A stretch of DNA of 64,000 bases from Dehalococcoidia bacterium (GTDB lineage Bacteria; Chloroflexota; Dehalococcoidia; GIF9; UBA5629), in contig JBEKIW010000003.1 of the NCBI GenBank assembly GCA_050011565.1, positions 28,137 through 92,136 of the forward strand, given 5' to 3'. The notes below the pieces were generated by a model. The model had not been told where the DNA came from and searched no databases. It worked only from the letters and a program-made list of their open reading frames with translations. Positions 1 to 64,000 of this stretch are shown here, piece by piece. Both the position numbers and the translations under genes were made by a program. Position 1 is the stretch's first letter; each line of letters opens with the position of its first letter.

Positions 1-9
1 AATTCCTCA

Positions 10-360
10 ATGAGGTCTCCAGTCACTAATAAACTCAAATTTGTTGTACAGAAAATCACAGAAGCAATGCAAATAACTCCAAAAGGTAATGATATAACCG
101 TTCATCTACCTCAGACTTTTCTATATATGGTAAACATTGATGAGCTGTACAATATACTGCTAAAATTTCAAAATGACGATAAGATACTCAGAATAAAATA
201 CTTCCCAGAATACTTGTTGTCTACTTTCCCTCATAAGTTTACCAAAGAAACGTTAGATGAGCATATACTTGATTATGCAGACCCAAACAGGAGACAATTT
301 AGAGTTAAAACGAATAAAAAAAGGTTTGATGACTTTGCAAAACAGCTAGGAGCATCTTAA
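10..360 (+). CDS. hypothetical protein; the frame is open to the window start, so the 5' end may be missing
   Basis: 116-aa ORF in an AT-rich block, 32 nt upstream of the IS6-type transposase gene. No motif recognised. Confidence 0.35.
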   Translation: MRSPVTNKLKFVVQKITEAMQITPKGNDITVHLPQTFLYMVNIDELYNILLKFQNDDKILRIKYFPEYLLSTFPHKFTKETLDEHILDYADPNRRQFRVKTNKKRFDDFAKQLGAS

Positions 361-392
361 TTTGGTCAATTTATACAAGGTGATGTTAGCCG

Positions 393-1418
393 ATGAATTG
401 TAAATATTGTAACTCCACAAACATCAAGAAGTTCGGTACTTTCAACGGAATACAGCGTTATTACTGCAATGACTGTAAACGCAAGTTTGTACCGAATACC
501 GCTTTGCCCTATATGCAAACTCCAGTAGAGCAAGTGGCTCTAGCGTTGAGCTTATATTATGACGGCTTATCGTTGAACGCTATCCGGCGAAACCTCAAAC
601 AAGCCTATGGCAATTATCCTTCGGATTCCACAGTCTACGGATGGATAACACGATTCACTAAAGAAGCCATAGAAAAGACAAAAGACATCAAGCCAGAGTT
701 AGGTGAAGTCTGGCTTGCCGATGAAACCGTTATTGAGATAGACGGAGTAAAGCATTGGCTCTGGGACATCATAGACATCAAGACCAGATTTCTTGTGGCA
801 TCGCATATTTCGCTCAAAAGAACAGTAGACGATGCAATTATGCTGATGCACAAGGCAAATCGAAGAGCGGGCAAATATCCTAAGGTGATTATGACCGATA
901 GTTTAAATGCCTACTTAGACGGAATATCGCTAACATACGGAAACCAGACGAGACATCTACGTGTAAAGAAGTTTACAGTAAAGCCTAACAACAACATCAT
1001 TGAACGACTACAGGGTACTATCAAAGGCAGAACAAAGGTTATGCGTGGCTTAAAGAGTTATGAGACCGCTAAACTAATCATGGAAGGCTTCGGTGTGCAT
1101 TACAACTTTATAAGACCGCATGAATCGTTAGAAACGGCGACCGACAAATATGTTACGCCAGCGGAAAAAGCAGGCGTGAATTTACCATGTGAAGATTGGT
1201 TGAAAATGATTAGGTTTACCCAAAAGCCTAGTGTCAGCACTGCATTCTTTGCACCAATAGCCCGCAGACCATTGCCCTTAACAAGAGAGCAAGTTATCCG
1301 CAAAAAAGAGCGTGAAAAGAAACGTAAAACTAGGGCAAGACAATATAGAATCAGAAATGAAGCTATTCCTAGCCTGAGACAAATAATCGTTGCACAACAT
1401 ACACGAAGGATAAAATGA
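393..1418 (+). CDS. IS6-family DDE transposase with an N-terminal zinc finger and a Lys/Arg-rich C-terminal tail
   Basis: Zinc finger CKYC..x..CNDC at the N-terminus. DDE-type core: WLADETVIEIDG, VIMTDSLNAY, NNIIERLQGTIKGR, YNFIRPHESL. At 341 aa it is longer than typical IS6 transposases. Confidence 0.8.
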   Translation: MNCKYCNSTNIKKFGTFNGIQRYYCNDCKRKFVPNTALPYMQTPVEQVALALSLYYDGLSLNAIRRNLKQAYGNYPSDSTVYGWITRFTKEAIEKTKDIKPELGEVWLADETVIEIDGVKHWLWDIIDIKTRFLVASHISLKRTVDDAIMLMHKANRRAGKYPKVIMTDSLNAYLDGISLTYGNQTRHLRVKKFTVKPNNNIIERLQGTIKGRTKVMRGLKSYETAKLIMEGFGVHYNFIRPHESLETATDKYVTPAEKAGVNLPCEDWLKMIRFTQKPSVSTAFFAPIARRPLPLTREQVIRKKEREKKRKTRARQYRIRNEAIPSLRQIIVAQHTRRIK

Positions 1419-2188
1419 ATCTGTTAGATGAAATAAATAGATTTGAAGGTATGTTATCGGAAGCCTTGCAATATAAATATGATAGGTCATTTACGAGTCT
1501 ATCCTCGGAACAACGGGGAGAGCTTATTAAAATACTTCCTGTAAAACAGATGAATATTCGTGATTTCTACAAATTATATTTAGTGAATTTAACGAAAGGA
1601 ATATATCCAAAAGAAAGACTCCCAAAACTAATCGCTCAGTTATTTGATATTAAGATACAGTTATTCTGCATTATGGAGTTAGACATTGGGCTGTATAACC
1701 ACCTTATTTATGACCTGGGTTTTGATAAAAACAGCATAGATAAGTGCCCTTATATAGCGCTTCGGAAGATTTCTCTTGACCAAACTATGATAGTAAAGAG
1801 TCGAATTTTGTGGGAGAGAATCATGAACTTTATATATTGTCTGGAAACGGGCAAAGACTTAGGAGATAGAAAATCCAAGAAGACACATTTTTTCCAATTC
1901 ATTGAGAACACAAAATGGGCATATCTTGAAGACTACAAGCAGTACATCTATCGGTTTGATGATAAGCTAAGGACATCCGAGGTTCACGAAGGTTCAATGC
2001 TACGGAAATATTTTCAACAAGAATTGCTGGGTACTGCACACGAACTGGAAAGAATAAATGGATTAGTAAATATCGTGATGAATGCCATATGGATTAACCT
2101 ACTGAGCATCATTCAGGGAAAGGAACCTAGCAGCAGATTTTGGACTATCGAAATGGAAGGACTTGCGAAAGAACCTAAACTAGATTAG
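1415..2188 (+). CDS. hypothetical protein, possible HEPN-like (R-x4-H) domain protein
   Basis: ATGA start/stop overlap with the transposase gene. Helix-rich sequence with motif KLRTSEVHE (R-x4-H) in the C-terminal third. Same AT-rich composition as the transposase gene. Confidence 0.5.
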   Translation: MNLLDEINRFEGMLSEALQYKYDRSFTSLSSEQRGELIKILPVKQMNIRDFYKLYLVNLTKGIYPKERLPKLIAQLFDIKIQLFCIMELDIGLYNHLIYDLGFDKNSIDKCPYIALRKISLDQTMIVKSRILWERIMNFIYCLETGKDLGDRKSKKTHFFQFIENTKWAYLEDYKQYIYRFDDKLRTSEVHEGSMLRKYFQQELLGTAHELERINGLVNIVMNAIWINLLSIIQGKEPSSRFWTIEMEGLAKEPKLD

Positions 2189-2349
2189 CTTCACAAAACA
2201 TAATAGGAGGGGCTACCCTTATGAGTTTTGCAACAGGTTATAAGAAGATTAAAACAACCACTTCCGAGCAGAACCCCTTCAGGTCTGTCCGCTTTGGACA
2301 GGTCTAAAGACCTGTCCCTATATTGTCTTATAATTAGAGAGGCAAAACC

Positions 2350-2988
2350 TTGAGTTTATTTATCACCCTTGAAGGCGCCGAAGGCTGCGGCAAGAGCACT
2401 CAAGCTCGAGCTCTGTGGCAAAGGCTTGTCCGGCGTGGCATACCCGCGGTGCTGACACACGAGCCCGGCGGCACGGCGCTGGGCAACCGGTTAAGGTACG
2501 TGCTTAAAAGAAGGCTTCAGGATAAAATTTCTGCACTGGGCGAGCTATTTCTGTTTGCCGCCTGCCGCGTACAAATCGTAAACGAAGTGATTCGTCCCGG
2601 CCTGGAACAGGGCAAAGTAGTCATCTGCGACCGTTTCTCCGACTCCACCATCGCCTATCAGGGCTACGGCCGCGGACTGAACCTCGAGACCATTGAAGAT
2701 ATTAACGACCTGGCTACGGAAGGGATAAAGCCCGACCTCACCATATTATTGGACATACCCGCCCGGAAGGGGCTGAGCCGCAAACAATCGAGGTCAAACG
2801 ACCGCTTCGAGGCCGAAAATATCACCTTTCATCACAAAATCAGAGACGGCTACCTGAAGTTAGCTGCCGGGGAGCCGGAGCGGTGGCTGGTAATAGACGC
2901 TACCATGCCCCGAGCCGAAATCGGTAAAATTGTCTGGAACAGGGTTAGCCATCTACTTCAGGCGGAAAAAGTTACGAGGCATGTCTAA
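2350..2988 (+). CDS. tmk: dTMP (thymidylate) kinase
   Basis: TTG start. N-terminal FITLEGAEGCGKSTQ P-loop and DRF..S..AYQG motifs. Confidence 0.9.
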   Translation: MSLFITLEGAEGCGKSTQARALWQRLVRRGIPAVLTHEPGGTALGNRLRYVLKRRLQDKISALGELFLFAACRVQIVNEVIRPGLEQGKVVICDRFSDSTIAYQGYGRGLNLETIEDINDLATEGIKPDLTILLDIPARKGLSRKQSRSNDRFEAENITFHHKIRDGYLKLAAGEPERWLVIDATMPRAEIGKIVWNRVSHLLQAEKVTRHV

Positions 2989-4045
2989 GAAACGCGTAGC
3001 TGTAGCCTTAAGCGGCGGAGTCGACTCCTCGATGGCAGCCTGCCTGCTCCAAGAAGCCGGCTACGAAGTCATCGGTATAACCATGTCCTTGTGTACCGAG
3101 GAGAAATCGACGCCGGATAAACGGCGACACGCCTGCCCATCAGCATTGAATATTCGCGATGCCGAGCACATCTGCCGCACTCTCGGCATACCCTTTCACC
3201 TCATCGACCTGGAACATGAGTTCAAGCATCACGTAATCGATTATTTCTGCCGAGAATATGCCCGCGGCCGGACCCCGAACCCGTGCATTGCTTGCAATCG
3301 GCATATAAAATTCGGCTGCCTCCTTGACCACGCCCTTTCGCTGGGCGCCGGCTATTTAGCTACCGGCCACTACGCCAGAGTCAAGCACTACAACGATACT
3401 TACCACCTGCTTCAGGGCCTTGACCGGGCTAAAGACCAGTCTTACATGCTCTACACGCTGGGGCAGGACAATCTCGGCCGCGTACTCTTTCCGCTGGGTG
3501 ATTACACCAAGTCGCAGGTACGAGAGTTAGCCCGGCAAAAAGGCTTGCCCACCGCCGGTAAGCCAAGCAGCCAGGATATCTGCTTCATCGCCTCCGACTA
3601 CGGCACATTTCTCAGCCAGTATGTTGCCGCAACTCCCGGGGAAATCGTCGACAGCCACGGCGAAGTGCTTGGCCGCCATAGAGGGACAGCGTTTTTCACG
3701 GTGGGGCAGAGGCACGGCCTGGGGCTGGCTACCGCCGAAACACTCTACGTCACCAAAATAGACCCGGACAAAAGCCAGCTTGTCGTCGGCTCCAGAGAAG
3801 ACCTCTATCGCTCCCGTCTTACCGCCGCCGAAGTGAACTGGATATCTGGAAATCCACCTTCGGAACCATTGATGGTGACTGTTAAAATACGGTATCAGTC
3901 GCCGGATGTTTCCGCCACACTATACCCGGCACCAGGCTTGGCTGAAGTCAACTTCCAGCATCCGCAGCCCGCCATTACACCCGGCCAGGCAGCGGTCTTT
4001 TATAAAGACGACGAAGTTCTAGGCGGTGGCATCATTGAAAGCTAA
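2981..4045 (+). CDS. mnmA: tRNA 2-thiouridine(34) synthase MnmA
   Basis: VAVALSGGVDSS PP-loop motif and the conserved TPNPCIACN motif. The internal ATG at 2981 is preferred over the ORF-track start at 2930, which overlaps tmk. Confidence 0.9.
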   Translation: MSKKRVAVALSGGVDSSMAACLLQEAGYEVIGITMSLCTEEKSTPDKRRHACPSALNIRDAEHICRTLGIPFHLIDLEHEFKHHVIDYFCREYARGRTPNPCIACNRHIKFGCLLDHALSLGAGYLATGHYARVKHYNDTYHLLQGLDRAKDQSYMLYTLGQDNLGRVLFPLGDYTKSQVRELARQKGLPTAGKPSSQDICFIASDYGTFLSQYVAATPGEIVDSHGEVLGRHRGTAFFTVGQRHGLGLATAETLYVTKIDPDKSQLVVGSREDLYRSRLTAAEVNWISGNPPSEPLMVTVKIRYQSPDVSATLYPAPGLAEVNFQHPQPAITPGQAAVFYKDDEVLGGGIIES

Positions 4046-4688
4046 AGTTAAAAAATCTAAATCCGACCCGCCGAGCCTGGTTGAGGAAAACTGGCTCAGC
4101 GCCAGAGGCTATCGTCTCATCGCCGGAGTAGACGAAGCCGGCCGCGGCGCCCTGGCCGGCCCGGTAGTCGCCGCCGCCGTTATACTGCCGCCGGCCCCTT
4201 CATTCCGCTGGCTCGAATCAGTCCGCGACAGCAAAGAGCTGCCGGCAGCCAGGCGCGAGTCACTTTTCGACCTGATTAAACAGGACGCCATAGCTGTCAG
4301 CGTGGGTATCATCGCCCCGCAGATCATCGACGTTATCGGCATACTCAATGCCACTAAAATTGCCATGTGCCACGCCGTCGAGCAGCTAGCCAGCCCGCCT
4401 GATTTCTTGCTCATCGACTTCGTGCGCCTGACGCAGCTCCGCATCTCCCAAAAGCCTATAGTCCGCGGCGACAAGTTATGCCTTTCCATCGCCTGCGCCT
4501 CGATTATCGCCAAGGTTACCCGCGACCGGATTATGGTGGAGCTTGACCATCTTCACCCGGGCTACGGCTTAGCCGACCACAAAGGCTACGGCACCAAAAA
4601 GCATGTATCCTGTCTGCGTCAAAACGGCCCTTCACCCATCCACCGCCACTCCTTCGCCCCGGTAATAGAGGCTGCGCAGTCAAAATGA
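4026..4688 (+). CDS. rnhB: ribonuclease HII
   Basis: AGVDEAGRGALAGPVVAAAV catalytic motif and DSK..P motif. The exact start (GTG 4026) is uncertain. Confidence 0.85.
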   Translation: MASLKAKVKKSKSDPPSLVEENWLSARGYRLIAGVDEAGRGALAGPVVAAAVILPPAPSFRWLESVRDSKELPAARRESLFDLIKQDAIAVSVGIIAPQIIDVIGILNATKIAMCHAVEQLASPPDFLLIDFVRLTQLRISQKPIVRGDKLCLSIACASIIAKVTRDRIMVELDHLHPGYGLADHKGYGTKKHVSCLRQNGPSPIHRHSFAPVIEAAQSK

Positions 4689-5044
4689 AACGCAAAGAGC
4701 TCGGCGCTACCGGCGAAAAGCTGGCCAGAGACTTTCTTAAAAAGAAGGGCTATAGAATACGCGACACCAACTTCCGCTGCCGTGAAGGCGAGATAGACAT
4801 CGTCGCCCAGAAAAAAGACTGTCTTGTCTTCGTCGAAGTCCGGACCAAGGCCAGTTCCGGCTTCGGCAGCCCCGAAGAATCGGTGACCTTAGCCAAGAAA
4901 GAAAAACTTATCGCCTCAGCCCTTACTTACCTGTCCGAACACCAGGACCTGCCCGAGTCCTGGCGCATAGACTTCGTTGCCGTTGAGCTCGACCAGAACG
5001 GCAAAGCCAAACGCATCGAGCTTATAGAGAACGCCATAAGCTAA
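4685..5044 (+). CDS. YraN-family (UPF0102) endonuclease-like protein
   Basis: Motif GEIDIVA..LVFVEVRT, about 119 aa. ATGA overlap with rnhB, the usual rnhB-yraN arrangement. Confidence 0.8.
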   Translation: MKRKELGATGEKLARDFLKKKGYRIRDTNFRCREGEIDIVAQKKDCLVFVEVRTKASSGFGSPEESVTLAKKEKLIASALTYLSEHQDLPESWRIDFVAVELDQNGKAKRIELIENAIS

Positions 5045-5107
5045 GGCAAAGGTAAAACATCGTGGTTTGTTTCCCCCTTAGAAAAAGGGGGGTTGAGGGG
5101 GATTTAA

Positions 5108-5136
5108 TTGACAGCGCTAAAATTGTTATTTATAAT
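5108..5136 (+). promoter_or_regulatory. sigma70-type promoter, perfect consensus
   Basis: TTGACA (5108-5113), a 17-nt spacer, then TATAAT (5131-5136), upstream of the CDF transporter leader. Confidence 0.6.
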
Positions 5137-5149
5137 CAAGAAAAGCACT

Positions 5150-5246
5150 TGGAGCAGGCGATCTCGACAATAGCGGGATGCAGCCGGGCTTTAAGCCAGC
5201 AACGGGGATTATGTCCCGTGGGACTAAGTGTCCTGCGGGATTTTTT
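5150..5246 (+). ncRNA. structured G-rich 5' leader with an intrinsic terminator; candidate metal-sensing riboswitch (czcD/NiCo class suspected, not verified)
   Basis: Four CGGGA/GGGGA/GGGAC segments. Hairpins at 5183-5200, 5203-5218 and 5220-5234. The 10-bp stem 5215-5224/5230-5239 followed by A+T6 is a terminator that ends 1 nt before the ATG. Segment 5214-5218 has three mutually exclusive pairing partners. The downstream gene is a CDF metal exporter. Confidence 0.4.
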
Positions 5247-6239
5247 ATGCCAAAACCAATGAGTGAACAAAGGGAAAAGTCCAGGGTAGCCGCGCTCTCC
5301 GTTATCTCCAACACGGTACTGGTACTGTTCAAGGCCGCCGTCGGCATACTCATCGGCTCAGTTTCCGTGCTCTCCGAAGCCATCCACTCGGGAATGGACC
5401 TGGTGGCGGCTCTCATCGCCTTCTTCGCCGTCCGCATAGCCGGTAGGGCCGCCGACGAGGAGCACCCCTTCGGGCACACCAAAGTGGAAAACATTTCCGG
5501 CGGCATTGAAGCCTTGCTGATTATCGTAGCTGCTGTCTGGATTATCTATGCAGCCGTGCAAAAGCTCATAAATCCTCATCCATTGGAGACAGTCGGTTGG
5601 GGTGTCGGCATCATGCTTGTATCAACCATCGCCAACTTTATAGTCTCCCAACAACTGTTCAAGGTCGGCAAGGAAACCGATTCTGCAGCCTTGCTGGCAG
5701 ACGGATGGCATTTGCGGACCGATGTTTATACCTCAGCTGGGGTCATGGTTGGACTAGGCCTCATCTGGCTCGGGGGATACGTTTTCCCCGGCCTCAATCT
5801 GGTCTGGCTCGACTCGGTTATAGCCATTGCCGTGGCCGGCCTTATCCTCCACGCTGCGTACGACTTAACCAAACGTGCCATACAGGACCTGGTCGACCAG
5901 AGCATCCCGATTGAGGAAAAGAAGTGGATGCAAAATTATCTCTCGGCCTTATATCCCACGGTGCGCTCCTTCCATCGGCTCCGCACGCGTAAAGCCGGAG
6001 CCACGCGTTTTATCAATTTACACCTGGCTCTCGATTCAAAATTAACGGTAGCCGAATCCCACAGCATCGGTGACAAAATAGTGGCCGACTTCAAAGCCCA
6101 CTTTCCGCACGATGTAGATGTTATAGTTCATATCGAACCGTGTGATGGCGTCTGCAGCCCCGCCTGTGAAAGCGGCTGCCTGCTCAACGACGAGGAACAG
6201 AAAGCAGCCAAAACTTCCGGAGAAGGTACCGCTAAGTAG
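5247..6239 (+). CDS. cation diffusion facilitator family metal transporter
   Basis: Six TM segments with SEAIHSGMDL and HLRTDV motifs. C-terminal cytoplasmic domain with a Cys-rich tail. The start is either ATG 5247 or ATG 5259. The ORF-track start at 5178 lies inside the leader hairpins. Confidence 0.85.
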   Translation: MPKPMSEQREKSRVAALSVISNTVLVLFKAAVGILIGSVSVLSEAIHSGMDLVAALIAFFAVRIAGRAADEEHPFGHTKVENISGGIEALLIIVAAVWIIYAAVQKLINPHPLETVGWGVGIMLVSTIANFIVSQQLFKVGKETDSAALLADGWHLRTDVYTSAGVMVGLGLIWLGGYVFPGLNLVWLDSVIAIAVAGLILHAAYDLTKRAIQDLVDQSIPIEEKKWMQNYLSALYPTVRSFHRLRTRKAGATRFINLHLALDSKLTVAESHSIGDKIVADFKAHFPHDVDVIVHIEPCDGVCSPACESGCLLNDEEQKAAKTSGEGTAK

Positions 6240-6284
6240 CGAACCTACCGCATAAATCGCTGCAATCTGGTAATATCGCCGTAA

Positions 6285-6875
6285 TCACTTTTGACCTTTA
6301 ACTTTTGACTTTTTACCTTCGTTCAGGTACTGCTTGCGGAATTTATCCAGCTTGGGGGCAATCACCACGCTGCAATACGGCTGTTCCGGGTTTCTGGCGA
6401 AGTACTCCCGGTGATATTCCTCCGCCGGATAGAAATCCTTAAACGCCGCTACCTGCGTCACCACCGGCGCCCCCCAGGTCTTCGAGGCATTCAATTGCTT
6501 TATGGCTTCCTCGGCCTCGGCTTTCTGCTCTGGGTTGTGATAAAAGATGGCCGAACGGTACTGAGTGCCGACATCAGCCCCCTGCCTGTTCAGCGTCGTC
6601 GGGTCGTGCACGGCGAAGAAAATGGCCAGTATTTCCCTAAAGGAAATTTTCTTGGGGTCGTAGGTCAACTGCACCGACTCGGCATGTCCCGTGGCCCCGC
6701 TGCAGACCGCGGCGTAAGACGGATTGACGCTGGTGCCTCCCGAATAGCCGGAGACCATCTTCTCTATACCCTTCACTTCCTTGAAAATAGCTTCCAGACA
6801 CCAGAAGCAGCCGCCGGCCAGCGTGGCCACTTCCTTATCCTTATTCGGATTTGTTTTTTCGTTTTCTGGCTTCAT
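6285..6875 (-). CDS. msrA: peptide-methionine (S)-S-oxide reductase
   Basis: GGCFWCLEAIF active-site motif and HDPT..NRQG.D.G.QYRS. Confidence 0.9.
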   Translation of the reverse strand: MKPENEKTNPNKDKEVATLAGGCFWCLEAIFKEVKGIEKMVSGYSGGTSVNPSYAAVCSGATGHAESVQLTYDPKKISFREILAIFFAVHDPTTLNRQGADVGTQYRSAIFYHNPEQKAEAEEAIKQLNASKTWGAPVVTQVAAFKDFYPAEEYHREYFARNPEQPYCSVVIAPKLDKFRKQYLNEGKKSKVKGQK

Positions 6876-6884
6876 ACTATCGGC

Positions 6885-7337
6885 TTATCCCTTGACAAAT
6901 TTCAGGGCCGCCCCGTTAATGCAGTAGCGCATACCGGTGGGAGGCGGGCCGTCGTTGAAAACATGGCCCAGGTGGGCATCGCATCTGGCGCAGAGCACTT
7001 CCGTCCGGTTCATGAACAGGCTGAAATCTCCTATTAGCCTTATATTCAAGTCCGAAACCGGCTCGTAGTAGCTTGGCCAGCCCGTGCCCGATTCAAATTT
7101 AGTCGTCGACTTGAACAAATCGGTACCGCACCGGACGCACTGAAAAATACCCGTTTCCTTTATTTCTTCAAAGGCGCAGGTGAAGGGGTGCTCGGTTCCT
7201 TTTTTGGTGGTTATCTCATATTGCTCGCGGGTCAACAGCTTCTTCCACTCGACATCCGTCTTGATGACCTTATCGACGTAGACAATTTTGTTCTGGCGGC
7301 TGTCAAATATCCGAACTCTTTTTGTATCGGTAGTCAT
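6885..7337 (-). CDS. msrB: peptide-methionine (R)-S-oxide reductase
   Basis: CxxC pairs (CVRCG, CARCDAHLGHVF) and the RYCINGAAL motif. Confidence 0.9.
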   Translation of the reverse strand: MTTDTKRVRIFDSRQNKIVYVDKVIKTDVEWKKLLTREQYEITTKKGTEHPFTCAFEEIKETGIFQCVRCGTDLFKSTTKFESGTGWPSYYEPVSDLNIRLIGDFSLFMNRTEVLCARCDAHLGHVFNDGPPPTGMRYCINGAALKFVKG

Positions 7338-7449
7338 TGCTCTGTTCCCTTTACGGGGATTGTAGCAGTGCGATAATTAAAAAGTCGTTAAATTTGGTGG
7401 CTAAAGGTTACAAAGTTATAAAGAAAGATGAAGTTGGTTCTAAAAATCA

Positions 7450-7548
7450 TTCCCCTCTACCTCGAAGGGGAGAGGGGAGCAGGCATTCACTGGGATTTAC
7501 GTATATTCCCTCTCCCTTGACGGGAGAGGGCAAGGGTGAGGGTGAAAT
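7450..7548. repeat. GC-rich modular intergenic repeat, family A (degenerate copy)
   Basis: Hairpin ccctctccc-ttgac-gggagaggg, a gcaggcattca..ggatttac core, and a gggtgagggtga tail. Same module order as 8866-8965 and the reverse complement of 25492-25612. Confidence 0.7.
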
Positions 7549-7554
7549 TCAAAA

Positions 7555-7767
7555 TCAGTCGTTGTGATTTTGCATCCTGACTCTTCTGCCGGCCGCCGCC
7601 GCCAGTGGCGCCACCGCTATCCACAGCGTGATGGTAATCAGCATAGACGTGGGATAGTCAATTTTGTTAAGGCCCAGCTTGGGTGCAATAACGCCCCAGA
7701 GCAACATAAAAAACAGTGAACTCAGAAAGAAGCCGGGGATAGCCGCCAATATGCTTATGAAGCCCAT
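7555..7767 (-). CDS. small 2-TM membrane protein, paralogue of 8377..8610
   Basis: 70 aa with an AAGGAGG SD. ILAAIPGFFLSSLFFMLLWGVIAPK...TITLWIAVAPLAAAA is shared with the paralogue. Confidence 0.7.
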   Translation of the reverse strand: MGFISILAAIPGFFLSSLFFMLLWGVIAPKLGLNKIDYPTSMLITITLWIAVAPLAAAAGRRVRMQNHND

Positions 7768-7829
7768 GTCAGTCCTCCTTAGCCATATCTATCGACTTCG
7801 GCTAGATAAGCATTATACGTATAACGAAC

Positions 7830-8339
7830 TTATTCTTCCAGTATAGCCTTGATATCCCTGGTGGCGCCGGCCATCACCTCGCGTATGCGCTTCATTTTGT
7901 CGGGCTCTATGCTCCGTGCCCGCTGCTTCATCAATCGCCCCAGCTCCCTGAAGTCGCCCATCATGTCCATAATTATGCCCATATTCTCCGGGTTCCAGTG
8001 GTGCTTCATGTGGTTCCTGACTTCTGCGGCCTGGTCCTCCCGCTCCAATAGGAACTTGCTGCCCTCTTTGGTTATGGTATAGACCTTCTTGCCGTCACGT
8101 TCTACGGAGCTGGCATAGCCCATTTCCTCGAGCATCTGCAGCGTGGGATAGACCACGCCCGGGCTGGGCGTGTAAAAGCCGTGCGAGCTTTCCTCGAGGG
8201 CACGGATGATTTCGTACCCGTAACGCGGCTTCTCTTTCAGCAGGTCGAGTATCACATATTTCAAGTTCCCCTTGTGAAAGGGACTGCCATGACCAAACCC
8301 GTGGAAATGTTCAGCTCCCCAGGCTCTACCTCTAAACAT
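7830..8339 (-). CDS. PadR-family transcriptional regulator
   Basis: Winged-helix motif YVILDLL..PRYGYEI...TPSPGVVYPTLQMLEEMGY. ATG 8339 has an AAGGAGG SD 8 nt upstream. The ORF-track GTG at 8369 is probably not used. Confidence 0.85.
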   Translation of the reverse strand: MFRGRAWGAEHFHGFGHGSPFHKGNLKYVILDLLKEKPRYGYEIIRALEESSHGFYTPSPGVVYPTLQMLEEMGYASSVERDGKKVYTITKEGSKFLLEREDQAAEVRNHMKHHWNPENMGIIMDMMGDFRELGRLMKQRARSIEPDKMKRIREVMAGATRDIKAILEE

Positions 8340-8376
8340 ATCTATTACCTCCTTTAAACTCAAGTGCACCCACTAT

Positions 8377-8610
8377 TTAATCTTTCGATTGGAAATGTCT
8401 GCTATGCCAGTGCCACATTCTGCCAACCCTAGCTGCCGCGGCCGCCAGAGGTGCTACCGCTATCCACAGCGTGATGGTCATCAGCATGGCCATGGGATAG
8501 TCAATGCCCTGCCATCCCATCTTAGGAGCAATAACGCCCCACAGCAGCATGAAGAACAACGAACTCAGAAAGAAACCCGGAATTGCCGCCAGAATTCTAA
8601 AGTAACCCAT
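8377..8610 (-). CDS. small 2-TM membrane protein, paralogue of 7555..7767
   Basis: 77 aa with an AAGGAGG SD. By eye about 80% nt identity to 7555..7767. Confidence 0.7.
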   Translation of the reverse strand: MGYFRILAAIPGFFLSSLFFMLLWGVIAPKMGWQGIDYPMAMLMTITLWIAVAPLAAAAARVGRMWHWHSRHFQSKD

Positions 8611-8661
8611 TTCAGCCCTCCTTTTATTTTGTTTTATTGTGACATATCTAGTACTATCACG

Positions 8662-8677
8662 ATATATCTAGATATAT
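8662..8677. promoter_or_regulatory. perfect 16-bp palindrome; candidate operator of the PadR operon
   Basis: ATATATCTAGATATAT lies about 50 nt upstream of the first gene of the 2TM-PadR-2TM unit, in an AT-rich promoter region. Confidence 0.35.
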
Positions 8678-8831
8678 TATAGAGTGCCTTAGCCGCCTTG
8701 TCAAGAGGTTTTTGGTTGAATTTTTAAATTATTTTTCGCGGCGATTATCTTTGTAATCTGAAACAATCAATGTAATCAATTTTTCATTTTTACTTGTCAT
8801 TTTGATTTTTGCTTTTTAACCTTTGATTTTA

Positions 8832-8965
8832 ACCCCGCTCATTCTGAGCTTGTCGAAGAATCTCTTTATTCTCTCTCCCCTGATGGAGGAAGGGTGGGCA
8901 GGCATCCAGCGAGGATTTACTCCCGCTGGGATATGGGGAAGGAGATAGTCAGAGTGAGGGGGAAA
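8832..8965. repeat. composite intergenic repeat: family C module (8832-8865) followed by a family A element (8866-8965)
   Basis: The core ggcaggcatccagcgaggatttactcccgctgggata is identical to the reverse complement of 25544-25580. Confidence 0.75.
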
Positions 8966-8970
8966 CCATC

Positions 8971-8999
8971 TTGACACCATGCCAGCGCTGTCATAATAT
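8971..8999 (+). promoter_or_regulatory. candidate promoter of the MBL hydrolase gene
   Basis: TTGACA at 8971-8976, with TAATAT after a 17-nt spacer (or CATAAT after 15 nt). Confidence 0.35.
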
Positions 9000-9034
9000 A
9001 GTCATATAGGTACTACTTGGAGGGGGTGGTTCAA

Positions 9035-9715
9035 ATGGCACAACAAAATTCAATGGTAATCCAGATTTCCCTGGGCTGGGCTAATGCCTTTGTCATTCGG
9101 GGCAAGCGCCCGGTGCTGGTCGACACCGGCTATCCCGGCAGCGCTCCCGCCATTATCGACAAGCTCACCCAGAACGGCGTCGACCCCGGCTGGCTCTCCC
9201 TCGTCCTCATCACCCACGGTCATTCCGACCACTTCGGCAGCGCCGCCGAGATTAAGAAGCAGACCGGCGCGCCTGTTGCCGTTCACAAGCTCGATGCCGG
9301 AGCCTTAAAAACAGGTCGAGACCCTTCGCTTAAGCCGACCGGCTTCATCGGCAGGATGTTCTTGCCCCTGCTGGAACGCCGGGGTCCGGCCACAGCGCCG
9401 CCGCTGAAACCCGATATCATCATCGAAGGCGAGCTGGACCTCAGCAAATTCGGCGTTGACGGCAAGGTAATTCACACGCCGGGCCACACTCCCGGCTCCC
9501 TATCGGTCATTTTACCTAACGGCGAGTTCATCGTCGGCGACCTGATTATGCGCGGCATGCTTCGCTTCTGGCAGCCGAACTACCCCTTGTTCGCCGATAA
9601 CATGGAACAGCTAAACAAAAGCCTCAAGCTGATACTTCGCAAAAAACCGACAAAAATCTACTGTACCCACGGCGGCCCCTTCAGCCCCAAAGCCGTCCTG
9701 CGGAAGTTTTCCTAA
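9035..9715 (+). CDS. MBL-fold metallo-hydrolase
   Basis: ITHGHSDHFG motif, with HTPGHTPGS and a C-terminal THGGPF. ATG 9035 is preceded by GGAGGGGG. Confidence 0.85.
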   Translation: MAQQNSMVIQISLGWANAFVIRGKRPVLVDTGYPGSAPAIIDKLTQNGVDPGWLSLVLITHGHSDHFGSAAEIKKQTGAPVAVHKLDAGALKTGRDPSLKPTGFIGRMFLPLLERRGPATAPPLKPDIIIEGELDLSKFGVDGKVIHTPGHTPGSLSVILPNGEFIVGDLIMRGMLRFWQPNYPLFADNMEQLNKSLKLILRKKPTKIYCTHGGPFSPKAVLRKFS

Positions 9716-10128
9716 GCAATGCTGCCTGACATCTACTGTGCTTTGAACATTTCGCTAAATTGTTGTCCTGGCCTTCTATAAGAGGAGCGACTCGCTGGCA
9801 AGGCACAGGCAAGCCAAAAAACTAAGAGGCTTGCCCTTCAGGGATTATGTTCTAACACGACCATTGACACATGCAAAAACATGGCGCATACTAACACTAG
9901 CGATGTTTCTACATGATTTATTAGGGACTCGCAGATGGCTTTGCTTTTTATTTTCCATCGCTACTATACCACTCCTATACCAGGTTTTACATTGACCGGA
10001 TATCACACCTGGAAAAGTCTGGGCGTTGCACTTATTTTAGATGGAATAATCCAAGAAACTGTGGGAAAGGGAATTCCGCCGGTATAACAGGAAATTTCTG
10101 CAATTCATTCTTATTTGGAGGTTGAGTA

Positions 10129-11346
10129 ATGAGATTATCAGATTTTCAATGGGTCCGCAGCAGAAATAGCGTTTTCGGATTGTGTCTATACCTGGTACTG
10201 CTTGGCCTCATAATCGTTGGTGCAGCTGAATCGATAATGCCGAATGACGTCTATTCTGCCGAATCCGCTATGGCCGGGAATAAACCGGTCATCCAAGTGT
10301 TCAAGGCTGAACCCATGGAACTGGATTCCCCCGCTTCGGCCGCCGTATATACCTTCAAGGTGAAGCTCGCCACGAATGTACAGATAAGTGAGGCGGGCAC
10401 TAACATTAAAAACATCAGTAACCCTTCCGGCGCCACCCTTCAAGGGACTGCCAACGGGCTGCCGGCCTCCTCAATACCGACGGATGGCAGCGGTAAGTTT
10501 GTCTGCACCATCGTGGCCAGCAACGAATACGGCACCAATACGGCAGCGCTAGAACTATCTATTGCCGCCAATCTTATACCGGCTGGACAATCAGGGTCGA
10601 CGGATAACCAGACCAAGCCCCGTACACCTAATTGGTTACTTCAGTTTTCCACGCCAAGTACTTCAACTCCGTCGACTGGGTCTAAGACTGGTTCTGAACC
10701 TGTGTTTTTCACATGCCCCAGCAGCTGCGAAGCCTGCCTGAAACCTGAGGACGCAGCCAGCCGTGGGTACACCCAGAGATGCTCCGACCAGCCCTGCTAT
10801 TACTCCCCTGATAACCAGCAAAAGTGGTATTGCTACAGCGAGCCGGAAGGCTGGTGCTGCGCCAATGAAAAAGTCAGCCAGACCACCAAACGTGAATGCA
10901 CCCAGATGGGAGGCTCCTACTGGTCCACCAACCAGAACGAGGCACTACAAGCCTGCCAGCCGGTAGGCTGGTGCTGCAGGGACGGTAATCTATACCAGGC
11001 CACCAAGGATCAGTGTGCCCAGATGGGAGGCTCCTACTGGTCCACCAACCAGAACGAGGCACTACAAGCCTGCCAGCCGGTAGGCTGGTGCTGCAGGGAC
11101 GGCAATCTATATCAGTCCACCCAGGCTCAGTGTACCCAGATGGGAGGCTCCTACTGGTCCACCAACCAGGCCCAGGTCGTGGCAAGCTGCCGTCAGGCGG
11201 CGACGTGCTGGTGCTGCGCGTCCGGCAAGGTCTTTCAGACCACCCAGGCTCAGTGCACCCAATCCGGAGGGGCCTGTTATTCCACCCAATCCCAGGCGGA
11301 CGCAGCCTGCCGTCAGACACAAATACGCACCCCCACCTTAAAGTGA
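10129..11346 (+). CDS. secreted or membrane-anchored cysteine-rich repeat protein (four 39-aa GWCC repeats)
   Basis: N-terminal hydrophobic anchor, beta-rich region, Ser/Thr/Pro linker, then Cys-rich repeats. GGAGG SD. Confidence 0.75.
   Translation: MRLSDFQWVRSRNSVFGLCLYLVLLGLIIVGAAESIMPNDVYSAESAMAGNKPVIQVFKAEPMELDSPASAAVYTFKVKLATNVQISEAGTNIKNISNPSGATLQGTANGLPASSIPTDGSGKFVCTIVASNEYGTNTAALELSIAANLIPAGQSGSTDNQTKPRTPNWLLQFSTPSTSTPSTGSKTGSEPVFFTCPSSCEACLKPEDAASRGYTQRCSDQPCYYSPDNQQKWYCYSEPEGWCCANEKVSQTTKRECTQMGGSYWSTNQNEALQACQPVGWCCRDGNLYQATKDQCAQMGGSYWSTNQNEALQACQPVGWCCRDGNLYQSTQAQCTQMGGSYWSTNQAQVVASCRQAATCWCCASGKVFQTTQAQCTQSGGACYSTQSQADAACRQTQIRTPTLK
10849..11320 (+). repeat. in-frame 117-bp tandem repeat, about 4 units, inside the CDS
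   Basis: cagatgggaggctcctactggtccaccaaccag recurs at 10903, 11020 and 11137 (period 117). Units 1-2 are near-identical at DNA level, and unit 4 is diverged. Confidence 0.85.
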
Positions 11347-11399
11347 CGGTTTCTATTTAGCAGGCCCGGGAAAGTTGGAATAAATATGGAGGTAGTTAA

Positions 11400-13082
11400 A
11401 TGAGGATATCGAACTTCGGAAAGTATCGTTGGGTAGCGGTCTTTTTCAGGTTATGCCTGGTTGCCGTAGTTGCCCTGTCACTGGTTATGGGAGGCATGGC
11501 ACTGAAGGTCCAGCCTGTACACGCTGCTACCGTTATACCTCTTTTTATAACTGCAACATTCCCGGCATGCCAGTCCTGGTCACAGCAACTTACCGTTACA
11601 CCAGCTTGTACTCCATCATTCATTTTCTTTTGGCTGGTGGGGACATTGCCGGGATTTGCAAACCTAAATCCAATTACCGGGGAACTCACATGTTGCCCTC
11701 AACCCACGGATGTTGGCGTCTATAACTTTGACATTATATGCACCGAGATGTATTGGCCCAGTGCGTGTTGGCCTCCCATTCACACGACTATTCCTGTCAG
11801 CCTCACTGTCACACCACCTCTCCCCACTACCCCCCTGACTATCAACCCAACGTTTTATCCGGTAGCCTGGGAGGGCCTACCGTTCTCCATGACGCTGAGC
11901 GCCACCGGTTGCTCAGGAGCATATAGCTGGGGCGCCTTGGGATTACCTGCCGGGCTTTCCGTGACAGACAACGTCCTCGGCATCATCTCCGGCACGCCCG
12001 GCCCGGGCACTTGCGGCACTTATACCGTAACAGTTACTTGTACTGATACACTTATGTGCCCTACAGCAGCATGCTGCCCACCCGTCAGCCGTCCCTTCAT
12101 CTTTATCGTTGATTGTTGGGCTAACTACCTTCCCATCTTTTACTACACTACCGCTTGCGATTTCACGGTCGAAATCGGCTCCGGTCTCACGCAGGGTCAG
12201 ACAAAGGTGTTGGTCGATGGCGCAAATAAGGCCACCCTGGTAGGAGGCCAATCTGAAACCTTTACCTCAGTGCCGTGCGAAAGCCATCTGGTGATGGTAG
12301 ATCAAGCGGTACAGGTCCCGAACTCCAATATGAAGTTCACAGTCATAGGTTCAAATACCAAGACGGTGTCCGATGTAGACAACCATGCCTATTTCGATTA
12401 TGCGCAGGAGGTAAATATCACCACGGCCAGCGACCCGTCCGGAGCGGCACAGCCGCCGGGCACCGGCTATTATGCCATAGGCAGCAATTTCAGCAGTACC
12501 GCGCCGGGCACCATTGAAACCGATATCCAGAACGGTAAAAAGTTGGTCTTCCGGGAATGGAGGCTGCCCGACGGCACCACGCGCCCCACCAGGGACCTGA
12601 TATTCCCCGTCAACCAGGCAGGGACCGTCACCGCCGCATACGATACTTTTTATCAACTGCGACTGACCTCGGATTACCCGGCCATAGACGAGCGCTCCTT
12701 TGAACCCGCAGGCAGCACCGCCACCTGGAACCTGTCGCTGCACGCAGTCCCCTTGCTGGGCTTCTGGGGTTTCCTGGGTGGAGTACAAAGCCCGCTGAAC
12801 GCCAGCGGCAGCCAGCTTATTACCGGACCCACCACCGTAGAAATCCAATGGGGGCCCAACTACACCATGCCCATTGTAGCCATAATAATTGCATTGCTGG
12901 TCATAGCCGGCCTGATCGTTCTCATATACCGCCTCCGGTCAAGGCCTGCCGCCAAAACCGAGGTAAAGGAAGCTACACCTAAGGCTAAAAAAACAGCGGC
13001 TGAAAACTTCTGCCCTAAATGCGGCAACCCTGTCGACAAGGATGCAGACTATTGCAAAAAGTGCGGAAAGAAACTTAAATAG
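11400..13082 (+). CDS. Cys-rich surface protein with putative Ig-like domains, a C-terminal TM helix and a cytoplasmic zinc ribbon
   Basis: Signal peptide ending VHA-A. Motifs LPAGLSV..GIISGTPG..GTYTVTVT (putative Ig type). TM helix IVAIIIALLVIAGLIVLIY followed by CPKCGNPV..x..CKKCGKKL. Confidence 0.75.
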   Translation: MRISNFGKYRWVAVFFRLCLVAVVALSLVMGGMALKVQPVHAATVIPLFITATFPACQSWSQQLTVTPACTPSFIFFWLVGTLPGFANLNPITGELTCCPQPTDVGVYNFDIICTEMYWPSACWPPIHTTIPVSLTVTPPLPTTPLTINPTFYPVAWEGLPFSMTLSATGCSGAYSWGALGLPAGLSVTDNVLGIISGTPGPGTCGTYTVTVTCTDTLMCPTAACCPPVSRPFIFIVDCWANYLPIFYYTTACDFTVEIGSGLTQGQTKVLVDGANKATLVGGQSETFTSVPCESHLVMVDQAVQVPNSNMKFTVIGSNTKTVSDVDNHAYFDYAQEVNITTASDPSGAAQPPGTGYYAIGSNFSSTAPGTIETDIQNGKKLVFREWRLPDGTTRPTRDLIFPVNQAGTVTAAYDTFYQLRLTSDYPAIDERSFEPAGSTATWNLSLHAVPLLGFWGFLGGVQSPLNASGSQLITGPTTVEIQWGPNYTMPIVAIIIALLVIAGLIVLIYRLRSRPAAKTEVKEATPKAKKTAAENFCPKCGNPVDKDADYCKKCGKKLK

Positions 13083-13126
13083 GGCGACAATGATGACATT
13101 CTTTATCCAAGGAGGTTAAATAGAAG

Positions 13127-13417
13127 ATGAATGTACCTGCTATGGACTATATCGGCTGTGGTTTTACCTGGCTTTTTGTGCTGCTCATCCTAGGTGGATA
13201 TTTCTATATCCTGAGCAAGACAGGCAAAAAATGGGTTTTCATGCTTATATTCGCTGCAGCCTGGTTCGTTATGGGCATATCATACATATTTCTCATCGCT
13301 GGTGTAGCTGCGGGTGCATGGTCTATCACGCTCATTAGAACAATCGGATATGTGTTGTTTCTATCAATGATATTGACAGCAATCGCGGAACTGGTAAAGT
13401 TGGGGGGAAAAGAATAA
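13127..13417 (+). CDS. small 3-TM membrane protein
   Basis: 96 aa with an AGGAGG SD. Third gene of the cassette, 44 nt after the previous stop. Confidence 0.6.
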   Translation: MNVPAMDYIGCGFTWLFVLLILGGYFYILSKTGKKWVFMLIFAAAWFVMGISYIFLIAGVAAGAWSITLIRTIGYVLFLSMILTAIAELVKLGGKE

Positions 13418-13427
13418 ATTAGCACGT

Positions 13428-13682
13428 GTGTTGAGTCCGCATAACGCCGGGACATACCCAGGCTTCCTATCGGTGATTCTGCCCGACGGTGAATTTATCA
13501 GCGGCGACCTTATTATGAAGGGGATGGTTCGCTTCTGGCAGCCGAACTACCCGCTTTTTGCCGATAACATGGAACAGCTAAACAAAAGCATCAAGTTGAT
13601 ACTGCGCAAAAAGCCGTCAAAAATCTACTGCACCCACGGCGGCCCCTTCGACCCCAAAGCCGTCCTGCGCAGGTTCTCCTAA
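13428..13682 (+). pseudogene. 3' fragment of an MBL-fold hydrolase gene (duplicate of 9476-9715)
   Basis: Encodes ..LSVILPDGEFISGDLIMKGMVRFWQPNYPLFADNMEQLNKSIKLILRKKPSKIYCTHGGPFDPKAVLRRFS. This aligns with the last 75 residues or so of the intact gene. The similarity continues about 55 nt past both stop codons. Confidence 0.8.
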
Positions 13683-13831
13683 GCAGTGCTTCCTGACATC
13701 CAACGTGCATTGAACATTTCGCCCTTTTGTTGCCTTAGAGGTAAGATATCAAGCCCTCCTGCACCCAAATGGCTGCCCTGATGGGTTTCAAGGATTGACG
13801 CTAGCCAGACTCCGGAATCATCTGCCCTTAT

Positions 13832-14488
13832 CTATTTTAATAACCGTAGCTTCAGAGCAAGCCCTCTATCTTCGATTCCCATTTCTGAAAAGCTTATTTG
13901 CGACGACGATATTATTTTCTGAAATTCCTGCAACCTCACAGACGAGTGAAGCCTTACAAAATACAGGACGAGAAAGGATAGGAACCAGCCGTACCTATCT
14001 TTTAGCTGCATTCTCGCCTCCCTTGTAGTGTCTTGTCTTAGCTCGTAAATCCATGCTTCACCACCAATCTTAAGAACGCGATGTATTTCTTTCAAGCATT
14101 CTCTGGGATTCGCCCAGTGATGAAAACTGAGTGTGCTTACGATTAGGTCAAAATATCCATCCCCATAAGGAATATGCTCTGCACTGCCATACTCAAATTG
14201 AACACGTCCGGATAGTTCAGCATCTTTAGCGTTCTTGCTAGCTATCATCACCATGGCTGAGGAAATATCGATGGCTTTAATCTCAACATTCTGAGACCTT
14301 CGAGCCACCTCAATCGGAACATAGCCAGGCCCTGTTCCTATGTCTAATAGTTTCCCCGACGATACCTTTGAGATAATCTCTCCTGTAACCTCTCGGTAGA
14401 AGTCTTGCATAATTGGGCTTCTAGCCACAATTGTTGAATAGACTTTTGCCCCAGGCTTAGGAATACCCTCGATCTTTAAAAGCTTCAT
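13832..14488 (-). CDS. class I SAM-dependent methyltransferase
   Basis: LLDIGTGPGYV motif I and FDLIVSTLSFHHW. Confidence 0.8.
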   Translation of the reverse strand: MKLLKIEGIPKPGAKVYSTIVARSPIMQDFYREVTGEIISKVSSGKLLDIGTGPGYVPIEVARRSQNVEIKAIDISSAMVMIASKNAKDAELSGRVQFEYGSAEHIPYGDGYFDLIVSTLSFHHWANPRECLKEIHRVLKIGGEAWIYELRQDTTREARMQLKDRYGWFLSFLVLYFVRLHSSVRLQEFQKIISSSQISFSEMGIEDRGLALKLRLLK

Positions 14489-14505
14489 AAATTAACCCAA
14501 GGACT

Positions 14506-14817
14506 TCAATGGGGGACCAGAAACTCACCAAGGCAAAAAACCAGAATATCAAAGCCAATAAAGATAGCTAAAAAAACAAGGATAGAGCGCTCCTTGCTTT
14601 TTATGATGCCGATAAGTCCGGTAACAAAGGCAGCTACACCACAGGTCCCCGCGAGAAACATCGGGACTGTAAGCAGAAGGTTACTGAAGAACGTTTCGCC
14701 ACCCCGCTGTCCGGAAACAACCAGGATGATAAACAACACCAAAAACAGAATGAAAGCCGCAATCAGGCCGACTGACCATTTACCCAAAGAGGTTTTTGGT
14801 AAAACATCTATCCGCAC
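14506..14817 (-). CDS. small membrane protein (3 TM)
   Basis: Hydrophobic 103-aa ORF, 17 nt upstream of the methyltransferase gene on the same strand. Confidence 0.5.
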   Translation of the reverse strand: MRIDVLPKTSLGKWSVGLIAAFILFLVLFIILVVSGQRGGETFFSNLLLTVPMFLAGTCGVAAFVTGLIGIIKSKERSILVFLAIFIGFDILVFCLGEFLVPH

Positions 14818-15000
14818 AATACTATCCTAGAACGTAATTTGATTGAAGTCAATATGTCAGTCAGAATGGGCCGGCATACTTGAGTCCCTGACAGGTTCAT
14901 TCAACTCCTGCATGCATTTGTTTCTTACTTGTCAGAAGCGCGACAGCTCGTTGTTTCGCTTGAGGCGAGCATGACTTGAATAACCCGGAGGGGGTCGCGA

Positions 15001-16563
15001 CTAAGGTCTCCCGGCTTTCTCCACGGCAAGTCCGCAGTTGTTTATCTTTAGCTTTCCGTCATAGAACAGGGCAGCGACGCGGCTCCCCACGATGTGCAAG
15101 TCAGCAAGTGGGTCGCCGGCGACGATAGCCAGGTCGGCCACTTTGCCCGTCCGGATGGAGCCAAACCCCTCTTCCAGCCCCATTGCCTTGGCGCTGCCTA
15201 TGGTGGCCAGGCGCAGGGCATCGGCGCCGGTGAACCGTCTGGCACTTCTATCCCTGTTCAACGTGAGGTCAAACATACCCATCTCGTACTTGATTGCGGC
15301 CGGTGTGCACGGCGGGATGCCGCCGTCGTTGCCACATCCCATCCGGGCAGATTTTTCAAAGAGCAGCCTGAAATTGTGCGTACCGTTGATACCGGCGGTA
15401 GAATAATATCGGTATAAAGCACTGTTATCCATGATGCCAAGCGTCTTCATAAGCCCCCGGGAAAGCCTCTGGTGGCTACCGAGTACGCTACCCCTCAGTT
15501 CGGGAACGAAGAACTCCTCGGCCAGGGCAGCTATGGTTTTGTCCCTATACTCCATTATTTTGAGTACTTCCGGATGGTCGTAAGAGGGATGCCCCTTCAC
15601 GCCCCACACCACGTCATAGGCCACCGACAAGGTCGGCTCCGAGATGCATTTGGCAGCGATGAAAGCCTCTACATCGGCCTCACTGAGGTCGGCATCGCGG
15701 GGAATATGTGCCAGTGACGTTACGCCGGCTTTCACTCCTCGCCGAAATGACGCTACGCTCACCTGATGCATGGTGCTTTTCAGCCCTCTTCGCCGTGCCT
15801 GGTCAGCCAGCGCTTCGAGCTGCCTGGCGGTCATCACAGTATGTGTGGGCTTGAAGTTGACCAGGTTCTCGATTTGTTCCCCGATCTTGATGTACTCTGC
15901 ACCTCGTTCATCGATGGCACGGTCCACCGCATCCCTGACTTGTCGTGCGCCAGCATCCAAAGGAAATACCAGCACCCCGCTTTCGCTCTTCTGATACTCA
16001 ACCACCGGAATGCCCAGAGCCATACAAAAAAATCGCCAGGTAAGGGTAAGTCTAGGCGAAAAATAGTTATTCGGAGGAGTGACCACTACTGCCTGATAGA
16101 TACGCGGGCCCGCTATCTCTCCTCGGGATATCCTTTCTTTCCAAGCGCGTAAGATGCGCAGGTCATCGATCTTACAATCCCTGATGTTGGTAATGCCGTG
16201 TGCCAGGCATTCGGCCATGTTCTTGGCAAGCTGTTGTTGGTGATACTTGTTGCCCAATCTGACATCCTTAATTTCAGGGCTGACTGTGGTTGTGGTATAA
16301 GATGCATGGCAGTGTGTATTAAACATGCCGGGGAAAGCTGCCTTGCCCTGAAGGTCTATGGTGAAGTCGGGTTTAATGCCAGTGGGTTCGCCCGGCATTC
16401 CGGGCATGGCCTTTACCTTTTTCCCCTGAATGATAACTCTGGTTTCCGGTGCGAAATAGCGCCCGTTGATGGCATCGACAAACCTGCCATTCTTCAGCTC
16501 TACCAGGGCATCATCCCCAGGCTCATAATTGTCCACGAAATTGGTCTCAGCATAACCTTGCAT
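15001..16563 (-). CDS. amidohydrolase-family protein
   Basis: FNTHCHAS metal-binding HxH motif and C-terminal GSIRTGKVADLAIV. Confidence 0.8.
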   Translation of the reverse strand: MQGYAETNFVDNYEPGDDALVELKNGRFVDAINGRYFAPETRVIIQGKKVKAMPGMPGEPTGIKPDFTIDLQGKAAFPGMFNTHCHASYTTTTVSPEIKDVRLGNKYHQQQLAKNMAECLAHGITNIRDCKIDDLRILRAWKERISRGEIAGPRIYQAVVVTPPNNYFSPRLTLTWRFFCMALGIPVVEYQKSESGVLVFPLDAGARQVRDAVDRAIDERGAEYIKIGEQIENLVNFKPTHTVMTARQLEALADQARRRGLKSTMHQVSVASFRRGVKAGVTSLAHIPRDADLSEADVEAFIAAKCISEPTLSVAYDVVWGVKGHPSYDHPEVLKIMEYRDKTIAALAEEFFVPELRGSVLGSHQRLSRGLMKTLGIMDNSALYRYYSTAGINGTHNFRLLFEKSARMGCGNDGGIPPCTPAAIKYEMGMFDLTLNRDRSARRFTGADALRLATIGSAKAMGLEEGFGSIRTGKVADLAIVAGDPLADLHIVGSRVAALFYDGKLKINNCGLAVEKAGRP

Positions 16564-16734
16564 TTCTACCTCCCGTCCGAATGGCGTTGCCGATATTGTA
16601 CAATAGCACCAGCCTTGTCACCAATGTGCCGGCCTTGCCTAAGAAGGGCAACTAGCTTCCTTTGGTTGTCTGCGAGCCAGGACTATGCTGCCGATAACGC
16701 CCTACTTGTCAGGACATGGTTGCCCGTTTGCCTC

Positions 16735-17046
16735 TCAACTTCCTAGTTCTTTGCCTGTTATGAGATAGTAAATCAGGCTTGCAATCCCACTCAAGATTGG
16801 TAAACTCAGGACTGAAGCCAGTGTAATTAAAAGTGCTAACTTGACTCTGCTTAGTTTTTTCCTGCGGATTAACCCTATAATAAAAATCACCAGGCCAATC
16901 AGGATGATAGAAAAGCCAATTATATCTGTATCTATATCATAGTATATATACAGAGGGAAACTTAGTATAAAGACGATTACGCCAATACCCATTATAAAAA
17001 AGGACGCTGTTATAAGTTTGCCAAACCTGTTTATCATTTTCCTCAT
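16735..17046 (-). CDS. small membrane protein (3 TM)
   Basis: AT-rich hydrophobic 103-aa ORF bracketed by the 16655/17118 direct repeats. Confidence 0.5.
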   Translation of the reverse strand: MRKMINRFGKLITASFFIMGIGVIVFILSFPLYIYYDIDTDIIGFSIILIGLVIFIIGLIRRKKLSRVKLALLITLASVLSLPILSGIASLIYYLITGKELGS

Positions 17047-17101
17047 TGTTTCCCTCTTTTATGCTCAGTGTTGGTGCTATTACAGAAGACTGCTTGTCAA
17101 A

Positions 17102-17488
17102 TTAAGTAGGACGAATCGCTTCCTTTGGTTGTCTGCGAGCCAGGACTATACTGCCGATTATTCCTGTCAGGAAAGCCAGCAGAATAACGTATAAGATAAG
17201 GTTAGCCATCGTTTCAGGAACGAGCTCAAGAAATACAAAACCGATAGGGATAGCAATAGGAGCAGCTCCTGTCATTATCAAGAAGGTCCTGAGCAAACCT
17301 GCCACCTTTCCTTTCAAAGTCAAAACTAGCAACGCTATCCCGAGGAAGAAGAACAAAGCAAAAACCAGAAGGGGTAAAAAGGCCATATAAGTAAGAGTCC
17401 ATTGTCCCACGGCTGGAATGAAATTCACTGCCAGGACTAAAAAATCTCCGACCAGTGCCCAGAATACCGGCCAAATTGCTTTCTTCAT
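17102..17488 (-). CDS. membrane protein (4 TM)
   Basis: Hydrophobic 128-aa ORF. Its 3' end is duplicated at 16655-16714. Confidence 0.55.
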   Translation of the reverse strand: MKKAIWPVFWALVGDFLVLAVNFIPAVGQWTLTYMAFLPLLVFALFFFLGIALLVLTLKGKVAGLLRTFLIMTGAAPIAIPIGFVFLELVPETMANLILYVILLAFLTGIIGSIVLARRQPKEAIRPT

Positions 17489-17810
17489 CTTCTCACCTAC
17501 TTTTTCACCGATTTCACGTGTTCGTACTTGAGTTTAGTCCCTATCCTGAAACACTGTCAATGCCCTAAAAACGGGATGAACCCACTGTGCCTCTTATCGG
17601 CGACAACATCCAATTTGAAGTATCCCTGTGAAGTTGACCCTACTAAACAAAAGCCGACCGCCTACTCCTGGGGCTATTGTGCTTGTGGACTCACTCGAGA
17701 AGTGATATAAGTACTGGGCGTAGGTCAGCACATTCTGGCTCAGACTTGTCATTTGGCCTAGACGAAATAGGACCCAAATCAACAAAATGTGATGGTTGGG
17801 AGAGGGAGTA

Positions 17811-20267
17811 ATGGAAAAACAATACTATGACATGGCGATTCTTGTATTACCTGCTTTAGGTGCACTTTTACTAGCCTGGGCAAGTATCCCTAGGGGATGG
17901 AATAGGAAAACATGCGTGGCGCTAGTTGGGGCGCAACTGATTCTTGTTGCTTTTATGATGGCCTATTACAAAACATATATTTCTTTACATGAGAATCTTA
18001 AAACCGGATTTTGGTTTCTTGTGGGCCTTTATATAGTGGCAGTCGTCATTATTATCGTCCAGCCCTGGAAAATAATAATGAAAAGAAAAACTGCAAAAAT
18101 TTCGAGTTCCATAGATGAAGCTCCAAATGCTATCTCTCCTACGCTGTTAGTAGATGAACCAATATTGCTAGAAGAACAAGACAGACTTAATAGGAACAAA
18201 TTTGTGGAGCAATTCGCCCAAACACTAGTAGGACATCGTGGCAATTCTTGTCTAATTGCCGCCTTGCATGGTCCATGGGGCAGCGGTAAATCTTCATTGC
18301 TCAATCTTATAGAGGATCAGTTGAACAACTCATCAGCAACAAATGACTACATTGTCATCAGGTTCAATCCATGGAATATCTCCAGCCTTGACCAGCTAAT
18401 AACAATGTTTTTCCATGAACTAAAAGTAGCAGTCCAAGGCAAGCAGCAATTCAATGTGGATGGTGGCAAGACAGCCAAGCTGCTAGACATATTTAGTGGC
18501 ATATTGACGGTCAGCACGCTTTCACCTGTCGGTAGTCAATACTTTGCAGTAGGCGCAGAGGCGGTTAAAAAGGCGGGCAGAGTTATCAAGGATAATAGAA
18601 CCAAGTCACTTGTTGAAATAAAAAAACAACTCGATAAGGAGCTATCCAAAGCAGCAAAACGTATATTTGTTCTGATAGACGACATTGATCGCCTAGACGA
18701 AGAAGCCGCTAGATTGCTTTTCAGAATGATTCGGCTAAATGCTGATTTTAAGAATACTACTTATTTACTGGCATTTGACTTAGATGTAGTGACAGACCTA
18801 ATCGCGAAAGACCAGCCAAAACACGGCAAGGAATACCTTGAGAAGATAATACAACTTCCTGTACATATTCCGAAAATTGACGATGCGGTTCTTCAAGCTC
18901 TCCTAGTAGAAGAACTCGATGTTTTCGTCAACAAATATGACGGCGATAAATTTGATAAAACATATCAAATAAGATGGCAAGAATTACTTGTAGAAGGGAG
19001 ATTTTTCAAATTATTCAGGACAATAAGAGATATCGTCAGATATAGTAACGGCCTCAACTTGAACTACGCACTAATATCTGATGAAGTCAACATGGTGGAT
19101 TTTATGGCACTAGAAGGCATTCGCATATTTGCGCCGCAGTCTTATGATCAAATCCGTCGTAATAAAGCAATCATCACAAGGACTAGCACTACTGGAATCC
19201 TACAGCCGAAAGAAGACATAGCGACAACAAAAACAATACTAGAAAAGATATTTAATCCAGCGTCGTCAGATAACACTGAAAGAGGCAAGATAGTTGAGGA
19301 TGTCTGTAAGGTGCTATTCCCACAATTAGGAAGAATATACGCAAATTTTGATTTCAGTAATTCTCAGCAGGAGTGGAGACAACAAAAGCGAATCTGCTCA
19401 GAAGAAGTATTCGAGAGATATTTCATGCTTGGCATTCCAAAGGGAGAAATCTCTGAAGAAGAAATGAAGACAACATTGGCATTAGGCAATGACCATCTGA
19501 AATTTGCCGAAGCCCTAAATGAGTTGTTTGAGAGGAAGCTAGGGAAGCGCTTCCTGGAGCGCTTCGAGGACTATATCGGCGAAGTGCAAGAGGAAAATAT
19601 CCTGGAAACCATACTTGGTCTATTTGAGATTGAAGAGAGGATAGTATCCGAACCCAGAGGTATGCTGCAAGCTGGTGCTGACTACCAAGCTGCTAGATTA
19701 GCATACCTACTACTCAAGAGGATTCGAGAGAAGACTCAACGAAAGAATACAATCATAGATGCAATCAACAAAACATCCAAAATATTCTCACCTGTCCATT
19801 TTGTATCTCTCATTAGTCCTGATAGCACAGAGGATGCTCCAAGGAATGAAGCACGGGTAGAACTCGAATTGTCGCAAGAAGACTCTTTCGAGTTACATAA
19901 TTTATGTGTAACAAAGATTAAGACAGCTGCTGTGTCAGGTGAGCTATCGAAATCACCACATTTAGGCATGATAATGTATAGATGGCATGACTGGGGAAAT
20001 GCTGATGAAGTTAAAGAATATGCTAGAAAACTTGTTGAAACAGATGAAGGAGTAATAGATTTTCTTGTTGGAGTAACAATTGAAGTATTGTCCTCTAGTA
20101 CGGGACGCCGAGCCGAGATACAGCAGAAGGATATTTCCGCCTTCATAGATATTGAACTCATTAAGACAAGAGTCGCACAGATCAAAGAAACTGAGTGGGA
20201 GAAGTTGAACAATATTCAACAAGAAGCAGTTGATGCTTTTCTAAGAAGCATGTCACCAGATGAATGA
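17811..20267 (+). CDS. KAP-family P-loop NTPase with three N-terminal TM helices
   Basis: Walker A GPWGSGKSSLLN (the KAP-type GxWGxGKS pattern) and Walker B IFVLIDDIDRLD. ATG 17811 follows GGGAGAGGGAG. Lower GC than the surrounding sequence. Confidence 0.8.
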   Translation: MEKQYYDMAILVLPALGALLLAWASIPRGWNRKTCVALVGAQLILVAFMMAYYKTYISLHENLKTGFWFLVGLYIVAVVIIIVQPWKIIMKRKTAKISSSIDEAPNAISPTLLVDEPILLEEQDRLNRNKFVEQFAQTLVGHRGNSCLIAALHGPWGSGKSSLLNLIEDQLNNSSATNDYIVIRFNPWNISSLDQLITMFFHELKVAVQGKQQFNVDGGKTAKLLDIFSGILTVSTLSPVGSQYFAVGAEAVKKAGRVIKDNRTKSLVEIKKQLDKELSKAAKRIFVLIDDIDRLDEEAARLLFRMIRLNADFKNTTYLLAFDLDVVTDLIAKDQPKHGKEYLEKIIQLPVHIPKIDDAVLQALLVEELDVFVNKYDGDKFDKTYQIRWQELLVEGRFFKLFRTIRDIVRYSNGLNLNYALISDEVNMVDFMALEGIRIFAPQSYDQIRRNKAIITRTSTTGILQPKEDIATTKTILEKIFNPASSDNTERGKIVEDVCKVLFPQLGRIYANFDFSNSQQEWRQQKRICSEEVFERYFMLGIPKGEISEEEMKTTLALGNDHLKFAEALNELFERKLGKRFLERFEDYIGEVQEENILETILGLFEIEERIVSEPRGMLQAGADYQAARLAYLLLKRIREKTQRKNTIIDAINKTSKIFSPVHFVSLISPDSTEDAPRNEARVELELSQEDSFELHNLCVTKIKTAAVSGELSKSPHLGMIMYRWHDWGNADEVKEYARKLVETDEGVIDFLVGVTIEVLSSSTGRRAEIQQKDISAFIDIELIKTRVAQIKETEWEKLNNIQQEAVDAFLRSMSPDE

Positions 20268-20671
20268 TTTCGATTAACGAATTTTCCCTACCATAATGAC
20301 CGATTAAACGAACACGATGCTACGCAGCTAATGCTGCAGCAAGTTCTTTGGCCGGAGCTTTGCACGCCGGCACCGGTGAGCCTCTTGGCATTGTGGACCA
20401 GCCGGAGGATTTGGGGGCTGATGTTACCTTTGAAAAGCCGTTCTAGCCCAGCCTAGGTGTAGACGGGATGGCCCTGGGGTATGCTCAGGACTTTCTCGTC
20501 CTGGGCGATGACTAAGTGTTCCCCAGCACCAACTGAACACTGTACTACCACTATTAAAGTGACAATGAAATCAACTTATTATTGCACATTCCGTCATTTT
20601 GTTTAGTATCGCATTTCATTCCGTCGTTTTTCGTTTGCCCCGTACGAGCCAGACTGCTATACTAACCAATC

Positions 20672-20911
20672 GTGGACTACGAGATTGTTATCGGGCTGGA
20701 GGTGCATGCCCAGCTATTGACTAAGAGCAAGATGTACTGCTCCTGCAGCGCTGATTATGCCAATGCGCCGCCTAATACACACGTCTGCCCCATCTGCCTG
20801 GATATGCCTGGAGTGCTGCCCACAATCAACCAGATGGCTCACAAAGCGCCAGGATGTCAATCTGACTTCAGGCTGTCGGGCAAGCTATATGAGAGACCAC
20901 AGTTTGTCTAG
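20672..20911 (+). pseudogene. 5' fragment of gatB (duplicate of 23792-23953), with its promoter retained
   Basis: The first 54 codons ([47 protein letters not shown]) match the gatB N-terminus, then the sequence diverges and stops. Upstream similarity runs from about 20595. Confidence 0.8.
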
Positions 20912-20949
20912 TTTAACCAAATATTGAGTATACTATCCTATGTTTCCTG

Positions 20950-23532
20950 TTATTCACCTGGTTTCAAGACAAGCTGGTCAACTGCGGCTTTCTCTACTTG
21001 TTCCCGTGTCCAAAGCATCGGATGATATTTTATGTTGCGCCAGAGGTCAATCATATCGTCATAATGCTGGCTATATGGATGACCGCTCTGCCCGGTAGTG
21101 TGAATGGTAACACTATTTGTGAAGTCGCTCAGGTCAACAATCATGCGCATAGACGGCACCCATTTTACCGAAAAGTCGCCGGAGTCAGTGTACCATACGG
21201 TGTTATTCACAGTGCCTGTACTGCCGCCGGTTGGAAATGGGCCACGATTAACCATTTTCTCAATCAAACCGATGCCACTCTGCCCCAATGGATTACTGAC
21301 AAAGACCGCTTTATGAAGGTCGCCCCATCTCCAGTTAGTACGGTCTTTGCCCAGCGATGCCACAGTGCTGTAATAAGCTTCACTAAAAGAGCGAACCAGT
21401 ATATCATCACGCGTTTCGACCATATCTTTGGTTGTTATGTCATCCCACCAGGCATTATTTGGCTCAGCCATTAACAGAAACACTGCCCACATTTCCCTAC
21501 CTCCGCCATGAATTATCATTTCTTTAGTCAATTGGTCATCGAACAGGTTGTTGACCAATTTCGCCCAGAATTCGGCATAAAGTGCAGCTTGCGGGTTGTC
21601 CATGTCACACTGAAAATTCCATTTAAGCAGCCAATCGCGAGCTTCAGTCAGCTCAGCGTTATCGAACTTCAGATTTGCGAGGTACGGTAACAACTCCTCT
21701 GCGCTAATAAGTTTATTATCACCTTGAATAGCCTCAAAGGTGGCAATGGTATGAGGTGCCTTCTCTTTCAGCAATTCAACAGCTCTTTGGGCTCTATAGC
21801 CGTAATCCCATTCACTGCTGATGGTATAATTTAGCCCCTCACCTAGCTTTGTCGCTAGCTGGTCATAATATTCCGGCGGGACCACAGCCTGGTTTGATGT
21901 AGCAATGTAACCACGTTCCGGGTTAAAAATACGGGGTAAATCATCGAAAGGAATAAAGCCCTTCCACTCAAACTCATCAGTCCAGCCTGGGGAAGGCACC
22001 AGCCCGCTGTCATTCTTGGCGCGTATTGGAATACGCCCGGGCGTCTGGTAACCGATATTGCCCTTAACATCTGCATAAACAAAGTTCTGTGCTGGAACAT
22101 CCCAATACCGCAGAGCGTTGCGGAATTCCTCCCAGTTGGTAGCCATATTTAATTGTGTAATCGACTGCATCAGTGTGCTCGGTTCCAGAGCCGTCCAGCG
22201 CAATGCCAGCGGGTCTTCATTATTGAAGCCCGTGATGTTGCCAGTTTGTTTATCTATTTTGTTATCATTAATGATTGGGCCAAGATGCGTTTCACGCACT
22301 TTGACAGTGATTGGTTCTTTGCCATCTCCAAACATAATAGTTTCCTCGCGCAATGTCATGTCACGCCATTTACCGTTCCACTCATATTGGAGCGGATTAG
22401 CTGGATTAACATGAATGCTATACAAATCAAAAACATCGGGGCCGACGTTGGTCACCCCCCAAGCAATAGAGTTGTTGTGCCCTATTATGACTCCCGGCGT
22501 AACCGCAAATGTAAAGCCCACTATATCCAAAGCGGATTCTCCATTGGCGGGGCGATAGTGCAAGCCGATTTCATACCAGATAGATGGCATCTGAATGCCA
22601 AGGTGAGGGTCATTAGCTAGTAGCGGCATACCGCTTTTCGTCATCTTGCCGCTAACTACCCAGTTATTGCTACCTATGCCTTCACCTGGGTCGAATACCA
22701 GACTAATTGAGGGCAACGGATTATTGGCAACCAGCATGCCCGTATCAGTGCATTTCTTTTCACCCGCAATTTGAGCATTTCCTGTTCGGCCAGAGATAGG
22801 CAAATCCTCCGGTTGGACTATAGTCGGCCTGGTGCCGTAGGGCCAGGGTGGCGTTAACAACTGGTCAGCCATCTCCTGCCCCAGAAGTTCGTAGAGCGTG
22901 GCACGGTCCTCCTCATTGTTCTCACTAGGTCCCAAATCCCACGCCATCATTTTGGCAAATACTAAGGAGTCAACGGGTGTCCACGGCTCAATTTTTATTT
23001 TAATACCTGTAAGCCCGAGTATACTGTATTCCAAGGCCAGCTTACCTGGCTCACGGTTCATAATGTAAGCATTGACGCCATCAGTAAAAGCTTGTAAGCG
23101 GGTTAGAGCCTCCTTGTCACAGACTTTTACTTCTTGCTCAGCCACCTGCCGCCAACCGAGGGTACGAATAAAGATATCTGTACTAAGTACGCTGTCTTTT
23201 TTACCGACCAGTTCTTCGATTTTGCCACTGCCAACATGGCGCCAGAACTCCATCTGCCACCATCGGTCCTGAGCCTGTGTGTATCCTTGAGCGAAGAACA
23301 GGTCATGCATATTGTTGGCATAGATATGTGGAATACCCCACTCATCACGCAAGATTTCCACAGTATCCTGTAGCCCGGCCACGTTTAATTCCCCATTATG
23401 CTGCGGTAGCGGTGCCCTGGTCACGTTGTAAAACCAGGCGTAGCCAGCAATCACGGGCAGTATGATAATAACCCCAATAATTGGTAAAACAATTTGAACA
23501 ATCTTCTTAGAGCGAGCTTTTTTCATCATCAA
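20950..23532 (-). CDS. penicillin acylase-family Ntn hydrolase (possible acyl-homoserine-lactone or beta-lactam acylase), N-terminally membrane-anchored
   Basis: GIGSNNWVVSG..LLANDPHL, the autoprocessing Ser-Asn-Asn site. 860 aa with an N-terminal TM helix. Confidence 0.85.
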   Translation of the reverse strand: MMMKKARSKKIVQIVLPIIGVIIILPVIAGYAWFYNVTRAPLPQHNGELNVAGLQDTVEILRDEWGIPHIYANNMHDLFFAQGYTQAQDRWWQMEFWRHVGSGKIEELVGKKDSVLSTDIFIRTLGWRQVAEQEVKVCDKEALTRLQAFTDGVNAYIMNREPGKLALEYSILGLTGIKIKIEPWTPVDSLVFAKMMAWDLGPSENNEEDRATLYELLGQEMADQLLTPPWPYGTRPTIVQPEDLPISGRTGNAQIAGEKKCTDTGMLVANNPLPSISLVFDPGEGIGSNNWVVSGKMTKSGMPLLANDPHLGIQMPSIWYEIGLHYRPANGESALDIVGFTFAVTPGVIIGHNNSIAWGVTNVGPDVFDLYSIHVNPANPLQYEWNGKWRDMTLREETIMFGDGKEPITVKVRETHLGPIINDNKIDKQTGNITGFNNEDPLALRWTALEPSTLMQSITQLNMATNWEEFRNALRYWDVPAQNFVYADVKGNIGYQTPGRIPIRAKNDSGLVPSPGWTDEFEWKGFIPFDDLPRIFNPERGYIATSNQAVVPPEYYDQLATKLGEGLNYTISSEWDYGYRAQRAVELLKEKAPHTIATFEAIQGDNKLISAEELLPYLANLKFDNAELTEARDWLLKWNFQCDMDNPQAALYAEFWAKLVNNLFDDQLTKEMIIHGGGREMWAVFLLMAEPNNAWWDDITTKDMVETRDDILVRSFSEAYYSTVASLGKDRTNWRWGDLHKAVFVSNPLGQSGIGLIEKMVNRGPFPTGGSTGTVNNTVWYTDSGDFSVKWVPSMRMIVDLSDFTNSVTIHTTGQSGHPYSQHYDDMIDLWRNIKYHPMLWTREQVEKAAVDQLVLKPGE

Positions 23533-23752
23533 CCTCCTTTATAATAGCAATCCCAGGCCTTTTTAAAAGATGCAAAGCTTGCTTTTTGCCCATTCTAATC
23601 AATTCGCTTTGCCATTACAATTATCCAACATCAAAAATCATTGCTTCCGAGAAACACTTAGACCGATTGCGCACAAACACGCTATCTTGTGCAGCCTCTC
23701 ATAACGACCCGTCATCTTATTTAATGACGCACTTTACGCCGTCGCTAATCGT

Positions 23753-23781
23753 TTGCCTCATACAAGCTGGACTGCTATACT
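23753..23781 (+). promoter_or_regulatory. candidate gatB promoter giving a near-leaderless mRNA
   Basis: TTGCCT, a 17-nt spacer, then TATACT (23776-23781). The GTG start at 23792 is only 10 nt after the -10 box and no SD is present. Confidence 0.35.
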
Positions 23782-23791
23782 AACCGACGTT

Positions 23792-25264
23792 GTGGACTAC
23801 GAGATTATCATAGGGCTGGAGGTGCATGCCCAACTGCTGACCAAGAGCAAGATGTACTGCTCCTGCAGCGCCGATTATGCCAATGCGCCGCCTAATACAC
23901 ACGTCTGCCCCATCTGCCTGGGTATGCCCGGCGTGCTGCCCACAATCAACGAGAAGGCGATAGAATATACGGTGATGACTGCCCTGGCCCTCAACTGCAC
24001 CATCGCCGAACATGCCAAGTTCGACCGCAAGAACTATCCTTACCCCGATTTGATGAAGGGCTATCAAATTTCACAGTACGATGCGCCAATGAGTAAGAAC
24101 GGCTGGCTGATGATTGACCTCGACGGCAACAAAAAGAGAATCGGCATTACACGCGTGCACCTGGAAGAGGACGTGGCCAAGCTGACTCACTGCACCTCGC
24201 CGGAGGGCGAAACTTACAGCCTGGTGGACGTCAACCGCTCCGGCGTGCCATTGATGGAAATCGTCGGCGAGCCGGATATCAGCTCACCGGAGGAGGCCAG
24301 GCAGTACCTGATGAAGCTGCGCACTATTCTCCAGTACCTGGGCGTGTCCACAGGCAATATGGAAGAGGGGAGCTTCAGATGTGATGCCAATATCAGCATC
24401 CGCCCCAGGGGTACCAAGGAATATCTGTCCAAGGTAGAGGTCAAGAACATGAATAGCTTCAAAGCCGTCTACCGGGCGCTGGACTATGAGGCTAAACGCC
24501 AGCACGAGGTGCTGGAAAAAGGCGGTAAGCTGGTGCAGGAGACGCGCGGCTGGGTAGAACCGAAAGGCATAACCGTGAGTCAGAGAAGCAAGGAATATGC
24601 ACATGACTACCGCTACTTTCCCGAGCCTGATTTGCCGCCGCTGGTCTTCAGCAAGAAATGGGTGGAGGAAATAAGGTCGCGACTGCCCGAGTTGCCCGAC
24701 GTCAGGCGGGACCGCTTTATGTCTCAGTACGGACTGCCGCTTTACGACGCCACCCTGCTGGTAGATTCCAAATCCATGGCTAACTACTTCGAGGATTGCG
24801 TTAAGCTGATGGGCGCTTCCAACGGGGCCGACCTGCCTAAAAAAGCAAAGACGGTAAGCAACTGGCTGCTGGGGGACTTTCTCAGGCTGCTCAACGCCAG
24901 CAATACCAGTATCGAGAATACCAGGGTCAGCCCCAAGCATCTGGCGGAGATGCTGAATTTGGCCGAAAAAGGAACGCTCAGCGGGCCGGCGGCTAAAGCC
25001 GTCTTCGAAGAGATGTTCCTCAGCGGCAAGAAAGCCGCAGACATCGTGGCCGAGAAGGGCTTGAGCCAGATAAGCAGCTCGGAGGAACTTGAGAAAATAG
25101 TGGCCGAGGTGATAGCCGGCAACAGCCAGGCGGTCTCTGACTATGCGTCAGGGAAGCCGCAGGCGCTGGCGTTTCTAATCGGCCAGGTGATGAAAGCTAC
25201 CAAGGGGCGGGCGAATCCCGCCACAGCCAGGGATATCCTGTTACATAAGCTCGGAGGGAAATAG
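23792..25264 (+). CDS. gatB: Asp-tRNA(Asn)/Glu-tRNA(Gln) amidotransferase subunit B
   Basis: [13 protein letters not shown]-terminus, with full-length GatB motifs and a C-terminal GatB_Yqey region. The GTG start is supported by alignment with the duplicated stub. The ORF-track start at 23753 coincides with the -35 box. Confidence 0.9.
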
Positions 25265-25265
25265 A

Positions 25266-25484
25266 ATGACTACTTATTTACTTATTGCCCAGTGCGTGGT
25301 CGCTGCAGCCATGATTGCCGTAGTTACCATGCAGGTGCGCGGCGGCGGGCTGGGAGGTATTTTCGGACAGCCGGAAAGCGTCTACCGGACGCGGCGCGGC
25401 GTTGAGAAAAGCCTGTTCCAGTTCACCATCGGCTTGACCATTATATTTGTCATACTCTGCGTCTGGATAGTGGCAATTGAGTAG
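25266..25484 (+). CDS. secG: preprotein translocase subunit SecG
   Basis: 72 aa with two TM helices flanking a Gly-rich loop (QVRGGGLGGIFG). Confidence 0.65.
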   Translation: MTTYLLIAQCVVAAAMIAVVTMQVRGGGLGGIFGQPESVYRTRRGVEKSLFQFTIGLTIIFVILCVWIVAIE

Positions 25485-25491
25485 TAAGATA

Positions 25492-25612
25492 TCACCCTCA
25501 CCCTCACCCTCACCCTCACCCTAACCCTATCCCGTACCCCTTATCCCAGCGGGAGTAAATCCTCGCTGGATGCCTGCCCACCCCACCTCCCAAGGGAGAG
25601 GGGATAAACCGG
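25492..25612. repeat. family A intergenic repeat (inverted orientation) beginning with (TCACCC)5
   Basis: Hexamer run at 25492-25521. The core tatcccagcgggagtaaatcctcgctggatgcctgcc is the reverse complement of the 8903-8939 core. Terminal hairpin module ctcccaagggagagggg. Confidence 0.75.
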
Positions 25613-25630
25613 TATACGGATAAGGAAGAT

Positions 25631-26461
25631 ATGGCTCCAGTCATCACTTTGACCACTGATTTCGGCACTAGCGATGCCTATGTGGCCAGTATGAAGGGCG
25701 TCATACTGAGCCTGAACCCCAAAGCGGTCATCGTCGATATCTCCCATGCCGTCGAACCACATAACGTCCTGCAGGCAGCCTTCATACTCAGCACCGCCTA
25801 TCCCTATTTCCCAAAAGGAACAATACATTTGGCCGTAGTCGACCCGGGCGTGGGCAGCCGGCGGAAAGCCATCATACTTAAAACGCCGGCAGCCTTCTTC
25901 GTGGCGCCGGATAACGGCATATTAAGCTACGTAATAGACGAGCACGGCAAAACACCGGGTAAGCCAGCCCGCCATATACCTGCCATCGCCGAACCGCGTA
26001 AACTACCGCCGGGTCTGGAGGCAATGGCTATAACCAACCCTGAATACTGGCATCACCCGGTAAGCAGCACCTTCCACGGGCGGGATATTTTCGCACCCGT
26101 GGCCGCCCACCTGTCGCTGGGCGTGCCGCTGCATAAGTTCGGAGACAGACTGAGTCAGGTTCACGTCTTCAATATACCACGACCCTACAAAAACGCCCAG
26201 GGCGACTTAATCGGCCGTGTGCTGCACGTAGACAACTTCGGCAACCTGATTACCAATATCAGGAGCAGCGATTTGCCAGCGGAAAAAGTTACCATAGCCA
26301 TCGGCAAGCAGTATATACATGGTATCAGCCAGTTCTACGCCGGGACGAAAGGTCTGGCAGCTATTACGGGCAGCAGCGGTTATCTGGAGATATCGCTGAA
26401 GAACGGCAGCGCCGCCGCATTTTTGAAGTCAAAGGCGGGGGACGAATTGAGGTTGGAATAA
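25631..26461 (+). CDS. SAM hydrolase / SAM-dependent halogenase family protein (DUF62)
   Basis: N-terminal ITLTTDFGTSDAYVASMKGV and HLAVVDPGVG motifs. Confidence 0.8.
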   Translation: MAPVITLTTDFGTSDAYVASMKGVILSLNPKAVIVDISHAVEPHNVLQAAFILSTAYPYFPKGTIHLAVVDPGVGSRRKAIILKTPAAFFVAPDNGILSYVIDEHGKTPGKPARHIPAIAEPRKLPPGLEAMAITNPEYWHHPVSSTFHGRDIFAPVAAHLSLGVPLHKFGDRLSQVHVFNIPRPYKNAQGDLIGRVLHVDNFGNLITNIRSSDLPAEKVTIAIGKQYIHGISQFYAGTKGLAAITGSSGYLEISLKNGSAAAFLKSKAGDELRLE

Positions 26462-26575
26462 AATCCCCCTTAATCCCCCTTTTTCTAAGGGGGAGATTTA
26501 TGGTGGACCTTTTCCAAAGGGGGAACAAAGCCTCTCCCTTTCATAAAGGGAGATTGAGAGGGATTTTTAATCTAG
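26462..26575. repeat. family B hairpin-module repeat
   Basis: aatcccccttaatccccctttttctaaggggga ... ctctccctttcataaagggagattgagagggattttt. Same orientation and order as 28712-28800. Confidence 0.75.
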
Positions 26576-26577
26576 TG

Positions 26578-28014
26578 CTACAGGCTTCGCTTCCAGATGG
26601 TGCCTTTGGGCGTGTCTTCGAGGGCAATTCCCAGCCCGGTGAGGCGCTGCCGCACCATATCGGCCAGCTGCCACTGCTTGGCTTTACGCAGCTTTTCACG
26701 GGTCTCAATCAGCAGCTGAATAAGCTGCGCGACCTCCATCTCAGAGTCGTGTTTTGGCGTCTGATTAAACTGGCTGCTGAGCTCGCTCAGGAGCGTAATA
26801 AAAGGTCCGGACTCGAGCGGCGGCTTCTTCGGCTCCTCCAGTGTGAAACCGAGCACCCCCATTAATTCTCTCAATGTATTCTGAGCCGCGGCTACATCGC
26901 ATTTCTCTTCACGTCCGCGGTTTATCTCTCTGGCCAGTTCGAACAGCGCCGCCAGTGCCTGCGCCGTGTTGAAGTCATCATCCATGCTGCCGGTAAACCG
27001 GCTTTTATACGGCTCAGCATCGAGGACGCTGCCGTCAGCCTTTCCGCCGTCTGTGGCAGCCTGTCGCAGCCTTTCCATGCCGGACTCGGCGGCTTTCACT
27101 ACTTCTTCACTGTAAGTCAGCGGGCTGCGGTAATGAGAGCTGAGTATAAACAGCCGGAGAGCGTCGGGGCTGTAGCGCTCCAGAGCCTGCTTTACGGTTA
27201 TCAGGTTGCCCAGCGACTTGCTCATCTTATTCTCACCCAATTGCAGCAGGCCGTTATGCAGCCAGTGCCGGACAAAGGGCACCACGCCGGTGAAGCTTTC
27301 GGACTGGGTTATCTCGTTCTCATGATGCGGAAATATAAGGTCCAGCCCGCCGCCATGTATGTCAAGGGTTTTGCCGAGGTATTTCAAGGCCATGGCGCTG
27401 CATTCTATATGCCACCCCGGCCTGCCCTGCCCCCAGGGACTCGGCCAGAAAGGCTCTCCCGGCTTGGCCGCCTTCCATAAGGCGAAGTCCAGCGGGAATT
27501 CCTTATCGCCCTCTTCAGCCGAACCGCGAGACAGCATGTCGTCCAGTTCCTGGCGGGACAGCTTGCCGTAGCCGGGGAAGTTTTTCACCCGGAAATAGAC
27601 GCTGCCTCCCGAGTCATAGGCAAATCCTTTGTCTATCAGTCCCTGTATGACTTCGATTATCTTGGGTATTTCCTCGGTCGCCCTGGGGTAGACGTGGGCG
27701 CGCATAATATTCAAAGCATCCATGTCTTTGAAATATTCGTTGATATATTTCTCAGCCAGCTCGGTTGAGGAAATCCCCAGCTGGTTGGCCCGGTTTATAA
27801 TCTTGTCATCGATATCGGTAAAGTTCTGGACATGCTTTACCTTGTAACCTCTAAACTCGAGATAGCGCCGGATGGCGTCGAATATAACGTAGCTCATGGC
27901 GTGCCCGATGTGGCATTCGTCATAAACGGTTACGCCGCAGATATACATATTTACCGTTTTTCCTTCGGGCTTAAACTCTGTTTTCTGCCCCGACAGCGTA
28001 TCAAATACTTTCAT
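26578..28014 (-). CDS. cysS: cysteine--tRNA ligase
   Basis: HIGHA and KMSKSLGN class I signature motifs. Confidence 0.92.
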   Translation of the reverse strand: MKVFDTLSGQKTEFKPEGKTVNMYICGVTVYDECHIGHAMSYVIFDAIRRYLEFRGYKVKHVQNFTDIDDKIINRANQLGISSTELAEKYINEYFKDMDALNIMRAHVYPRATEEIPKIIEVIQGLIDKGFAYDSGGSVYFRVKNFPGYGKLSRQELDDMLSRGSAEEGDKEFPLDFALWKAAKPGEPFWPSPWGQGRPGWHIECSAMALKYLGKTLDIHGGGLDLIFPHHENEITQSESFTGVVPFVRHWLHNGLLQLGENKMSKSLGNLITVKQALERYSPDALRLFILSSHYRSPLTYSEEVVKAAESGMERLRQAATDGGKADGSVLDAEPYKSRFTGSMDDDFNTAQALAALFELAREINRGREEKCDVAAAQNTLRELMGVLGFTLEEPKKPPLESGPFITLLSELSSQFNQTPKHDSEMEVAQLIQLLIETREKLRKAKQWQLADMVRQRLTGLGIALEDTPKGTIWKRSL

Positions 28015-28029
28015 TCGTTTCTCCGAAGG

Positions 28030-28686
28030 CTAACGTTTATTCGTTGGTCTCTTTTTGGGCTGCGTCTTTTTCAATGCACTCTCCAGCTCGGCAACCTTCT
28101 TTTCCAGGGCCTCGAGCTTTTCCCAGACCGGGTCAGGCAATTTCTCCACAGTTTCGGTATCAGGATTACGGACTTCAACCACGCGACCGGGAACACCGAC
28201 GACAGTGGCATGGGGCGGCACTGAGGTTACCACCACGGAACCGGCGCCAACTTTTACATTGTCGCCGATGGTGATAGCGCCGATAAGCTTCGACCCGGCA
28301 CCGACGACCACATTGTTGCCCAGCGTTGGATGCCGCTTCTTCTTCAGCAGGCTGGTACCGCCCAGGGTAACTCCCTGGTACAGGGCAACATTGTCCCCGA
28401 TTTCAGACGTCTCGCCGATGACCACGCCCATGCCGTGGTCGATAAAAAATCCCTCGCCGATTTGAGCACCGGGGTGTATTTCAATTCCGGTAAAAAAACG
28501 GCCCAGATGTGAAACAAAGCGAGGGAAAAAGGGTACATGCCAGTTCCATAGGGTGTGAGACAGGCGATGGAACTGCCGGGCATGAAAGCCGGGATAAGCA
28601 AAAAAGATTTCCCAGGCATTTTTAGCCGCCGGGTCATGCTCGTAGACCGCCTGTACGTCCCTGCGAATACTTCTGTATAGATTCAT
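28030..28686 (-). CDS. cysE: serine O-acetyltransferase
   Basis: Hexapeptide repeats [24 protein letters not shown]. Located 15 nt upstream of cysS. Confidence 0.88.
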
Positions 28687-28711
28687 TAAATTTTCCTATT
28701 CACCTGTCTGT

Positions 28712-28852
28712 TAGAGTGAGCGGGAAAATCCCCCTTAATCCCCCTTTTTCAAAGGGGGAAACAAACCTCTCCCTTTCGTAAAGGGAGATTGAGAGGGATT
28801 TTTCTCAAGTCTCACCCTCACCTTAATCCTCTCCCGTCAAGGGAGAGGGAAT
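28712..28852. repeat. family B hairpin-module repeat followed by family A-like modules
   Basis: aatcccccttaatccccctttttcaaaggggga..ctctccctttcgtaaagggagattgagagggattttt, then tctcaccctcacc and ctctcccgtcaagggagaggg. Confidence 0.75.
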
Positions 28853-28875
28853 AGATTATGACAGTTTGAAATAGT

Positions 28876-29349
28876 TTATTTCTCCTCCACCAGGGCCACG
28901 GCGTAGGCAGCCATACCCTCTCCTCTGCCGGCAAAACCCAAACCATCTGTGGTTGTCGCCTTGACCATCACCTGTTCCAAATTGATACCCAGTCTCCGGC
29001 TGATGAGGCGGCGCATGTCCTCGATGAAAGGCGATATTTTGGGCTGCTGGGCGACGATAACCACGTCTAGGTTTACCACGACAAGACCTTTATCCCAGAG
29101 TAGCTTATTGACCTCATCCAGCAAAACCAGGCTGGAAATATCTTTATATTTAGGGTCTTCCGGTGGGAACTGGCTGCCGATATCCCGCAGTCCGGCGGCG
29201 CCGAGCAGAGCGTCCATAATAGCGTGGGTCAACACGTCGGCGTCGCTGTGGCCGGATAGCCCTTTATCAAACGGAACCTCCACTCCGCCCAGAATTAACC
29301 TTCGCCCGGTTACCAGCTTATGTACGTCGTACCCAATTCCGGCTCGCAT
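28876..29349 (-). CDS. ispF: 2-C-methyl-D-erythritol 2,4-cyclodiphosphate synthase
   Basis: MRAGIGYDVHKL..GHSDADV motifs. ATG 29349 lies immediately after the ispD stop. Confidence 0.9.
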   Translation of the reverse strand: MRAGIGYDVHKLVTGRRLILGGVEVPFDKGLSGHSDADVLTHAIMDALLGAAGLRDIGSQFPPEDPKYKDISSLVLLDEVNKLLWDKGLVVVNLDVVIVAQQPKISPFIEDMRRLISRRLGINLEQVMVKATTTDGLGFAGRGEGMAAYAVALVEEK

Positions 29350-29350
29350 G

Positions 29351-30031
29351 CTATTTCTTCCCGGCAATAAGCTCAGCTAAAGCCAGGTCCTCTGGAGTGG
29401 TTATCTTTATGTTGTTATAAGAACCCATATAGAGCCTTACCTTGCGTCCCAGATGCTCGACCATACTGGCATCATCGGTAACATCCTCTTTTACCTGCTC
29501 ATGAGCTTCAGCTATTATATCAAAGCGGAAAATCTGTGGCGTCTGCACCGCCCACAATTCCTGGCGATTGAGCGTTCTGCTGACCATCATGTCGCTGCCG
29601 CCTAGTTTAACGGTATCCTTAATGGGAACCGCGGCCACTGCTGCCCCTGTTGCCTGAGCCGCGTCCAGACCGTCACCAATTAAGTCTGCGGTTAAGAAGG
29701 GACGGGCGCCGTCATGAATTATTATCCAGTCGCAATCCTCAAGCTCATTCAGCCCCTGTCTGACCGAGTCCTGCCTCCGCTTGCCGCCGGCACATATCTC
29801 CACTACCTTTGACCAGCTCCTGTCTTTAGCCAGTCCACGCCCTAAGTCCAGTTTGGTCTCATTCAGAACGATGGCTATCTGGTCGACCAGTTTGCAACTT
29901 TGGCAGAAATCAACCGACCAGGCCAGCAAAGGTTTCCCAGCCAGAGACATAAAAACTTTGTCCCTGCCCATGCGCCGGCTGCTGCCGGCGCCGACAATAA
30001 CAATTCCCGTTTTAGGCTTGCGGCTCTTCAT
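29351..30031 (-). CDS. ispD: 2-C-methyl-D-erythritol 4-phosphate cytidylyltransferase
   Basis: VIVGAGSSRRMG..DKVF motif and IHDGARP. Confidence 0.9.
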   Translation of the reverse strand: MKSRKPKTGIVIVGAGSSRRMGRDKVFMSLAGKPLLAWSVDFCQSCKLVDQIAIVLNETKLDLGRGLAKDRSWSKVVEICAGGKRRQDSVRQGLNELEDCDWIIIHDGARPFLTADLIGDGLDAAQATGAAVAAVPIKDTVKLGGSDMMVSRTLNRQELWAVQTPQIFRFDIIAEAHEQVKEDVTDDASMVEHLGRKVRLYMGSYNNIKITTPEDLALAELIAGKK

Positions 30032-31436
30032 TTGATTCCGACTTCTTCTGTGGCCTGATAAGGCCCAGCCTGAGCGCTTGAGCTACCGTACTTGCGGTCA
30101 ATAACTCAACACCTTTCACCTGGAACGAGGGCTTGGATGCAGTCTCAGGTATGAGGCAACGCTTAAAACCCAGCCTGGCGGTTTCGGCAAGCCGTCTTTC
30201 CATCTGCGGCACCGGCCTTAGCTCACCGCTGAGCCCGACCTCACCCAGAGCCACAAGGCCCTGGGCAACCCGGGCATCCCGGTGACTTGAGGCAATTGCC
30301 AGCGCGATACCCAAATCCGCGGCCGGCTCGCCGATATGCATACCGCCGATAACATTGGTTATGATATCCTGATTGGACAGATTGATACCGGCGCGTCGGC
30401 TAAGCACCGCCGCTATCAGGAGCAGCCGGTTGAAGTCGACTCCGTTAGCTATGCGGCGCGGGGGACCGAAGCCGGTCATGGTCGTTAACGCCTGAATTTC
30501 CACCAGCAGCGGGCGGCTGCCCTCGAAGGTGGGCACTACCATCGAGCCTACCGCGCCGTCGCGATGGGACGCCAGAAAAGCTTCCGATGGATTAGCCACC
30601 TCTATTAAACCGCCGCCGCTCATCTCGAAAACACCGACCTCGTTGGTGGAGCCGAAGCGGTTCTTGGTGCTTCTCAATATCCGGTAGCTGGAGAAGGTCT
30701 CGCCCTCCAGATAAAGGACTACGTCGACAATGTGCTCCAATACCCTGGGTCCGGCAATGGCGCCGTCTTTGGTTACATGCCCGGTGATAAGGACGGGAAT
30801 ACCGGCTCGCTTGGCCCAGCGCATAAGTCTCAAGGTGCATTCACGTATCTGGCCGACGCTGCCCGAGGCACCGGTTAAGTCCTCGATATATACGGTCTGT
30901 ATGGAATCCACAACCACCAGATTCGGTGACAGCTCGCCCAAGCGTCCCAGGATAACCTCGAGGTTAGTCTCCGGCAGCAGGTAAAGCCTGTCGCCGGCCA
31001 CTCCCAGACGCTCCGACCTCAGCTTTATCTGGTGGGCTGACTCCTCGCCGGAAACATATACCACCCTGCCTCCAGCCTTAGCCACTGCCGCCGAAGCCTG
31101 TAACAGCAGTGTGGACTTTCCGATGCCCGGGTCGCCGCCGACAAGGACTAAAGAACCCGTTACCATTCCGCCACCGAGCACGCGGTTGAACTCAGTAAAC
31201 GGGAAGCTCAGCCGGGGATGGGTCTCAGTTTTCAGCTTGGAAAGCTCCTGAGGAGCGTTCTCTTCTGAAGGCAGCCAGGTCGTGGCTTCAGTGGTGACGG
31301 TGACAACGGTTTCTACGAAGCTATTCCATTCTCGGCAGCCGGGGCAGCGACCTAACCACTTAGGACTTTCTTTACCGCACTGCTGGCAAACAAAGACGCT
31401 TTTAGACTTAGGCTTAGTCAAATTACCGGACCTCAA
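30012..31436 (-). CDS. radA: DNA repair protein RadA
   Basis: N-terminal zinc finger CQQCG..x..CPGC, Walker A GDPGIGKST, KNRFG motif and a Lon-like C-terminal domain. Confidence 0.92.
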   Translation of the reverse strand: MRSGNLTKPKSKSVFVCQQCGKESPKWLGRCPGCREWNSFVETVVTVTTEATTWLPSEENAPQELSKLKTETHPRLSFPFTEFNRVLGGGMVTGSLVLVGGDPGIGKSTLLLQASAAVAKAGGRVVYVSGEESAHQIKLRSERLGVAGDRLYLLPETNLEVILGRLGELSPNLVVVDSIQTVYIEDLTGASGSVGQIRECTLRLMRWAKRAGIPVLITGHVTKDGAIAGPRVLEHIVDVVLYLEGETFSSYRILRSTKNRFGSTNEVGVFEMSGGGLIEVANPSEAFLASHRDGAVGSMVVPTFEGSRPLLVEIQALTTMTGFGPPRRIANGVDFNRLLLIAAVLSRRAGINLSNQDIITNVIGGMHIGEPAADLGIALAIASSHRDARVAQGLVALGEVGLSGELRPVPQMERRLAETARLGFKRCLIPETASKPSFQVKGVELLTASTVAQALRLGLIRPQKKSESNEEPQA

Positions 31437-31524
31437 TTAATCTGGAACCACCATATTATATCTTTTACTGCTATTGGGAGACACCCTTCCGCGGAAAAAT
31501 ACCGCGGCAACCTCACTTTTCCCG

Positions 31525-31658
31525 CATTGTCATTGCGAGGCACGAAGTGCCGTGGCAATCTCGGTGGTGAGCAATGAGATTGCCACGCGGAGTTTATCCT
31601 GAGCGGAGATTCTTCGCTTCGCTCAGAATGACAGTTGCGAAGGGCTCGCAAAGACATG
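31525..31658. repeat. family C intergenic repeat (cattgcgag..gcaatc and gagattcttcgcttcgctcag modules)
   Basis: Hairpin ccgtggcaatctc/gagattgccacgcgg. The module gagattcttcgcttcgctcagaatgacag..gcgaag.gctc also occurs at 61361-61417, 47706-47733 (partial) and 8832-8865 (inverted). Confidence 0.7.
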
Positions 31659-31706
31659 CTGAGCTGCCAAAATACCCCCAAATAACTATACGTAAGCAAA
31701 AGGATA

Positions 31707-31745
31707 TTAAAAAGGGCGGGGTTAATCTATGCTAAGCCCCGCCCT
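31707..31745 (-). terminator. rho-independent terminator downstream of clpC
   Basis: On the minus strand, GGGCGGGG-loop-CCCCGCCC is followed by TTTTT. Confidence 0.6.
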
Positions 31746-31784
31746 GAGTAGAATCAGACTATCGATAAGCCGAAATCAAAAGGT

Positions 31785-34268
<2,484 letters not shown>

Positions 34269-34315
34269 ATCTATCCTTGTTCTTCATGCTTTGCTCTCTG
34301 GGTGTGTTTAGTTGA

Positions 34316-34344
34316 ATTATAGGACGTTTAATTTGGTGTGTCAA
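34316..34344 (-). promoter_or_regulatory. perfect-consensus sigma70 promoter for clpC
   Basis: The minus strand reads TTGACA-caccaaattaaacgtcc(17)-TATAAT. The -10 box ends about 47 nt upstream of the clpC ATG. Confidence 0.55.
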
Positions 34345-34411
34345 AGCTTCGGGATATTTGGGATATTGAGTGTTGCAGTTAGAATTCCTGATTTCAGGGA
34401 ACTTAGAGAAA

Positions 34412-34532
34412 CCCCCTGGCAGTGGCATATTTTCCCAAAGAGTTGCCTCCCTAGTATCGTCTGCGCTGAGGCGTTTCACTGCCGTGTTCGGGATGGGAAC
34501 GGGTGGTGCCACCTCGCTCTAACCACCAGAGG
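34412..34532 (-). rRNA. rrf: 5S ribosomal RNA
   Basis: The minus strand reads CCTCTGGTGGTTAGAGCGAGGTGGCACCACCCGTTCCCATCCCGAACACGGCAGTGAAACGCCTCAGCGCAGACGATACT...ACTGCCAGGGG. It contains the universal CCGAAC and AGTGAAAC elements, and the termini form an 11-bp helix I. Confidence 0.9.
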
Positions 34533-34547
34533 ATTCAATCTGGAAAT

Positions 34548-34576
34548 AATATACAGCTAAAAGGCATTTTTGTCAA
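34548..34576 (-). promoter_or_regulatory. dedicated promoter for the 5S rRNA gene
   Basis: The minus strand reads TTGACA-aaaatgccttttagctg(17)-TATATT. The -10 box ends about 15 nt upstream of the mature 5S 5' end. Confidence 0.5.
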
Positions 34577-34654
34577 ATGTAGCTTCGACTTGACGATAAA
34601 GACAGCCGATGCTATTCTTATGGTCAAACCCGAAACTCTAAGCGAGGTATAGAA

Positions 34655-34990
34655 TTGAATTACGAACGTGAATTACTCAAAGGCAGCACTGACAGTTTGC
34701 TTCTCAGTTTGATTAATCGCCAGACGACTTATGGTTATAAAATCATAAAAGAGCTGGAAAAAAGAAGCAACGGCTATTTCCAGTTCAAGGAAGGTACTCT
34801 GTATCCGGCTTTGCACCGACTGGAAAAAGCCGGGCTTCTGCAGGGTAAATGGCAACGACTGCCCGGCGGCCAGGAAAGGCGCTACTACTACATCACACCG
34901 AAGGGGCAAAAGGCGCTGGCTGAAAGGCTGGCTGTGTGGCAGGACTTTTCCACCGCCGTGGCTTTAATCGTACAACCAACAATCGGTTAA
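34655..34990 (+). CDS. PadR-family transcriptional regulator
   Basis: LLLSLI...TYGYKIIKELE...FKEGTLYPALHRLEKAGLL winged-helix signature. TTG start with a GAGG SD. Confidence 0.85.
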   Translation: MNYERELLKGSTDSLLLSLINRQTTYGYKIIKELEKRSNGYFQFKEGTLYPALHRLEKAGLLQGKWQRLPGGQERRYYYITPKGQKALAERLAVWQDFSTAVALIVQPTIG

Positions 34991-34995
34991 CGGCA

Positions 34996-35937
34996 ATGCC
35001 GGCTAACTCTAATTACACCGACAGGGTCAAAAGCCATCTAAGGCTTGATACCACTATCGAAAGCGATGTGGTACGTGAAATACGTACACACCTTGAAGAC
35101 AAAAGACACGAATTAATAGAATCAGGAATCTCCGAAAGACAGGCAACCGCTATCGCCACCAGGGTCATGGGTTCCCCCGAACTTGTGGCCCGCCAAATAT
35201 ACGAAGTATACAGTCAGGGAAGCTGGCTTCAAGCTATCTTCGCCGCTTTGCCCCATCTACTGGTTGCAGCATTTTTCGCTCTGCACTGGTGGCAAAACAC
35301 CTTCTGGCTGCTAGGAATCTTAATTGCCGTTGTTGGCACGGTGCTTTATGGCTGGTTTCACGGCAAGCCGGCATGGCTTTTCCCCTGGCTGGGCTACTGC
35401 CTGCTGCCGGTGATGGCCGTTGGCATTCTACTTATATATTTACCCGGTGGTTGGGCCTGGCTGGCTGCCTCTGCCTACATTCCCCTGGCTCTCATAATCA
35501 TATTCTCGGTAACCAAAAAAATTACCAGAAAAGACTGGGTATTTGCCTCAGTAATGTTGCTTCCCATACCCATAATGCTGGGCTGGATTCTGGCGCTGTG
35601 GATGCTGGCGCTGGAACGTCAGAATGGTTTTTTATCTCACGAGCAGCTTTATGAGTTTGCCCCTCTGATCGCATTAAGCTTCGCAGCACTGGCGCTGACC
35701 GTGGCCGCATTCATTCGCGTCAGGCAGCGCTGGGCCAAAGTTGGCGTTCTATTGACGCTGGAAATATTCGTCTTAGTCATAGTGGCTTTGGGCGGCAAGA
35801 GCTCAATTAACCTGGGCGGCTGGGTGGGCCTTGTTTTGCTAGCCGTAATACTTCTGCTCGGCCCGGCACTGCTGGAGCGAAAGATAAGACAGGATGAGCA
35901 CAAACCGCTAAATTTATACCGAAAATCCGCTCGCTGA
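34996..35937 (+). CDS. PadR-associated polytopic membrane protein (DUF1700-like N-terminal helix)
   Basis: N-terminal cytoplasmic helix (HLEDKRHELIESGISERQA..MGSPE) followed by about 7 TM helices. ATG 34996 lies just after the PadR stop. Confidence 0.65.
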   Translation: MPANSNYTDRVKSHLRLDTTIESDVVREIRTHLEDKRHELIESGISERQATAIATRVMGSPELVARQIYEVYSQGSWLQAIFAALPHLLVAAFFALHWWQNTFWLLGILIAVVGTVLYGWFHGKPAWLFPWLGYCLLPVMAVGILLIYLPGGWAWLAASAYIPLALIIIFSVTKKITRKDWVFASVMLLPIPIMLGWILALWMLALERQNGFLSHEQLYEFAPLIALSFAALALTVAAFIRVRQRWAKVGVLLTLEIFVLVIVALGGKSSINLGGWVGLVLLAVILLLGPALLERKIRQDEHKPLNLYRKSAR

Positions 35938-36033
35938 TTTTTGACAGGCCCGCCAAGACCGACTAGCAAGAAAAGCGATACTCTATCTCCAAAAGCCGCG
36001 TTTCAATTGCCTGGCTTCTTTTTCCATTGCCTC

Positions 36034-36437
36034 TCAATAAACCTGATATTTAATATCAGGTGGATATACCATCGCCCAGGCACAACCCTGCCTCACCATC
36101 TCAGCATTGATAAATGTATCGCCAACGAAGACGTAGCGCAGTAATCTTCCATATTTGTCTTTGTCCGTAATATCGCTTTCCAGCCTGACTTCCTGGCCGC
36201 CGACCAGGTCTGTATTCATCTGCGTAGCCTCTGAATAATAGAATTCATCCGTCTCAGGCGAGTCGATACCTATGTAGCGCACGTGATAACCACCCTCAAT
36301 AACTATGGTATCGCCGTCGATAACTCTGACCACCGTTACGGTTTCAGAGGGCTGCTTGCAGGCTAATGGCAGCAATAACAGGACTGAAAGGAACAGGACC
36401 GTTAAACTGTTTCTAAAGCTAATCACCAAAATATATA
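36034..36437 (-). CDS. thermonuclease (SNase-like) family lipoprotein
   Basis: VIDGDTI..VRYIGIDSPE..YGRLLRYV motifs and a lipobox-like LLPLAC. The start is uncertain: GTG 36437 is preferred over the ORF-track 36519, which overlaps ruvB by 65 nt. Confidence 0.7.
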
Positions 36438-36454
36438 TAAGCTGCCGGTAAGTT

Positions 36455-37495
36455 TCACCAGAGGCTTGCCTGAGGTGATTGTCCCTTCTTGTATGCCACT
36501 CCCAGATGCTCGCAGGCAAGCCGGGTAGCTACTCTACCGCGAGGTGTGCGCTCCAGGAATCCCAATTGGAGAAGATAGGGCTCGTAAACATCCATAATAG
36601 TATCCGCTTCTTCGCTGATAGACGCGGCGATGGTCTCCAGCCCGACAGGCCCGCCATCGAATTTTTCAATTATAGTGCGCATAACCTTATGGTCTATCTC
36701 ATCCAGTCCGATAGGGTCTATCTCCAGTTTGGAAAGCGCCTCAATGGCAACAGATTCGGTAATTACACCGTCTGCCTTTACCTGGGCATAGTCTCTCACT
36801 CGTTTAAGCAGCCTGTTAGCTACGCGCGGTGTTCCTCGTGCCCGGCAGGCAATCTGGCTGATGCCAGGCTCATCAATGACTATCTTAAGTATGGCGGCTG
36901 AACGTTTTAAGATAGCCTCTATAGCCGGCTCATCGTAGAAATCAAGGCGGTAAACGGCCCCGAACCTGTCCCTCAGCGGCGGACTCAGCAGTGCAAAGCG
37001 TGTGGTCGCTCCAATTAAAGTGAAACGAGGCAGGCTTAAACGTAAACTCCTGGCACCCGGTCCTTTACCGAGAATAATGTCAATGGCAAAATCTTCCATG
37101 GCCGGATAAAGTATCTCTTCTACCGGGCGGCTGAGTCGGTGTATCTCGTCAATAAAAAAACCATCGTTTTTTTGGAGATTAGTCAGTATAGATGCCAGGT
37201 CGCCGGGACGCTCTATTGCCGGGCCGGAGCTTATCCTGATGTTGACGCCCATTTCGGCGGCGATGATGAAGGCTAATGTGGTTTTTCCTAAACCCGGCGG
37301 CCCATAAAGAAGGACATGGTCCAAAGGCTCTCCACGTTTCTTAGCTGCGGCAATCGCTATCTCGAGATTACCCTTGACCTTTTCTTGCCCGATGAAATCG
37401 CTTAGACGCCTGGGACGAAGGTTAGTATCCAGGGAAACATCGTCAACGCTGGGCTTACCTGAAACTATCCGTGTCTTTATTTCCTTCTCTTTCAT
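36455..37495 (-). CDS. ruvB: Holliday junction branch migration helicase RuvB
   Basis: [23 protein letters not shown] and DEIHRL motifs. Confidence 0.93.
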
Positions 37496-37571
37496 CGCTC
37501 AGGAAGCCATCCAAAACTTAATTGAAATTATATCATATCGAGTTTCAGCAAACTAAAGAATGGCAACCAAT

Positions 37572-37604
37572 AAAAAAATCCTCGCCGGCCGACGAGGATT
37601 TTCC
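37572..37604 (-). terminator. rho-independent terminator downstream of rpoC
   Basis: The minus strand reads AATCCTCG-tcggccgg-CGAGGATT followed by a T-run. Confidence 0.6.
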
Positions 37605-37656
37605 ATATAACAAGAACTGTAATTTAATTTTCGCTATGCCCGGCCTCTGGCTCAGG

Positions 37657-40600
37657 CTACGGTACGGTTTCAGTAGCTACCGGGGACTCCGCCTCAGGCA
37701 ATAGTCCGGTTTCAGTAGCTACCGGAGCCTCCATCCCCAGAGGTGCCGGTTCACCTGCCCCGAGCTCCTCAGCCGCAGGCAAATCTTGATATGGAATAAG
37801 CTTACCAATGATTACGTTTTCCTTAAGCCCGAGGAGTTTGTCTGTCCTGCCCCAAATTGAGGCTTCGGTCAGTACTCTTGTAGTCTCCTGGAACGAAGCA
37901 GCGGCCAACCAGCTGCCTGTATTTAACGAACCCCGGGTAATCCCGAGAAGTACTGTTTGAGCCGTAGCCGGTTCTCCACCTTCAGCCAAAACCTTAGCAT
38001 TTATGCTCTCATACTCGAAGCGGTCGACCAGGTCACCGGAAAGAAGCTCAGTGTCACCCGGTGATTCGACACGGACTCGCCTGAGCATCTGGCGGGCAAT
38101 GATTTCAATGTGTTTATCATTAATGTTCACGCCCTGCGAGCGGTAGACTTTCTGTACCTCTTCAACTAAATACTGCTGCACAGCCTCTCTACCCATGATG
38201 CGCAGAATATCCTGAGGATCAACGGCACCATCGATTAACTGGTCTCCGGCTTTCACTCTGTCTCCGTTCTTAATGCGTATGTGGCCTCCAGATGGAATTA
38301 TGTACTCACGCTCTTCGACCTCTTCATATTTAATGTAGAGATGCCCGTCCTCAATAACTACATTGCCAGCAACTCTAGCTATCATGGGATGCTCTTCCTT
38401 CACCACCAGCTTCTTGCTTCGAGACCGCTTCTTAGGGGCGGCTACAGTAGCTAGTATCGTTCCCGCTTCAACCAATTGGCCGTTACTGACAACTATTTCC
38501 GAGCCCGATGGCAACATATACTCATCCAGATATGACTCGGAACTGGTAATTCTTATTTTTCGCACATCTTGAGTCTCACTTACATCGGCAATGCCATCTA
38601 TTTCAGAAAGTACCGCAAGCCCTTTGGGTACCCTGGCTTCAAACAATTCCTCTACCCTTGGCAAACCACTGGTGATATCAGCCCCAACCACACCTCCGGT
38701 ATGGAAGGTGCGCAACGTAAGCTGAGTGCCAGGCTCGCCAATACTTTGTGCGGCAATAATGCCTACAGCCGTGCCATTTTCTACCAGCCCTCTTCGGCCA
38801 AGGTCACGTCCATAACAGTTTCTGCAGATACCGCGACGGGAATGGCAAGTAAGCGGCGACCTCACAAACGCCTGAGTGATACCGGCGTCTTTAATTCGGG
38901 CTGCTTTTTCCTCATCAATTTCCTCATTTGTATGGACAATTATCTCCCCGGTTTTCGGGTCAGCGATGTCGGCAGCCGCCAGACGTCCCAGCAATCGCTC
39001 ATCAAGAGACGCCAACAACCCTTTCTCCTCCGTCTCAAACAGCCAGATACCCTCTTCGGTACCGCAGTCCTCTTCAAATACAATCAAGTCCTGGGCAACA
39101 TCAATAAGACGCCGGGTAAGATAACCGGCATCTGAAGTCCTTAAAGCTGTGTCAGCCAGTCCTTTTCGAGCTCCGTGGGTGGATATGAAATATTCCATTA
39201 CCGAGAGCCCTTCACGGAAACTTGCCTTGATAGGGTATTCGATTATTCTCCCTGACGGGTCGGTCATCAATCCTCGCATGCCGGCCATTTGCCTTATCTG
39301 GGAAATATTACCTTTCGCACCCGAGGTCGCCATCATATAGACGCCGCCATAGCGGTCCAATGATTGCGAAATCGTTTCCGTGATTTTATCGGTAGTCTCT
39401 GTCCAGACCTCGATGGCACTGCTATAACGTTCGTCCTCAGTTATCAACCCCCGGTTAAACTGGCTTTCGATAACAGCTATTTTTTCATCGCCCTCTTCAA
39501 GCAGCTTTGCCTTATTGCGAGGCACCTCGATATCTTTAGCGGCGATGGTAGTACCCGACTTGGTAGCATATTCAAAGCCAAGCCGTTTGAGACTATCGAG
39601 CATTTCAACAGTAGGGGCACCACCTAATGAGCGGTAGCAGTCTGCCACCAAATTCTTCAGAGCAGCTTTGTCCATTACTTTATTTAAAAATCGAAATTCA
39701 GGAGGTAATACTTCATTGAACAAAATGCGGCCAACACTTGTCTTCAACTTCTGGCCGTCACCTGCCTCGCTCCTGACGTTTATTTCAGCGCCTAAGTTGA
39801 CTGCCCCTAGATCATAGGCAAGTTTAGCTTCTTCGAAATCGTAAAAAACCATCCCCTCACCCTTGGCACCGGGCCTGATATTGGTGAGATAATAGAGGCC
39901 CAGGACCATGTCCAGAGTCGGCGTCATTACCGGCTCTCCGCAACTGGGCAATAGCATGTTGTAGACACTGAGCATCTTCTCTCTGGCTTCTCTCACTGCA
40001 GCCCGGGCAAGTGGCACATGGACGGCCATCTGGTCTCCATCGAAGTCGGCATTGAAAGCAGTACATACCAGAGGATGAATCTGAATGGCACTGCCGTCAA
40101 TAAGTACCGGCTCAAAAGCCTGGACACTTAAGCGATGCAATGTAGGAGCCCGGTTAAGCAATACCGGCCGCTCCTTGACCACTTCCGCCAGAATATCCCA
40201 CACCTCGGGCCTCGCTTTTTCTACCTGTCTTCTGGCGCTCTTTATATTATGGGCAAAACCCTGCTCGATTAACCGGCGCATAACAAAAGGCTTGAACAAT
40301 TCCAAGGCCATGTGCTTGGGCAAACCACACTGGTGGAGTTTCAATTCGGGGCCAACAACGATGACTGAACGACCACTGTAATCCACTCGTTTGCCTAAAA
40401 GGTTCTGGCGGAAACGGCCTTGCTTACCTCTAAGCATGTCTGACAGTGATTTCAATTTATGAGCACCGCTAACCATGGGCGCCCGCCCTTTTCGCCCGCT
40501 GTCGATAAGCGCATCAACAGCTTCTTGAAGCATGCGCTTTTCGTTGCGGATAATTATCTCCGGAGCTCCTAAATCAATCAGTCGCCTCAGGCGATTATTG

Positions 40601-41610
40601 CGATTGATGACGCGACGGTAAAGGTCGTTTAGGTCACTGGTGGCAAATCTGCCTCCGTCCAGTTGGACGATGGGTCGAAGCTCGGGAGGCAATACCGGAA
40701 GCACAGTCAAAATCATCCATTCGGGCTTGTTACCGCTGCGCCAAAAGGCTTCAACCACTCGCAGTCGTTTGCTGGCCTTCTTGCGACGCTGACCCGAGCT
40801 GGAACGGACCTCTTCAATCAGGTCATGACGCAGTTTCTCAAGGTCAATGCCTTTGAGAACGTCCAGTATGGCTTCCGCCCCCATGCTAACTGTGAAAAAG
40901 TCGCCGAACTCTTGCCTTAATGCTTGATATTGGTTTTCAGCCAGAAGCCTTAACTCGCGGACATTCTCCAACTCCGAGATTCTATCGTGGTACTCGTTTT
41001 CAAGTTCAGCTCTTTTATCACCAACTTCGCGACGTAGTTGATTTATATTCTCAATAGCTTTCTGGTCTGGAGCTGACTCACCTTTTCCCTCTATCTTGGC
41101 AATGTTCTTCTCCAGTAGATGCTCTTGTTCCCCAACTAGCTGAGATAACCTCTCTTTGAGTCTTTTAATCTGCTCGTCACGAATTGAAGCATCGACTGTG
41201 GTAATAATATATTGTGCAAAATAAAGTACTCTTTCCAGGTTGCGAGGGGAAACATCAAGAAGCAATGCCAGACGGCTGGGCACTCCTTTGGCAAACCAAA
41301 TGTGGGCTACCGGAGCCGCTAATTCAATATGGCCCATACGCGTCCGGCGTACCCTAGAATGCTCCACCGTGACTCCGCATCTGTCACAGGTAACGCCACG
41401 ATAGCGTATTTTCTTATATTTACCGCAATAACATTCGTAATTCTTAGTTGGCCCGAAGATTCTTTCGCAGAATAGCCCGTCTTTTTCTGGCTTTAGAGTT
41501 CGATAATTTATCGTCTCCGGCTCATTTACCTCACCGTATGACCAGCTTTTAACCTGTTCTGGCGAAGCCAGCGAAATCCGGATGGCATTAAAATCATTAA
41601 CCTCAGTCAT
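37657..41610 (-). CDS. rpoC: DNA-directed RNA polymerase subunit beta'
   Basis: [12 protein letters not shown] catalytic motif and the zinc-binding CYCGKYK..CDRCGV. 1317 aa. Confidence 0.95.
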
Positions 41611-41619
41611 CTGTCTCCT

Positions 41620-44600
41620 TTAACTTAAACCTTTGAGCTTAGTCCCGATTTTCTTGCGCTCTTCGAGGAAACTTACCATTTCCTCCTCTTCGTTAAGTAG
41701 CTCAATCGCAAGACCTAAGCTACGCAATTCCATAAATAAAACCTTAAAGGACTCAGGAACACCCGGTTGGAATATATCCTCGCCTTTAACCAGCGACTCA
41801 TACGCCTTAGCCCTGCCGGCTACATCGTCCGACTTAACAGTGAGCAGTTCCTGAAGCGTGTGGCTGGCGCCATAGGCTTCCAATGCCCAAACCTCCATCT
41901 CACCGAACCGCTGGCCGCCAAACTGAGCCTTTCCGCCAAGGGGTTGCTGCGTGATTAGAGAATAAGGACCGGTAGACCGGGCATGTACTTTATCCTCGAC
42001 AAGATGAATAAGCTTCATCATGTAAATACTGCCTACTGTCACCGGCTGGTCGAATTGTTCGCCAGTTCGCCCATCACAAAGGATAACCTTACCGAACACC
42101 GGCGGTGATTGCTTCTGTTCGACATAAGCTTTTTCCACAAGCTCGGCCACTTGGTCATCTTTAAGACCATAAACTTTTACACCCAGTGTCTCAAGCCACA
42201 GGCGGAGACAAACTCTCTTCGCTTCGCCTGGATATCCATCATCAAATACTTTCGCCGCGTTGTAACCATTATCGGCGAGCCATGTCTTAGCCTGGTCAAG
42301 CTTAACAGAGGTAAGGTCATCTCGACCCAGCGGATTTATTGTTCCTGCCTGCTGGACTATCCATGCCCTAGCTAAAGCATCTTCAATATTAACATCATTA
42401 GCCCCGTCGAAAATCGGGTTTAGCACTTTAAGCCCCAGTGTTTCTGCAGCCCAACCTAAATGAGTCTCTAAGATTTGCCCGATATTCATGCGGGACGGGA
42501 CACCGATAGGATTTAGAATTATATCTACCGGCCTACCATCAGGCAGATAAGGCAGGTCTTCCTCGGGCAAGATACAGGAAATTACACCTTTATTACCATG
42601 CCGGCCAGCCATTTTGTCCCCTACGGAGATTTTTCTCTTCTGAGCCACCCATACCCGCACCAGAGAATGAACCCCCGCCGGTAAATCGCTATTATTATTA
42701 CGAGTAAAAATCTTAACTTCGATAACCTTCCCACACTCGCCATGTGGCACTCTTAAAGAGCTGTCTTTAACCTCGCGTGCCTTCTCACCAAAAATAGCTC
42801 GCAGCAATTTTTCTTCAGCAGTTAATTCTGTTTCACCTTTCGGACTGATTTTACCCACCAAAATGGAGCCCGGCCCAACTTCAGCACCCACTCGGATGAT
42901 ACCGGTCTCATCCAAATCGCGCAAACTCTCTTCGCCTACATTGGGTATGTCTCTGGTAATCTCCTCCGTGCCCAGTTTCGTCTCGCGGGCTTCTATTTCA
43001 TACTTCTCGATATGTATCGAGGTGAATCTATCATTCTTGACCAATCTGTCACTAATGATGATAGCATCCTCAAAGTTATATCCCCGCCAGCTCATGAAGG
43101 CGCACAGGATATTCTGCCCCAAGGCAAGCTCACCATGGTCTGTCGCTGAACCATCAGCGATAACTTGTCCCTTTTTGACTTTATCGCCTTTGGACACAAT
43201 GGCACGCTGATTGACACACGTCCCCTGATTAGTCCGAACGAATTTCATCAGCGGGTAGTCATGCTCATTCCCGTCCTCTTCGGCAATAGTGATTTGTTTA
43301 CTGTCCACCGCAACGACTTCACCGTCGTCCCTGGCAAAAACAACCTGCCCGCTGTATTTAGCCACTTCCTTTTCCATTCCCGTAGCTATCAATGGCGCTT
43401 CAGGACGAAGCAAAGGAACAGCCTGACGTTGCATGTTTGAGCCCATCAAGGCCCTGTTAGCATCATCATGCTCCAAGAAAGGTATCAGAGATGTGGTAAC
43501 GCTGAAAACCTGCTTCGGTGACACGTCCATGAAATCTATCTCATCTGCAGGCTCTTTGAGATACTTACCACCCCTTATAACCCCAATCCTATCTTCAACG
43601 AATTCGTTTCTCTGGTTAAGAAGAGCGTTGGCTTGAGCAATTGTATATCGCTCTTCCTCGTCAGCAGTCAGATATTCAATCTGGTCCGAAACAAAAGGAA
43701 CAACTTTTATATTGCGAGAGTGTAGAGAGGCTATCTTCTTGGCAATCTCTTTGGTGATTGGGTTTCTTTTGGAAATAATAACCTTACCGCCGGAGGTAGC
43801 TACATCCTCTAAAACAGTCCTATTAAGCAGGTTCTCAATAGTATTCGAAACCTCATGAATAACCTTGCGGTAGGGCGTCTGTATAAAGCCATAATCATTA
43901 ATTGATGCATAAGTAGCTAAAGACCCGATGAGACCGATATTCGGCCCTTCCGGAGTCTCAATAGGACAGATTTTTCCGTAGTGAGAATGATGAACGTCTC
44001 GAACATCAAATCCGGCACGCTCACGTGAGAGACCACCTGGTCCCATTGCTGAAAGGCGACGTTTATGAGTTAGTTCAGCCAGGGGATTTGTTTGGTCCAT
44101 GAATTGTGAGAGCTGTGAGCCTCCGAAAAACTCCCTCATAGCAGCCACCACAGGGCGGTTGTTAATTAAAGTAGACGGCACGGCAGCTTCCGGGCCAACA
44201 ATGCTCATACGTTCCTTAATCGTTCTCTCTAAACGCAGTATGCCAATTCGAAACTGGTTTTGTATGAGATGCCCCGCAGTCCGCACCCGCCGATTACGCA
44301 AGTGGTCGATATCATCCGGCTCTTCCCTTCCATTATTTATCTTGATAATGCGTCTCACTATTTCTATAAAATCTTCTTTGGTTAAACAGCGGCGGCTTTC
44401 ATCGATACTAAGACCGAGCCTCTGGTTGAGCTTATACCGTCCCACCCTGCCCAGGTCATAGCGCCTGGGATTAAAGAAAAGGTTATTCAGGAGATTCTGC
44501 GCATTGTCAACGGTGGGAGGTTCACCGGGGCGCAATCGTTTATAGATATCCACCAGAGCCTCTTGCTTGGTCTTGACGGAAGGCTCTCGCTCTATTGTAG

Positions 44601-45291
44601 TTTGTATAAAGTTATGCTCAGACGACGTTTCCACGTCCTGGAAATAACCAAGTAGTTCATTATCATTATCATAGCCGATGGCGCGTAGCAAAATCGCCAC
44701 GGGAATTTTCCTCTTGCCATCTACTTTAACAAATATCACATCCCTGTTGGACGTCTCAAACTCCAGCCAGGCACCGTGTTCAGGTATCAACTTTGCAGCG
44801 CATAACTCGCGACCGCTAGCCGCATCCTCCTGCAGGCTAAAATAGATACCCGGGGAACGAAGCAGTTGATTAACTACTACTCTTTCCGCACCGCTGATAA
44901 TAAAGGTGCCCTTATCGGTCATAAGCGGAAAATCTCCGAAAAATATCTCCTGCTCCGGAATCGGCTCCCGGGGTTCTTTGACTATCAACCTGGCTCTGAC
45001 ATAGAGCGGAGCTGCGTACGTCATATCACGCTGACGACATTGGTCTATGGTGTACTGAGGTTCGCGAAACTCATAGCCAACGAAGTGCAACTCTATCCGT
45101 GTACCGGTGAAGTCATGGATGGGGGAAACTTCTTCGAAAAGCTCCTTCAACCCCTCTTCCTGAAACCAACGAAAGGAATCAAGCTGGACCTTAATTAGAT
45201 TGGGAATCTCCAGGACTGTAGGTAGTTTAGCAAACGATACTCTCTGTTCCGAATCAGTGTTCTGTTTTTTAGACGCTAATGAAATAGACAT
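41620..45291 (-). CDS. rpoB: DNA-directed RNA polymerase subunit beta
   Basis: Conserved GRHGNKGV and [18 protein letters not shown] motifs. 1223 aa. Located 9 nt upstream of rpoC. Confidence 0.95.
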
Positions 45292-45426
45292 AACTCTCCC
45301 ATCAGAAAATTAAGACACATGTCTCAACAGTGGTTCTTTAACCAAGCGTTAGATTGTAATTAAGAGTAGTAATGGGGAAAAGAATTACTAAGAAGTCAAT
45401 ACGGCATTTCAATGCAGTAAACATAC

Positions 45427-45455
45427 AGTTTACTACTATTTCTTATTTTTGTCAA
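45427..45455 (-). promoter_or_regulatory. candidate rpoB promoter
   Basis: The minus strand reads TTGACA-aaaataagaaatagtag(17)-TAAACT, about 135 nt upstream of the rpoB ATG. Confidence 0.3.
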
Positions 45456-45589
45456 GGGGTTTTAAACATTTCTAACTAAAAATTAGAAATATTTTCTGTT
45501 AAAAACCTACCGGCCAAATTGCTTTAGCTTCAAATATCGACTACAATTAGCGACGCTGGATAAGCTTTAATGGAGGCTAAATAAGTATA

Positions 45590-46447
45590 ATGGATAAAGA
45601 TGGATTCGACAAATTTAAAGGCTCGCCAGATTACGTTACTTCCGAAGCTCTAAGAAATGCGGTTAACGTAGCCGTTGCCTTGAAGAGGCCTTTATTAGTT
45701 AGAGGCGAACCTGGAACAGGAAAAACACTCCTGTCCCATAGCGTCGCTAAAGGTCTGGGCAAGAAGTTAATCGTCTGGAACATAAAATCAACTACCAAAG
45801 CCCAGGAAGGCCTGTATGTTTATGATACTGTCCAAAGGCTAAACGACAGCCGCTTTGGTGATAAAAATATTTCCGATATTAGTCAATATATAAAGCTGGG
45901 TAAATTGGGAGAGGCCTTTGCCTCCAAGGAAGAGCTTGTGCTCCTCATTGATGAGGTAGATAAAGCCGACCTCGAATTTCCCAATGACCTCCTCAACGAG
46001 CTCGATGAGATGAGCTTCTATATCCCGGAAACAGGTGAGACAATTGTGGCGGCACATAGACCCATAGTAATCATAACCAGTAACGCCGAGAAGGAACTCC
46101 CCGATGCCTTTCTAAGACGCTGCATATTCCACTACATTGAATTCCCGGACCCTAATCTAATGGAGGAAATCGTAAGAGTGCATTTCCCCGACATCAGGAA
46201 TAATTTACTTAGTCAGGCTTTGGCAACATTTTATTCACTGAGAAAAATCGATGATTTTCGTAAAAAACCTTCGACAAGCGAACTCATAGATTGGATTCGC
46301 GTTCTTATAGCCAGCAGCACGCCGGATAAGGTGATAGCCAACGAGATTCCTTTCGCCGGCACTCTGTTGAAGAAAGAAACTGATTATGCTTACTTTGTAA
46401 ATACCTTTACGAAGAAAAAACAGACCACAAAGACTCCAGACAACTAG
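45590..46447 (+). CDS. MoxR-like AAA+ ATPase (AAA_5 type)
   Basis: Walker A GEPGTGKT and Walker B LLIDEVDKA. Confidence 0.85.
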   Translation: MDKDGFDKFKGSPDYVTSEALRNAVNVAVALKRPLLVRGEPGTGKTLLSHSVAKGLGKKLIVWNIKSTTKAQEGLYVYDTVQRLNDSRFGDKNISDISQYIKLGKLGEAFASKEELVLLIDEVDKADLEFPNDLLNELDEMSFYIPETGETIVAAHRPIVIITSNAEKELPDAFLRRCIFHYIEFPDPNLMEEIVRVHFPDIRNNLLSQALATFYSLRKIDDFRKKPSTSELIDWIRVLIASSTPDKVIANEIPFAGTLLKKETDYAYFVNTFTKKKQTTKTPDN

Positions 46448-46477
46448 GATTCAATTCGCTGACAGGCGGTCACCTGC

Positions 46478-47647
46478 ATGTTCACCAGCTTTTTTTACAC
46501 ACTAAGAGAAAGAAAAGTACCGGTTTCAATCACGGAGTGGATGACCCTCATGGAGGCTCTATCCAGAGGTTATATTTCCAGTCTGAACGATTTCTATTAT
46601 CTCGCACGAGCTATACTGGTCAAAAGCGAGGCTTACTTCGACCACTATGATGTTGCCTTCCAGGAGTATTTCAAAGGCATCAAAGGCCCGCTGGAAATCT
46701 CAGAGGAAATTCTCAACTGGCTCAGGGACCCTTTCAACAGGCTTCTCTTAACCGAAGAGGAGAGGGCATTGCTGGATAGAATGGATTTGGATGAATTACT
46801 TGAGGAGCTTGAGAAAAGACTTCGCGAACAGACAGAGCAACATGATGGAGGCGGCTACTGGATTGGCAGAGCGGGCACCTCACCTTTCGGACATTCCGGA
46901 CAGCATCCCTCAGGTTTCAGGATTGGCGGCGGAGGTGGCGGCAGAAGTGCTATTCAAATCGCTGAGCAAAGGCAATTCCGTAACTACCGCCATGATGTCA
47001 CGCTCGACATCCGCCAAATCGAAGTCGCCTTAAAAGGGCTGCGTCAATTCAATCGCACAGGACCGGAGGACGAGCTAGATTTGGACAAGACCATCGATGC
47101 TACCGCCAAGAACGCCGGTGACATAGAGATGATCTGGAGAAGAAGCAGAAAGAACAAGGTTAAACTGCTTCTTCTTATGGATGTCGGAGGCTCGATGGAC
47201 CCTTTCGCGCATTTATGCAGCCTGCTCTTCTCGGCGGCACATCGAAGTACGCACTTCAAGGATTTTCAATATTACTACTTCCACAACTGCGTCTATGACT
47301 ATGTTTATAAAGACATTGAGCGCCGGGAAGCAATAACTATTGACCACTTGCTGCAGAATATGGAGCCGGATTACAAGCTGATATTGGTGGGAGATGCCTG
47401 GATGGCACCATCGGAGCTAAACAGCGTTTACGGGGCCATCTATTATTATGAACGAAATCGTAAGCCAGGAATAGTCCGGTTTAAACAAATCGCTGACCAT
47501 TTCAGCCACTGCGTCTGGCTTAACCCTGAATCAACAACTTACTGGAACGAGCCTACCGTTATGATGGTTAGAAAAATCTTCCCCATGTTTGAGCTGACCA
47601 TCGAAGGTCTTCAGCAAGCCGTTAAAAAGTTAATAGTTAAGCGCTGA
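46478..47647 (+). CDS. VWA domain-containing CoxE-like protein
   Basis: MIDAS-like LLLLMDVGGSMDP. Located 30 nt downstream of the MoxR ATPase gene, the usual pairing. Confidence 0.8.
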   Translation: MFTSFFYTLRERKVPVSITEWMTLMEALSRGYISSLNDFYYLARAILVKSEAYFDHYDVAFQEYFKGIKGPLEISEEILNWLRDPFNRLLLTEEERALLDRMDLDELLEELEKRLREQTEQHDGGGYWIGRAGTSPFGHSGQHPSGFRIGGGGGGRSAIQIAEQRQFRNYRHDVTLDIRQIEVALKGLRQFNRTGPEDELDLDKTIDATAKNAGDIEMIWRRSRKNKVKLLLLMDVGGSMDPFAHLCSLLFSAAHRSTHFKDFQYYYFHNCVYDYVYKDIERREAITIDHLLQNMEPDYKLILVGDAWMAPSELNSVYGAIYYYERNRKPGIVRFKQIADHFSHCVWLNPESTTYWNEPTVMMVRKIFPMFELTIEGLQQAVKKLIVKR

Positions 47648-47705
47648 TTGCCCCCGCTGCAGCATATTTATTAACAAAAACCTTCATTACAGGCCTTTTT
47701 CTTCT

Positions 47706-47733
47706 GTCATTGCGAGCGAAGCGTGGCAATCTC
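47706..47733. repeat. family C repeat module (single)
   Basis: gtcattgcgagcgaagcgtggcaatctc, compared with 31529-31563. Confidence 0.6.
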
Positions 47734-47818
47734 TCCAAGTTTGTTCCACCCACCAATATAACGGCGACCTTATGGTTCACCTGTAGACAATAGGTAAAGT
47801 TGCGGGTATAATCACCCC

Positions 47819-48337
47819 GTGTCTCGGCAGCCCAGACTCTTGATAACCCAGGGAAGAATCAATGAGGCTATAGCCAAGCTAGCTGCTGAAATCAGGCGAG
47901 ATTACCGGGGCAAGCAACCAGTTCTAATCGGTATACTTAAAGGTTCATTCGTTTTTATGGCTGACCTGGTCCGTGAGCTTGGCCTGCCTGTGGAGGTGGA
48001 CTTCGTTAAGCTTTCCAGCTACGGTGCAGGTACCAGAACTTCAGGCAAGGTAAAAGTGGTGCACGGACTAAAGTCCCCAATAAAAGGCAGAGACGTGTTG
48101 ATAGTAGAAGACATAGTTGATACCGGCCTGACCGTTTCTTTTCTAATGAGCTACTTACAGAATAAAAAGCCTGCCTCTTTAAAGCTCTGCGCCCTGGTTG
48201 ACAAGCCGTCACAACATAAAGTTCCGGTGACCATCGACTACGTCGGTTTCACCGTGCCCGATAAGTTTGTAGTAGGCTACGGCATCGACTGGAATGAAAA
48301 ATTTCGCCACCTTCGAGATATATGCATCATTGAGTAA
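47819..48337 (+). CDS. hpt: hypoxanthine phosphoribosyltransferase
   Basis: VLIVEDIVDTGLT PRPP-binding motif and GYGIDW. Confidence 0.9.
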   Translation: MSRQPRLLITQGRINEAIAKLAAEIRRDYRGKQPVLIGILKGSFVFMADLVRELGLPVEVDFVKLSSYGAGTRTSGKVKVVHGLKSPIKGRDVLIVEDIVDTGLTVSFLMSYLQNKKPASLKLCALVDKPSQHKVPVTIDYVGFTVPDKFVVGYGIDWNEKFRHLRDICIIE

Positions 48338-48433
48338 GCATATTTGCTCACATTGGGCCAAGAGGTTTTCACCTCGCATGCAACCACTTTAATAGATAGA
48401 ATTAGAATGTTATTTGCATCGGAGTAACAGAAT

Positions 48434-50140
48434 ATGAGTTTATCTAAACTGATTTCAGTTGCCCGCGGAGACGCGCCAGCAGACGTGCTGCTCAAGAACG
48501 CCAAAATAATAAATACTTTCGTCGGCATAATAGAAGAGGGCAACGTGGCTATCTACGGCGACAGAATTGCTGGAATCGGTAACTATGTTAAAGCTAAAGA
48601 GACGATAGATATAAAGGGTGGCTATCTGGCTCCGGGGCTAATTGACGGCCACACTCATATAGAAAGCTCAATGCTCCATCCTGCCCATTACGCGCACGCC
48701 GTAGTTCCCAGAGGGATTTCTACGGTAGTCACGGACCTGCACGAAATAACCAACGTAGCTGGATTTGACGGTATTAAATTTGTAATGGACTGGGCAAAGA
48801 AGCTGCCTGTGGACATATTCCTAATGGCACCCTCATGTGTACCGGCAACACATATGGAAACTAGCGGCGCCGAAATAACCTCCGAAGGAATCAAAAAGGC
48901 TTTAAAAATGCAAAATGTCATCGGACTTGGCGAAATGATGAATTTCCCAGGCGTTATCCACAGTGACAGAGAGGTTCTAAAAAAGATATCTGCTGCCCAG
49001 GGTAAAGTCATTGACGGACATACACCTGACGTGACCAATAAACATTTGAATGCCTATATAGCCGCCGGCATCTACTCAGACCACGAATCAACTGCTACAG
49101 AAGAAGGCAGAGAAAAGCTAAGGCGCGGAATGCACCTGATGATACGGGAAGGCTCTTCTGAGAAAAATCTGGACGCCCTATTACCCTTGGTTAACGACAA
49201 GACTTATAAGCGGTGTTTTTTCGTCGTCGATGACCGCAGTTGTTCTGATTTACTTCGCGACGGCGACGTAGATGATGTTGTCAGAAAAGCAATTCAAAAA
49301 GGCCTCGAGCCTATAAGGGCCATACAAATGGCAACTCTAAATACCGCTGAATATTTCAGGCTGTACGACCGGGGAGGCATTGCTCCCGGCTACGTGGCTA
49401 ACCTGATGACCTTTGCCGACCTGCCACAACTGAATGCAGATATGGTCTTCTATAAAGGCCGCCTGGTAGCTAAAAAGGGCAAATACCTCGGACCCGTGTT
49501 AAAAACCTCGGCTGTTGAGCTAGCCGATACGGTCCGCATCAAGCCTTTCGATACAGAAGCGCTGAAATTAACCGCCAGCGGGAGAAGTCTTCCGGTTATC
49601 GAAATCATCCCCGGCCAGATACTGACCAAGAAAAGAATCGAGAGAATGAAAATCAAAGATGGCGTGGTGACACCTGACCTGGATGAAGATGTATTGAAGC
49701 TGGTAGTTGTCGAGAGGCACAAGGCAAGTGGCCGTATTGGCTTGGGGCTGGTTAAAGGATTCGGCTTAAAACGAGGTGCGATAGCCTCTTCTATCGCCCA
49801 CGACTCACACAATATAGTGGCAGTCGGCACAAACGACCTGGATATTTTCAGGTCAATAAAAGAAATAGAAAGACTAAAAGGCGGGTTGGTGGTGTGTATA
49901 GATGGCAAAATAGCGGCAGCTTTGCCTCTACCTATCGCCGGTCTACTTTCACCGGAGCCTTTGGAAGCTGTGGTGAAAAAATTTAACAATGTCGAAAAAA
50001 CAGCGTCTACGCTTGGAAATGTCCCGCCGGCTGTGTTTGCGCTTCTTTCTTTCACAGCTTTGCCTGTAATACCTGAACTTAGATTAACCGATATGGGGCT
50101 GGTAGACGTAATAGAATTCAAGTTGATTAACACCTCGTGA
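48434..50140 (+). CDS. ade: adenine deaminase
   Basis: APGLIDGHTHIESS motif. 568 aa with the two-domain Ade architecture. Confidence 0.88.
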   Translation: MSLSKLISVARGDAPADVLLKNAKIINTFVGIIEEGNVAIYGDRIAGIGNYVKAKETIDIKGGYLAPGLIDGHTHIESSMLHPAHYAHAVVPRGISTVVTDLHEITNVAGFDGIKFVMDWAKKLPVDIFLMAPSCVPATHMETSGAEITSEGIKKALKMQNVIGLGEMMNFPGVIHSDREVLKKISAAQGKVIDGHTPDVTNKHLNAYIAAGIYSDHESTATEEGREKLRRGMHLMIREGSSEKNLDALLPLVNDKTYKRCFFVVDDRSCSDLLRDGDVDDVVRKAIQKGLEPIRAIQMATLNTAEYFRLYDRGGIAPGYVANLMTFADLPQLNADMVFYKGRLVAKKGKYLGPVLKTSAVELADTVRIKPFDTEALKLTASGRSLPVIEIIPGQILTKKRIERMKIKDGVVTPDLDEDVLKLVVVERHKASGRIGLGLVKGFGLKRGAIASSIAHDSHNIVAVGTNDLDIFRSIKEIERLKGGLVVCIDGKIAAALPLPIAGLLSPEPLEAVVKKFNNVEKTASTLGNVPPAVFALLSFTALPVIPELRLTDMGLVDVIEFKLINTS

Positions 50141-50199
50141 AAATCCGTAGCCATTTCATGAGTTTCGGGCTAACTTTTAAAATAACGGAGGTGCAGGCA

Positions 50200-51159
50200 A
50201 TGAAAAAAACAAGACTTTGTGAACTACTCGGCATTGAATACCCGATAATTCAGGGCGGTATGGTATGGATTGCCAATGCTGAATTAGCTGCGGCAGTTTC
50301 CAATGCCGGCGGCTTGGGCTTAATCAGTCCCAATGCCGGTATGAGTCATAATGGCGACCAGGTGGAAAATCTAAAGAAGCAAATAGAAATAGCCAAGGGT
50401 CTAACTTCCAAACCATTCGGGGTCAATTTACCCATATTAAACAACCCCCAGATTGAGGCGCTCGTCGACGCGGTTATTAAGGCTAAAGTGAAAGTCGTGG
50501 CCACAGCCGCCGGCAATCCAGCCCTGTACACCAGCCGCTTCAAAGAAGCCGGAATAAAAGTCCTACATCTGGTAGCGGCTGTAAGACATGCCCAGAGTGC
50601 GGAAAGACGCGGTGTAGATGCGGTTATCGCTGAAGGCTATGAGGCGGGCGGTCACAACGGCCTTGATGAGCTGACCACATTGACTCTGGTGCCGCAGGTC
50701 GCGGACGCGGTGTCAATTCCGGTAGTGGCTGCCGGAGGCATCGCCGATGCCAGGGGCCTAGTGGCCGCGCTGGCATTAGGAGCCGACGGTGTTCAGATGG
50801 GCACTCGCTTTGTGGCCACTCGTGAGTGTGCCGCCCACCAGAATTTCAAAGATGCTATAGTAAAAGCTACAGATACCGACACAGCGATTACAGGCAGGAA
50901 ACTTGGACCAACCAGAATACTAAAGAACGAGATAGCCACCAAGCTGCTCGATATGGAGGCGGCTGGAGCTTCGGCTGAAGAGCTTCAAGCTTTTATCGGC
51001 AGCAGCCGGTCACGGACAGGACAATTTGAAGGCGACCTTGCCAACGGTGAAGCTTATTGTGGTTCCATAGCCGGTATGATAAAGGAAATAAAAAGCGTCG
51101 CTGAAGTAATTCAAAGCATCGTTGAGAACTACGATAAAGTATTGGCCCGCTTGAGATAA
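50200..51159 (+). CDS. nitronate monooxygenase / FabK-like enoyl-ACP reductase family (NPD) protein
   Basis: YPIIQGGM, EGYEAGGH and AAGGIADARG motifs. ATG 50200 follows GGAGGTG. Confidence 0.8.
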   Translation: MKKTRLCELLGIEYPIIQGGMVWIANAELAAAVSNAGGLGLISPNAGMSHNGDQVENLKKQIEIAKGLTSKPFGVNLPILNNPQIEALVDAVIKAKVKVVATAAGNPALYTSRFKEAGIKVLHLVAAVRHAQSAERRGVDAVIAEGYEAGGHNGLDELTTLTLVPQVADAVSIPVVAAGGIADARGLVAALALGADGVQMGTRFVATRECAAHQNFKDAIVKATDTDTAITGRKLGPTRILKNEIATKLLDMEAAGASAEELQAFIGSSRSRTGQFEGDLANGEAYCGSIAGMIKEIKSVAEVIQSIVENYDKVLARLR

Positions 51160-51270
51160 TAGAGATTGTTAAAACCGGCTTTACACCAGAAACCTGGTTC
51201 AATTCTAATAGATTGCAAACTCAGACGGCACGTAGAACTACTATGGTTTTATAATTATGAATAAGCAAGC

Positions 51271-51663
51271 TCAGCCGGCTTTTTCTGCCCTGGCTCGGGT
51301 ACTTCGCGCCAATACTCTGATAGCCTCCATCAAGTCCTGACGCCGGCAATCTTTGGTCAGATACCAACTGGCACCAGCATCGAGCGCAGCCCCCACGTAA
51401 TCACCATAGACCGTAAGAAACAGAATCTTAACTTCAGGTTGGCCTCGTTTTATGCGACGGGTTGCCTCTGTGCCATCTATGCCCGGCATGTGGGCGTCCA
51501 TCAAAATAACATCTGGAATCAGTTTTTCCGCTTTTGCCACAGCCTCCAGGCCATCCGTAGCCTCGCCAATCACATCTATGTCAGACTGGGGCTCAAGTAT
51601 ACTTTTCAGCCCCTCTCTTACTACTTCATTATCATCGACTATGAGTACTCTAATCTTTTCCAT
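51271..51663 (-). CDS. stand-alone response-regulator receiver protein
   Basis: VLIVDD..x..DVILMDAHMPGIDG receiver motifs. No output domain. Confidence 0.85.
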   Translation of the reverse strand: MEKIRVLIVDDNEVVREGLKSILEPQSDIDVIGEATDGLEAVAKAEKLIPDVILMDAHMPGIDGTEATRRIKRGQPEVKILFLTVYGDYVGAALDAGASWYLTKDCRRQDLMEAIRVLARSTRARAEKAG

Positions 51664-51824
51664 TCTATCTCCTGTATCCGGTCGCGAATCTTCTTTATCT
51701 AGTTCTAAGTTTACCGCCTCAATTCGGTTATATAATCGGGAGTATGGCTGGTTTCAACTGGGCAAAAAGGTGGAGTTTAAATCTCAACCTTTTCTCCGAT
51801 ATCCGGTAGTACTTTAGTATGACT

Positions 51825-52469
51825 CTAAAGGCGGATTATGCCCTTCTTTAAAGCTTGAGTTACGGCTTCGGTACGGTCATTCACTCCCAGTTTTTGAAAG
51901 ATATTAGTAATATGCGTTTTAACCGTACTCTGGGCAATATTAAGTTCCGCGCTAATCTCTTTATTTGCCGCACCTTTGGCCACGAGGCATAATACTTCCA
52001 GCTCTCGCTCAGAAAGCTCATCACCGGACGGCGTCCGGCGGGACAGTTGGGAGAACCGGTCAAGCAGCTTTGATGCTACTACCGGCTGGATAAGTGACTC
52101 ACCCCGATAAACAGACCTTATGGCTTTAAACAAATCCTCTCTCGGGGCATCCTTAAGGAGATAAGCCCGCGCGCCAGCCTCTATGCCGCTAAATATATAG
52201 TCGTCATCGCTGTAAGTAGTCAGGATTATAAATTTGACATCAGGCATAGTCGGGCGAATCTGCCTCATAGCTTCGACGCCGTCCATCTCCGGCATTCGGA
52301 GGTCCATCAGCACCACGTCCGGGCTTAATTCCTTGGCCTTATTCACTGCTTCTACTCCGTCCTTAGCTTCACCAACCACCTTAAAGTCACCCTCCCGGCT
52401 CAGCATGGCAATCAATCCTTCTCTTACTACCGGATGGTCATCAGCAATCAAAATCTTTATAGCTTCCAC
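51825..52469 (-). CDS. NarL/LuxR-family response regulator
   Basis: Receiver domain (ILIADDH, DVVLMDLRMPEMDG) plus a C-terminal LuxR HTH (LSERELEVL..GAANKEIS). The GTG start overlaps the kinase stop by 1 nt. Confidence 0.9.
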   Translation of the reverse strand: MEAIKILIADDHPVVREGLIAMLSREGDFKVVGEAKDGVEAVNKAKELSPDVVLMDLRMPEMDGVEAMRQIRPTMPDVKFIILTTYSDDDYIFSGIEAGARAYLLKDAPREDLFKAIRSVYRGESLIQPVVASKLLDRFSQLSRRTPSGDELSERELEVLCLVAKGAANKEISAELNIAQSTVKTHITNIFQKLGVNDRTEAVTQALKKGIIRL

Positions 52470-54625
52470 TACGAAACCTCCTTGCCGGTAGGAATAACTA
52501 TCTTCACCAGCGTCCCTTTGCCTCTTTGGCTTTGCACTTCAAACGTACCCCCTAAGCCCCGGGCCCGTTCCCGCATACTTATCAAACCGAAAGTATCACG
52601 TTTCTTCTCTCCCTTATCTCCATCATCCGATACTTTATGTTTGAAGCCAACGCCGTTATCTCGAACGGTGAGTTCCGCCGCTGATTCATTAAAAGTGAGA
52701 TTTACCTCTACTTCAGTAGCTTTGGCATGCTTTCTTACATTGGTCATGGACTCCTGGAAAATGCGAAGAATGCCGGCTTCCAGCTCAGGCGGCAAGTCAC
52801 GCCTGTCACCCATAATATTGAATTTCACAATCACACCTGTGCTCTGGCTGAATCTGTCTACCTCTTGTTTAATCGCATCAGCTAAGGGCCGTTGTTCTAG
52901 AGCCTCTGGGCGTAAGTTCCATACCGAGCGTCTCGCCTCAGCTAGGCTTTTTCTAGCTAGATTTCGAGCCTGGTTTAAATGGCGCTGTAACGCCGGCAAA
53001 TCACTACCTAATGCTTGTTCTGCTGCCTCAAGCTGCAAAATAATGCCGCTGAACCCTTGAGCCAGCGTGTCATGAATCTCCCTGGCCATGCGGTTACGTT
53101 CTTCCATCACTGCCATTTGCCGTGTCTCATCATACAGACGTGCATTGTCGATAGCCACCGCCAGTTGGTCAGCCAGCGTCTGGGCAGTATACAAATCAGC
53201 TTCACCAAAAGCATCGACGTCGGTGCTCTCGATATCGAGAACTCCAATAACATTGTTTCCCATCTTCACCGGCACAGCAAGCTCAGACCTGGTGTCTCTT
53301 AACGCCTCGACGGCACGATACCTCGGGTTCTCACTTACATCATTGGCTAAAATAGGTTCACCTGTCTGGGCTACCCAACCAACAATGCTCTCTTCATCCA
53401 CCTCCAGAGGTACTCCGACGGGTATAACGCTTTTCTGTCCGCTTAAACACAGCGCTTTAAGGGCCAGTGTACCGGAAGAGGGCTCCAATAAATATATGTT
53501 GACATTATAGAAGTGAAAGGTCTCACGGAGTAAGTTGCCCACATAAGGGAGCAGCTCATCGAGTTTAACAATAGAGCTAATCTTGCGGCTAACTTCGTTT
53601 ACGGTACGCAGTTGTTCCGCTCTCTGACGCTCCTGCTTGGTTCTCTCAGCAACCTTCAGTTCCAGACCCGTGTAAGATTCTTTTAGTGCCTTAGCCATAT
53701 TGTTGAATTGTTCCGCCAACTGCTGGATTTCATCTCCAGTCTCGGCCTTAATGTTATAGTCGAGTTCGCCCCTGGCTATGACTTCAGCACCCTTAGTGAG
53801 CGCCAGTATCGGTCGGGTAATGGCTCCCGATAGTAAAAATATCACCGCGGTAGCCAGAAGAATCATGCCACCGAAAACGCCAGTGAAAATCCACTGCGTT
53901 TTCTGTACCTGCTCATTTATATAGTCATTGGTCGCCTTGATCGTGGAGTTAATATGGGACTCCAGCTCTTCGGCTGGAGCCGAGTACTCGTCGATGTAGG
54001 TAGCTGCAGCTACTACAAGATTCATGCCCTTAACGGGTATACAATGCATATATTTTGTCCTTACGTTCCCTTTTTCATCTTTCCAGTCGTAATAGCCTGA
54101 TGCTTCCCCCTTAAAGCTCCTCTCTACAATAGAGGCAAAGGATACAGGTTCACCACCCACTTTAAGCAAGTTAACGCCGAGCAGCTTGGGGTCCACATCG
54201 AAATAGACGGTGCCGGTATTATCATAGACGAATGTTGAACCAGTTTGCCCTACGGTCTGCACCGCTATCTCGCGCAATGTGTCATTCGCCTTCAGTTCGG
54301 AGGTGCTTAAGGAGGGATGATACTGCATGAAAAGCCCTATCTCATCGGCAACATATAACGCACGCCGTTGTATTAGAGTCCGGCCCAGGTCTTCCAGAGC
54401 GGAGATGCTCTGACGCGCAACTTCTTCTCCCATACTCGTACTATTCAGCTTGACTAGAGAGCTGACCTGATATATGGTACGAAACGCCAGCAAGCTTATG
54501 ACGCCCAGCGAGATTAAAGACAAGGCCAAAAAAAAGATAAGAATTTTAGATCTTATGCCGAGCCGCACCTTAATTTTACTTTCCCAACCTCCAAACGCTC
54601 TTCTGTTTTTTACTCCGCTTGCCAT
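52469..54625 (-). CDS. sensor histidine kinase (extracytoplasmic sensor, HAMP, GAF, HisKA_3, HATPase)
   Basis: Two TM helices flank a domain of about 230 aa. A HAMP linker and a GAF region are present. H-box REIHDTLAQ, and a C-terminal GGTFEVQS G-box. Confidence 0.88.
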   Translation of the reverse strand: MASGVKNRRAFGGWESKIKVRLGIRSKILIFFLALSLISLGVISLLAFRTIYQVSSLVKLNSTSMGEEVARQSISALEDLGRTLIQRRALYVADEIGLFMQYHPSLSTSELKANDTLREIAVQTVGQTGSTFVYDNTGTVYFDVDPKLLGVNLLKVGGEPVSFASIVERSFKGEASGYYDWKDEKGNVRTKYMHCIPVKGMNLVVAAATYIDEYSAPAEELESHINSTIKATNDYINEQVQKTQWIFTGVFGGMILLATAVIFLLSGAITRPILALTKGAEVIARGELDYNIKAETGDEIQQLAEQFNNMAKALKESYTGLELKVAERTKQERQRAEQLRTVNEVSRKISSIVKLDELLPYVGNLLRETFHFYNVNIYLLEPSSGTLALKALCLSGQKSVIPVGVPLEVDEESIVGWVAQTGEPILANDVSENPRYRAVEALRDTRSELAVPVKMGNNVIGVLDIESTDVDAFGEADLYTAQTLADQLAVAIDNARLYDETRQMAVMEERNRMAREIHDTLAQGFSGIILQLEAAEQALGSDLPALQRHLNQARNLARKSLAEARRSVWNLRPEALEQRPLADAIKQEVDRFSQSTGVIVKFNIMGDRRDLPPELEAGILRIFQESMTNVRKHAKATEVEVNLTFNESAAELTVRDNGVGFKHKVSDDGDKGEKKRDTFGLISMRERARGLGGTFEVQSQRGKGTLVKIVIPTGKEVS

Positions 54626-55836
54626 ATCAACTTTTCTCCATATTCAAGTAAAACTTTCTGGCGTTCATCTCGTACTTTCTTAGTATCCAGGTATCTCTTT
54701 AGAGCTTCAATGGGGCTCAATCTCTGGCTGGTCAATTCACCCAACCTGAGACGTGCCTCCTGCCTTACTTCTTTGGCAATGACGGCGCAGTGAGCTGCTT
54801 TGAGAGCCTTGTTTATCTCTACTTCCCGAACAGAAGCTTCCAGAGCGGCAGGCAAGCTTATGTGAACCCTGACTACAGCATTTTCGATAGCCGCATGCTG
54901 CTGAGCAATAGCATTCAAAACAGTACCGGTTGGGTCTGCATCTTCAATAGCTATATCCACAGCCACAGTTACGAAGCGCCGGGCATTAACTTCATGGAAC
55001 TCATAGGTTACGCGCTTTTCTTTACCTCTCATTTCCACATCAACCACATAGAAACCTTTATCTTCATCTTCGTCGCCGAAGTCGAAACGCTCCAGACTGC
55101 CGGCATAAACAACAGGTGGGTTTTGAAGTAAAACCTGGTGTCGGTGGATATGTCCCAAAGCGACGTAGTCAAAAACAGGCAGAGCCACATTTCCCAGCAA
55201 CAAAACAGGGTCCCTCCCCACCACCATACTTCTCTCCGACCCAGGTTTAGCTGTCGACACCGCTACGTGAGCAGCCAGCAATGCCGGCAAGCCCGGGTCA
55301 AGTTCTGGAATAAGGTCTAACAGCCTGCGAGTCATTATTTCCTGAAGCCGGTCATTTGCCTGCTCTATGCTGAGATTTTTCGCTTCTTCCCGACTGAGCA
55401 ATGCACTTCGCTTAAGCCAGGGCAAAGCCACTATCTGAACATTACCCTTTTTAGTCGGTATACGGTAAATATCCGGTCGGTTGCCGACATAAATATGGTT
55501 GACAGACAATATATCGAAAATCTCCACAGCGTTAGCTCGACCAATTGCGTTGGGCAGGTCATGATTGCCTACCAATAAGAAAACGGCGATTCCGTTTTCT
55601 GATAGCCGTCTGAGCCGTTTGGCAAATTCTCGCTGTTGAGTCTGGGAAGGGTCACGATTCTTGTAAGCATCTCCACAAAACAGAACCAGGTCAACACCAT
55701 TACCCACCGCATACTCCACTACCTCGTCCAGAGCGTTCAGGACATCAATCAACCTCGTCGATAATCCCGTAGCCGGGTCAACACCACCATAAGTCTCCAT
55801 GCCCAGATGGAGGTCAGCAAAATGAAGAATCTTCAT
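54610..55836 (-). CDS. sbcD: SbcD/Mre11-family nuclease (metallophosphoesterase)
   Basis: [16 protein letters not shown] and GNHD motifs. The ATG at 55836 overlaps the glyQS stop (ATGA). Confidence 0.85.
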
Positions 55837-57203
55837 TGTTCTACAGCATCGGACGCTCTGGTTGCCCACAAAGGCTGCGTGTCAAAAGCTTCGCCGCTTA
55901 ACTTCGCCTGCAAAATTTTAACTGAGTCTTTTATCGGTAATCTAATCTGCGCCAGGCTATCGCGCTCCCGAATAGTAATCTGATTGTCCTCGAGCGACTT
56001 AAAATCCACGGTAACGCAGAAGGGAGTACCGACTTCGTCCTGACGTCGATAACGCCGACCAATGCTCTGGGCATCATCATATTGCGTCACAAAATGTCGA
56101 CGAAGTTCAGCATATACCTCCCTGGCTAGCGGCGCCAGCTTCTCATTTCTGCTCAACGGCAAAACAGCCACTTTGATTGGAGCCAGCTCACGGTGAAGAC
56201 GCAAAACCACTCTCGTTTCTCCATCAGCTAAGTCCTCATCATAAGCATCCACTAGAAACGCCAGCAGTGAGCGGTCGACTCCCGCCGAAGGCTCGATAAC
56301 ATAGGGCACGTAGCGCTCACCGGAATCTTCATCGAAATAACTCAAATTTTTGCCGCTGTGTTTAGCATGTTGCACCAGGTCGAAGTCACCCCTGTTGGCT
56401 ATACCCTCCAGCTCAGCCCACCCCATAGGGAAAAGATATTCGACGTCAAAGCAGCCCTTGGCATAATGGGCCAGTTCTTCATCGCAGTGCCGGCGTAGAC
56501 GCAGATTGTCCTGTTTGATTCCAAGCTTTAGGTACCACTCAAAGCGCTCCTTCACCCAATAATTGAACCATTCCTCGTCGGTTCCCGGCTTAACGAAGAA
56601 CTCAATCTCCATCTGCTCAAACTCTCTAGTCCGGAAAATAAAATTACCGGTCGTGATTTCATTGCGGAAGGATTTGCCTATTTGAGCAATGCCAAAGGGC
56701 AGCTTTTTCCTGGAAGTAGCCAGCACATTGTCGAAGTTAACGAAAATACCCTGAGCTGTTTCCGGTCGCAGATATACGACACTGGCATCATCTTCCACCG
56801 GTCCCATGAACGTCTTGAACATTAAATTGAATTGCTTTGGCTCCGTCAGAGCGCCGCCGCAATCGGGACAAACATTTCCAATTAAGTCGGTAGCTCGCCG
56901 TCTAAGGTGACAGGACTTACATTCCACCAACGGGTCGGAAAAGTTCTCCACGTGGCCGCTGGCGACCCACGTCTGGGGATGCATAATTATGCTGGCATCC
57001 AAACCAACCATATCATCCCGTTCTTGAACTACTGCCCGCCACCAGGTGTTTTTAACATTTCTCTTTAGTTCGGCCCCCAGCGGCCCATAATCCCAACTGC
57101 TGCCCAGGCCACCATAAATTTCGCTGCTCGGGAAAATAAAACCACGCCGCTTACACAGCGAGACGATTTTTTCCATATCTACTTTGCTTTTTTCCTCAGG
57201 CAA
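55833..57203 (-). CDS. glyQS: glycine--tRNA ligase (homodimeric type)
   Basis: Class II motifs (FRNEISPR-like [16 protein letters not shown]). The TTG start at 57203 is preceded by GGAGGA. Confidence 0.9.
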
Positions 57204-57324
57204 TTAAATATCCTCCGAAGCTTACCCAAGCTTAGCAACTTTATGTCCGAGTGTCAAAAACCCCCAAGTGATGTTTTTACGTAATTGTGTTAGAATCAAA
57301 ACATACTGGCATTACATAAGCCTA

Positions 57325-58965
57325 ATGATGAAGACAATTAATAATCTCGGATTGCTGTTTGCGTTGTTTCTGGTGCTCCTGATTCCGGCAGGCAACTCGT
57401 GTCTTACTCAACCCGTAACTCCACCGTCACCTCCCCCACCCCAACAAGAGGAGCCGTCTCCGGATATGACACCGCCGCAAGCAGTAATCACCGTGGCTCC
57501 GGCTGAAACTATTACCTCCGGCAAAGTCACTTTTGAATGGACAGGCAGTGATGACAGGACGCCAACCAATAAACTGACCTATTCATATTATCTGGAAGGC
57601 CGCGATAACAGTTATTCTTCATTCACAGCGGACACTACTAAGACCTATACCAATTTGCCCGATGGCACTTATATGTTTTACGTCAAAGCTCATGATGAAG
57701 CTGACAATGTCGACTCCACACCGGCATCTGTCAAATTCACCGTGGCTACTCCCAAACCGGAAGGAAAAACCGAGACCGGGACCGTAACCCCGATTGTCAG
57801 TACGTTGCTTATAGTACCGAACAGCGATGTCAGCCATATCGCGGTTGGCTATGATAACACAATTTATGCACTTGATTCTCCCCATGCCAGGCTTTACAAG
57901 TCAGACCACGGCGGCTACGGTTGGACCGACATATCGAGAGGCCTTGGCGCAGCCGCACCCTGGACCGCACTGGCTATAGCCCCGGATGACCATAGAATAG
58001 TTGCAGTAGTGACCAATGGAACTGAAGTATTCGTGTCATCCGATGGTGGCGCCAACTTCGCTGCTACCGGATTAAACGGCAAGCTGAGCGGTAGTGAGCG
58101 TGTGCAATGCCTGGCTATCTCCCCGGGTTACGGCAGCCGGGATATTGCTGTAGGCACATCCACAGGCAGCGGCAATGGCAAGGTATGGGTAAACATAATG
58201 AATGGCTTTACGGGAGGCTGGCGGGACATGAGTTCCGGCGCCACCGGCTGGTCAAATGCCGACATCTTCGCTATCGAGTATTCACCGGGGTTTGCCGTTG
58301 ATGGCACCATACTGGCCGTCGCCGCCACCGGGCCTCCTCCGAATTCCGACGGCACTTTTCTGTACATCGGTTTCAGAGACCTCGGCGGAAATACCACAAC
58401 CTGGAATAATTCCTCAGGATATCCGGTGGAAATATCTCAATCAGGGCAGGATACGCCGGGGACGCCGCTCACCTATGCTGATATAGCCTTGCCCGCAGAC
58501 TATATTGGAACCTCTCCCGCAAATCGGCATGTCTACGCTTGCTGGAGCGACAACCCGCCGGGAGTAGCCGCCTCAGGCAGTCCAAATGATGATGTGTACC
58601 GTATTGACGACACTGTATGCTACAGGCTTCTGGTTCGTACTGATGTCATCTGCAGCCTGGCACACTACGGTATGTTCAGTAGGGGTAAGCTGCTGGCTGG
58701 GGCTGTGGCGGCATCGACTGTGTCGCTTTTCCGCGGCCCTCAGGTATACTTTACCTCTAACCCAAGCTCGCCATATCCCACCTGGCAGAACAGCCAGAAG
58801 CCGCCCACCGGTCCCGCTCAGGCCCGGGTAGCCTGGTCCGCTGACGGTATAGTTGGTTACTGTGGCACCAGCTCTCCGGCCGGCGGCAGCAATGACCAGA
58901 GCGCTTTCTCGGTAAGCATTAATAACGGCTTCACCTGGAACCAGATAGGGCTGATTGACCTTTAG
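57325..58965 (+). CDS. secreted lipoprotein with an FN3/Ig-like domain and a BNR (Asp-box) beta-propeller
   Basis: Lipobox LIPAGNSC and a Pro-rich linker. Asp-box-like SSDGGANF, SDHGGYGW and INNGFTW. Confidence 0.7.
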   Translation: MMKTINNLGLLFALFLVLLIPAGNSCLTQPVTPPSPPPPQQEEPSPDMTPPQAVITVAPAETITSGKVTFEWTGSDDRTPTNKLTYSYYLEGRDNSYSSFTADTTKTYTNLPDGTYMFYVKAHDEADNVDSTPASVKFTVATPKPEGKTETGTVTPIVSTLLIVPNSDVSHIAVGYDNTIYALDSPHARLYKSDHGGYGWTDISRGLGAAAPWTALAIAPDDHRIVAVVTNGTEVFVSSDGGANFAATGLNGKLSGSERVQCLAISPGYGSRDIAVGTSTGSGNGKVWVNIMNGFTGGWRDMSSGATGWSNADIFAIEYSPGFAVDGTILAVAATGPPPNSDGTFLYIGFRDLGGNTTTWNNSSGYPVEISQSGQDTPGTPLTYADIALPADYIGTSPANRHVYACWSDNPPGVAASGSPNDDVYRIDDTVCYRLLVRTDVICSLAHYGMFSRGKLLAGAVAASTVSLFRGPQVYFTSNPSSPYPTWQNSQKPPTGPAQARVAWSADGIVGYCGTSSPAGGSNDQSAFSVSINNGFTWNQIGLIDL

Positions 58966-59007
58966 TTTGACACCTTGACTCGCTATCTCCTACAATTTCC
59001 ATTCGTT

Positions 59008-59703
59008 ATGATTAAAGCCGTCTTATTCGACTTTTACAACACCCTGGCCAGCTACTATCCACCCCGGGAGGATATCTACATTAGCAGTTGCCGTGAACTA
59101 GGCATCGACGTAGAAGCCAAAGCGCTATTCACCTCATTAACCGCCGCCGACATTTTTTACCGCAATGAAAACTCCCGCTCGCCTATAGACAGCAAAAACC
59201 CAGAGGAAAAAATCAACTTCTACGTCGAATACGTAACCAGAATAATTGGCGGAGCCGGGGCAGAAATTAGCCGTGACGCCGCGCTTCAAATACTGGCTAA
59301 AATCAGAGAGTATAAATGGGAATTCAAAGTCTATGATGATGCATTACCCGTCCTAAAAACACTTAAAAAACGCGGCTTAATCCTCGGGCTTATTTCAAAT
59401 GTTGCTCAGGACATGGAGGCCACGTATACTAAGCTGGGATTGCAGCCATACCTCACTTTCAAAGTAACCTCGGCTGAGGTTGGTTATGATAAGCCACGGC
59501 CGGAAATATTCCTGGCGGCGCTTGGGAAAGCTAAAGTCAAGCCCGGAGAAGCGCTATATGTCGGTGACCAATACCAGATAGACGTCGTCGGCGCCCGCGG
59601 TGTCGGCATTAAGGCATTGCTCATCGACCGCAACGATTACTTTCCGGACATCACTGACTGTCCCCGACTGCACAGACTCACCGAAATCAAGGAATACATC
59701 TGA
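59008..59703 (+). CDS. HAD-family hydrolase
   Basis: Motif I (VLFDFYNTL), motif II (LISN) and motif III/IV (KP...YVGDQ..DV.GA). Confidence 0.85.
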   Translation: MIKAVLFDFYNTLASYYPPREDIYISSCRELGIDVEAKALFTSLTAADIFYRNENSRSPIDSKNPEEKINFYVEYVTRIIGGAGAEISRDAALQILAKIREYKWEFKVYDDALPVLKTLKKRGLILGLISNVAQDMEATYTKLGLQPYLTFKVTSAEVGYDKPRPEIFLAALGKAKVKPGEALYVGDQYQIDVVGARGVGIKALLIDRNDYFPDITDCPRLHRLTEIKEYI

Positions 59704-59952
59704 AGACGAAAACATTCTTCTCCGGGTAGATAGGAGCATCTGCTCCAATCATACCTCAGAGATTACAGAAAATCCTAATTTCCAAATACCAAACTCTAAA
59801 CAAATCCAAATAACAAATACCAATGACCAAAATATAATACTTCAAAAATTGGATTTTTAAATTTGGCGATTATTCGGGATTTAGGATTTCCGACTGTTCT
59901 GGCGAGGCTAAAGCCTCGCTGATATAGTGGTAAACAGTTGAATAGTTGACTT

Positions 59953-60789
59953 CTATCTAAGCACAGCGACATAGCTATTAAGTGGAACTTTGAGAGCATC
60001 GGCCACCGGCTGGCATTTTGCCCTGAGACAGTAGAAAACCTTACCTTCTACCACCAGCTCGGATAAAGACTCGTAGTAACCCATGCCTTTGGCAAAGACA
60101 AGGTCTGCGGTATTGAACTCGCGCTTAAACTCCGCTGCCGCCTGAGAAAAATCTATACCCGGTGTTGCCGTACCGGTGGCCAATATCTCGCCCAGCGCGT
60201 CTTCAAGCCCGGCTCTTTTTATATCTTCCACGGTAATGTCGTCTTGGACCGGCGCCGACTTAACTACATAGGCAACTGATGCCCGCCGTCTCATCCATCT
60301 GACAAGCGGTAAATCGAAAAACATCTCGCCGGCATTATCCGCCAGATATAAAATCCGTCTTGCGTGCTTGATTTTGGCTTCAAAATGCTTCGAATCGTCG
60401 ATGACGAAATTCACCGGCTCTTTCATATCCTGCTGAATAATATCCAGAGACCTGAAGAAATCGATGGTATTTCCCAGTGCGGCAAACTTGAGGCAGCTCT
60501 GAAAATTGCCAGGCTCGACTTTTATCTGCTTCGATAGCTCTCTGGCAACCGCAATCTCCTTATCTTTCATCTCCCGGTAAGGGTCAGGGTTTCCGGTTAT
60601 CTTCTTCACCGCATCATGGATTTTGGTGGCAACGACAATGGACACGCAGTCCATAGAGAAATCATCACGAAGTATTTCTAGGCTTTCGCTTAAAGCTCTG
60701 GCTTTAGCCCGTTCGTCATTTGTCGCCAGCTCTGCAGCCTGATTAGCCAGCTTTTGCAGGCATTCATAACAATTACCAGAAGCTTTCAT
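59953..60789 (-). CDS. DUF89 / ARMT1-like damage-control phosphatase family protein
   Basis: YLADNAGEMFFDL and FAKGMGYYESL motifs. Confidence 0.75.
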   Translation of the reverse strand: MKASGNCYECLQKLANQAAELATNDERAKARALSESLEILRDDFSMDCVSIVVATKIHDAVKKITGNPDPYREMKDKEIAVARELSKQIKVEPGNFQSCLKFAALGNTIDFFRSLDIIQQDMKEPVNFVIDDSKHFEAKIKHARRILYLADNAGEMFFDLPLVRWMRRRASVAYVVKSAPVQDDITVEDIKRAGLEDALGEILATGTATPGIDFSQAAAEFKREFNTADLVFAKGMGYYESLSELVVEGKVFYCLRAKCQPVADALKVPLNSYVAVLR

Positions 60790-60835
60790 TTCAAAAAAAC
60801 GCGCTGAATAGACCGTCTTGGGTTACAGTTGCGGC

Positions 60836-61324
60836 CTATCGGTTCAACAACCATATAGACGAATTCAGAACGACTGCAAAAGTTACCCACAGCAGATAAG
60901 GCCAGAGCAGCACACTGGAAGCTAAAGATATCCTGTAAAACTTCAGAGCTGTGAATAATATAGCCACCCACAGGACCACGATTACAATGAATCCGTACAG
61001 AGGCGACTCGAGGCCGAAAAAAACCACCGACCATAAGGCGTTTAGAACCAGCTGTATCAGAAATACAATTAGTGCTATTCTGACCTGTCGATTCTCCAAT
61101 CCCTTACGCCACACCAGAAATGCAGCTATGCCCATCAGTATATAAAGAAGTGTCCACACCGGGGCAAAGAGCCAGTTCGGCGGACTAAAAAACGGTTTTT
61201 GCAGCGTCGCATACCAAGTCGGAATGGCGCTTCGTGTAAATACGGAGCCGATGGCGCCGGCAGCCAGGCAGGCGACAACGCTAACCACCAGCTTCGGGAT
61301 ATCCCTGGTATTCATATTTCGCAT
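60836..61324 (-). CDS. tspO: TspO/MBR-family tryptophan-rich sensory protein
   Basis: Five TM helices. Motifs PPNWLFAPVWTLLY and WPYLLWVTFA. Confidence 0.85.
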   Translation of the reverse strand: MRNMNTRDIPKLVVSVVACLAAGAIGSVFTRSAIPTWYATLQKPFFSPPNWLFAPVWTLLYILMGIAAFLVWRKGLENRQVRIALIVFLIQLVLNALWSVVFFGLESPLYGFIVIVVLWVAILFTALKFYRISLASSVLLWPYLLWVTFAVVLNSSIWLLNR

Positions 61325-61360
61325 TGTACCAGATGGGGCAATTATTTTACTAACTGAGTG

Positions 61361-61417
61361 GCGAGATTCTTCGCTTCGCTCAGGATAACATCGGCGAAGA
61401 GCTCAAAATAACATGTC
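61361..61417. repeat. family C repeat module
   Basis: gcgagattcttcgcttcgctcaggataacatcggcgaagagctcaaaataacatgtc, compared with 31604-31658. Confidence 0.65.
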
Positions 61418-61573
61418 TCTCCAGATAGATTATGCTAATAATGAGTAGAAAAAAGATCTTAAAGACCATGCCGGCAAATCTACCACCGCAGTAATTTGAC
61501 GCTAAAAAAAGCTACATACAGGCGAAGTAGATTCTATGAGGCAATACGTGTATGCTTGAGAACCCCATTTGTC

Positions 61574-62110
61574 TTAAATCCATACAGCAAATGGCGGCTT
61601 GTTAATAACCTTGAAATCTCTCTGTGCGGTGATAGTTTTGCATTCAACTGCAACCTCAACAAATACATGATACAAACCCAATCCAAGAATCTCGTCTTGC
61701 TCAAAAACCCGAACTAGCCCTTCTGCATCTTCAACTGTTGCAATTCCAAATTGGGATGGGAATATTGATGGTGGTAAGCTTATTCTCTGGGCGGGAGCTA
61801 TGCCTGCATGGGATATTAAGGATGGTACTATTTCCGCAACAGCATTGCTTCCGTCATTTCCGTTTTTAATAGAAAAACGAACTACTATGTCGTCTGCCAC
61901 CATTCTGCGAATACCTACTATTTGTAACAAGCGACTTCTAATTTGTGGGTTATATAATTCGCCTTGTAATACTTTTCCGCCCTTCACTTCCCGAACACCA
62001 AAATGGATTATCAACTTCGGTTTTCCCAAAAACACTTGAAACACAGTGGGGAGAGCCATTAGTGCTACAACCAAAGCAAGGATGCTGATAATAAAGGCAG
62101 CCAGAGCCAT
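61574..62110 (-). CDS. hypothetical N-terminally membrane-anchored protein
   Basis: 178 aa, one N-terminal TM helix followed by a beta-rich domain. Lower GC. Bracketed by the 61459/62197 direct repeats. Confidence 0.55.
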   Translation of the reverse strand: MALAAFIISILALVVALMALPTVFQVFLGKPKLIIHFGVREVKGGKVLQGELYNPQIRSRLLQIVGIRRMVADDIVVRFSIKNGNDGSNAVAEIVPSLISHAGIAPAQRISLPPSIFPSQFGIATVEDAEGLVRVFEQDEILGLGLYHVFVEVAVECKTITAQRDFKVINKPPFAVWI

Positions 62111-62205
62111 GCCTTAATTCTACCACATTGGAGTTTCGCAGCTAATTTAAACCTTAATCTGTCCATAGCGATTATGCTAGAATTAGGAAACAGGTTTTAA
62201 AGACC

Positions 62206-63183
62206 ATGCCGGCAAATCTACCACCGCAGTACTACGACGCTGAAAAACGCTATCGGACGGCCAAAACTCCCGAGGATAAAATTGAGGCGCTAGAGACCAT
62301 GCTGGCTATCATGCCCAGGCACAAGGGCACCGATCATCTGTATGGCGACCTGAGACGAAGAATCGCCAAGCTCACCGAAGAGGCGGAACGAAAAGCCACC
62401 ACCAGCCGGACCAGCTTCTACATCAGAAAAGAAGGCGCCGGCCAGGTAGCCCTGGTGGGGCTGCCAAATACCGGCAAATCACAACTGCTGGCCGCTGTCA
62501 CCGACGCCTTCCCCGAAATAGGAGATTATCCCTTCACTACCAAGTCTCCCAATATAGGTATGATGAAATTCGAAAACATTCAAATTCAATTGATAGACAC
62601 TCCTCCGGTTACAGGCCGCGATTCCCGCGTCTGGCTGAATAACGTCGCCAGAAACGCCGACTTAATAGCCATTATCGCAGATTTAAACAAAAATCCGGTG
62701 GAACAGGTTGAGACAACTCTTCAGGAGTTGGATAGTGTAGGCATCGTGCCGGCAGTAAATATGTCTCCAGAAAGCTTGATAGGCAAGCGACCCAGAAAAA
62801 TGCTGATTGTGGGCAACAAAAGCGACTTAGACACTTCGGATGCCGGCTGGCTCCGATTAAAAACGCGTTACGGTTCCCAGTTCCCTATGACAGCTGTATC
62901 AGCCACCAGCGGCAATAATCTGCAAGACCTCAAGATAAGCATTTTTCAAGCGCTGGAAATTATCAGAGTCCACACCAAGAGCCCGGGGCAGAAACCGGAT
63001 TTGACCGACCCTATAATCCTCAAAACGGGCAGCACGGTAAAAAATGCCGCCGAAGACGTTCACAAGGATTTCAAAGCCAAACTGAAGTACGCCGTCGTGT
63101 GGGGCTCAGGAAAATTCGATGGGCAGAGGGTCAGTCAAGACCATTTGCTGAAGGATAACGACATAATCGAGCTACATATCTAG
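62206..63183 (+). CDS. Obg/DRG-like GTP-binding protein with a C-terminal TGS domain
   Basis: G1 GLPNTGKS, G3 DTPP and G4 NKSD. TGS-like C-terminus (..[19 protein letters not shown]). Confidence 0.8.
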
Positions 63184-64000
63184 GCGATGCGCCCTCGCCC
63201 AGATACCGTACAACACCGCCGCCAGCTCCTCGATATATAAGCGATTTTCCAGCTTCAGCCGCCATTTGTTCGGCACAGCGTCTACGCCTAAATAAGCACC
63301 GGCTATAGCCCCGGCCATCGCGGCTATGGTATCAGTATCTCCGCCAAGGCTGACAGCAAATAGAACCACATCTTCAAACGAATCCGAATGAGACAGAAAC
63401 AAATATATGGCCGTCGGCACCGAGTTGAAAGCTTCCACGCCATTGCCCAGCTCGGCAACAGCTTTAGCCTTATCCGCCTCACCCAGCAGCATGGTCGCGC
63501 TCTCTAATTTTTTCTTGTACGTCTCGTGTTGAACAAGCTCACCCAGCCTGCCTAAGAATTCCTGCGATTCAAAGGCTTTGCCTGGTTCAAGTCCTACAGC
63601 TAAAGCCACTGCATATGCCTGCAAAGCCGCACCTTCTTTACCCAACACATGGCTGTGGGTAATTTGGCTCGACCTGTAAGCCACCTCTCTCAACATGGTT
63701 AAATCGTCATGATAAAAGACAGCTAGCGGCGCAATTCGCATCGCCGACCCATTACCGTAGGAGCCGCCGTGGTATAACTTTTCAGCCGCCTTGTCCCAGG
63801 CTTCACCATCCCTTATCATGCGGAATATATTCGGCGGGCCTGGCCCATAGCCGCGCCACGGTTCAATTTCGTAATTCCGAATAAAAACGCGCGCCATGTG
63901 CTCACCGTCAAAACCCTCTTTCTGCACCAATGATTCAGCCATACCAATCATCATGTGAGTGTCATCGGTGTAGGCTAGAATTTCCCGTCTGTCTGCCGCC
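63172..64000 (-). CDS. ADP-ribosylglycohydrolase-family protein (5' end outside the window)
   Basis: [15 protein letters not shown] and [18 protein letters not shown] motifs. The reading frame is open to the window end. Confidence 0.8.

Follow-up and report, generated by a model that had tools for sequence, protein, structure and literature searches.

In the window (the whole 64,000-nt stretch of Dehalococcoidia DNA that was analysed), single genes or small operons are bracketed by direct copies of neighbouring genes or gene ends. On balance, recombination with diverged relatives probably drives a turnover of cassettes at a few hotspots in this uncultured lineage, and the repeats would be its scars and, later on, its substrates. 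The turnover looks like a known kind of process and not like a new cassette machine, and the five repeat pairs do not form one uniform recent process.

Direct repeat pairs and the variable region

All five bracketing pairs described in the earlier note were recovered by a repeat finder together with self-BLAST and local alignment (5 of 5, far above chance):

9476-9755 and 13444-13722, direct: 3' end of an MBL hydrolase gene, 280 nt, 85% identity, E 2e-85
20591-20838 and 23709-23958, direct: gatB promoter and 55 codons, 86% overall (coding 92%, upstream 78%)
61416-61514 and 62158-62252, direct: GTPase gene, 82%, with a 35-nt identical core at 61459-61493
16640-16695 and 17103-17158, direct: 3' end of the m128 gene, 89%, with a 32-nt identical core
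7592-7780 and 8435-8623, direct: 2TM paralogues, 79%

The MBL repeat had been put at about 295 nt, which is longer than measured, and the m128 repeat had been placed about 15 nt off. Gene identities were confirmed by Pfam matches to Lactamase_B, GatB_N (to which the stub ORF matched too), Penicil_amidase, PadR and MMR_HSR1 plus TGS. The window contains six direct and no inverted local repeat pairs, while identical criteria gave none in 100 kb of E. coli K-12 and approximately 3.6 direct and 0.5 inverted pairs per 64 kb in loci of relatives (1.26 Mb). Local direct repeats are common in these Dehalococcoidia loci (43 paralogue pairs in 1.26 Mb) and are mostly whole paralogues; a crude count of stub-like pairs gave about 1 per 64 kb.

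A single flexible region holds four of the five cases:

5045..23791: variable region between a yraN-like gene (4685-5044) and gatB, 18.7 kb

The yraN-like gene and gatB are adjacent in more distant relatives; L009 and L017 have homologues of tmk, mnmA, rnhB and yraN right beside gatB, with a spacing of 50-75 nt. The left part of the region (CDF, msrA, msrB, 2TM, PadR, 2TM, MBL, c405, c560, stub) is kept in L090, L092 and L093; in the right part, individual cassettes differ in L110 and L124. The earlier note had suggested that all cargo apart from PadR encodes secreted or membrane proteins; equivalent cassettes in relatives include catalase, phosphofructokinase, Fic, methylase and ATPase genes among their contents. 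In L112 the same layout is seen with an HpaB 3' end that brackets an esterase gene and an acylase gene. No stub-plus-intact pair was found in the 35 kb of core genes from gatB to rpoB and beyond (window 25-60 kb), and the proposal of a genome-wide mechanism is not borne out by this distribution.

Insertions at the GTPase, m128 and gatB genes

The inserted-cassette geometry that had been proposed is real. It marks insertions at the GTPase, m128 and gatB genes; a recent insertion is not supported for the 2TM and MBL genes. The features at the GTPase gene are as follows:

61416..61514, + strand: GTPase stub, with the upstream region, the RBS and about 16 codons; premature stop after codon 8
61574..62110, - strand: cargo c178, an N-terminally anchored 178-aa protein, no Pfam match
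62117..63183, + strand: intact GTPase (62206-63183) with a second type of upstream region
61000..63000: tract around the insertion with about twice the divergence of its flanks from L122

The c178 gene is a true insertion, because its site is empty in L122, L114 and L115 and holds an unrelated 161-aa gene in L113; it is also absent from L123. In L122, the closest relative, the flanks are mostly 92-100% identical and the order is TspO, 208 nt, GTPase. The stub stands at the original position, since TspO, the intergenic region and the stub are collinear in L123 (a one-piece alignment with window 61044-61514, 81%) and in L114 (which aligns with window 59952-61356 and 61359-61515). The upstream type of the intact GTPase is common to L115 (94%) and L113, and that of the stub to L114 and L123. 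Mismatches against L122 amount to 12.6% in 62148-63100, compared to 5.9% and 6.7% in the flanks (Fisher P about 1e-11 and about 1e-8), and window 61000-61374 is diverged from L122 too. A 2-kb tract twice as diverged as its flanks shows import by homologous recombination.

At m128, the features are as follows:

16640..16695, - strand: m128 3' end stub, stop codon and 18 codons; 3' flank at 16623-16639
16735..17046, - strand: cargo m103, a 103-aa protein, no Pfam match
17102..17488, - strand: intact m128 gene, with the repeat copy at 17103-17158

In L124 (a single alignment with window 14499-16695, 93.7%) and in L100, the real end of m128 is collinear with the window's stub plus flank, so that this stub, too, stands at the ancestral position. 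Both relatives lack m103 and the stub and have m128 directly after the flank, an empty site which identifies m103 as a true insertion. The m103 gene is present in L110, where two m128 copies (87% over 471 nt) bracket a Fic gene.

The third insertion lies next to gatB, a gene that is essential and normally single-copy:

17811..20267, + strand: KAP-family P-loop NTPase gene in a 40% GC stretch, the swapped-in neighbour of the gatB stub
20591..20838, + strand: gatB stub, promoter region and 55 codons (Pfam GatB_N, E 2.8e-18)
20950..23648, - strand: cargo, a penicillin-acylase family gene (20950-23526; Pfam, E 1.7e-233) with about 110 nt of its own upstream sequence
23709..25264, + strand: intact gatB (23792-25264) with its promoter copy (23709-23791)

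The cargo site is empty or differently filled in L009, L017 and L110; in L110, genes for a D12 methylase and an AAA_15 ATPase stand at the position of the NTPase, and there is no gatB stub. Acylase orthologues with 86-91% identity occur in other contexts, and their homology to the window stops at 20949-20957 and 23638-23648. The same stub-acylase junction is found in L117 (95.6% identical) with a different gene upstream of the stub. Divergence between the stub and intact gatB is mostly synonymous (dS 0.29, dN 0.032, dN/dS 0.11; upstream distance 0.26), with 4 non-synonymous differences seen versus 17 expected under neutral decay in place (P = 1.7e-4), and the stub, intact gatB and the L110 gatB are roughly equidistant. 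Copies that have diverged like two functional alleles point to DNA from another lineage at gatB, in agreement with the suggestion that the donors were of other lineages.

These loci bear on a reading, unlikely in our judgement, in which segmental or tandem duplication within the genome was followed by partial deletion and decay, the cargo being ancestral and no foreign DNA being involved. It is in keeping with the two full m128 copies of L110 and with the abundance of local direct repeats, mostly whole paralogues, in Dehalococcoidia loci. However, a tandem duplication would double the cargo too, and duplicated cargo was never seen. The clean empty sites for c178 and m103 in close relatives, the two GTPase upstream types that match different relatives, and the shortage of non-synonymous changes in the stub of an essential gene also argue against it.

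The 2TM paralogues and the MBL array

Duplication within the genome draws support from the two remaining pairs. The first is exactly the structure that it predicts:

7555..8610, - strand: 2TMa (7555-7767), PadR (7830-8369) and 2TMb (8377-8610)

L090, L092 and L093 all have PadR and both 2TM paralogues; each 2TM copy shares 90-98% identity with its own orthologue, as against 74-87% with the other copy. The claim that PadR was inserted as a cassette therefore falls; judged by these identities, the pair is an old paralogue pair outside the cassette-turnover process.

The second is the MBL array:

9035..9715, + strand: intact MBL-fold hydrolase gene (Pfam Lactamase_B, E 1.4e-29); the 3' part, 9476-9715, is repeat copy I
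9716..9755, + strand: conserved 40-nt motif directly after the MBL stop codon, the right end common to all MBL 3' copies
10129..13417, + strand: cargo c405 (Cys-rich 39-aa repeats), c560 (He_PIG and zinc ribbon) and c96
13444..13722, + strand: MBL 3' stub and motif copy (ORF 13428-13682, 84 aa)
17643..17658, + strand: 16-nt remnant, CTACTAAACAAAAGCC, of a further MBL 3' fragment upstream of m128, a tentative assignment because the remnant is very short

The c405 and c560 genes lie behind MBL in L089-L097, L103-L105 and L124, with L100 as the one exception among the lineages seen, so the cargo and the duplication may have arrived separately. L124 and L110 have an orthologue of the stub, again next to c96, and the MBL-cargo-stub layout, like the 2TM-PadR-2TM layout, is common to lineages whose MBL protein is only 82-88% identical. 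Such a distribution speaks for duplication within the genome and against a recent private insertion, and the layout is, by this measure, old. The stub is a conserved ORF, of 132 aa in several lineages (MBL orthologues have 226 aa and 70-95% identity), and may be kept for a function and not be a scar, which counts against cassette turnover as its explanation. For stub versus intact copy in the window, dN/dS is 0.14 and dS 0.58; dN/dS ranges are 0.06-0.21 within genomes and 0.10-0.34 between stubs. Differences that are mostly synonymous, as between functional alleles, favour cassette turnover.

A phylogeny of the copies tells against duplication within each genome. Intact and stub copies are intermixed and not reciprocally monophyletic: the intact copy of the window is closest to the stubs of L104 and L102, and the L091 stub is 99.3% identical to the intact-type copy of L103. 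The 40-nt motif (15 occurrences in the loci examined, only behind MBL copies) comes in two alleles that do not sort by copy type, intact or stub: the window and the L090 clade carry them the opposite way round.

Further MBL 3'-end copies at more cassette boundaries, in the window and in relatives, fit the idea of accretion put forward in the earlier note. L124 has a second MBL 3' copy of 80 nt, and its two stub-type copies bracket the methyltransferase gene and a catalase cassette that is absent from the window. Three MBL 3' fragments occur in L110 and one, adjoining m128, in L100; collinear with the 16-nt remnant, both lineages run on into 136-150 nt of MBL 3' sequence. The left ends of the MBL copies vary, and the right end is fixed just past the motif, behind which at least six different sequences start within 0-10 nt.

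Breakpoints clustered in this manner (within about 15 nt, at least six different junctions) are also what a site-specific enzyme acting in trans could leave. We consider it quite improbable that a tyrosine or serine recombinase, encoded elsewhere, integrated the cassettes, or that they are remnants of integrative elements that have lost the integrase, with the gene ends as attB sites and each element bringing a replacement gene end. Islands at tRNA and tmRNA genes, the ssrA islands of Dehalococcoides, and ICE/CIME accretion at the fda 3' end are parallels, and tandem islands at tRNA and tmRNA genes have the same fixed right and variable left ends as the MBL copies. The arrays of MBL 3' fragments at cassette boundaries, the variety of neighbours behind the motif, and the identical cores at the GTPase and m128 genes also agree with such integration. 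However, as the earlier note had stated, the inserts carry no recombinase: Pfam searches of large ORFs found no integrase or transposase in them or anywhere in 7555-62235, and the arrays of L090-L092, L100, L110 and L124 likewise yielded neither. An ORF for an IS6/IS240-family DDE transposase lies outside, at 393-1418. Many of the inserts consist of one gene, 0.4-3 kb in size, and four different genes would need att sites of their own; a comparison of the junctions of the five cases revealed no shared core. The breakpoints behind the motif vary by several nucleotides, none of the viral contigs searched carries the MBL gene or the motif, and the window has no tRNA or tmRNA gene.

Probable cassette turnover and the Campbell-type alternative

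If the repeats result from cassette turnover, DNA from a diverged relative whose genes are locally in another order would pair with a conserved gene end, namely the 3' end of MBL (plus the 40-nt tail) or of m128, or the promoter and first codons of gatB or the GTPase gene. The other end of the incoming DNA would be joined without homology, that is, by homology-facilitated illegitimate recombination (HFIR); single crossover of a circularised fragment would be another route to the same product. The working gene would keep one copy of its end, and the other would be displaced as a stub beyond the new cargo. Only events that leave the flanking gene intact would survive, which would explain why the duplications end exactly at the natural boundary of the gene. 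The stubs would then persist, be overwritten with alleles of other lineages by ordinary homologous recombination, and act as landing pads for further cassettes, giving rise to arrays. The joining mechanism, the donor lineages and the direction of each event are what we infer; a donor arrangement, such as the acylase beside gatB without the stub or c178 beside a GTPase gene, in which the 3-10 bp of microhomology typical of HFIR junctions would be expected to show, was not found in the loci examined. This absence and the rarity of HFIR in experiments count against the explanation.

A dedicated lineage-wide system, in which cassettes between gene-end repeats loop out as circles by homologous recombination and re-enter related genomes at the same gene end by a single Campbell-type crossover, without a recombinase and in genome-wide accretion, is given little chance. 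Lengths of 32-35 nt, as in the two identical cores, are close to those thought necessary for RecA-type pairing. The bracketing of successive cassettes by MBL-end copies and the swapping of motif alleles between intact and stub copies across lineages would suit such a system, as would direct duplication of the whole homology patch, which is the product of a single crossover and spans 109-950 bp in E. coli (PMC3240628). On the other hand, patches of just 56-280 nt with 82-89% identity are poor substrates, two of the five pairs belong to old, inherited layouts, the pattern is confined to flexible regions, and the crude count of stub-like pairs in relatives' loci comes to only the 1 or so per 64 kb given above. 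The Campbell-type circle is also not favoured over a linear one-sided event by any test made here; the products are indistinguishable. The earlier note knew of no described system of this kind, whereas HFIR, single-crossover duplications, rhs/T6SS orphan 3' arrays (ascribed to HFIR, PMC5361080) and minimal mobile elements have all been described (PMC3240628, PMC5361080, PMC1797815). All four are precedents for cassette turnover.

A chimeric join of co-occurring strains is extremely improbable as the source of the duplications: the copies do differ by 8-20%, similar to the divergence among co-occurring relatives, but at least three assemblers, on five data sets (JGI 3300018018, JGI 3300038451, ENA ERZ27250144, ENA ERZ27250059 and Logan SRR7028199), gave contigs 100% identical to the window over every repeat and across all junctions, so the repeats are not an assembler artefact, and the stub-acylase and c96-stub junctions recur in diverged form in the relatives named above.

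Repeat pairs and the variable region

All five direct-repeat pairs claimed in the earlier note were recovered by a repeat search, by BLAST of the window against itself and by local alignments. In what follows, the displaced and diverged copy of a gene end is referred to as the stub, the copy on the working gene as the intact copy, and the genes between the two as the cargo.

Direct repeat pairs in the window, with the identity between the two copies
7592-7780 and 8435-8623: two-TM paralogues 2TMa and 2TMb, around a PadR gene; 79%
9476-9755 and 13444-13722: 3' end of the MBL-fold hydrolase gene (MBL); 280 nt, 85%
16640-16695 and 17103-17158: 3' end of the small protein gene m128; 89%, with 32 identical nt
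20591-20838 and 23709-23958: upstream region and 55 codons of gatB; 86%
61416-61514 and 62158-62252: upstream region and approximately 16 codons of a GTPase gene; 82%, with 35 identical nt

The gene identities of the repeat-bearing loci were supported by Pfam, including a GatB_N match in the 79-aa open reading frame (ORF) of the gatB stub. E-values down to 1e-85 rule out a chance origin of the pairs. Contigs of five data sets (JGI 3300018018 and 3300038451, ENA ERZ27250144 and ERZ27250059, and Logan SRR7028199) were 100% identical to the window over every repeat, which rules out an assembler artefact, and an assembly chimera is ruled out by these identical independent assemblies and by the recurrence of the same junctions, in diverged form, in other lineages. 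At the four stub/intact pairs the whole homology patch is directly duplicated on both sides of the insert, and the homology ends abruptly at 20838, 61514, 16695 and 13444.

The window contained six direct and no inverted local repeat pairs. Under the same filter, 1.26 Mb of loci from relatives had approximately 3.6 direct and 0.5 inverted pairs for every 64 kb, and a 100-kb stretch of E. coli K-12 had no pair. A crude automatic count found about 21 stub-like pairs in the loci from relatives. By its gatB relatives, the window belongs to an uncultured member of the Dehalococcoidia, and the GatB of the nearest GTDB species representative is 84% identical. Gene order on the 3' side of gatB (SAM hydroxide adenosyltransferase, cysS, ispF, ispD, radA, clpC) is kept class-wide, and that on the 5' side is not. 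The homologues of tmk, mnmA, rnhB and the yraN-like gene (window genes 2350-5044) immediately adjoin gatB in two relatives, L009 and L017, and positions 5045-23791 can thus be defined as an 18.7-kb variable region, which contains four of the five repeat cases. The left part of this region (CDF transporter, msrA, msrB, 2TMa, PadR, 2TMb, MBL, the MBL cargo genes c405 and c560, stub) is kept in L090, L092 and L093, and the right part differs cassette by cassette among close relatives. The stretch from 25 to 60 kb consists of core genes (rpoB, rpoC, ruvB and others). Its sole local repeat pair is made up of intergenic hairpin elements, and no evidence was found for the proposal that accretion acts genome-wide.

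The hairpin elements form a family of intergenic G/C-run sequences in both orientations (5064-5109, 7504-7545, 8865-8963, 25497-25608, 26457-26568 and 28725-28853). Examples are TCCCCCTTAGAAAAAGGGGGATTAAGGGGGATTTT and TTCCCTCTCCCTTGACGGGAGAGGG, and TTCCCTCTCCCTTGACGGGAGAGGG is followed by runs of a GGGTGAG heptamer. Two direct copies flank cysS and a cysE-like gene (26578-28686), the latter being absent in most relatives, and in L124 a 1.5-kb gene is inserted directly beside hairpin element 8865-8963.

The observation that the inserts carry no integrase or transposase was confirmed for every insert and array, both by Pfam on the window ORFs and in the Pfam matches of L004, L110, L100 and L124. 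The five cases share no att-like core beyond chance AT-rich 8-9-mers, and no tRNA or tmRNA anchors are present in the window. Rfam matches were limited to a lone 5S rRNA gene (34414-34530), with no 16S or 23S rRNA gene nearby, and a NiCo riboswitch (5140-5228) ahead of the cation-diffusion-facilitator gene (5178-6239). Transposase target duplications, which are short (2-15 bp) and identical and come with terminal inverted repeats, are ruled out by the length (56-280 nt) and identity (79-89%) of the repeats and by the absence of local inverted repeats. The only transposase ORF in the window, at 393-1418, is of the IS6/IS240 DDE family; it is located in a 38% GC stretch (1-2188) approximately 3 kb left of the variable region, together with ORFs 10-360 and 1415-2188, which have no Pfam match.

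The gatB, GTPase and m128 stubs

Empty sites in relatives, for which an alignment check had been proposed, were found for three cargoes: the penicillin-acylase family gene (acylase) upstream of gatB (empty in L009, L017 and L110), the GTPase cargo c178 (L122, L114, L115 and L123), and the small protein gene m103 (L124 and L100).

At gatB, the sequence comparisons indicate insertion with gene-end duplication and foreign alleles, and this interpretation holds. The stub and the intact copy are separated by a dS of 0.29 and a dN of 0.032 (dN/dS 0.11), and over the upstream 77 nt their corrected distance is 0.26, about equal to dS. Four non-synonymous differences were observed compared to the approximately 17 expected for a dead in-place duplicate (Poisson P = 1.7e-4), and the L110 allele lies about as far from either copy as the two copies lie from each other. 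From the low dN/dS, the rejection of in-place neutral decay and the three-way equidistance, we infer that the two gatB ends derive from two functional alleles of different lineages; the idea of a donor from a foreign lineage has therefore held up at this locus. Relative to L110 the two copies are mosaic, on too few sites.

In L110, whose GatB is 96% identical, genes for a D12 methylase and an AAA_15 ATPase precede gatB, and there is no stub. L117 has the stub-acylase junction in common with the window (95.6% identical), and the gene upstream of its stub differs and is not the KAP-family P-loop NTPase gene (KAP) of the window. Acylase orthologues (86-91% identity) occur in other, partly conserved contexts, and their homology to the window stops at the end of the ORF and approximately 110 nt upstream of its start. 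The donor layout, with an acylase gene beside an intact gatB, was not seen in the five orthologue contexts examined.

The KAP gene (17796-20267) is located within a 40% GC stretch. The equivalent site in L110 (6691-11194) carries Fic, D12 adenine methylase and AAA_15/AbiEii-like ATPase genes, so that the region upstream of gatB resembles a small defence-gene hotspot. In L112, which encodes an acylase protein 86% identical to that of the window, the HpaB 3' end recurs as a 93-nt copy (5323-5414 versus 9816-9908, 74% identical) downstream of an esterase gene, and the esterase and acylase genes are bracketed by direct gene-end copies like those of the window. In another Dehalococcoidia MAG (L034), the stretch immediately preceding gatB is directly repeated at 95% identity (1-102 versus 1415-1516). 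The two copies flank approximately 1.3 kb, and the left one is broken off by the contig end.

At the GTPase gene, insertion with gene-end duplication and foreign alleles is probably the correct interpretation. The closest relative, L122, has flanks that are mostly 92-100% identical and the order TspO, 208 nt, GTPase, with neither c178 nor the stub. An unrelated 161-aa gene occupies the c178 site in L113, and L115 is without both TspO and cargo. Since L123 aligns to window positions 61044-61514 as a single piece, the GTPase stub and its upstream element are at their original position. The intact GTPase gene has a second type of upstream region, common to L115 and L113, and each of the two upstream regions matches a different set of relatives. 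In the tract from 61.0 to 63.0 kb the divergence from L122 is about double that of the flanks (12.6% versus 5.9% and 6.7%). This divergence spans both sides of the cargo, which shows that the whole module of stub, cargo and gene was exchanged through homologous recombination; for the same reason, the tract gives no ground to prefer a linear one-sided route to a Campbell circle.

A second small repeat (GAGATTCTTCGCTTCGCTCAGRATRACA...) is present twice in the window, at 31606-31658 and 61363-61415. The latter copy is just upstream of the GTPase stub and has the same position in L114 and L123, and a near copy is found elsewhere in L111.

The m128 locus can be interpreted in the same way, again probably as an insertion with gene-end duplication and foreign alleles. 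In L124 a single alignment of 93.7% identity takes in h103a, the amidohydrolase gene and the real end of m128, and L100 aligns likewise. Compared to both, the window has an extra 407 nt, which hold m103 and a repeat of the final 56 nt of m128. An attempt to choose the resident m128 end from L124 gave no signal, with 50/56 matching positions for the stub and 51/56 for the intact end. In L110, two m128 copies flank a Fic gene.

The 2TM/PadR pair and the MBL locus

Insertion with gene-end duplication does not hold for the 2TM/PadR case. The 2TMa-PadR-2TMb arrangement was found in L090, L092 and L093, and each 2TM copy is closest to its own orthologue, which identifies 2TMa and 2TMb as an ordinary old paralogue pair. 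This is the only pair in which both copies are full-length and kept in relatives, as is characteristic of tandem paralogues; the gatB, GTPase and m128 stubs do not fit this description.

At the MBL locus the repeat structure is shared by diverged lineages, has a low dN/dS, and is old and under constraint. The MBL-c405-c560-stub layout was found in L090, L091, L092, L101, L102, L104 and L106, and also in L124 and L110, where the cargo gene c96 is a neighbour as in the window. In the first seven of these lineages, the stub begins at the equivalent of window position 9380 and forms a conserved 132-aa ORF (P0101-P0118). The left ends of the MBL copies vary (9380, 9476, 9536 and 9598). The right ends of all copies fall within approximately 15 nt past a 40-nt motif that is conserved just after the MBL stop codon, and the exact breakpoints differ. 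L094 had been considered as a lineage with cargo and no stub, in which the cargo would be older than the duplication; it was dropped because it is the same genome as L110 (100% identity over an overlap of 1978 nt), with the stub further downstream.

For MBL, the stub compared with the intact copy gave a dN/dS of 0.14 in the window, and three other genomes gave 0.06-0.21. Stubs of different lineages compared with one another gave 0.10-0.34, and intact genes gave 0.05-0.23. Since the ratio for the stub is no higher than that for the intact gene, the stub may have been retained as a gene or preserved as an ORF by recombination. A neighbour-joining tree does not separate intact from stub copies, and the intact copy of the window is nearest to the L104 and L102 stubs. 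The L091 stub is 99.3% identical to the intact-type copy L103, and the 40-nt motif has two alleles whose distribution over intact and stub copy in the window is the reverse of that in the L090 clade. Either the stub ORF is functional, or the stubs are repeatedly overwritten through homologous recombination with functional alleles, and possibly both.

The MBL stub is an ORF in every lineage (13428-13682 in the window; P0101-P0118 of L090-L092, L101, L102 and L104), and the 132-aa ORFs of several lineages have a new hydrophobic N-terminus (MARCPIFVLTSVLILIRGKTG). The c405 gene (10129-11346) contains four to five tandem 117-nt units at 10838-11316, each coding for a 39-aa Cys-rich repeat. It is 50-70% identical among lineages whose MBL is approximately 85% identical, and thus encodes a fast-evolving protein that is probably extracellular.

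Further MBL fragments were observed in relatives. L124 has a second, 80-nt copy of the stub end and motif, and its two stub-type copies (90% identical) flank a methyltransferase gene and a catalase cassette that is not in the window. In L110 there are three MBL 3' fragments, each at a cassette boundary. L100 has a 136-nt MBL fragment adjoining m128, separated from MBL by different cargo, and at the position of this fragment the window has a tentatively assigned 16-nt remnant. A phage or integrative-element attP with the MBL end was not found, the motif and gene being without a match in IMG/VR viral contigs. The clustering of breakpoints behind the motif is the most suggestive unexplained feature, and a recombinase acting there in trans may be responsible. 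In contrast to an ssrA- or ICE/CIME-type island, neither the elements nor the arrays examined contain a recombinase gene. We consider it improbable that the MBL 3' end and its 40-nt tail are a dedicated cassette docking site in this Dehalococcoidia clade, in which cassettes with copies of it at both ends would move between genomes, either as circles by host homologous recombination or via an unrecognised trans recombinase, to form integron-like arrays without an integron integrase, and the 132-aa stub ORF would be a maintained part instead of a scar. If the tail were truly a docking site, this would be a new cassette system, but the present evidence favours known recombination processes.

Relation to known recombination processes

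The simplest reading of the window is recombination with DNA from diverged relatives. One end of the incoming DNA would pair with a conserved gene end, and the other would be joined without homology. As an account of the whole window, the insertion interpretation stands for gatB and probably for the GTPase gene and m128, is abandoned for 2TM/PadR, gives way at MBL to an old and constrained structure, and is without evidence for the genome as a whole.

Homology-facilitated illegitimate recombination (HFIR) has been described for natural transformation or conjugation in Streptococcus pneumoniae, Acinetobacter baylyi, Pseudomonas stutzeri and E. coli (summarised in PMC3240628). Like the process proposed here, it brings in foreign DNA by one homologous end and a non-homologous joint at the other, with no dedicated recombinase, and a joint inside the homologous gene results in an intact gene end, cargo and a displaced gene end, as in the window. 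DNA that is absent from relatives is located beside the homology at the c178, m103 and acylase sites, and homologous copies from different lineages are indicated for gatB (dN/dS), the GTPase gene (upstream types) and MBL (intermixed tree). In laboratory HFIR the recipient usually carries a deletion of about the insert size, and the joint has 3-10 bp of microhomology (PMC3240628).

A single crossover by a circular fragment would leave an identical product. Single-crossover duplications of 109-950 bp have been recovered in E. coli and are largely RecBCD- and RecFOR-independent (PMC3240628). Campbell-type integration similarly results in direct duplication of the patch around the inserted DNA, but it needs a circular intermediate and predicts reciprocal-chimera copies, for which the few informative sites of the window are ambiguous.

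The rhs, CDI and T6SS effector loci contain orphan 3' fragments and arrays of immunity genes, a "C-terminal displacement" that has been attributed to HFIR (PMC5361080). Like the window, rhs/T6SS arrays consist of an intact gene, cargo and displaced 3' fragments of earlier alleles, are built by serial events, and combine alleles from different lineages within one genome. The corresponding MBL layout has one stub and the 16-nt remnant in the window, two fragments in L124 and three in L110, and m128 has one stub. The rhs/T6SS loci code for polymorphic toxins and have immunity genes, whereas the anchors observed here are the gene of an MBL-fold hydrolase, that of a small membrane protein and, for gatB and the gene of a ribosome-associated GTPase, the 5' end together with the promoter. 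The cargo is also not of the toxin/immunity type, being composed of a Cys-rich repeat protein, an Ig-like/zinc-ribbon protein, methyltransferase, catalase, acylase and others.

In Neisseria, minimal mobile elements (Saunders and Snyder 2002; used in PMC1797815) are alternative cassettes of one to three genes that lack mobility genes, take up one and the same site between conserved genes in different strains, and are exchanged via homologous recombination in the flanks. Two sites here behave likewise. The TspO/GTPase site contains c178, c161 or no insert, and the site preceding gatB contains acylase with KAP, methylase with ATPase, or another gene (L117). Gene-end duplications, however, do not enter the definition of these elements, and Neisseria is naturally competent, with uptake sequences.

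Islands of the integrase type include the ICESt1/CIME accretion at fda in Streptococcus thermophilus and phage 21/e14 at icd. Like the window, they have 3'-end direct repeats around each island, tandem accretion, a common right end and variable repeat length, but they carry or depend on a site-specific recombinase and have a fixed crossover core, whereas the inserts and arrays examined here contained no recombinase and the five cases had no core in common. The ssrA islands of Dehalococcoides, from the same bacterial class, are integrase-mediated islands at gene 3' ends (PMC3146451).

HFIR and single-crossover duplications (PMC3240628), orphan 3' arrays (PMC5361080) and minimal mobile elements (PMC1797815) have already been described, and the suggestion of an undescribed cassette mechanism is not upheld. 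The pattern in the window adds a new case to the known recombination scars and does not amount to a new cassette system that works without a recombinase.

Gene gain and exchange in uncultured peat and sediment Dehalococcoidia are poorly known, as the inserts and arrays examined are without integrase or transposase. Gene content would turn over at a few hotspots, with one to three genes per event. Conserved gene ends would act as recombination anchors, and the displaced stubs would be a readable record of earlier events from which the history of flexible islands may be reconstructed using metagenomes. In practical terms, stub ORFs such as the 84-aa "MBL" and the 79-aa "GatB" are called as genes by automatic annotation.

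Follow-up and report, generated by a model that had tools for sequence, protein, structure and literature searches.

How did the last part of an intact gene for an MBL-fold hydrolase come to stand a second time beyond three genes of putative surface proteins, and do these genes form one captured cassette? The locus lies in a 64,000-nucleotide stretch (the window) of the genome of a Dehalococcoidia bacterium (GCA_050011565.1), and a preliminary description had read it as a three-gene operon inserted between the MBL gene and a displaced copy of its 3' end. We think it reasonably likely that the duplicated MBL tail is instead an old, decaying scar of one-ended homologous recombination in a much-shuffled variable region. 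The anchor gene and the repeat are laid out as follows.

9017 to 9715, plus strand: intact MBL-fold hydrolase gene, 232 aa from TTG 9017 (Pfam Lactamase_B, E 1.4e-29).
9476 to 9765, plus strand: repeat copy A, MBL residues 153-232 and about 50 nt past the stop codon.
9716 to 9765, plus strand: conserved post-stop sequence of about 50 nt, marking the limit of homology to copy A for copy B, for the copies of G004 and G008 and for the G005 remnant.
13444 to 13732, plus strand: repeat copy B, MBL residues 153-232 and about 48-50 nt after the stop codon, with the 5' part absent.

A repeat search aligns 9491-9765 with 13458-13732 as an ungapped direct repeat of 275 nt (84% identity), and gapped alignment, which places a 1-nt indel close to where copy B begins, widens it to about 9476-9765 against 13444-13732. 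Whole-genome BLAST of the 2.0-Mb genome returned exactly two copies (85% over 280 nt). The recurrence of the MBL 3' end at 13444-13737, first noted with a divergence of about 10-15% judged by eye, is thereby borne out at 84-85% identity, as is the lack of a 5' part in the second copy, which holds residues 153-232 and post-stop sequence only. Misassembly does not account for the structure: in run X1, which probably represents the source sample, Logan contigs cover 11140-15000 with zero differences, and contigs from two unrelated samples (X3 and X5) cross the left junction of copy B (13202-13518) with 1-2 differences. No circular or excised form was seen in the contig-level read data. The post-stop 50 nt could be ruled out as a dispersed repeat, there being just two copies genome-wide; a REP-like element at 7505-7547, distinct from it, is dispersed. 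Neither leader nor repeat matched an RNA family in Rfam, whose only matches, elsewhere in the window, are a NiCo riboswitch and 5S rRNA.

The MBL gene may start at ATG 9035, which relatives back, rather than at TTG 9017. Its product falls below every cut-off of the NCBIfam beta-lactamase models (top match 68.7 bits, cut-off 240), so we rejected assignment to subclass B3 or class B metallo-beta-lactamases and retain only a generic MBL-fold hydrolase. Orthologues of 64-86% identity occur in 8 of the 13 genus genomes, and MBL, PadR and upstream 2-TM mini-proteins make up a conserved block that anchors a hypervariable region.

The divergence of the two copies speaks to their age and origin. Copies A and B differ at a dS of 0.54 with a dN/dS of 0.16 (0.157), and the MBL orthologues of this genome (G000) and of G004 or G008 differ at a dS of 0.55-0.63 with a dN/dS of 0.11-0.19; because the distance between A and B matches that between orthologues of different species, copy B is not the displaced end of the resident gene, as had been supposed. 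A maximum-likelihood tree of 44 MBL 3' ends, built from short alignments (240-290 nt) that leave much of it unresolved, likewise places copy B outside the clade of copy A, G004 and G008 (support 87/81). Over residues 153-196 the nearest relative, L137, is identical to copy A at 122/134 positions (91%) and to copy B at 108/133 (81%), which marks copy A as the vertically inherited copy over that stretch. Across the tree the B copies are polyphyletic, with A copies standing among them, and require at least two origins and most parsimoniously 6; the segment identities of A and B against 15 relatives form a mosaic with no clean donor or recipient assignment for G000. The nominal open reading frame in copy B (13428-13682) begins at a GTG without a Shine-Dalgarno (SD) sequence. 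We regard copy B as the putative remnant of another lineage's MBL allele, a pseudogene fragment that has lost its 5' part.

Between the copies lie a promoter-like site and three genes.

9864 to 9892, plus strand: promoter-like sigma-70 site of the Cys-Ig module, TTGACA-17-CATACT (10/12 consensus matches).
10129 to 11346, plus strand: Cys-rich secreted protein of 405 aa (Cys); behind the signal anchor come an Ig-like domain, a low-complexity linker, a Cys-rich module and the four GWCC repeats.
11400 to 13082, plus strand: Ig-like surface protein of 560 aa (Ig); a signal anchor is followed by five beta-sandwich domains in tandem, Ig/cadherin-like in type, and by a TM helix (489-513), a basic tail and a Zn ribbon.
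13127 to 13417, plus strand: TM96, a small hydrophobic protein of 96 aa, with three TM segments judged by eye.

The tight spacing given in the preliminary description holds for all three genes, with intergenic gaps of 53 nt (11347-11399) and 44 nt (13083-13126) and a GGAGG before 3/3 starts, and its reading of the products largely stands (a Cys-rich repeat protein, an Ig-like surface protein, its TM helix and its Zn ribbon), the three TM segments of TM96 being assigned by eye only. What had been taken for a single 410-nt leader is in fact an MBL-distal spacer of about 150 nt, the promoter-like site and a 5' untranslated region of about 236 nt. Both promoter hexamers are invariant across 14/14 aligned loci of relatives, and the same site also stands before both pairs of G011 and in G016, G005 and G013. 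Cys lies directly upstream of Ig in 17/17 loci with that side visible, and the order MBL, promoter, Cys, Ig is the commonest state of the locus in the genus (G004, G005, G008, G011, G013, L059-L069, L084 and L137). As a module of two genes, Cys and Ig are inseparable, have a conserved promoter of their own and have long been resident at the site.

The four GWCC repeats of the Cys protein measure 39 aa each. Its AlphaFold2 (AF2) model has a mean pLDDT of 75.7, with about 70-92 per 10-residue block in the repeats, and a fold search of the PDB matched only the N-terminal Ig-like domain, leaving the GWCC repeats without a match; its 174 homologues are, where a source is named, all hypothetical or from Chloroflexota/Dehalococcoidia. 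The 560-aa protein scores above the Pfam gathering threshold for He_PIG (37.8 bits, cut-off 24) and matches Zn_Ribbon, although the ribbon is present in some orthologues only. Its AF2 model (mean pLDDT 80.4) has five beta-sandwich domains, for which Foldseek returned strings of Ig and cadherin domains, and by Pfam and this modelled tandem ectodomain it is a predicted He_PIG, or bacterial Ig-like, surface protein. Its N-terminal region (11519-11782) is only 44% identical between G000 and L137, whereas the flanks are 99% identical. We infer a surface function for the pair, which probably forms a complex of the adhesin or receptor type whose outer domain evolves fast.

The part of the locus to the right of Ig has a history of its own, which involves two further features.

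13731 to 14498, minus strand: methyltransferase segment, with the gene at 13832-14488 (Pfam Methyltransf_11).
14499 to 14875, minus strand: right conserved flank of the variable slot, with the gene of a 103-aa membrane protein at 14506-14817.

TM96 was found in G000, G013, G010 and L082 only, besides two weak matches in another family, and accompanies Cys-Ig only in G000 and in the lineage of G013. In G010 and L082 it follows MBL directly, past a terminator and with its own promoter, and Cys-Ig is absent; G010 is not a deletion derivative of an MBL-Cys-Ig-TM96 order, having the terminator and separate promoter in place of any remnant of the Cys promoter. TM96 is an independent unit outside the Cys-Ig module, and so the suggestion that the three genes travel together stands for Cys with Ig but not for TM96. 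The methyltransferase segment, which matched nothing in any fetched locus, begins exactly at the right edge of copy B, and contigs of X3 and X4 join 13730 to 14499, making the segment a separate present/absent unit. The right flank is 92% identical to G004 and 94% to L137, homology resuming there exactly at 14499. L137 lacks 13101-14498 (TM96, copy B and the methyltransferase) but carries Cys-Ig, and relative to L137 the newcomer is therefore this right-hand block and not the operon. Synteny in relatives had been expected to show MBL followed directly by the methyltransferase; no such empty site (MBL joined straight to the methyltransferase or to 13733 onward) was found in the 13 genus genomes, 19 genome contigs and 80 metagenome contigs that we surveyed.

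Partial MBL 3' ends are common at this locus in the genus, with left edges at residue 121, about 145, 153, about 160, 195-197 and 208, and their junctions fall into the following classes.

Ig terminator to residue 121 (type-1): G004, G008, L059-61, L085, L086, L088, L090, L092, L093.
TM96 to residue 153: the present genome (G000) only.
Ig to about residue 145: G016 (another genus), frameshifted.
Ig to about residue 160: L117.
w_128 to residue 195: G004, G005, L076.
SIMPL pair to residue 197: L137.
HEPN-MNT to residue 208: L071, L074, L078, L081.

The residue-121 architecture is common to G004, G008 and at least nine metagenome contigs, and in G008 the type-1 locus has later undergone an internal deletion of 380 nt. 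The cargo bracketed by the tails comprises the Cys-Ig pair, HEPN-MNT toxin-antitoxin (TA) pairs, a SIMPL pair and the methyltransferase, and G004, G005, L076, L081 and L089 carry two or three tails each. At the right edge, where measured (G000, G004, G008 and the G005 remnant), homology stops 45-50 nt past the stop codon and gives way to genome-specific content. The tails decay, with stop codons in L088 and L092, indels in L059 and the loss of most or all of the tail in G008, L080 and L137. Type-1 tails are mostly open nonetheless, with a dN/dS of 0.21 among B copies, and the open frame and dN/dS of about 0.2 in most of them could reflect selection on a truncated product rather than conversion. 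A functional mini-gene in copy B, suggested by the low dN/dS, appears unlikely because copy B has no SD sequence, because the sole in-frame start in type-1 loci sits within the Ig terminator hairpin, and because two copies contain stop codons and the tail has been lost from three loci. In G004 the two copies are 95.8% identical over residues 153-232 with flanks at only 82% and 76%, a contrast that we read as gene conversion.

The event that left such tails appears most clearly in L137. The last 100 nt or so of its intact MBL gene are foreign, being 83-84% identical to the displaced tail of L137 itself as well as to copies A and B of G000, and the displaced tail retains the native downstream sequence, 91% identical to copy A of G000. 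The SIMPL cassette between them has its empty site in G000, and L137 offers a clear worked example of such an event.

Together these observations are consistent with the favored reading, one-ended homologous recombination, whose mechanism and direction in each event we infer from the scars. The region would have been reshuffled between lineages with the last 100-400 nt of MBL as the homologous end and an illegitimate junction as the other, possibly through single-crossover (Campbell-type) integration of a circularised fragment or through homology-facilitated illegitimate recombination of linear DNA. Each event would keep MBL whole and leave a 5'-truncated MBL tail further downstream, and such tails may afterwards decay or be partly overwritten by gene conversion. 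Copy B would be one of these tails, brought in from the MBL allele of another lineage and now a pseudogene, while Cys-Ig would be the long-resident, self-promoted module to which TM96 and the methyltransferase were separate additions. No empty site was found for the 3.97-kb unit in the loci surveyed, and the junction of TM96 with residue 153 may have arisen in either direction and in any number of steps.

A further, tentative possibility, which we hold to be distinctly less than an even bet, is that the MBL tail and its 50-nt trailer serve as a portable homology handle, and the DNA between two copies as a recombinase-free mobile cassette, one that host RecA would loop out and that would then insert again at the MBL gene end of another species. 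If true, this, together with the two further insert-flanking duplications of the window, would point to a general mode of gene capture that drives accessory-genome turnover in a streamlined, largely IS-poor class.

The constant right edge and the methyltransferase indel that starts exactly there, at +50, would also fit a site-specific process, in which the post-stop sequence would be an att-like site and a recombinase encoded elsewhere would move recombinase-less cassettes, much as with integron attC sites, Xer-dependent elements or the Dehalococcoides ssrA islands. The measured tails do end at one place before contents that differ between genomes, the site serves several kinds of unrelated cargo, other contigs of the genome encode 10 tyrosine and 2 serine recombinase homologues, and in Dehalococcoides accretion in tandem is known for the 3' end of ssrA (PMC3146451). 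We nevertheless consider this unlikely, as the left edges are spread between residues 121 and 208, the SIMPL cassette of L137 has its start at the stop codon and not at +50, and no conserved inverted-repeat core was found at the cassette ends. No tyrosine or serine recombinase gene was detected on the 306-kb contig C3, nor any recombinase among neighboring genes in relatives, and a Pfam scan of all open reading frames between and beside the repeats revealed no transposase, integrase or other gene of a mobile element. A recently exchanged TA segment, 97-100% identical between L071 and L074, extends from about +31 past the stop as far as the point where the tail begins, and so ends before the tail rather than at the +50 edge; taken as a discriminator between site-specific and homologous transfer this cassette fits allelic replacement and does not discriminate.

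The recent insertion of a three-gene, 3.97-kb cassette (leader, Cys, Ig and TM96) behind MBL, with a target duplication of about 290 bp, seems to us improbable. Direct repeats do flank the block, MBL is intact, no mobility genes lie within, and the same type of event is clear for the SIMPL pair of L137 and documented for restriction-modification genes (PMC2853133). Against it, the repeats are 15% diverged (dS 0.54) with substitutions resembling purifying selection and B is not the nearest relative of A, Cys-Ig occupies the site in most of the genus, TM96 is independent of it, and L137, the nearest relative, has Cys-Ig but neither TM96, copy B nor the methyltransferase. The earlier idea of a capture scar is thus retained in part: the locus is a recombination scar with an intact MBL gene and a truncated copy downstream, but not a recent capture peculiar to this genome.

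An ancient tandem duplication, in which two complete MBL genes around Cys-Ig were followed by independent truncation of the downstream one in each lineage, might explain the low dN/dS (0.16-0.21 for A-B and B-B, as if B had long been functional) and the different left junctions, but is equally improbable, because two full MBL copies, the outcome named in advance as fatal to an insertion, occur at no locus in the 13 genus genomes and 80 metagenome loci, the residue-121 truncation is common to many diverged lineages and the truncated state hence old, B copies interleave with A copies, and the short tails behind TA, SIMPL and w_128 cargo would be left unexplained.

Insertion with long target duplication was reportedly described by Nobusato et al. 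in 2000. The repeats tabulated for such insertions measure 46-423 bp (Furuta, Abe & Kobayashi 2010, PMC2853133), and as here they are unique sequences of tens to hundreds of bp, often a gene 3' end, which enclose accessory genes without a transposase or integrase; our repeats exceed 30 bp (about 290 nt, two copies in 2.0 Mb) and enclose no mobile gene. Whereas the published cases are restriction-modification genes between near-identical repeats with a demonstrable empty site, the present repeats differ by 15% and stem from different lineages, the surface pair is one cargo among others, several tails of one gene are nested at a single locus, and no related genome provided an empty site for the 3.97-kb unit. 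Homology-facilitated illegitimate recombination and Campbell-type integration are known from laboratory transformation and conjugation (PMC3240628). Here they are read only from scars in uncultured genomes, yet one homologous end with one illegitimate junction would explain the fixed edge, the variable junction and the intact target.

A constant 20-bp repeat, a fixed point of insertion and a serine-recombinase (DsiB) integration module characterize the ssrA islands of Dehalococcoides (McMurdie et al. 2011, PMC3146451). They belong to the same class of bacteria and resemble our locus in their tandem arrangement 3' of one conserved gene, in direct repeats of the gene 3' end and in the absence of integration genes from some of them, but our repeats measure 60-400 nt, have variable left ends and a protein-coding target, and lack a recombinase. 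Like an integrase island, the locus has 3'-end repeats at far boundaries and tandem units (two or three tails in five loci), but no recombinase lies beside an attachment site and the varying left edges leave no constant crossover core. With regard to an integron (intI with attI, and cassettes that end in structured attC sites), the contig carries no tyrosine recombinase, 10 homologues are encoded elsewhere in the genome, and the repeats are coding-sequence tails of varying length. The insertion of e14 or phage 21 into icd of E. coli is carried out by an integrase at a defined core site and brings in an insert of prophage size, features that set it apart; there too, incoming DNA supplies a diverged replacement 3' end, so that the target stays functional, and the original end remains beyond the insert as a pseudo-fragment. 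Rhs/CDI and Vibrio T6SS effector-immunity arrays are said, by Kirchberger et al. in 2017, to gain orphan modules from C-terminal displacement. As here, serial recombination anchored in a conserved gene shifts the older 3' fragments downstream and lets them build up; there, however, the displaced ends are the variable toxin parts and thus the cargo, whereas here they are tails of a conserved enzyme and the cargo is unrelated.

The scar is of a known kind, and our finding is largely corrective, in that the scar is old and the supposed cassette comprises more than one unit. Members of the Dehalococcoidia are abundant, have small genomes and are for the most part uncultured, and their gain and exchange of accessory genes is known mainly through the integrase-driven ssrA islands of Dehalococcoides. 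This locus represents a second route, apparently without a dedicated recombinase, in which one conserved gene end serves as a repeated landing strip for unrelated cargo, and its gene-tail fossils offer a means of working out in what order the events took place. The Cys-Ig pair is restricted to Dehalococcoidia, and Ig, with its hypervariable outer domain, and Cys, with its undescribed repeat, are candidates for cell-cell, cell-mineral or phage interaction. Elsewhere in the window, other duplications flank inserts at 16640/17103 and, around a penicillin amidase gene, at 20591/23709, and self-BLAST of the whole genome yields about 105 local direct repeats, roughly a dozen of which resemble such scars.

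The direct repeat at the end of the MBL-fold hydrolase (MBL) gene is real: copy A (window 9476-9765), which ends the intact gene, and copy B (13444-13732) are 84% identical over 275 nt ungapped; with one indel the repeat extends to about 290 nt. The whole 2.0-Mb genome, which comprises 8 contigs and includes the window as part of contig C3 (306 kb), contains only these two copies. As in the preliminary description, the genes between the copies are separated by gaps of 53 and 44 nt and preceded by GGAGG motifs. The locus is laid out as follows.

7830-8369, minus strand, PadR regulator
8377-8610, minus strand, mini-protein with 2 TM helices
9017-9715, plus strand, MBL-fold hydrolase
10129-11346, plus strand, Cys-rich protein (Cys), 405 aa
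11400-13082, plus strand, Ig-like protein (Ig), 560 aa
13127-13417, plus strand, hydrophobic protein TM96, 96 aa
13428-13682, plus strand, 84-codon ORF, the MBL tail
13832-14488, minus strand, class I methyltransferase
14506-14817, minus strand, membrane protein TM103, 103 aa

An assembly artefact can be dismissed as the source of copy B, because both its junctions are spanned in independent assemblies from the probable source sample and from two unrelated samples. Copies A and B differ with a dS of 0.54 and a dN/dS of 0.157 (Nei-Gojobori, residues 161-232), much like functional MBL orthologues between species of the genus (dS 0.55-0.94, dN/dS 0.09-0.19, same method), and therefore most of this divergence built up at a time when constraint at the protein level acted on both sequences; the repeat is old. 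A maximum-likelihood tree built from 44 MBL 3' ends shows the truncated copies to be polyphyletic and places copy B outside the clade of copy A and the related genomes G004 and G008. Over residues 153-196, the closest relative found, the JGI contig L137 with an upstream flank 98.5-99% identical to the window, shares 91% identity with A and 81% with B, so A is the vertically inherited copy there and B came from another MBL lineage. Copy B had been taken for the displaced end of copy A's own gene, and divergence, tree placement, and the L137 comparison all speak against this.

We compared loci from 13 genomes of the genus, 19 genome contigs, and 80 metagenome contigs, the relatives' records being from peat, wetland, and sediment metagenomes. 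Many of these loci hold truncated MBL tails that can be sorted into classes by their left junction.

Left-junction classes of truncated MBL tails (sequence joined to the tail; MBL residue at the junction; loci)
Ig terminator spacer; 121; G004, G008, and at least 9 metagenome contigs
TM96; 153; window only
Ig; about 145; G016 (different genus), frameshifted
Ig; about 160; L117
w_128 gene; 195; G004, G005, L076
SIMPL gene pair; 197; L137
HEPN-MNT toxin-antitoxin pair; 208; L071, L074, L078, L081

In G008 the residue-121 junction is followed by a 380-nt internal deletion. Homology of the w_128-class loci to the window stops at 17654-17655, where a vestige of that tail is possible and none was detected, and L089 carries a different toxin-antitoxin pair in the opposite orientation. 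Where measured (the genome under study, G000, and G004, G008, and G005), tail homology to the intact gene stops 45-50 nt past the stop codon, and beyond this right edge gene content differs from genome to genome. Two full MBL genes at one locus were found in none of the genomes and contigs compared. In the last class (L071:4055-5054, L074:8814-9810, L078, and L081), the HEPN-MNT pair lies directly behind MBL and is followed by the short tail. Between L071 and L074 this cassette is 97-100% identical and the MBL genes only about 85%, which indicates that it was exchanged recently between species.

The preliminary description had the three genes between the copies captured together as a 3.97-kb cassette. 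The observation of the repeat is confirmed, and this interpretation of it is only partly supported: the recombination scar stands, but a recent single three-gene unit does not, since Cys-Ig is widespread at the locus and TM96 is separate from it. Cys adjoins Ig in 17 of the 17 loci where both sides are visible, but in G010 and L082 TM96 follows MBL directly, under a promoter of its own and without them. Because MBL-promoter-Cys-Ig is the commonest state among the compared loci, Cys-Ig in our genome is most simply viewed as a long-term resident. Relative to L137, G000 carries an extra block (13101-14498, comprising TM96, copy B, and the methyltransferase) in place of about 40 nt of spacer, and its Ig-to-TM96 junction is shared with the related genome G013. 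In two unrelated wetland samples, contigs run from 13730 to 14499, possibly with further letters in between, and the methyltransferase segment (13731-14498) is a separate indel, present or absent in natural populations. In the most economical history, an ancestral residue-121-type tail would have stood behind Ig, TM96 would then have been imported from a G013-like lineage with the tail cut back to residue 153, and the methyltransferase would have been gained at the right edge of the tail. TM96, tail, and methyltransferase may equally have come from another lineage in one or two blocks. The TM103 segment (14499-14946) forms the conserved right-hand flank of this variable slot; its identity to G004 and L137 is 92-94%, while G004 is roughly 80% identical elsewhere in the region, which suggests recent exchange of the segment.

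The L137 locus illustrates the proposed mechanism. Two tandem SIMPL-domain genes (L137:6888-8449) lie between its intact MBL gene and the Cys-Ig promoter, and the tail behind them (residues 197-232 plus 50 nt post-stop) runs on into the usual promoter-Cys-Ig. The intact gene ends in ~100 nt of foreign sequence, 83-84% identical to the tail at the same locus and to each of the two G000 copies, while the tail is 91% identical to copy A, so that the replacement gene end presumably came with the incoming DNA and displaced the native end. Such a pattern is expected from one crossover between the chromosome and a donor fragment that had circularised; it fits equally well with linear DNA that recombined homologously at one end and was joined illegitimately at the other. 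Both models would make the constant right edge the meeting point of conserved MBL flank and variable region, and the left edge the single junction that falls at random in each event. No recombinase gene was found on contig C3 or beside any relative's locus. A bolder reading, in which gene tails of this kind would serve cassettes without a recombinase as portable homology handles across Dehalococcoidia, seems to us possible but rather unlikely.

Among described phenomena, insertion with long target duplication, as seen for restriction-modification genes (PMC2853133), comes closest; among mechanisms, it is homology-facilitated illegitimate or Campbell-type recombination (PMC3240628). In Dehalococcoides, of the same class, islands are stacked behind ssrA; their repeat has a constant length of 20 bp and they include a serine-recombinase module (PMC3146451), and the MBL locus lacks both features. 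The MBL-end repeat is a further well-documented case of a recombination scar whose kind is already known, in an informative setting.

We read the tails as probable pseudogenes that are refreshed by conversion from time to time. In G004 the two copies share 95.8% identity over residues 153-232, against 82% and 76% in the parts on either side, and this stretch is a gene-conversion patch. Most type-1 tails keep an open frame (dN/dS 0.21 for B-B versus 0.14 for A-A), with their sole in-frame start codon inside the terminator hairpin of the Ig gene, and in the window the GTG of the tail ORF at 13428 has no SD sequence. However, some tails carry stop codons (L088, L092) or indels (L059), or survive only as the first ~20 nt and ~50 nt after the stop (G008) or as the last few nt and post-stop sequence (L080, where Cys-Ig is lost too); behind Ig in L137 none is left.

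The Cys-Ig pair is not confined to this locus: in G010, and for the first pair of G011, it lies elsewhere on the chromosome, and other genera have it too. A promoter-like sigma-70-type site, TTGACA-17-CATACT (window 9864-9892), with a conserved spacer precedes it in all 14 aligned loci, and also the pairs of G011, G016, G005, and G013. Its spacer holds a conserved CATG-N6-CATG motif, a candidate operator that could perhaps serve the neighbouring PadR regulator. The Ig model (mean pLDDT 80) has a signal anchor, five tandem beta-sandwich domains, a TM helix, and a short cytoplasmic tail, which bears a Zn ribbon in some orthologues only, and in structural comparison it is matched best by strings of Ig and cadherin domains. 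The Cys protein combines an Ig-like domain with GWCC repeats (3-10 among homologues; 39-aa repeats at 10849-11320), each a predicted beta-hairpin plus helix (about 70-92 pLDDT per 10-residue block), for which a structure search found no fold counterpart in the PDB. All 174 homologues are unnamed Chloroflexota proteins, a few of which (P0019, P0095, P0110, and P0117) contain a cytochrome-b5 domain. We infer that Cys and Ig may form a membrane-anchored surface complex of the adhesin or receptor type. The hypervariable N-terminal Cys-rich region of Ig (11519-11782, residues about 40-130) is only 44% identical in nucleotides between G000 and L137 within flanks at 99%, which suggests diversifying selection or allele replacement in the outermost domain, and the locus as a whole is a fine-scale recombination mosaic. 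The Cys repeat region 10946-11095 is 100% identical between the two.

Other repeats occur in the window and genome. A dispersed REP-like GC-rich element, CCCTCTCCCTTGACGGGAGAGGGCAAGGGTGAGGGTGA (7505-7547, also 8866-8965; about 10 copies on several contigs), bears no relation to the MBL repeat. Two further direct duplications in the window bracket inserted genes. The 3' end of a 128-aa membrane gene is duplicated around a small membrane gene (16640-16695 and 17103-17158, 89% identity), and the promoter and 5' end of the gene downstream of a penicillin amidase gene are duplicated around the latter (20591-20838 and 23709-23958, 78-92% identity). Self-BLAST of all contigs for local direct repeats (length 60 nt or more, spacing 200 nt to 15 kb) returned about 105, of which roughly a dozen (60-450 nt, >80% identity, >1 kb apart), such as C1:112193/114004, C1:428717/435283, and C2:422042/429304, may be further gene-end scars.
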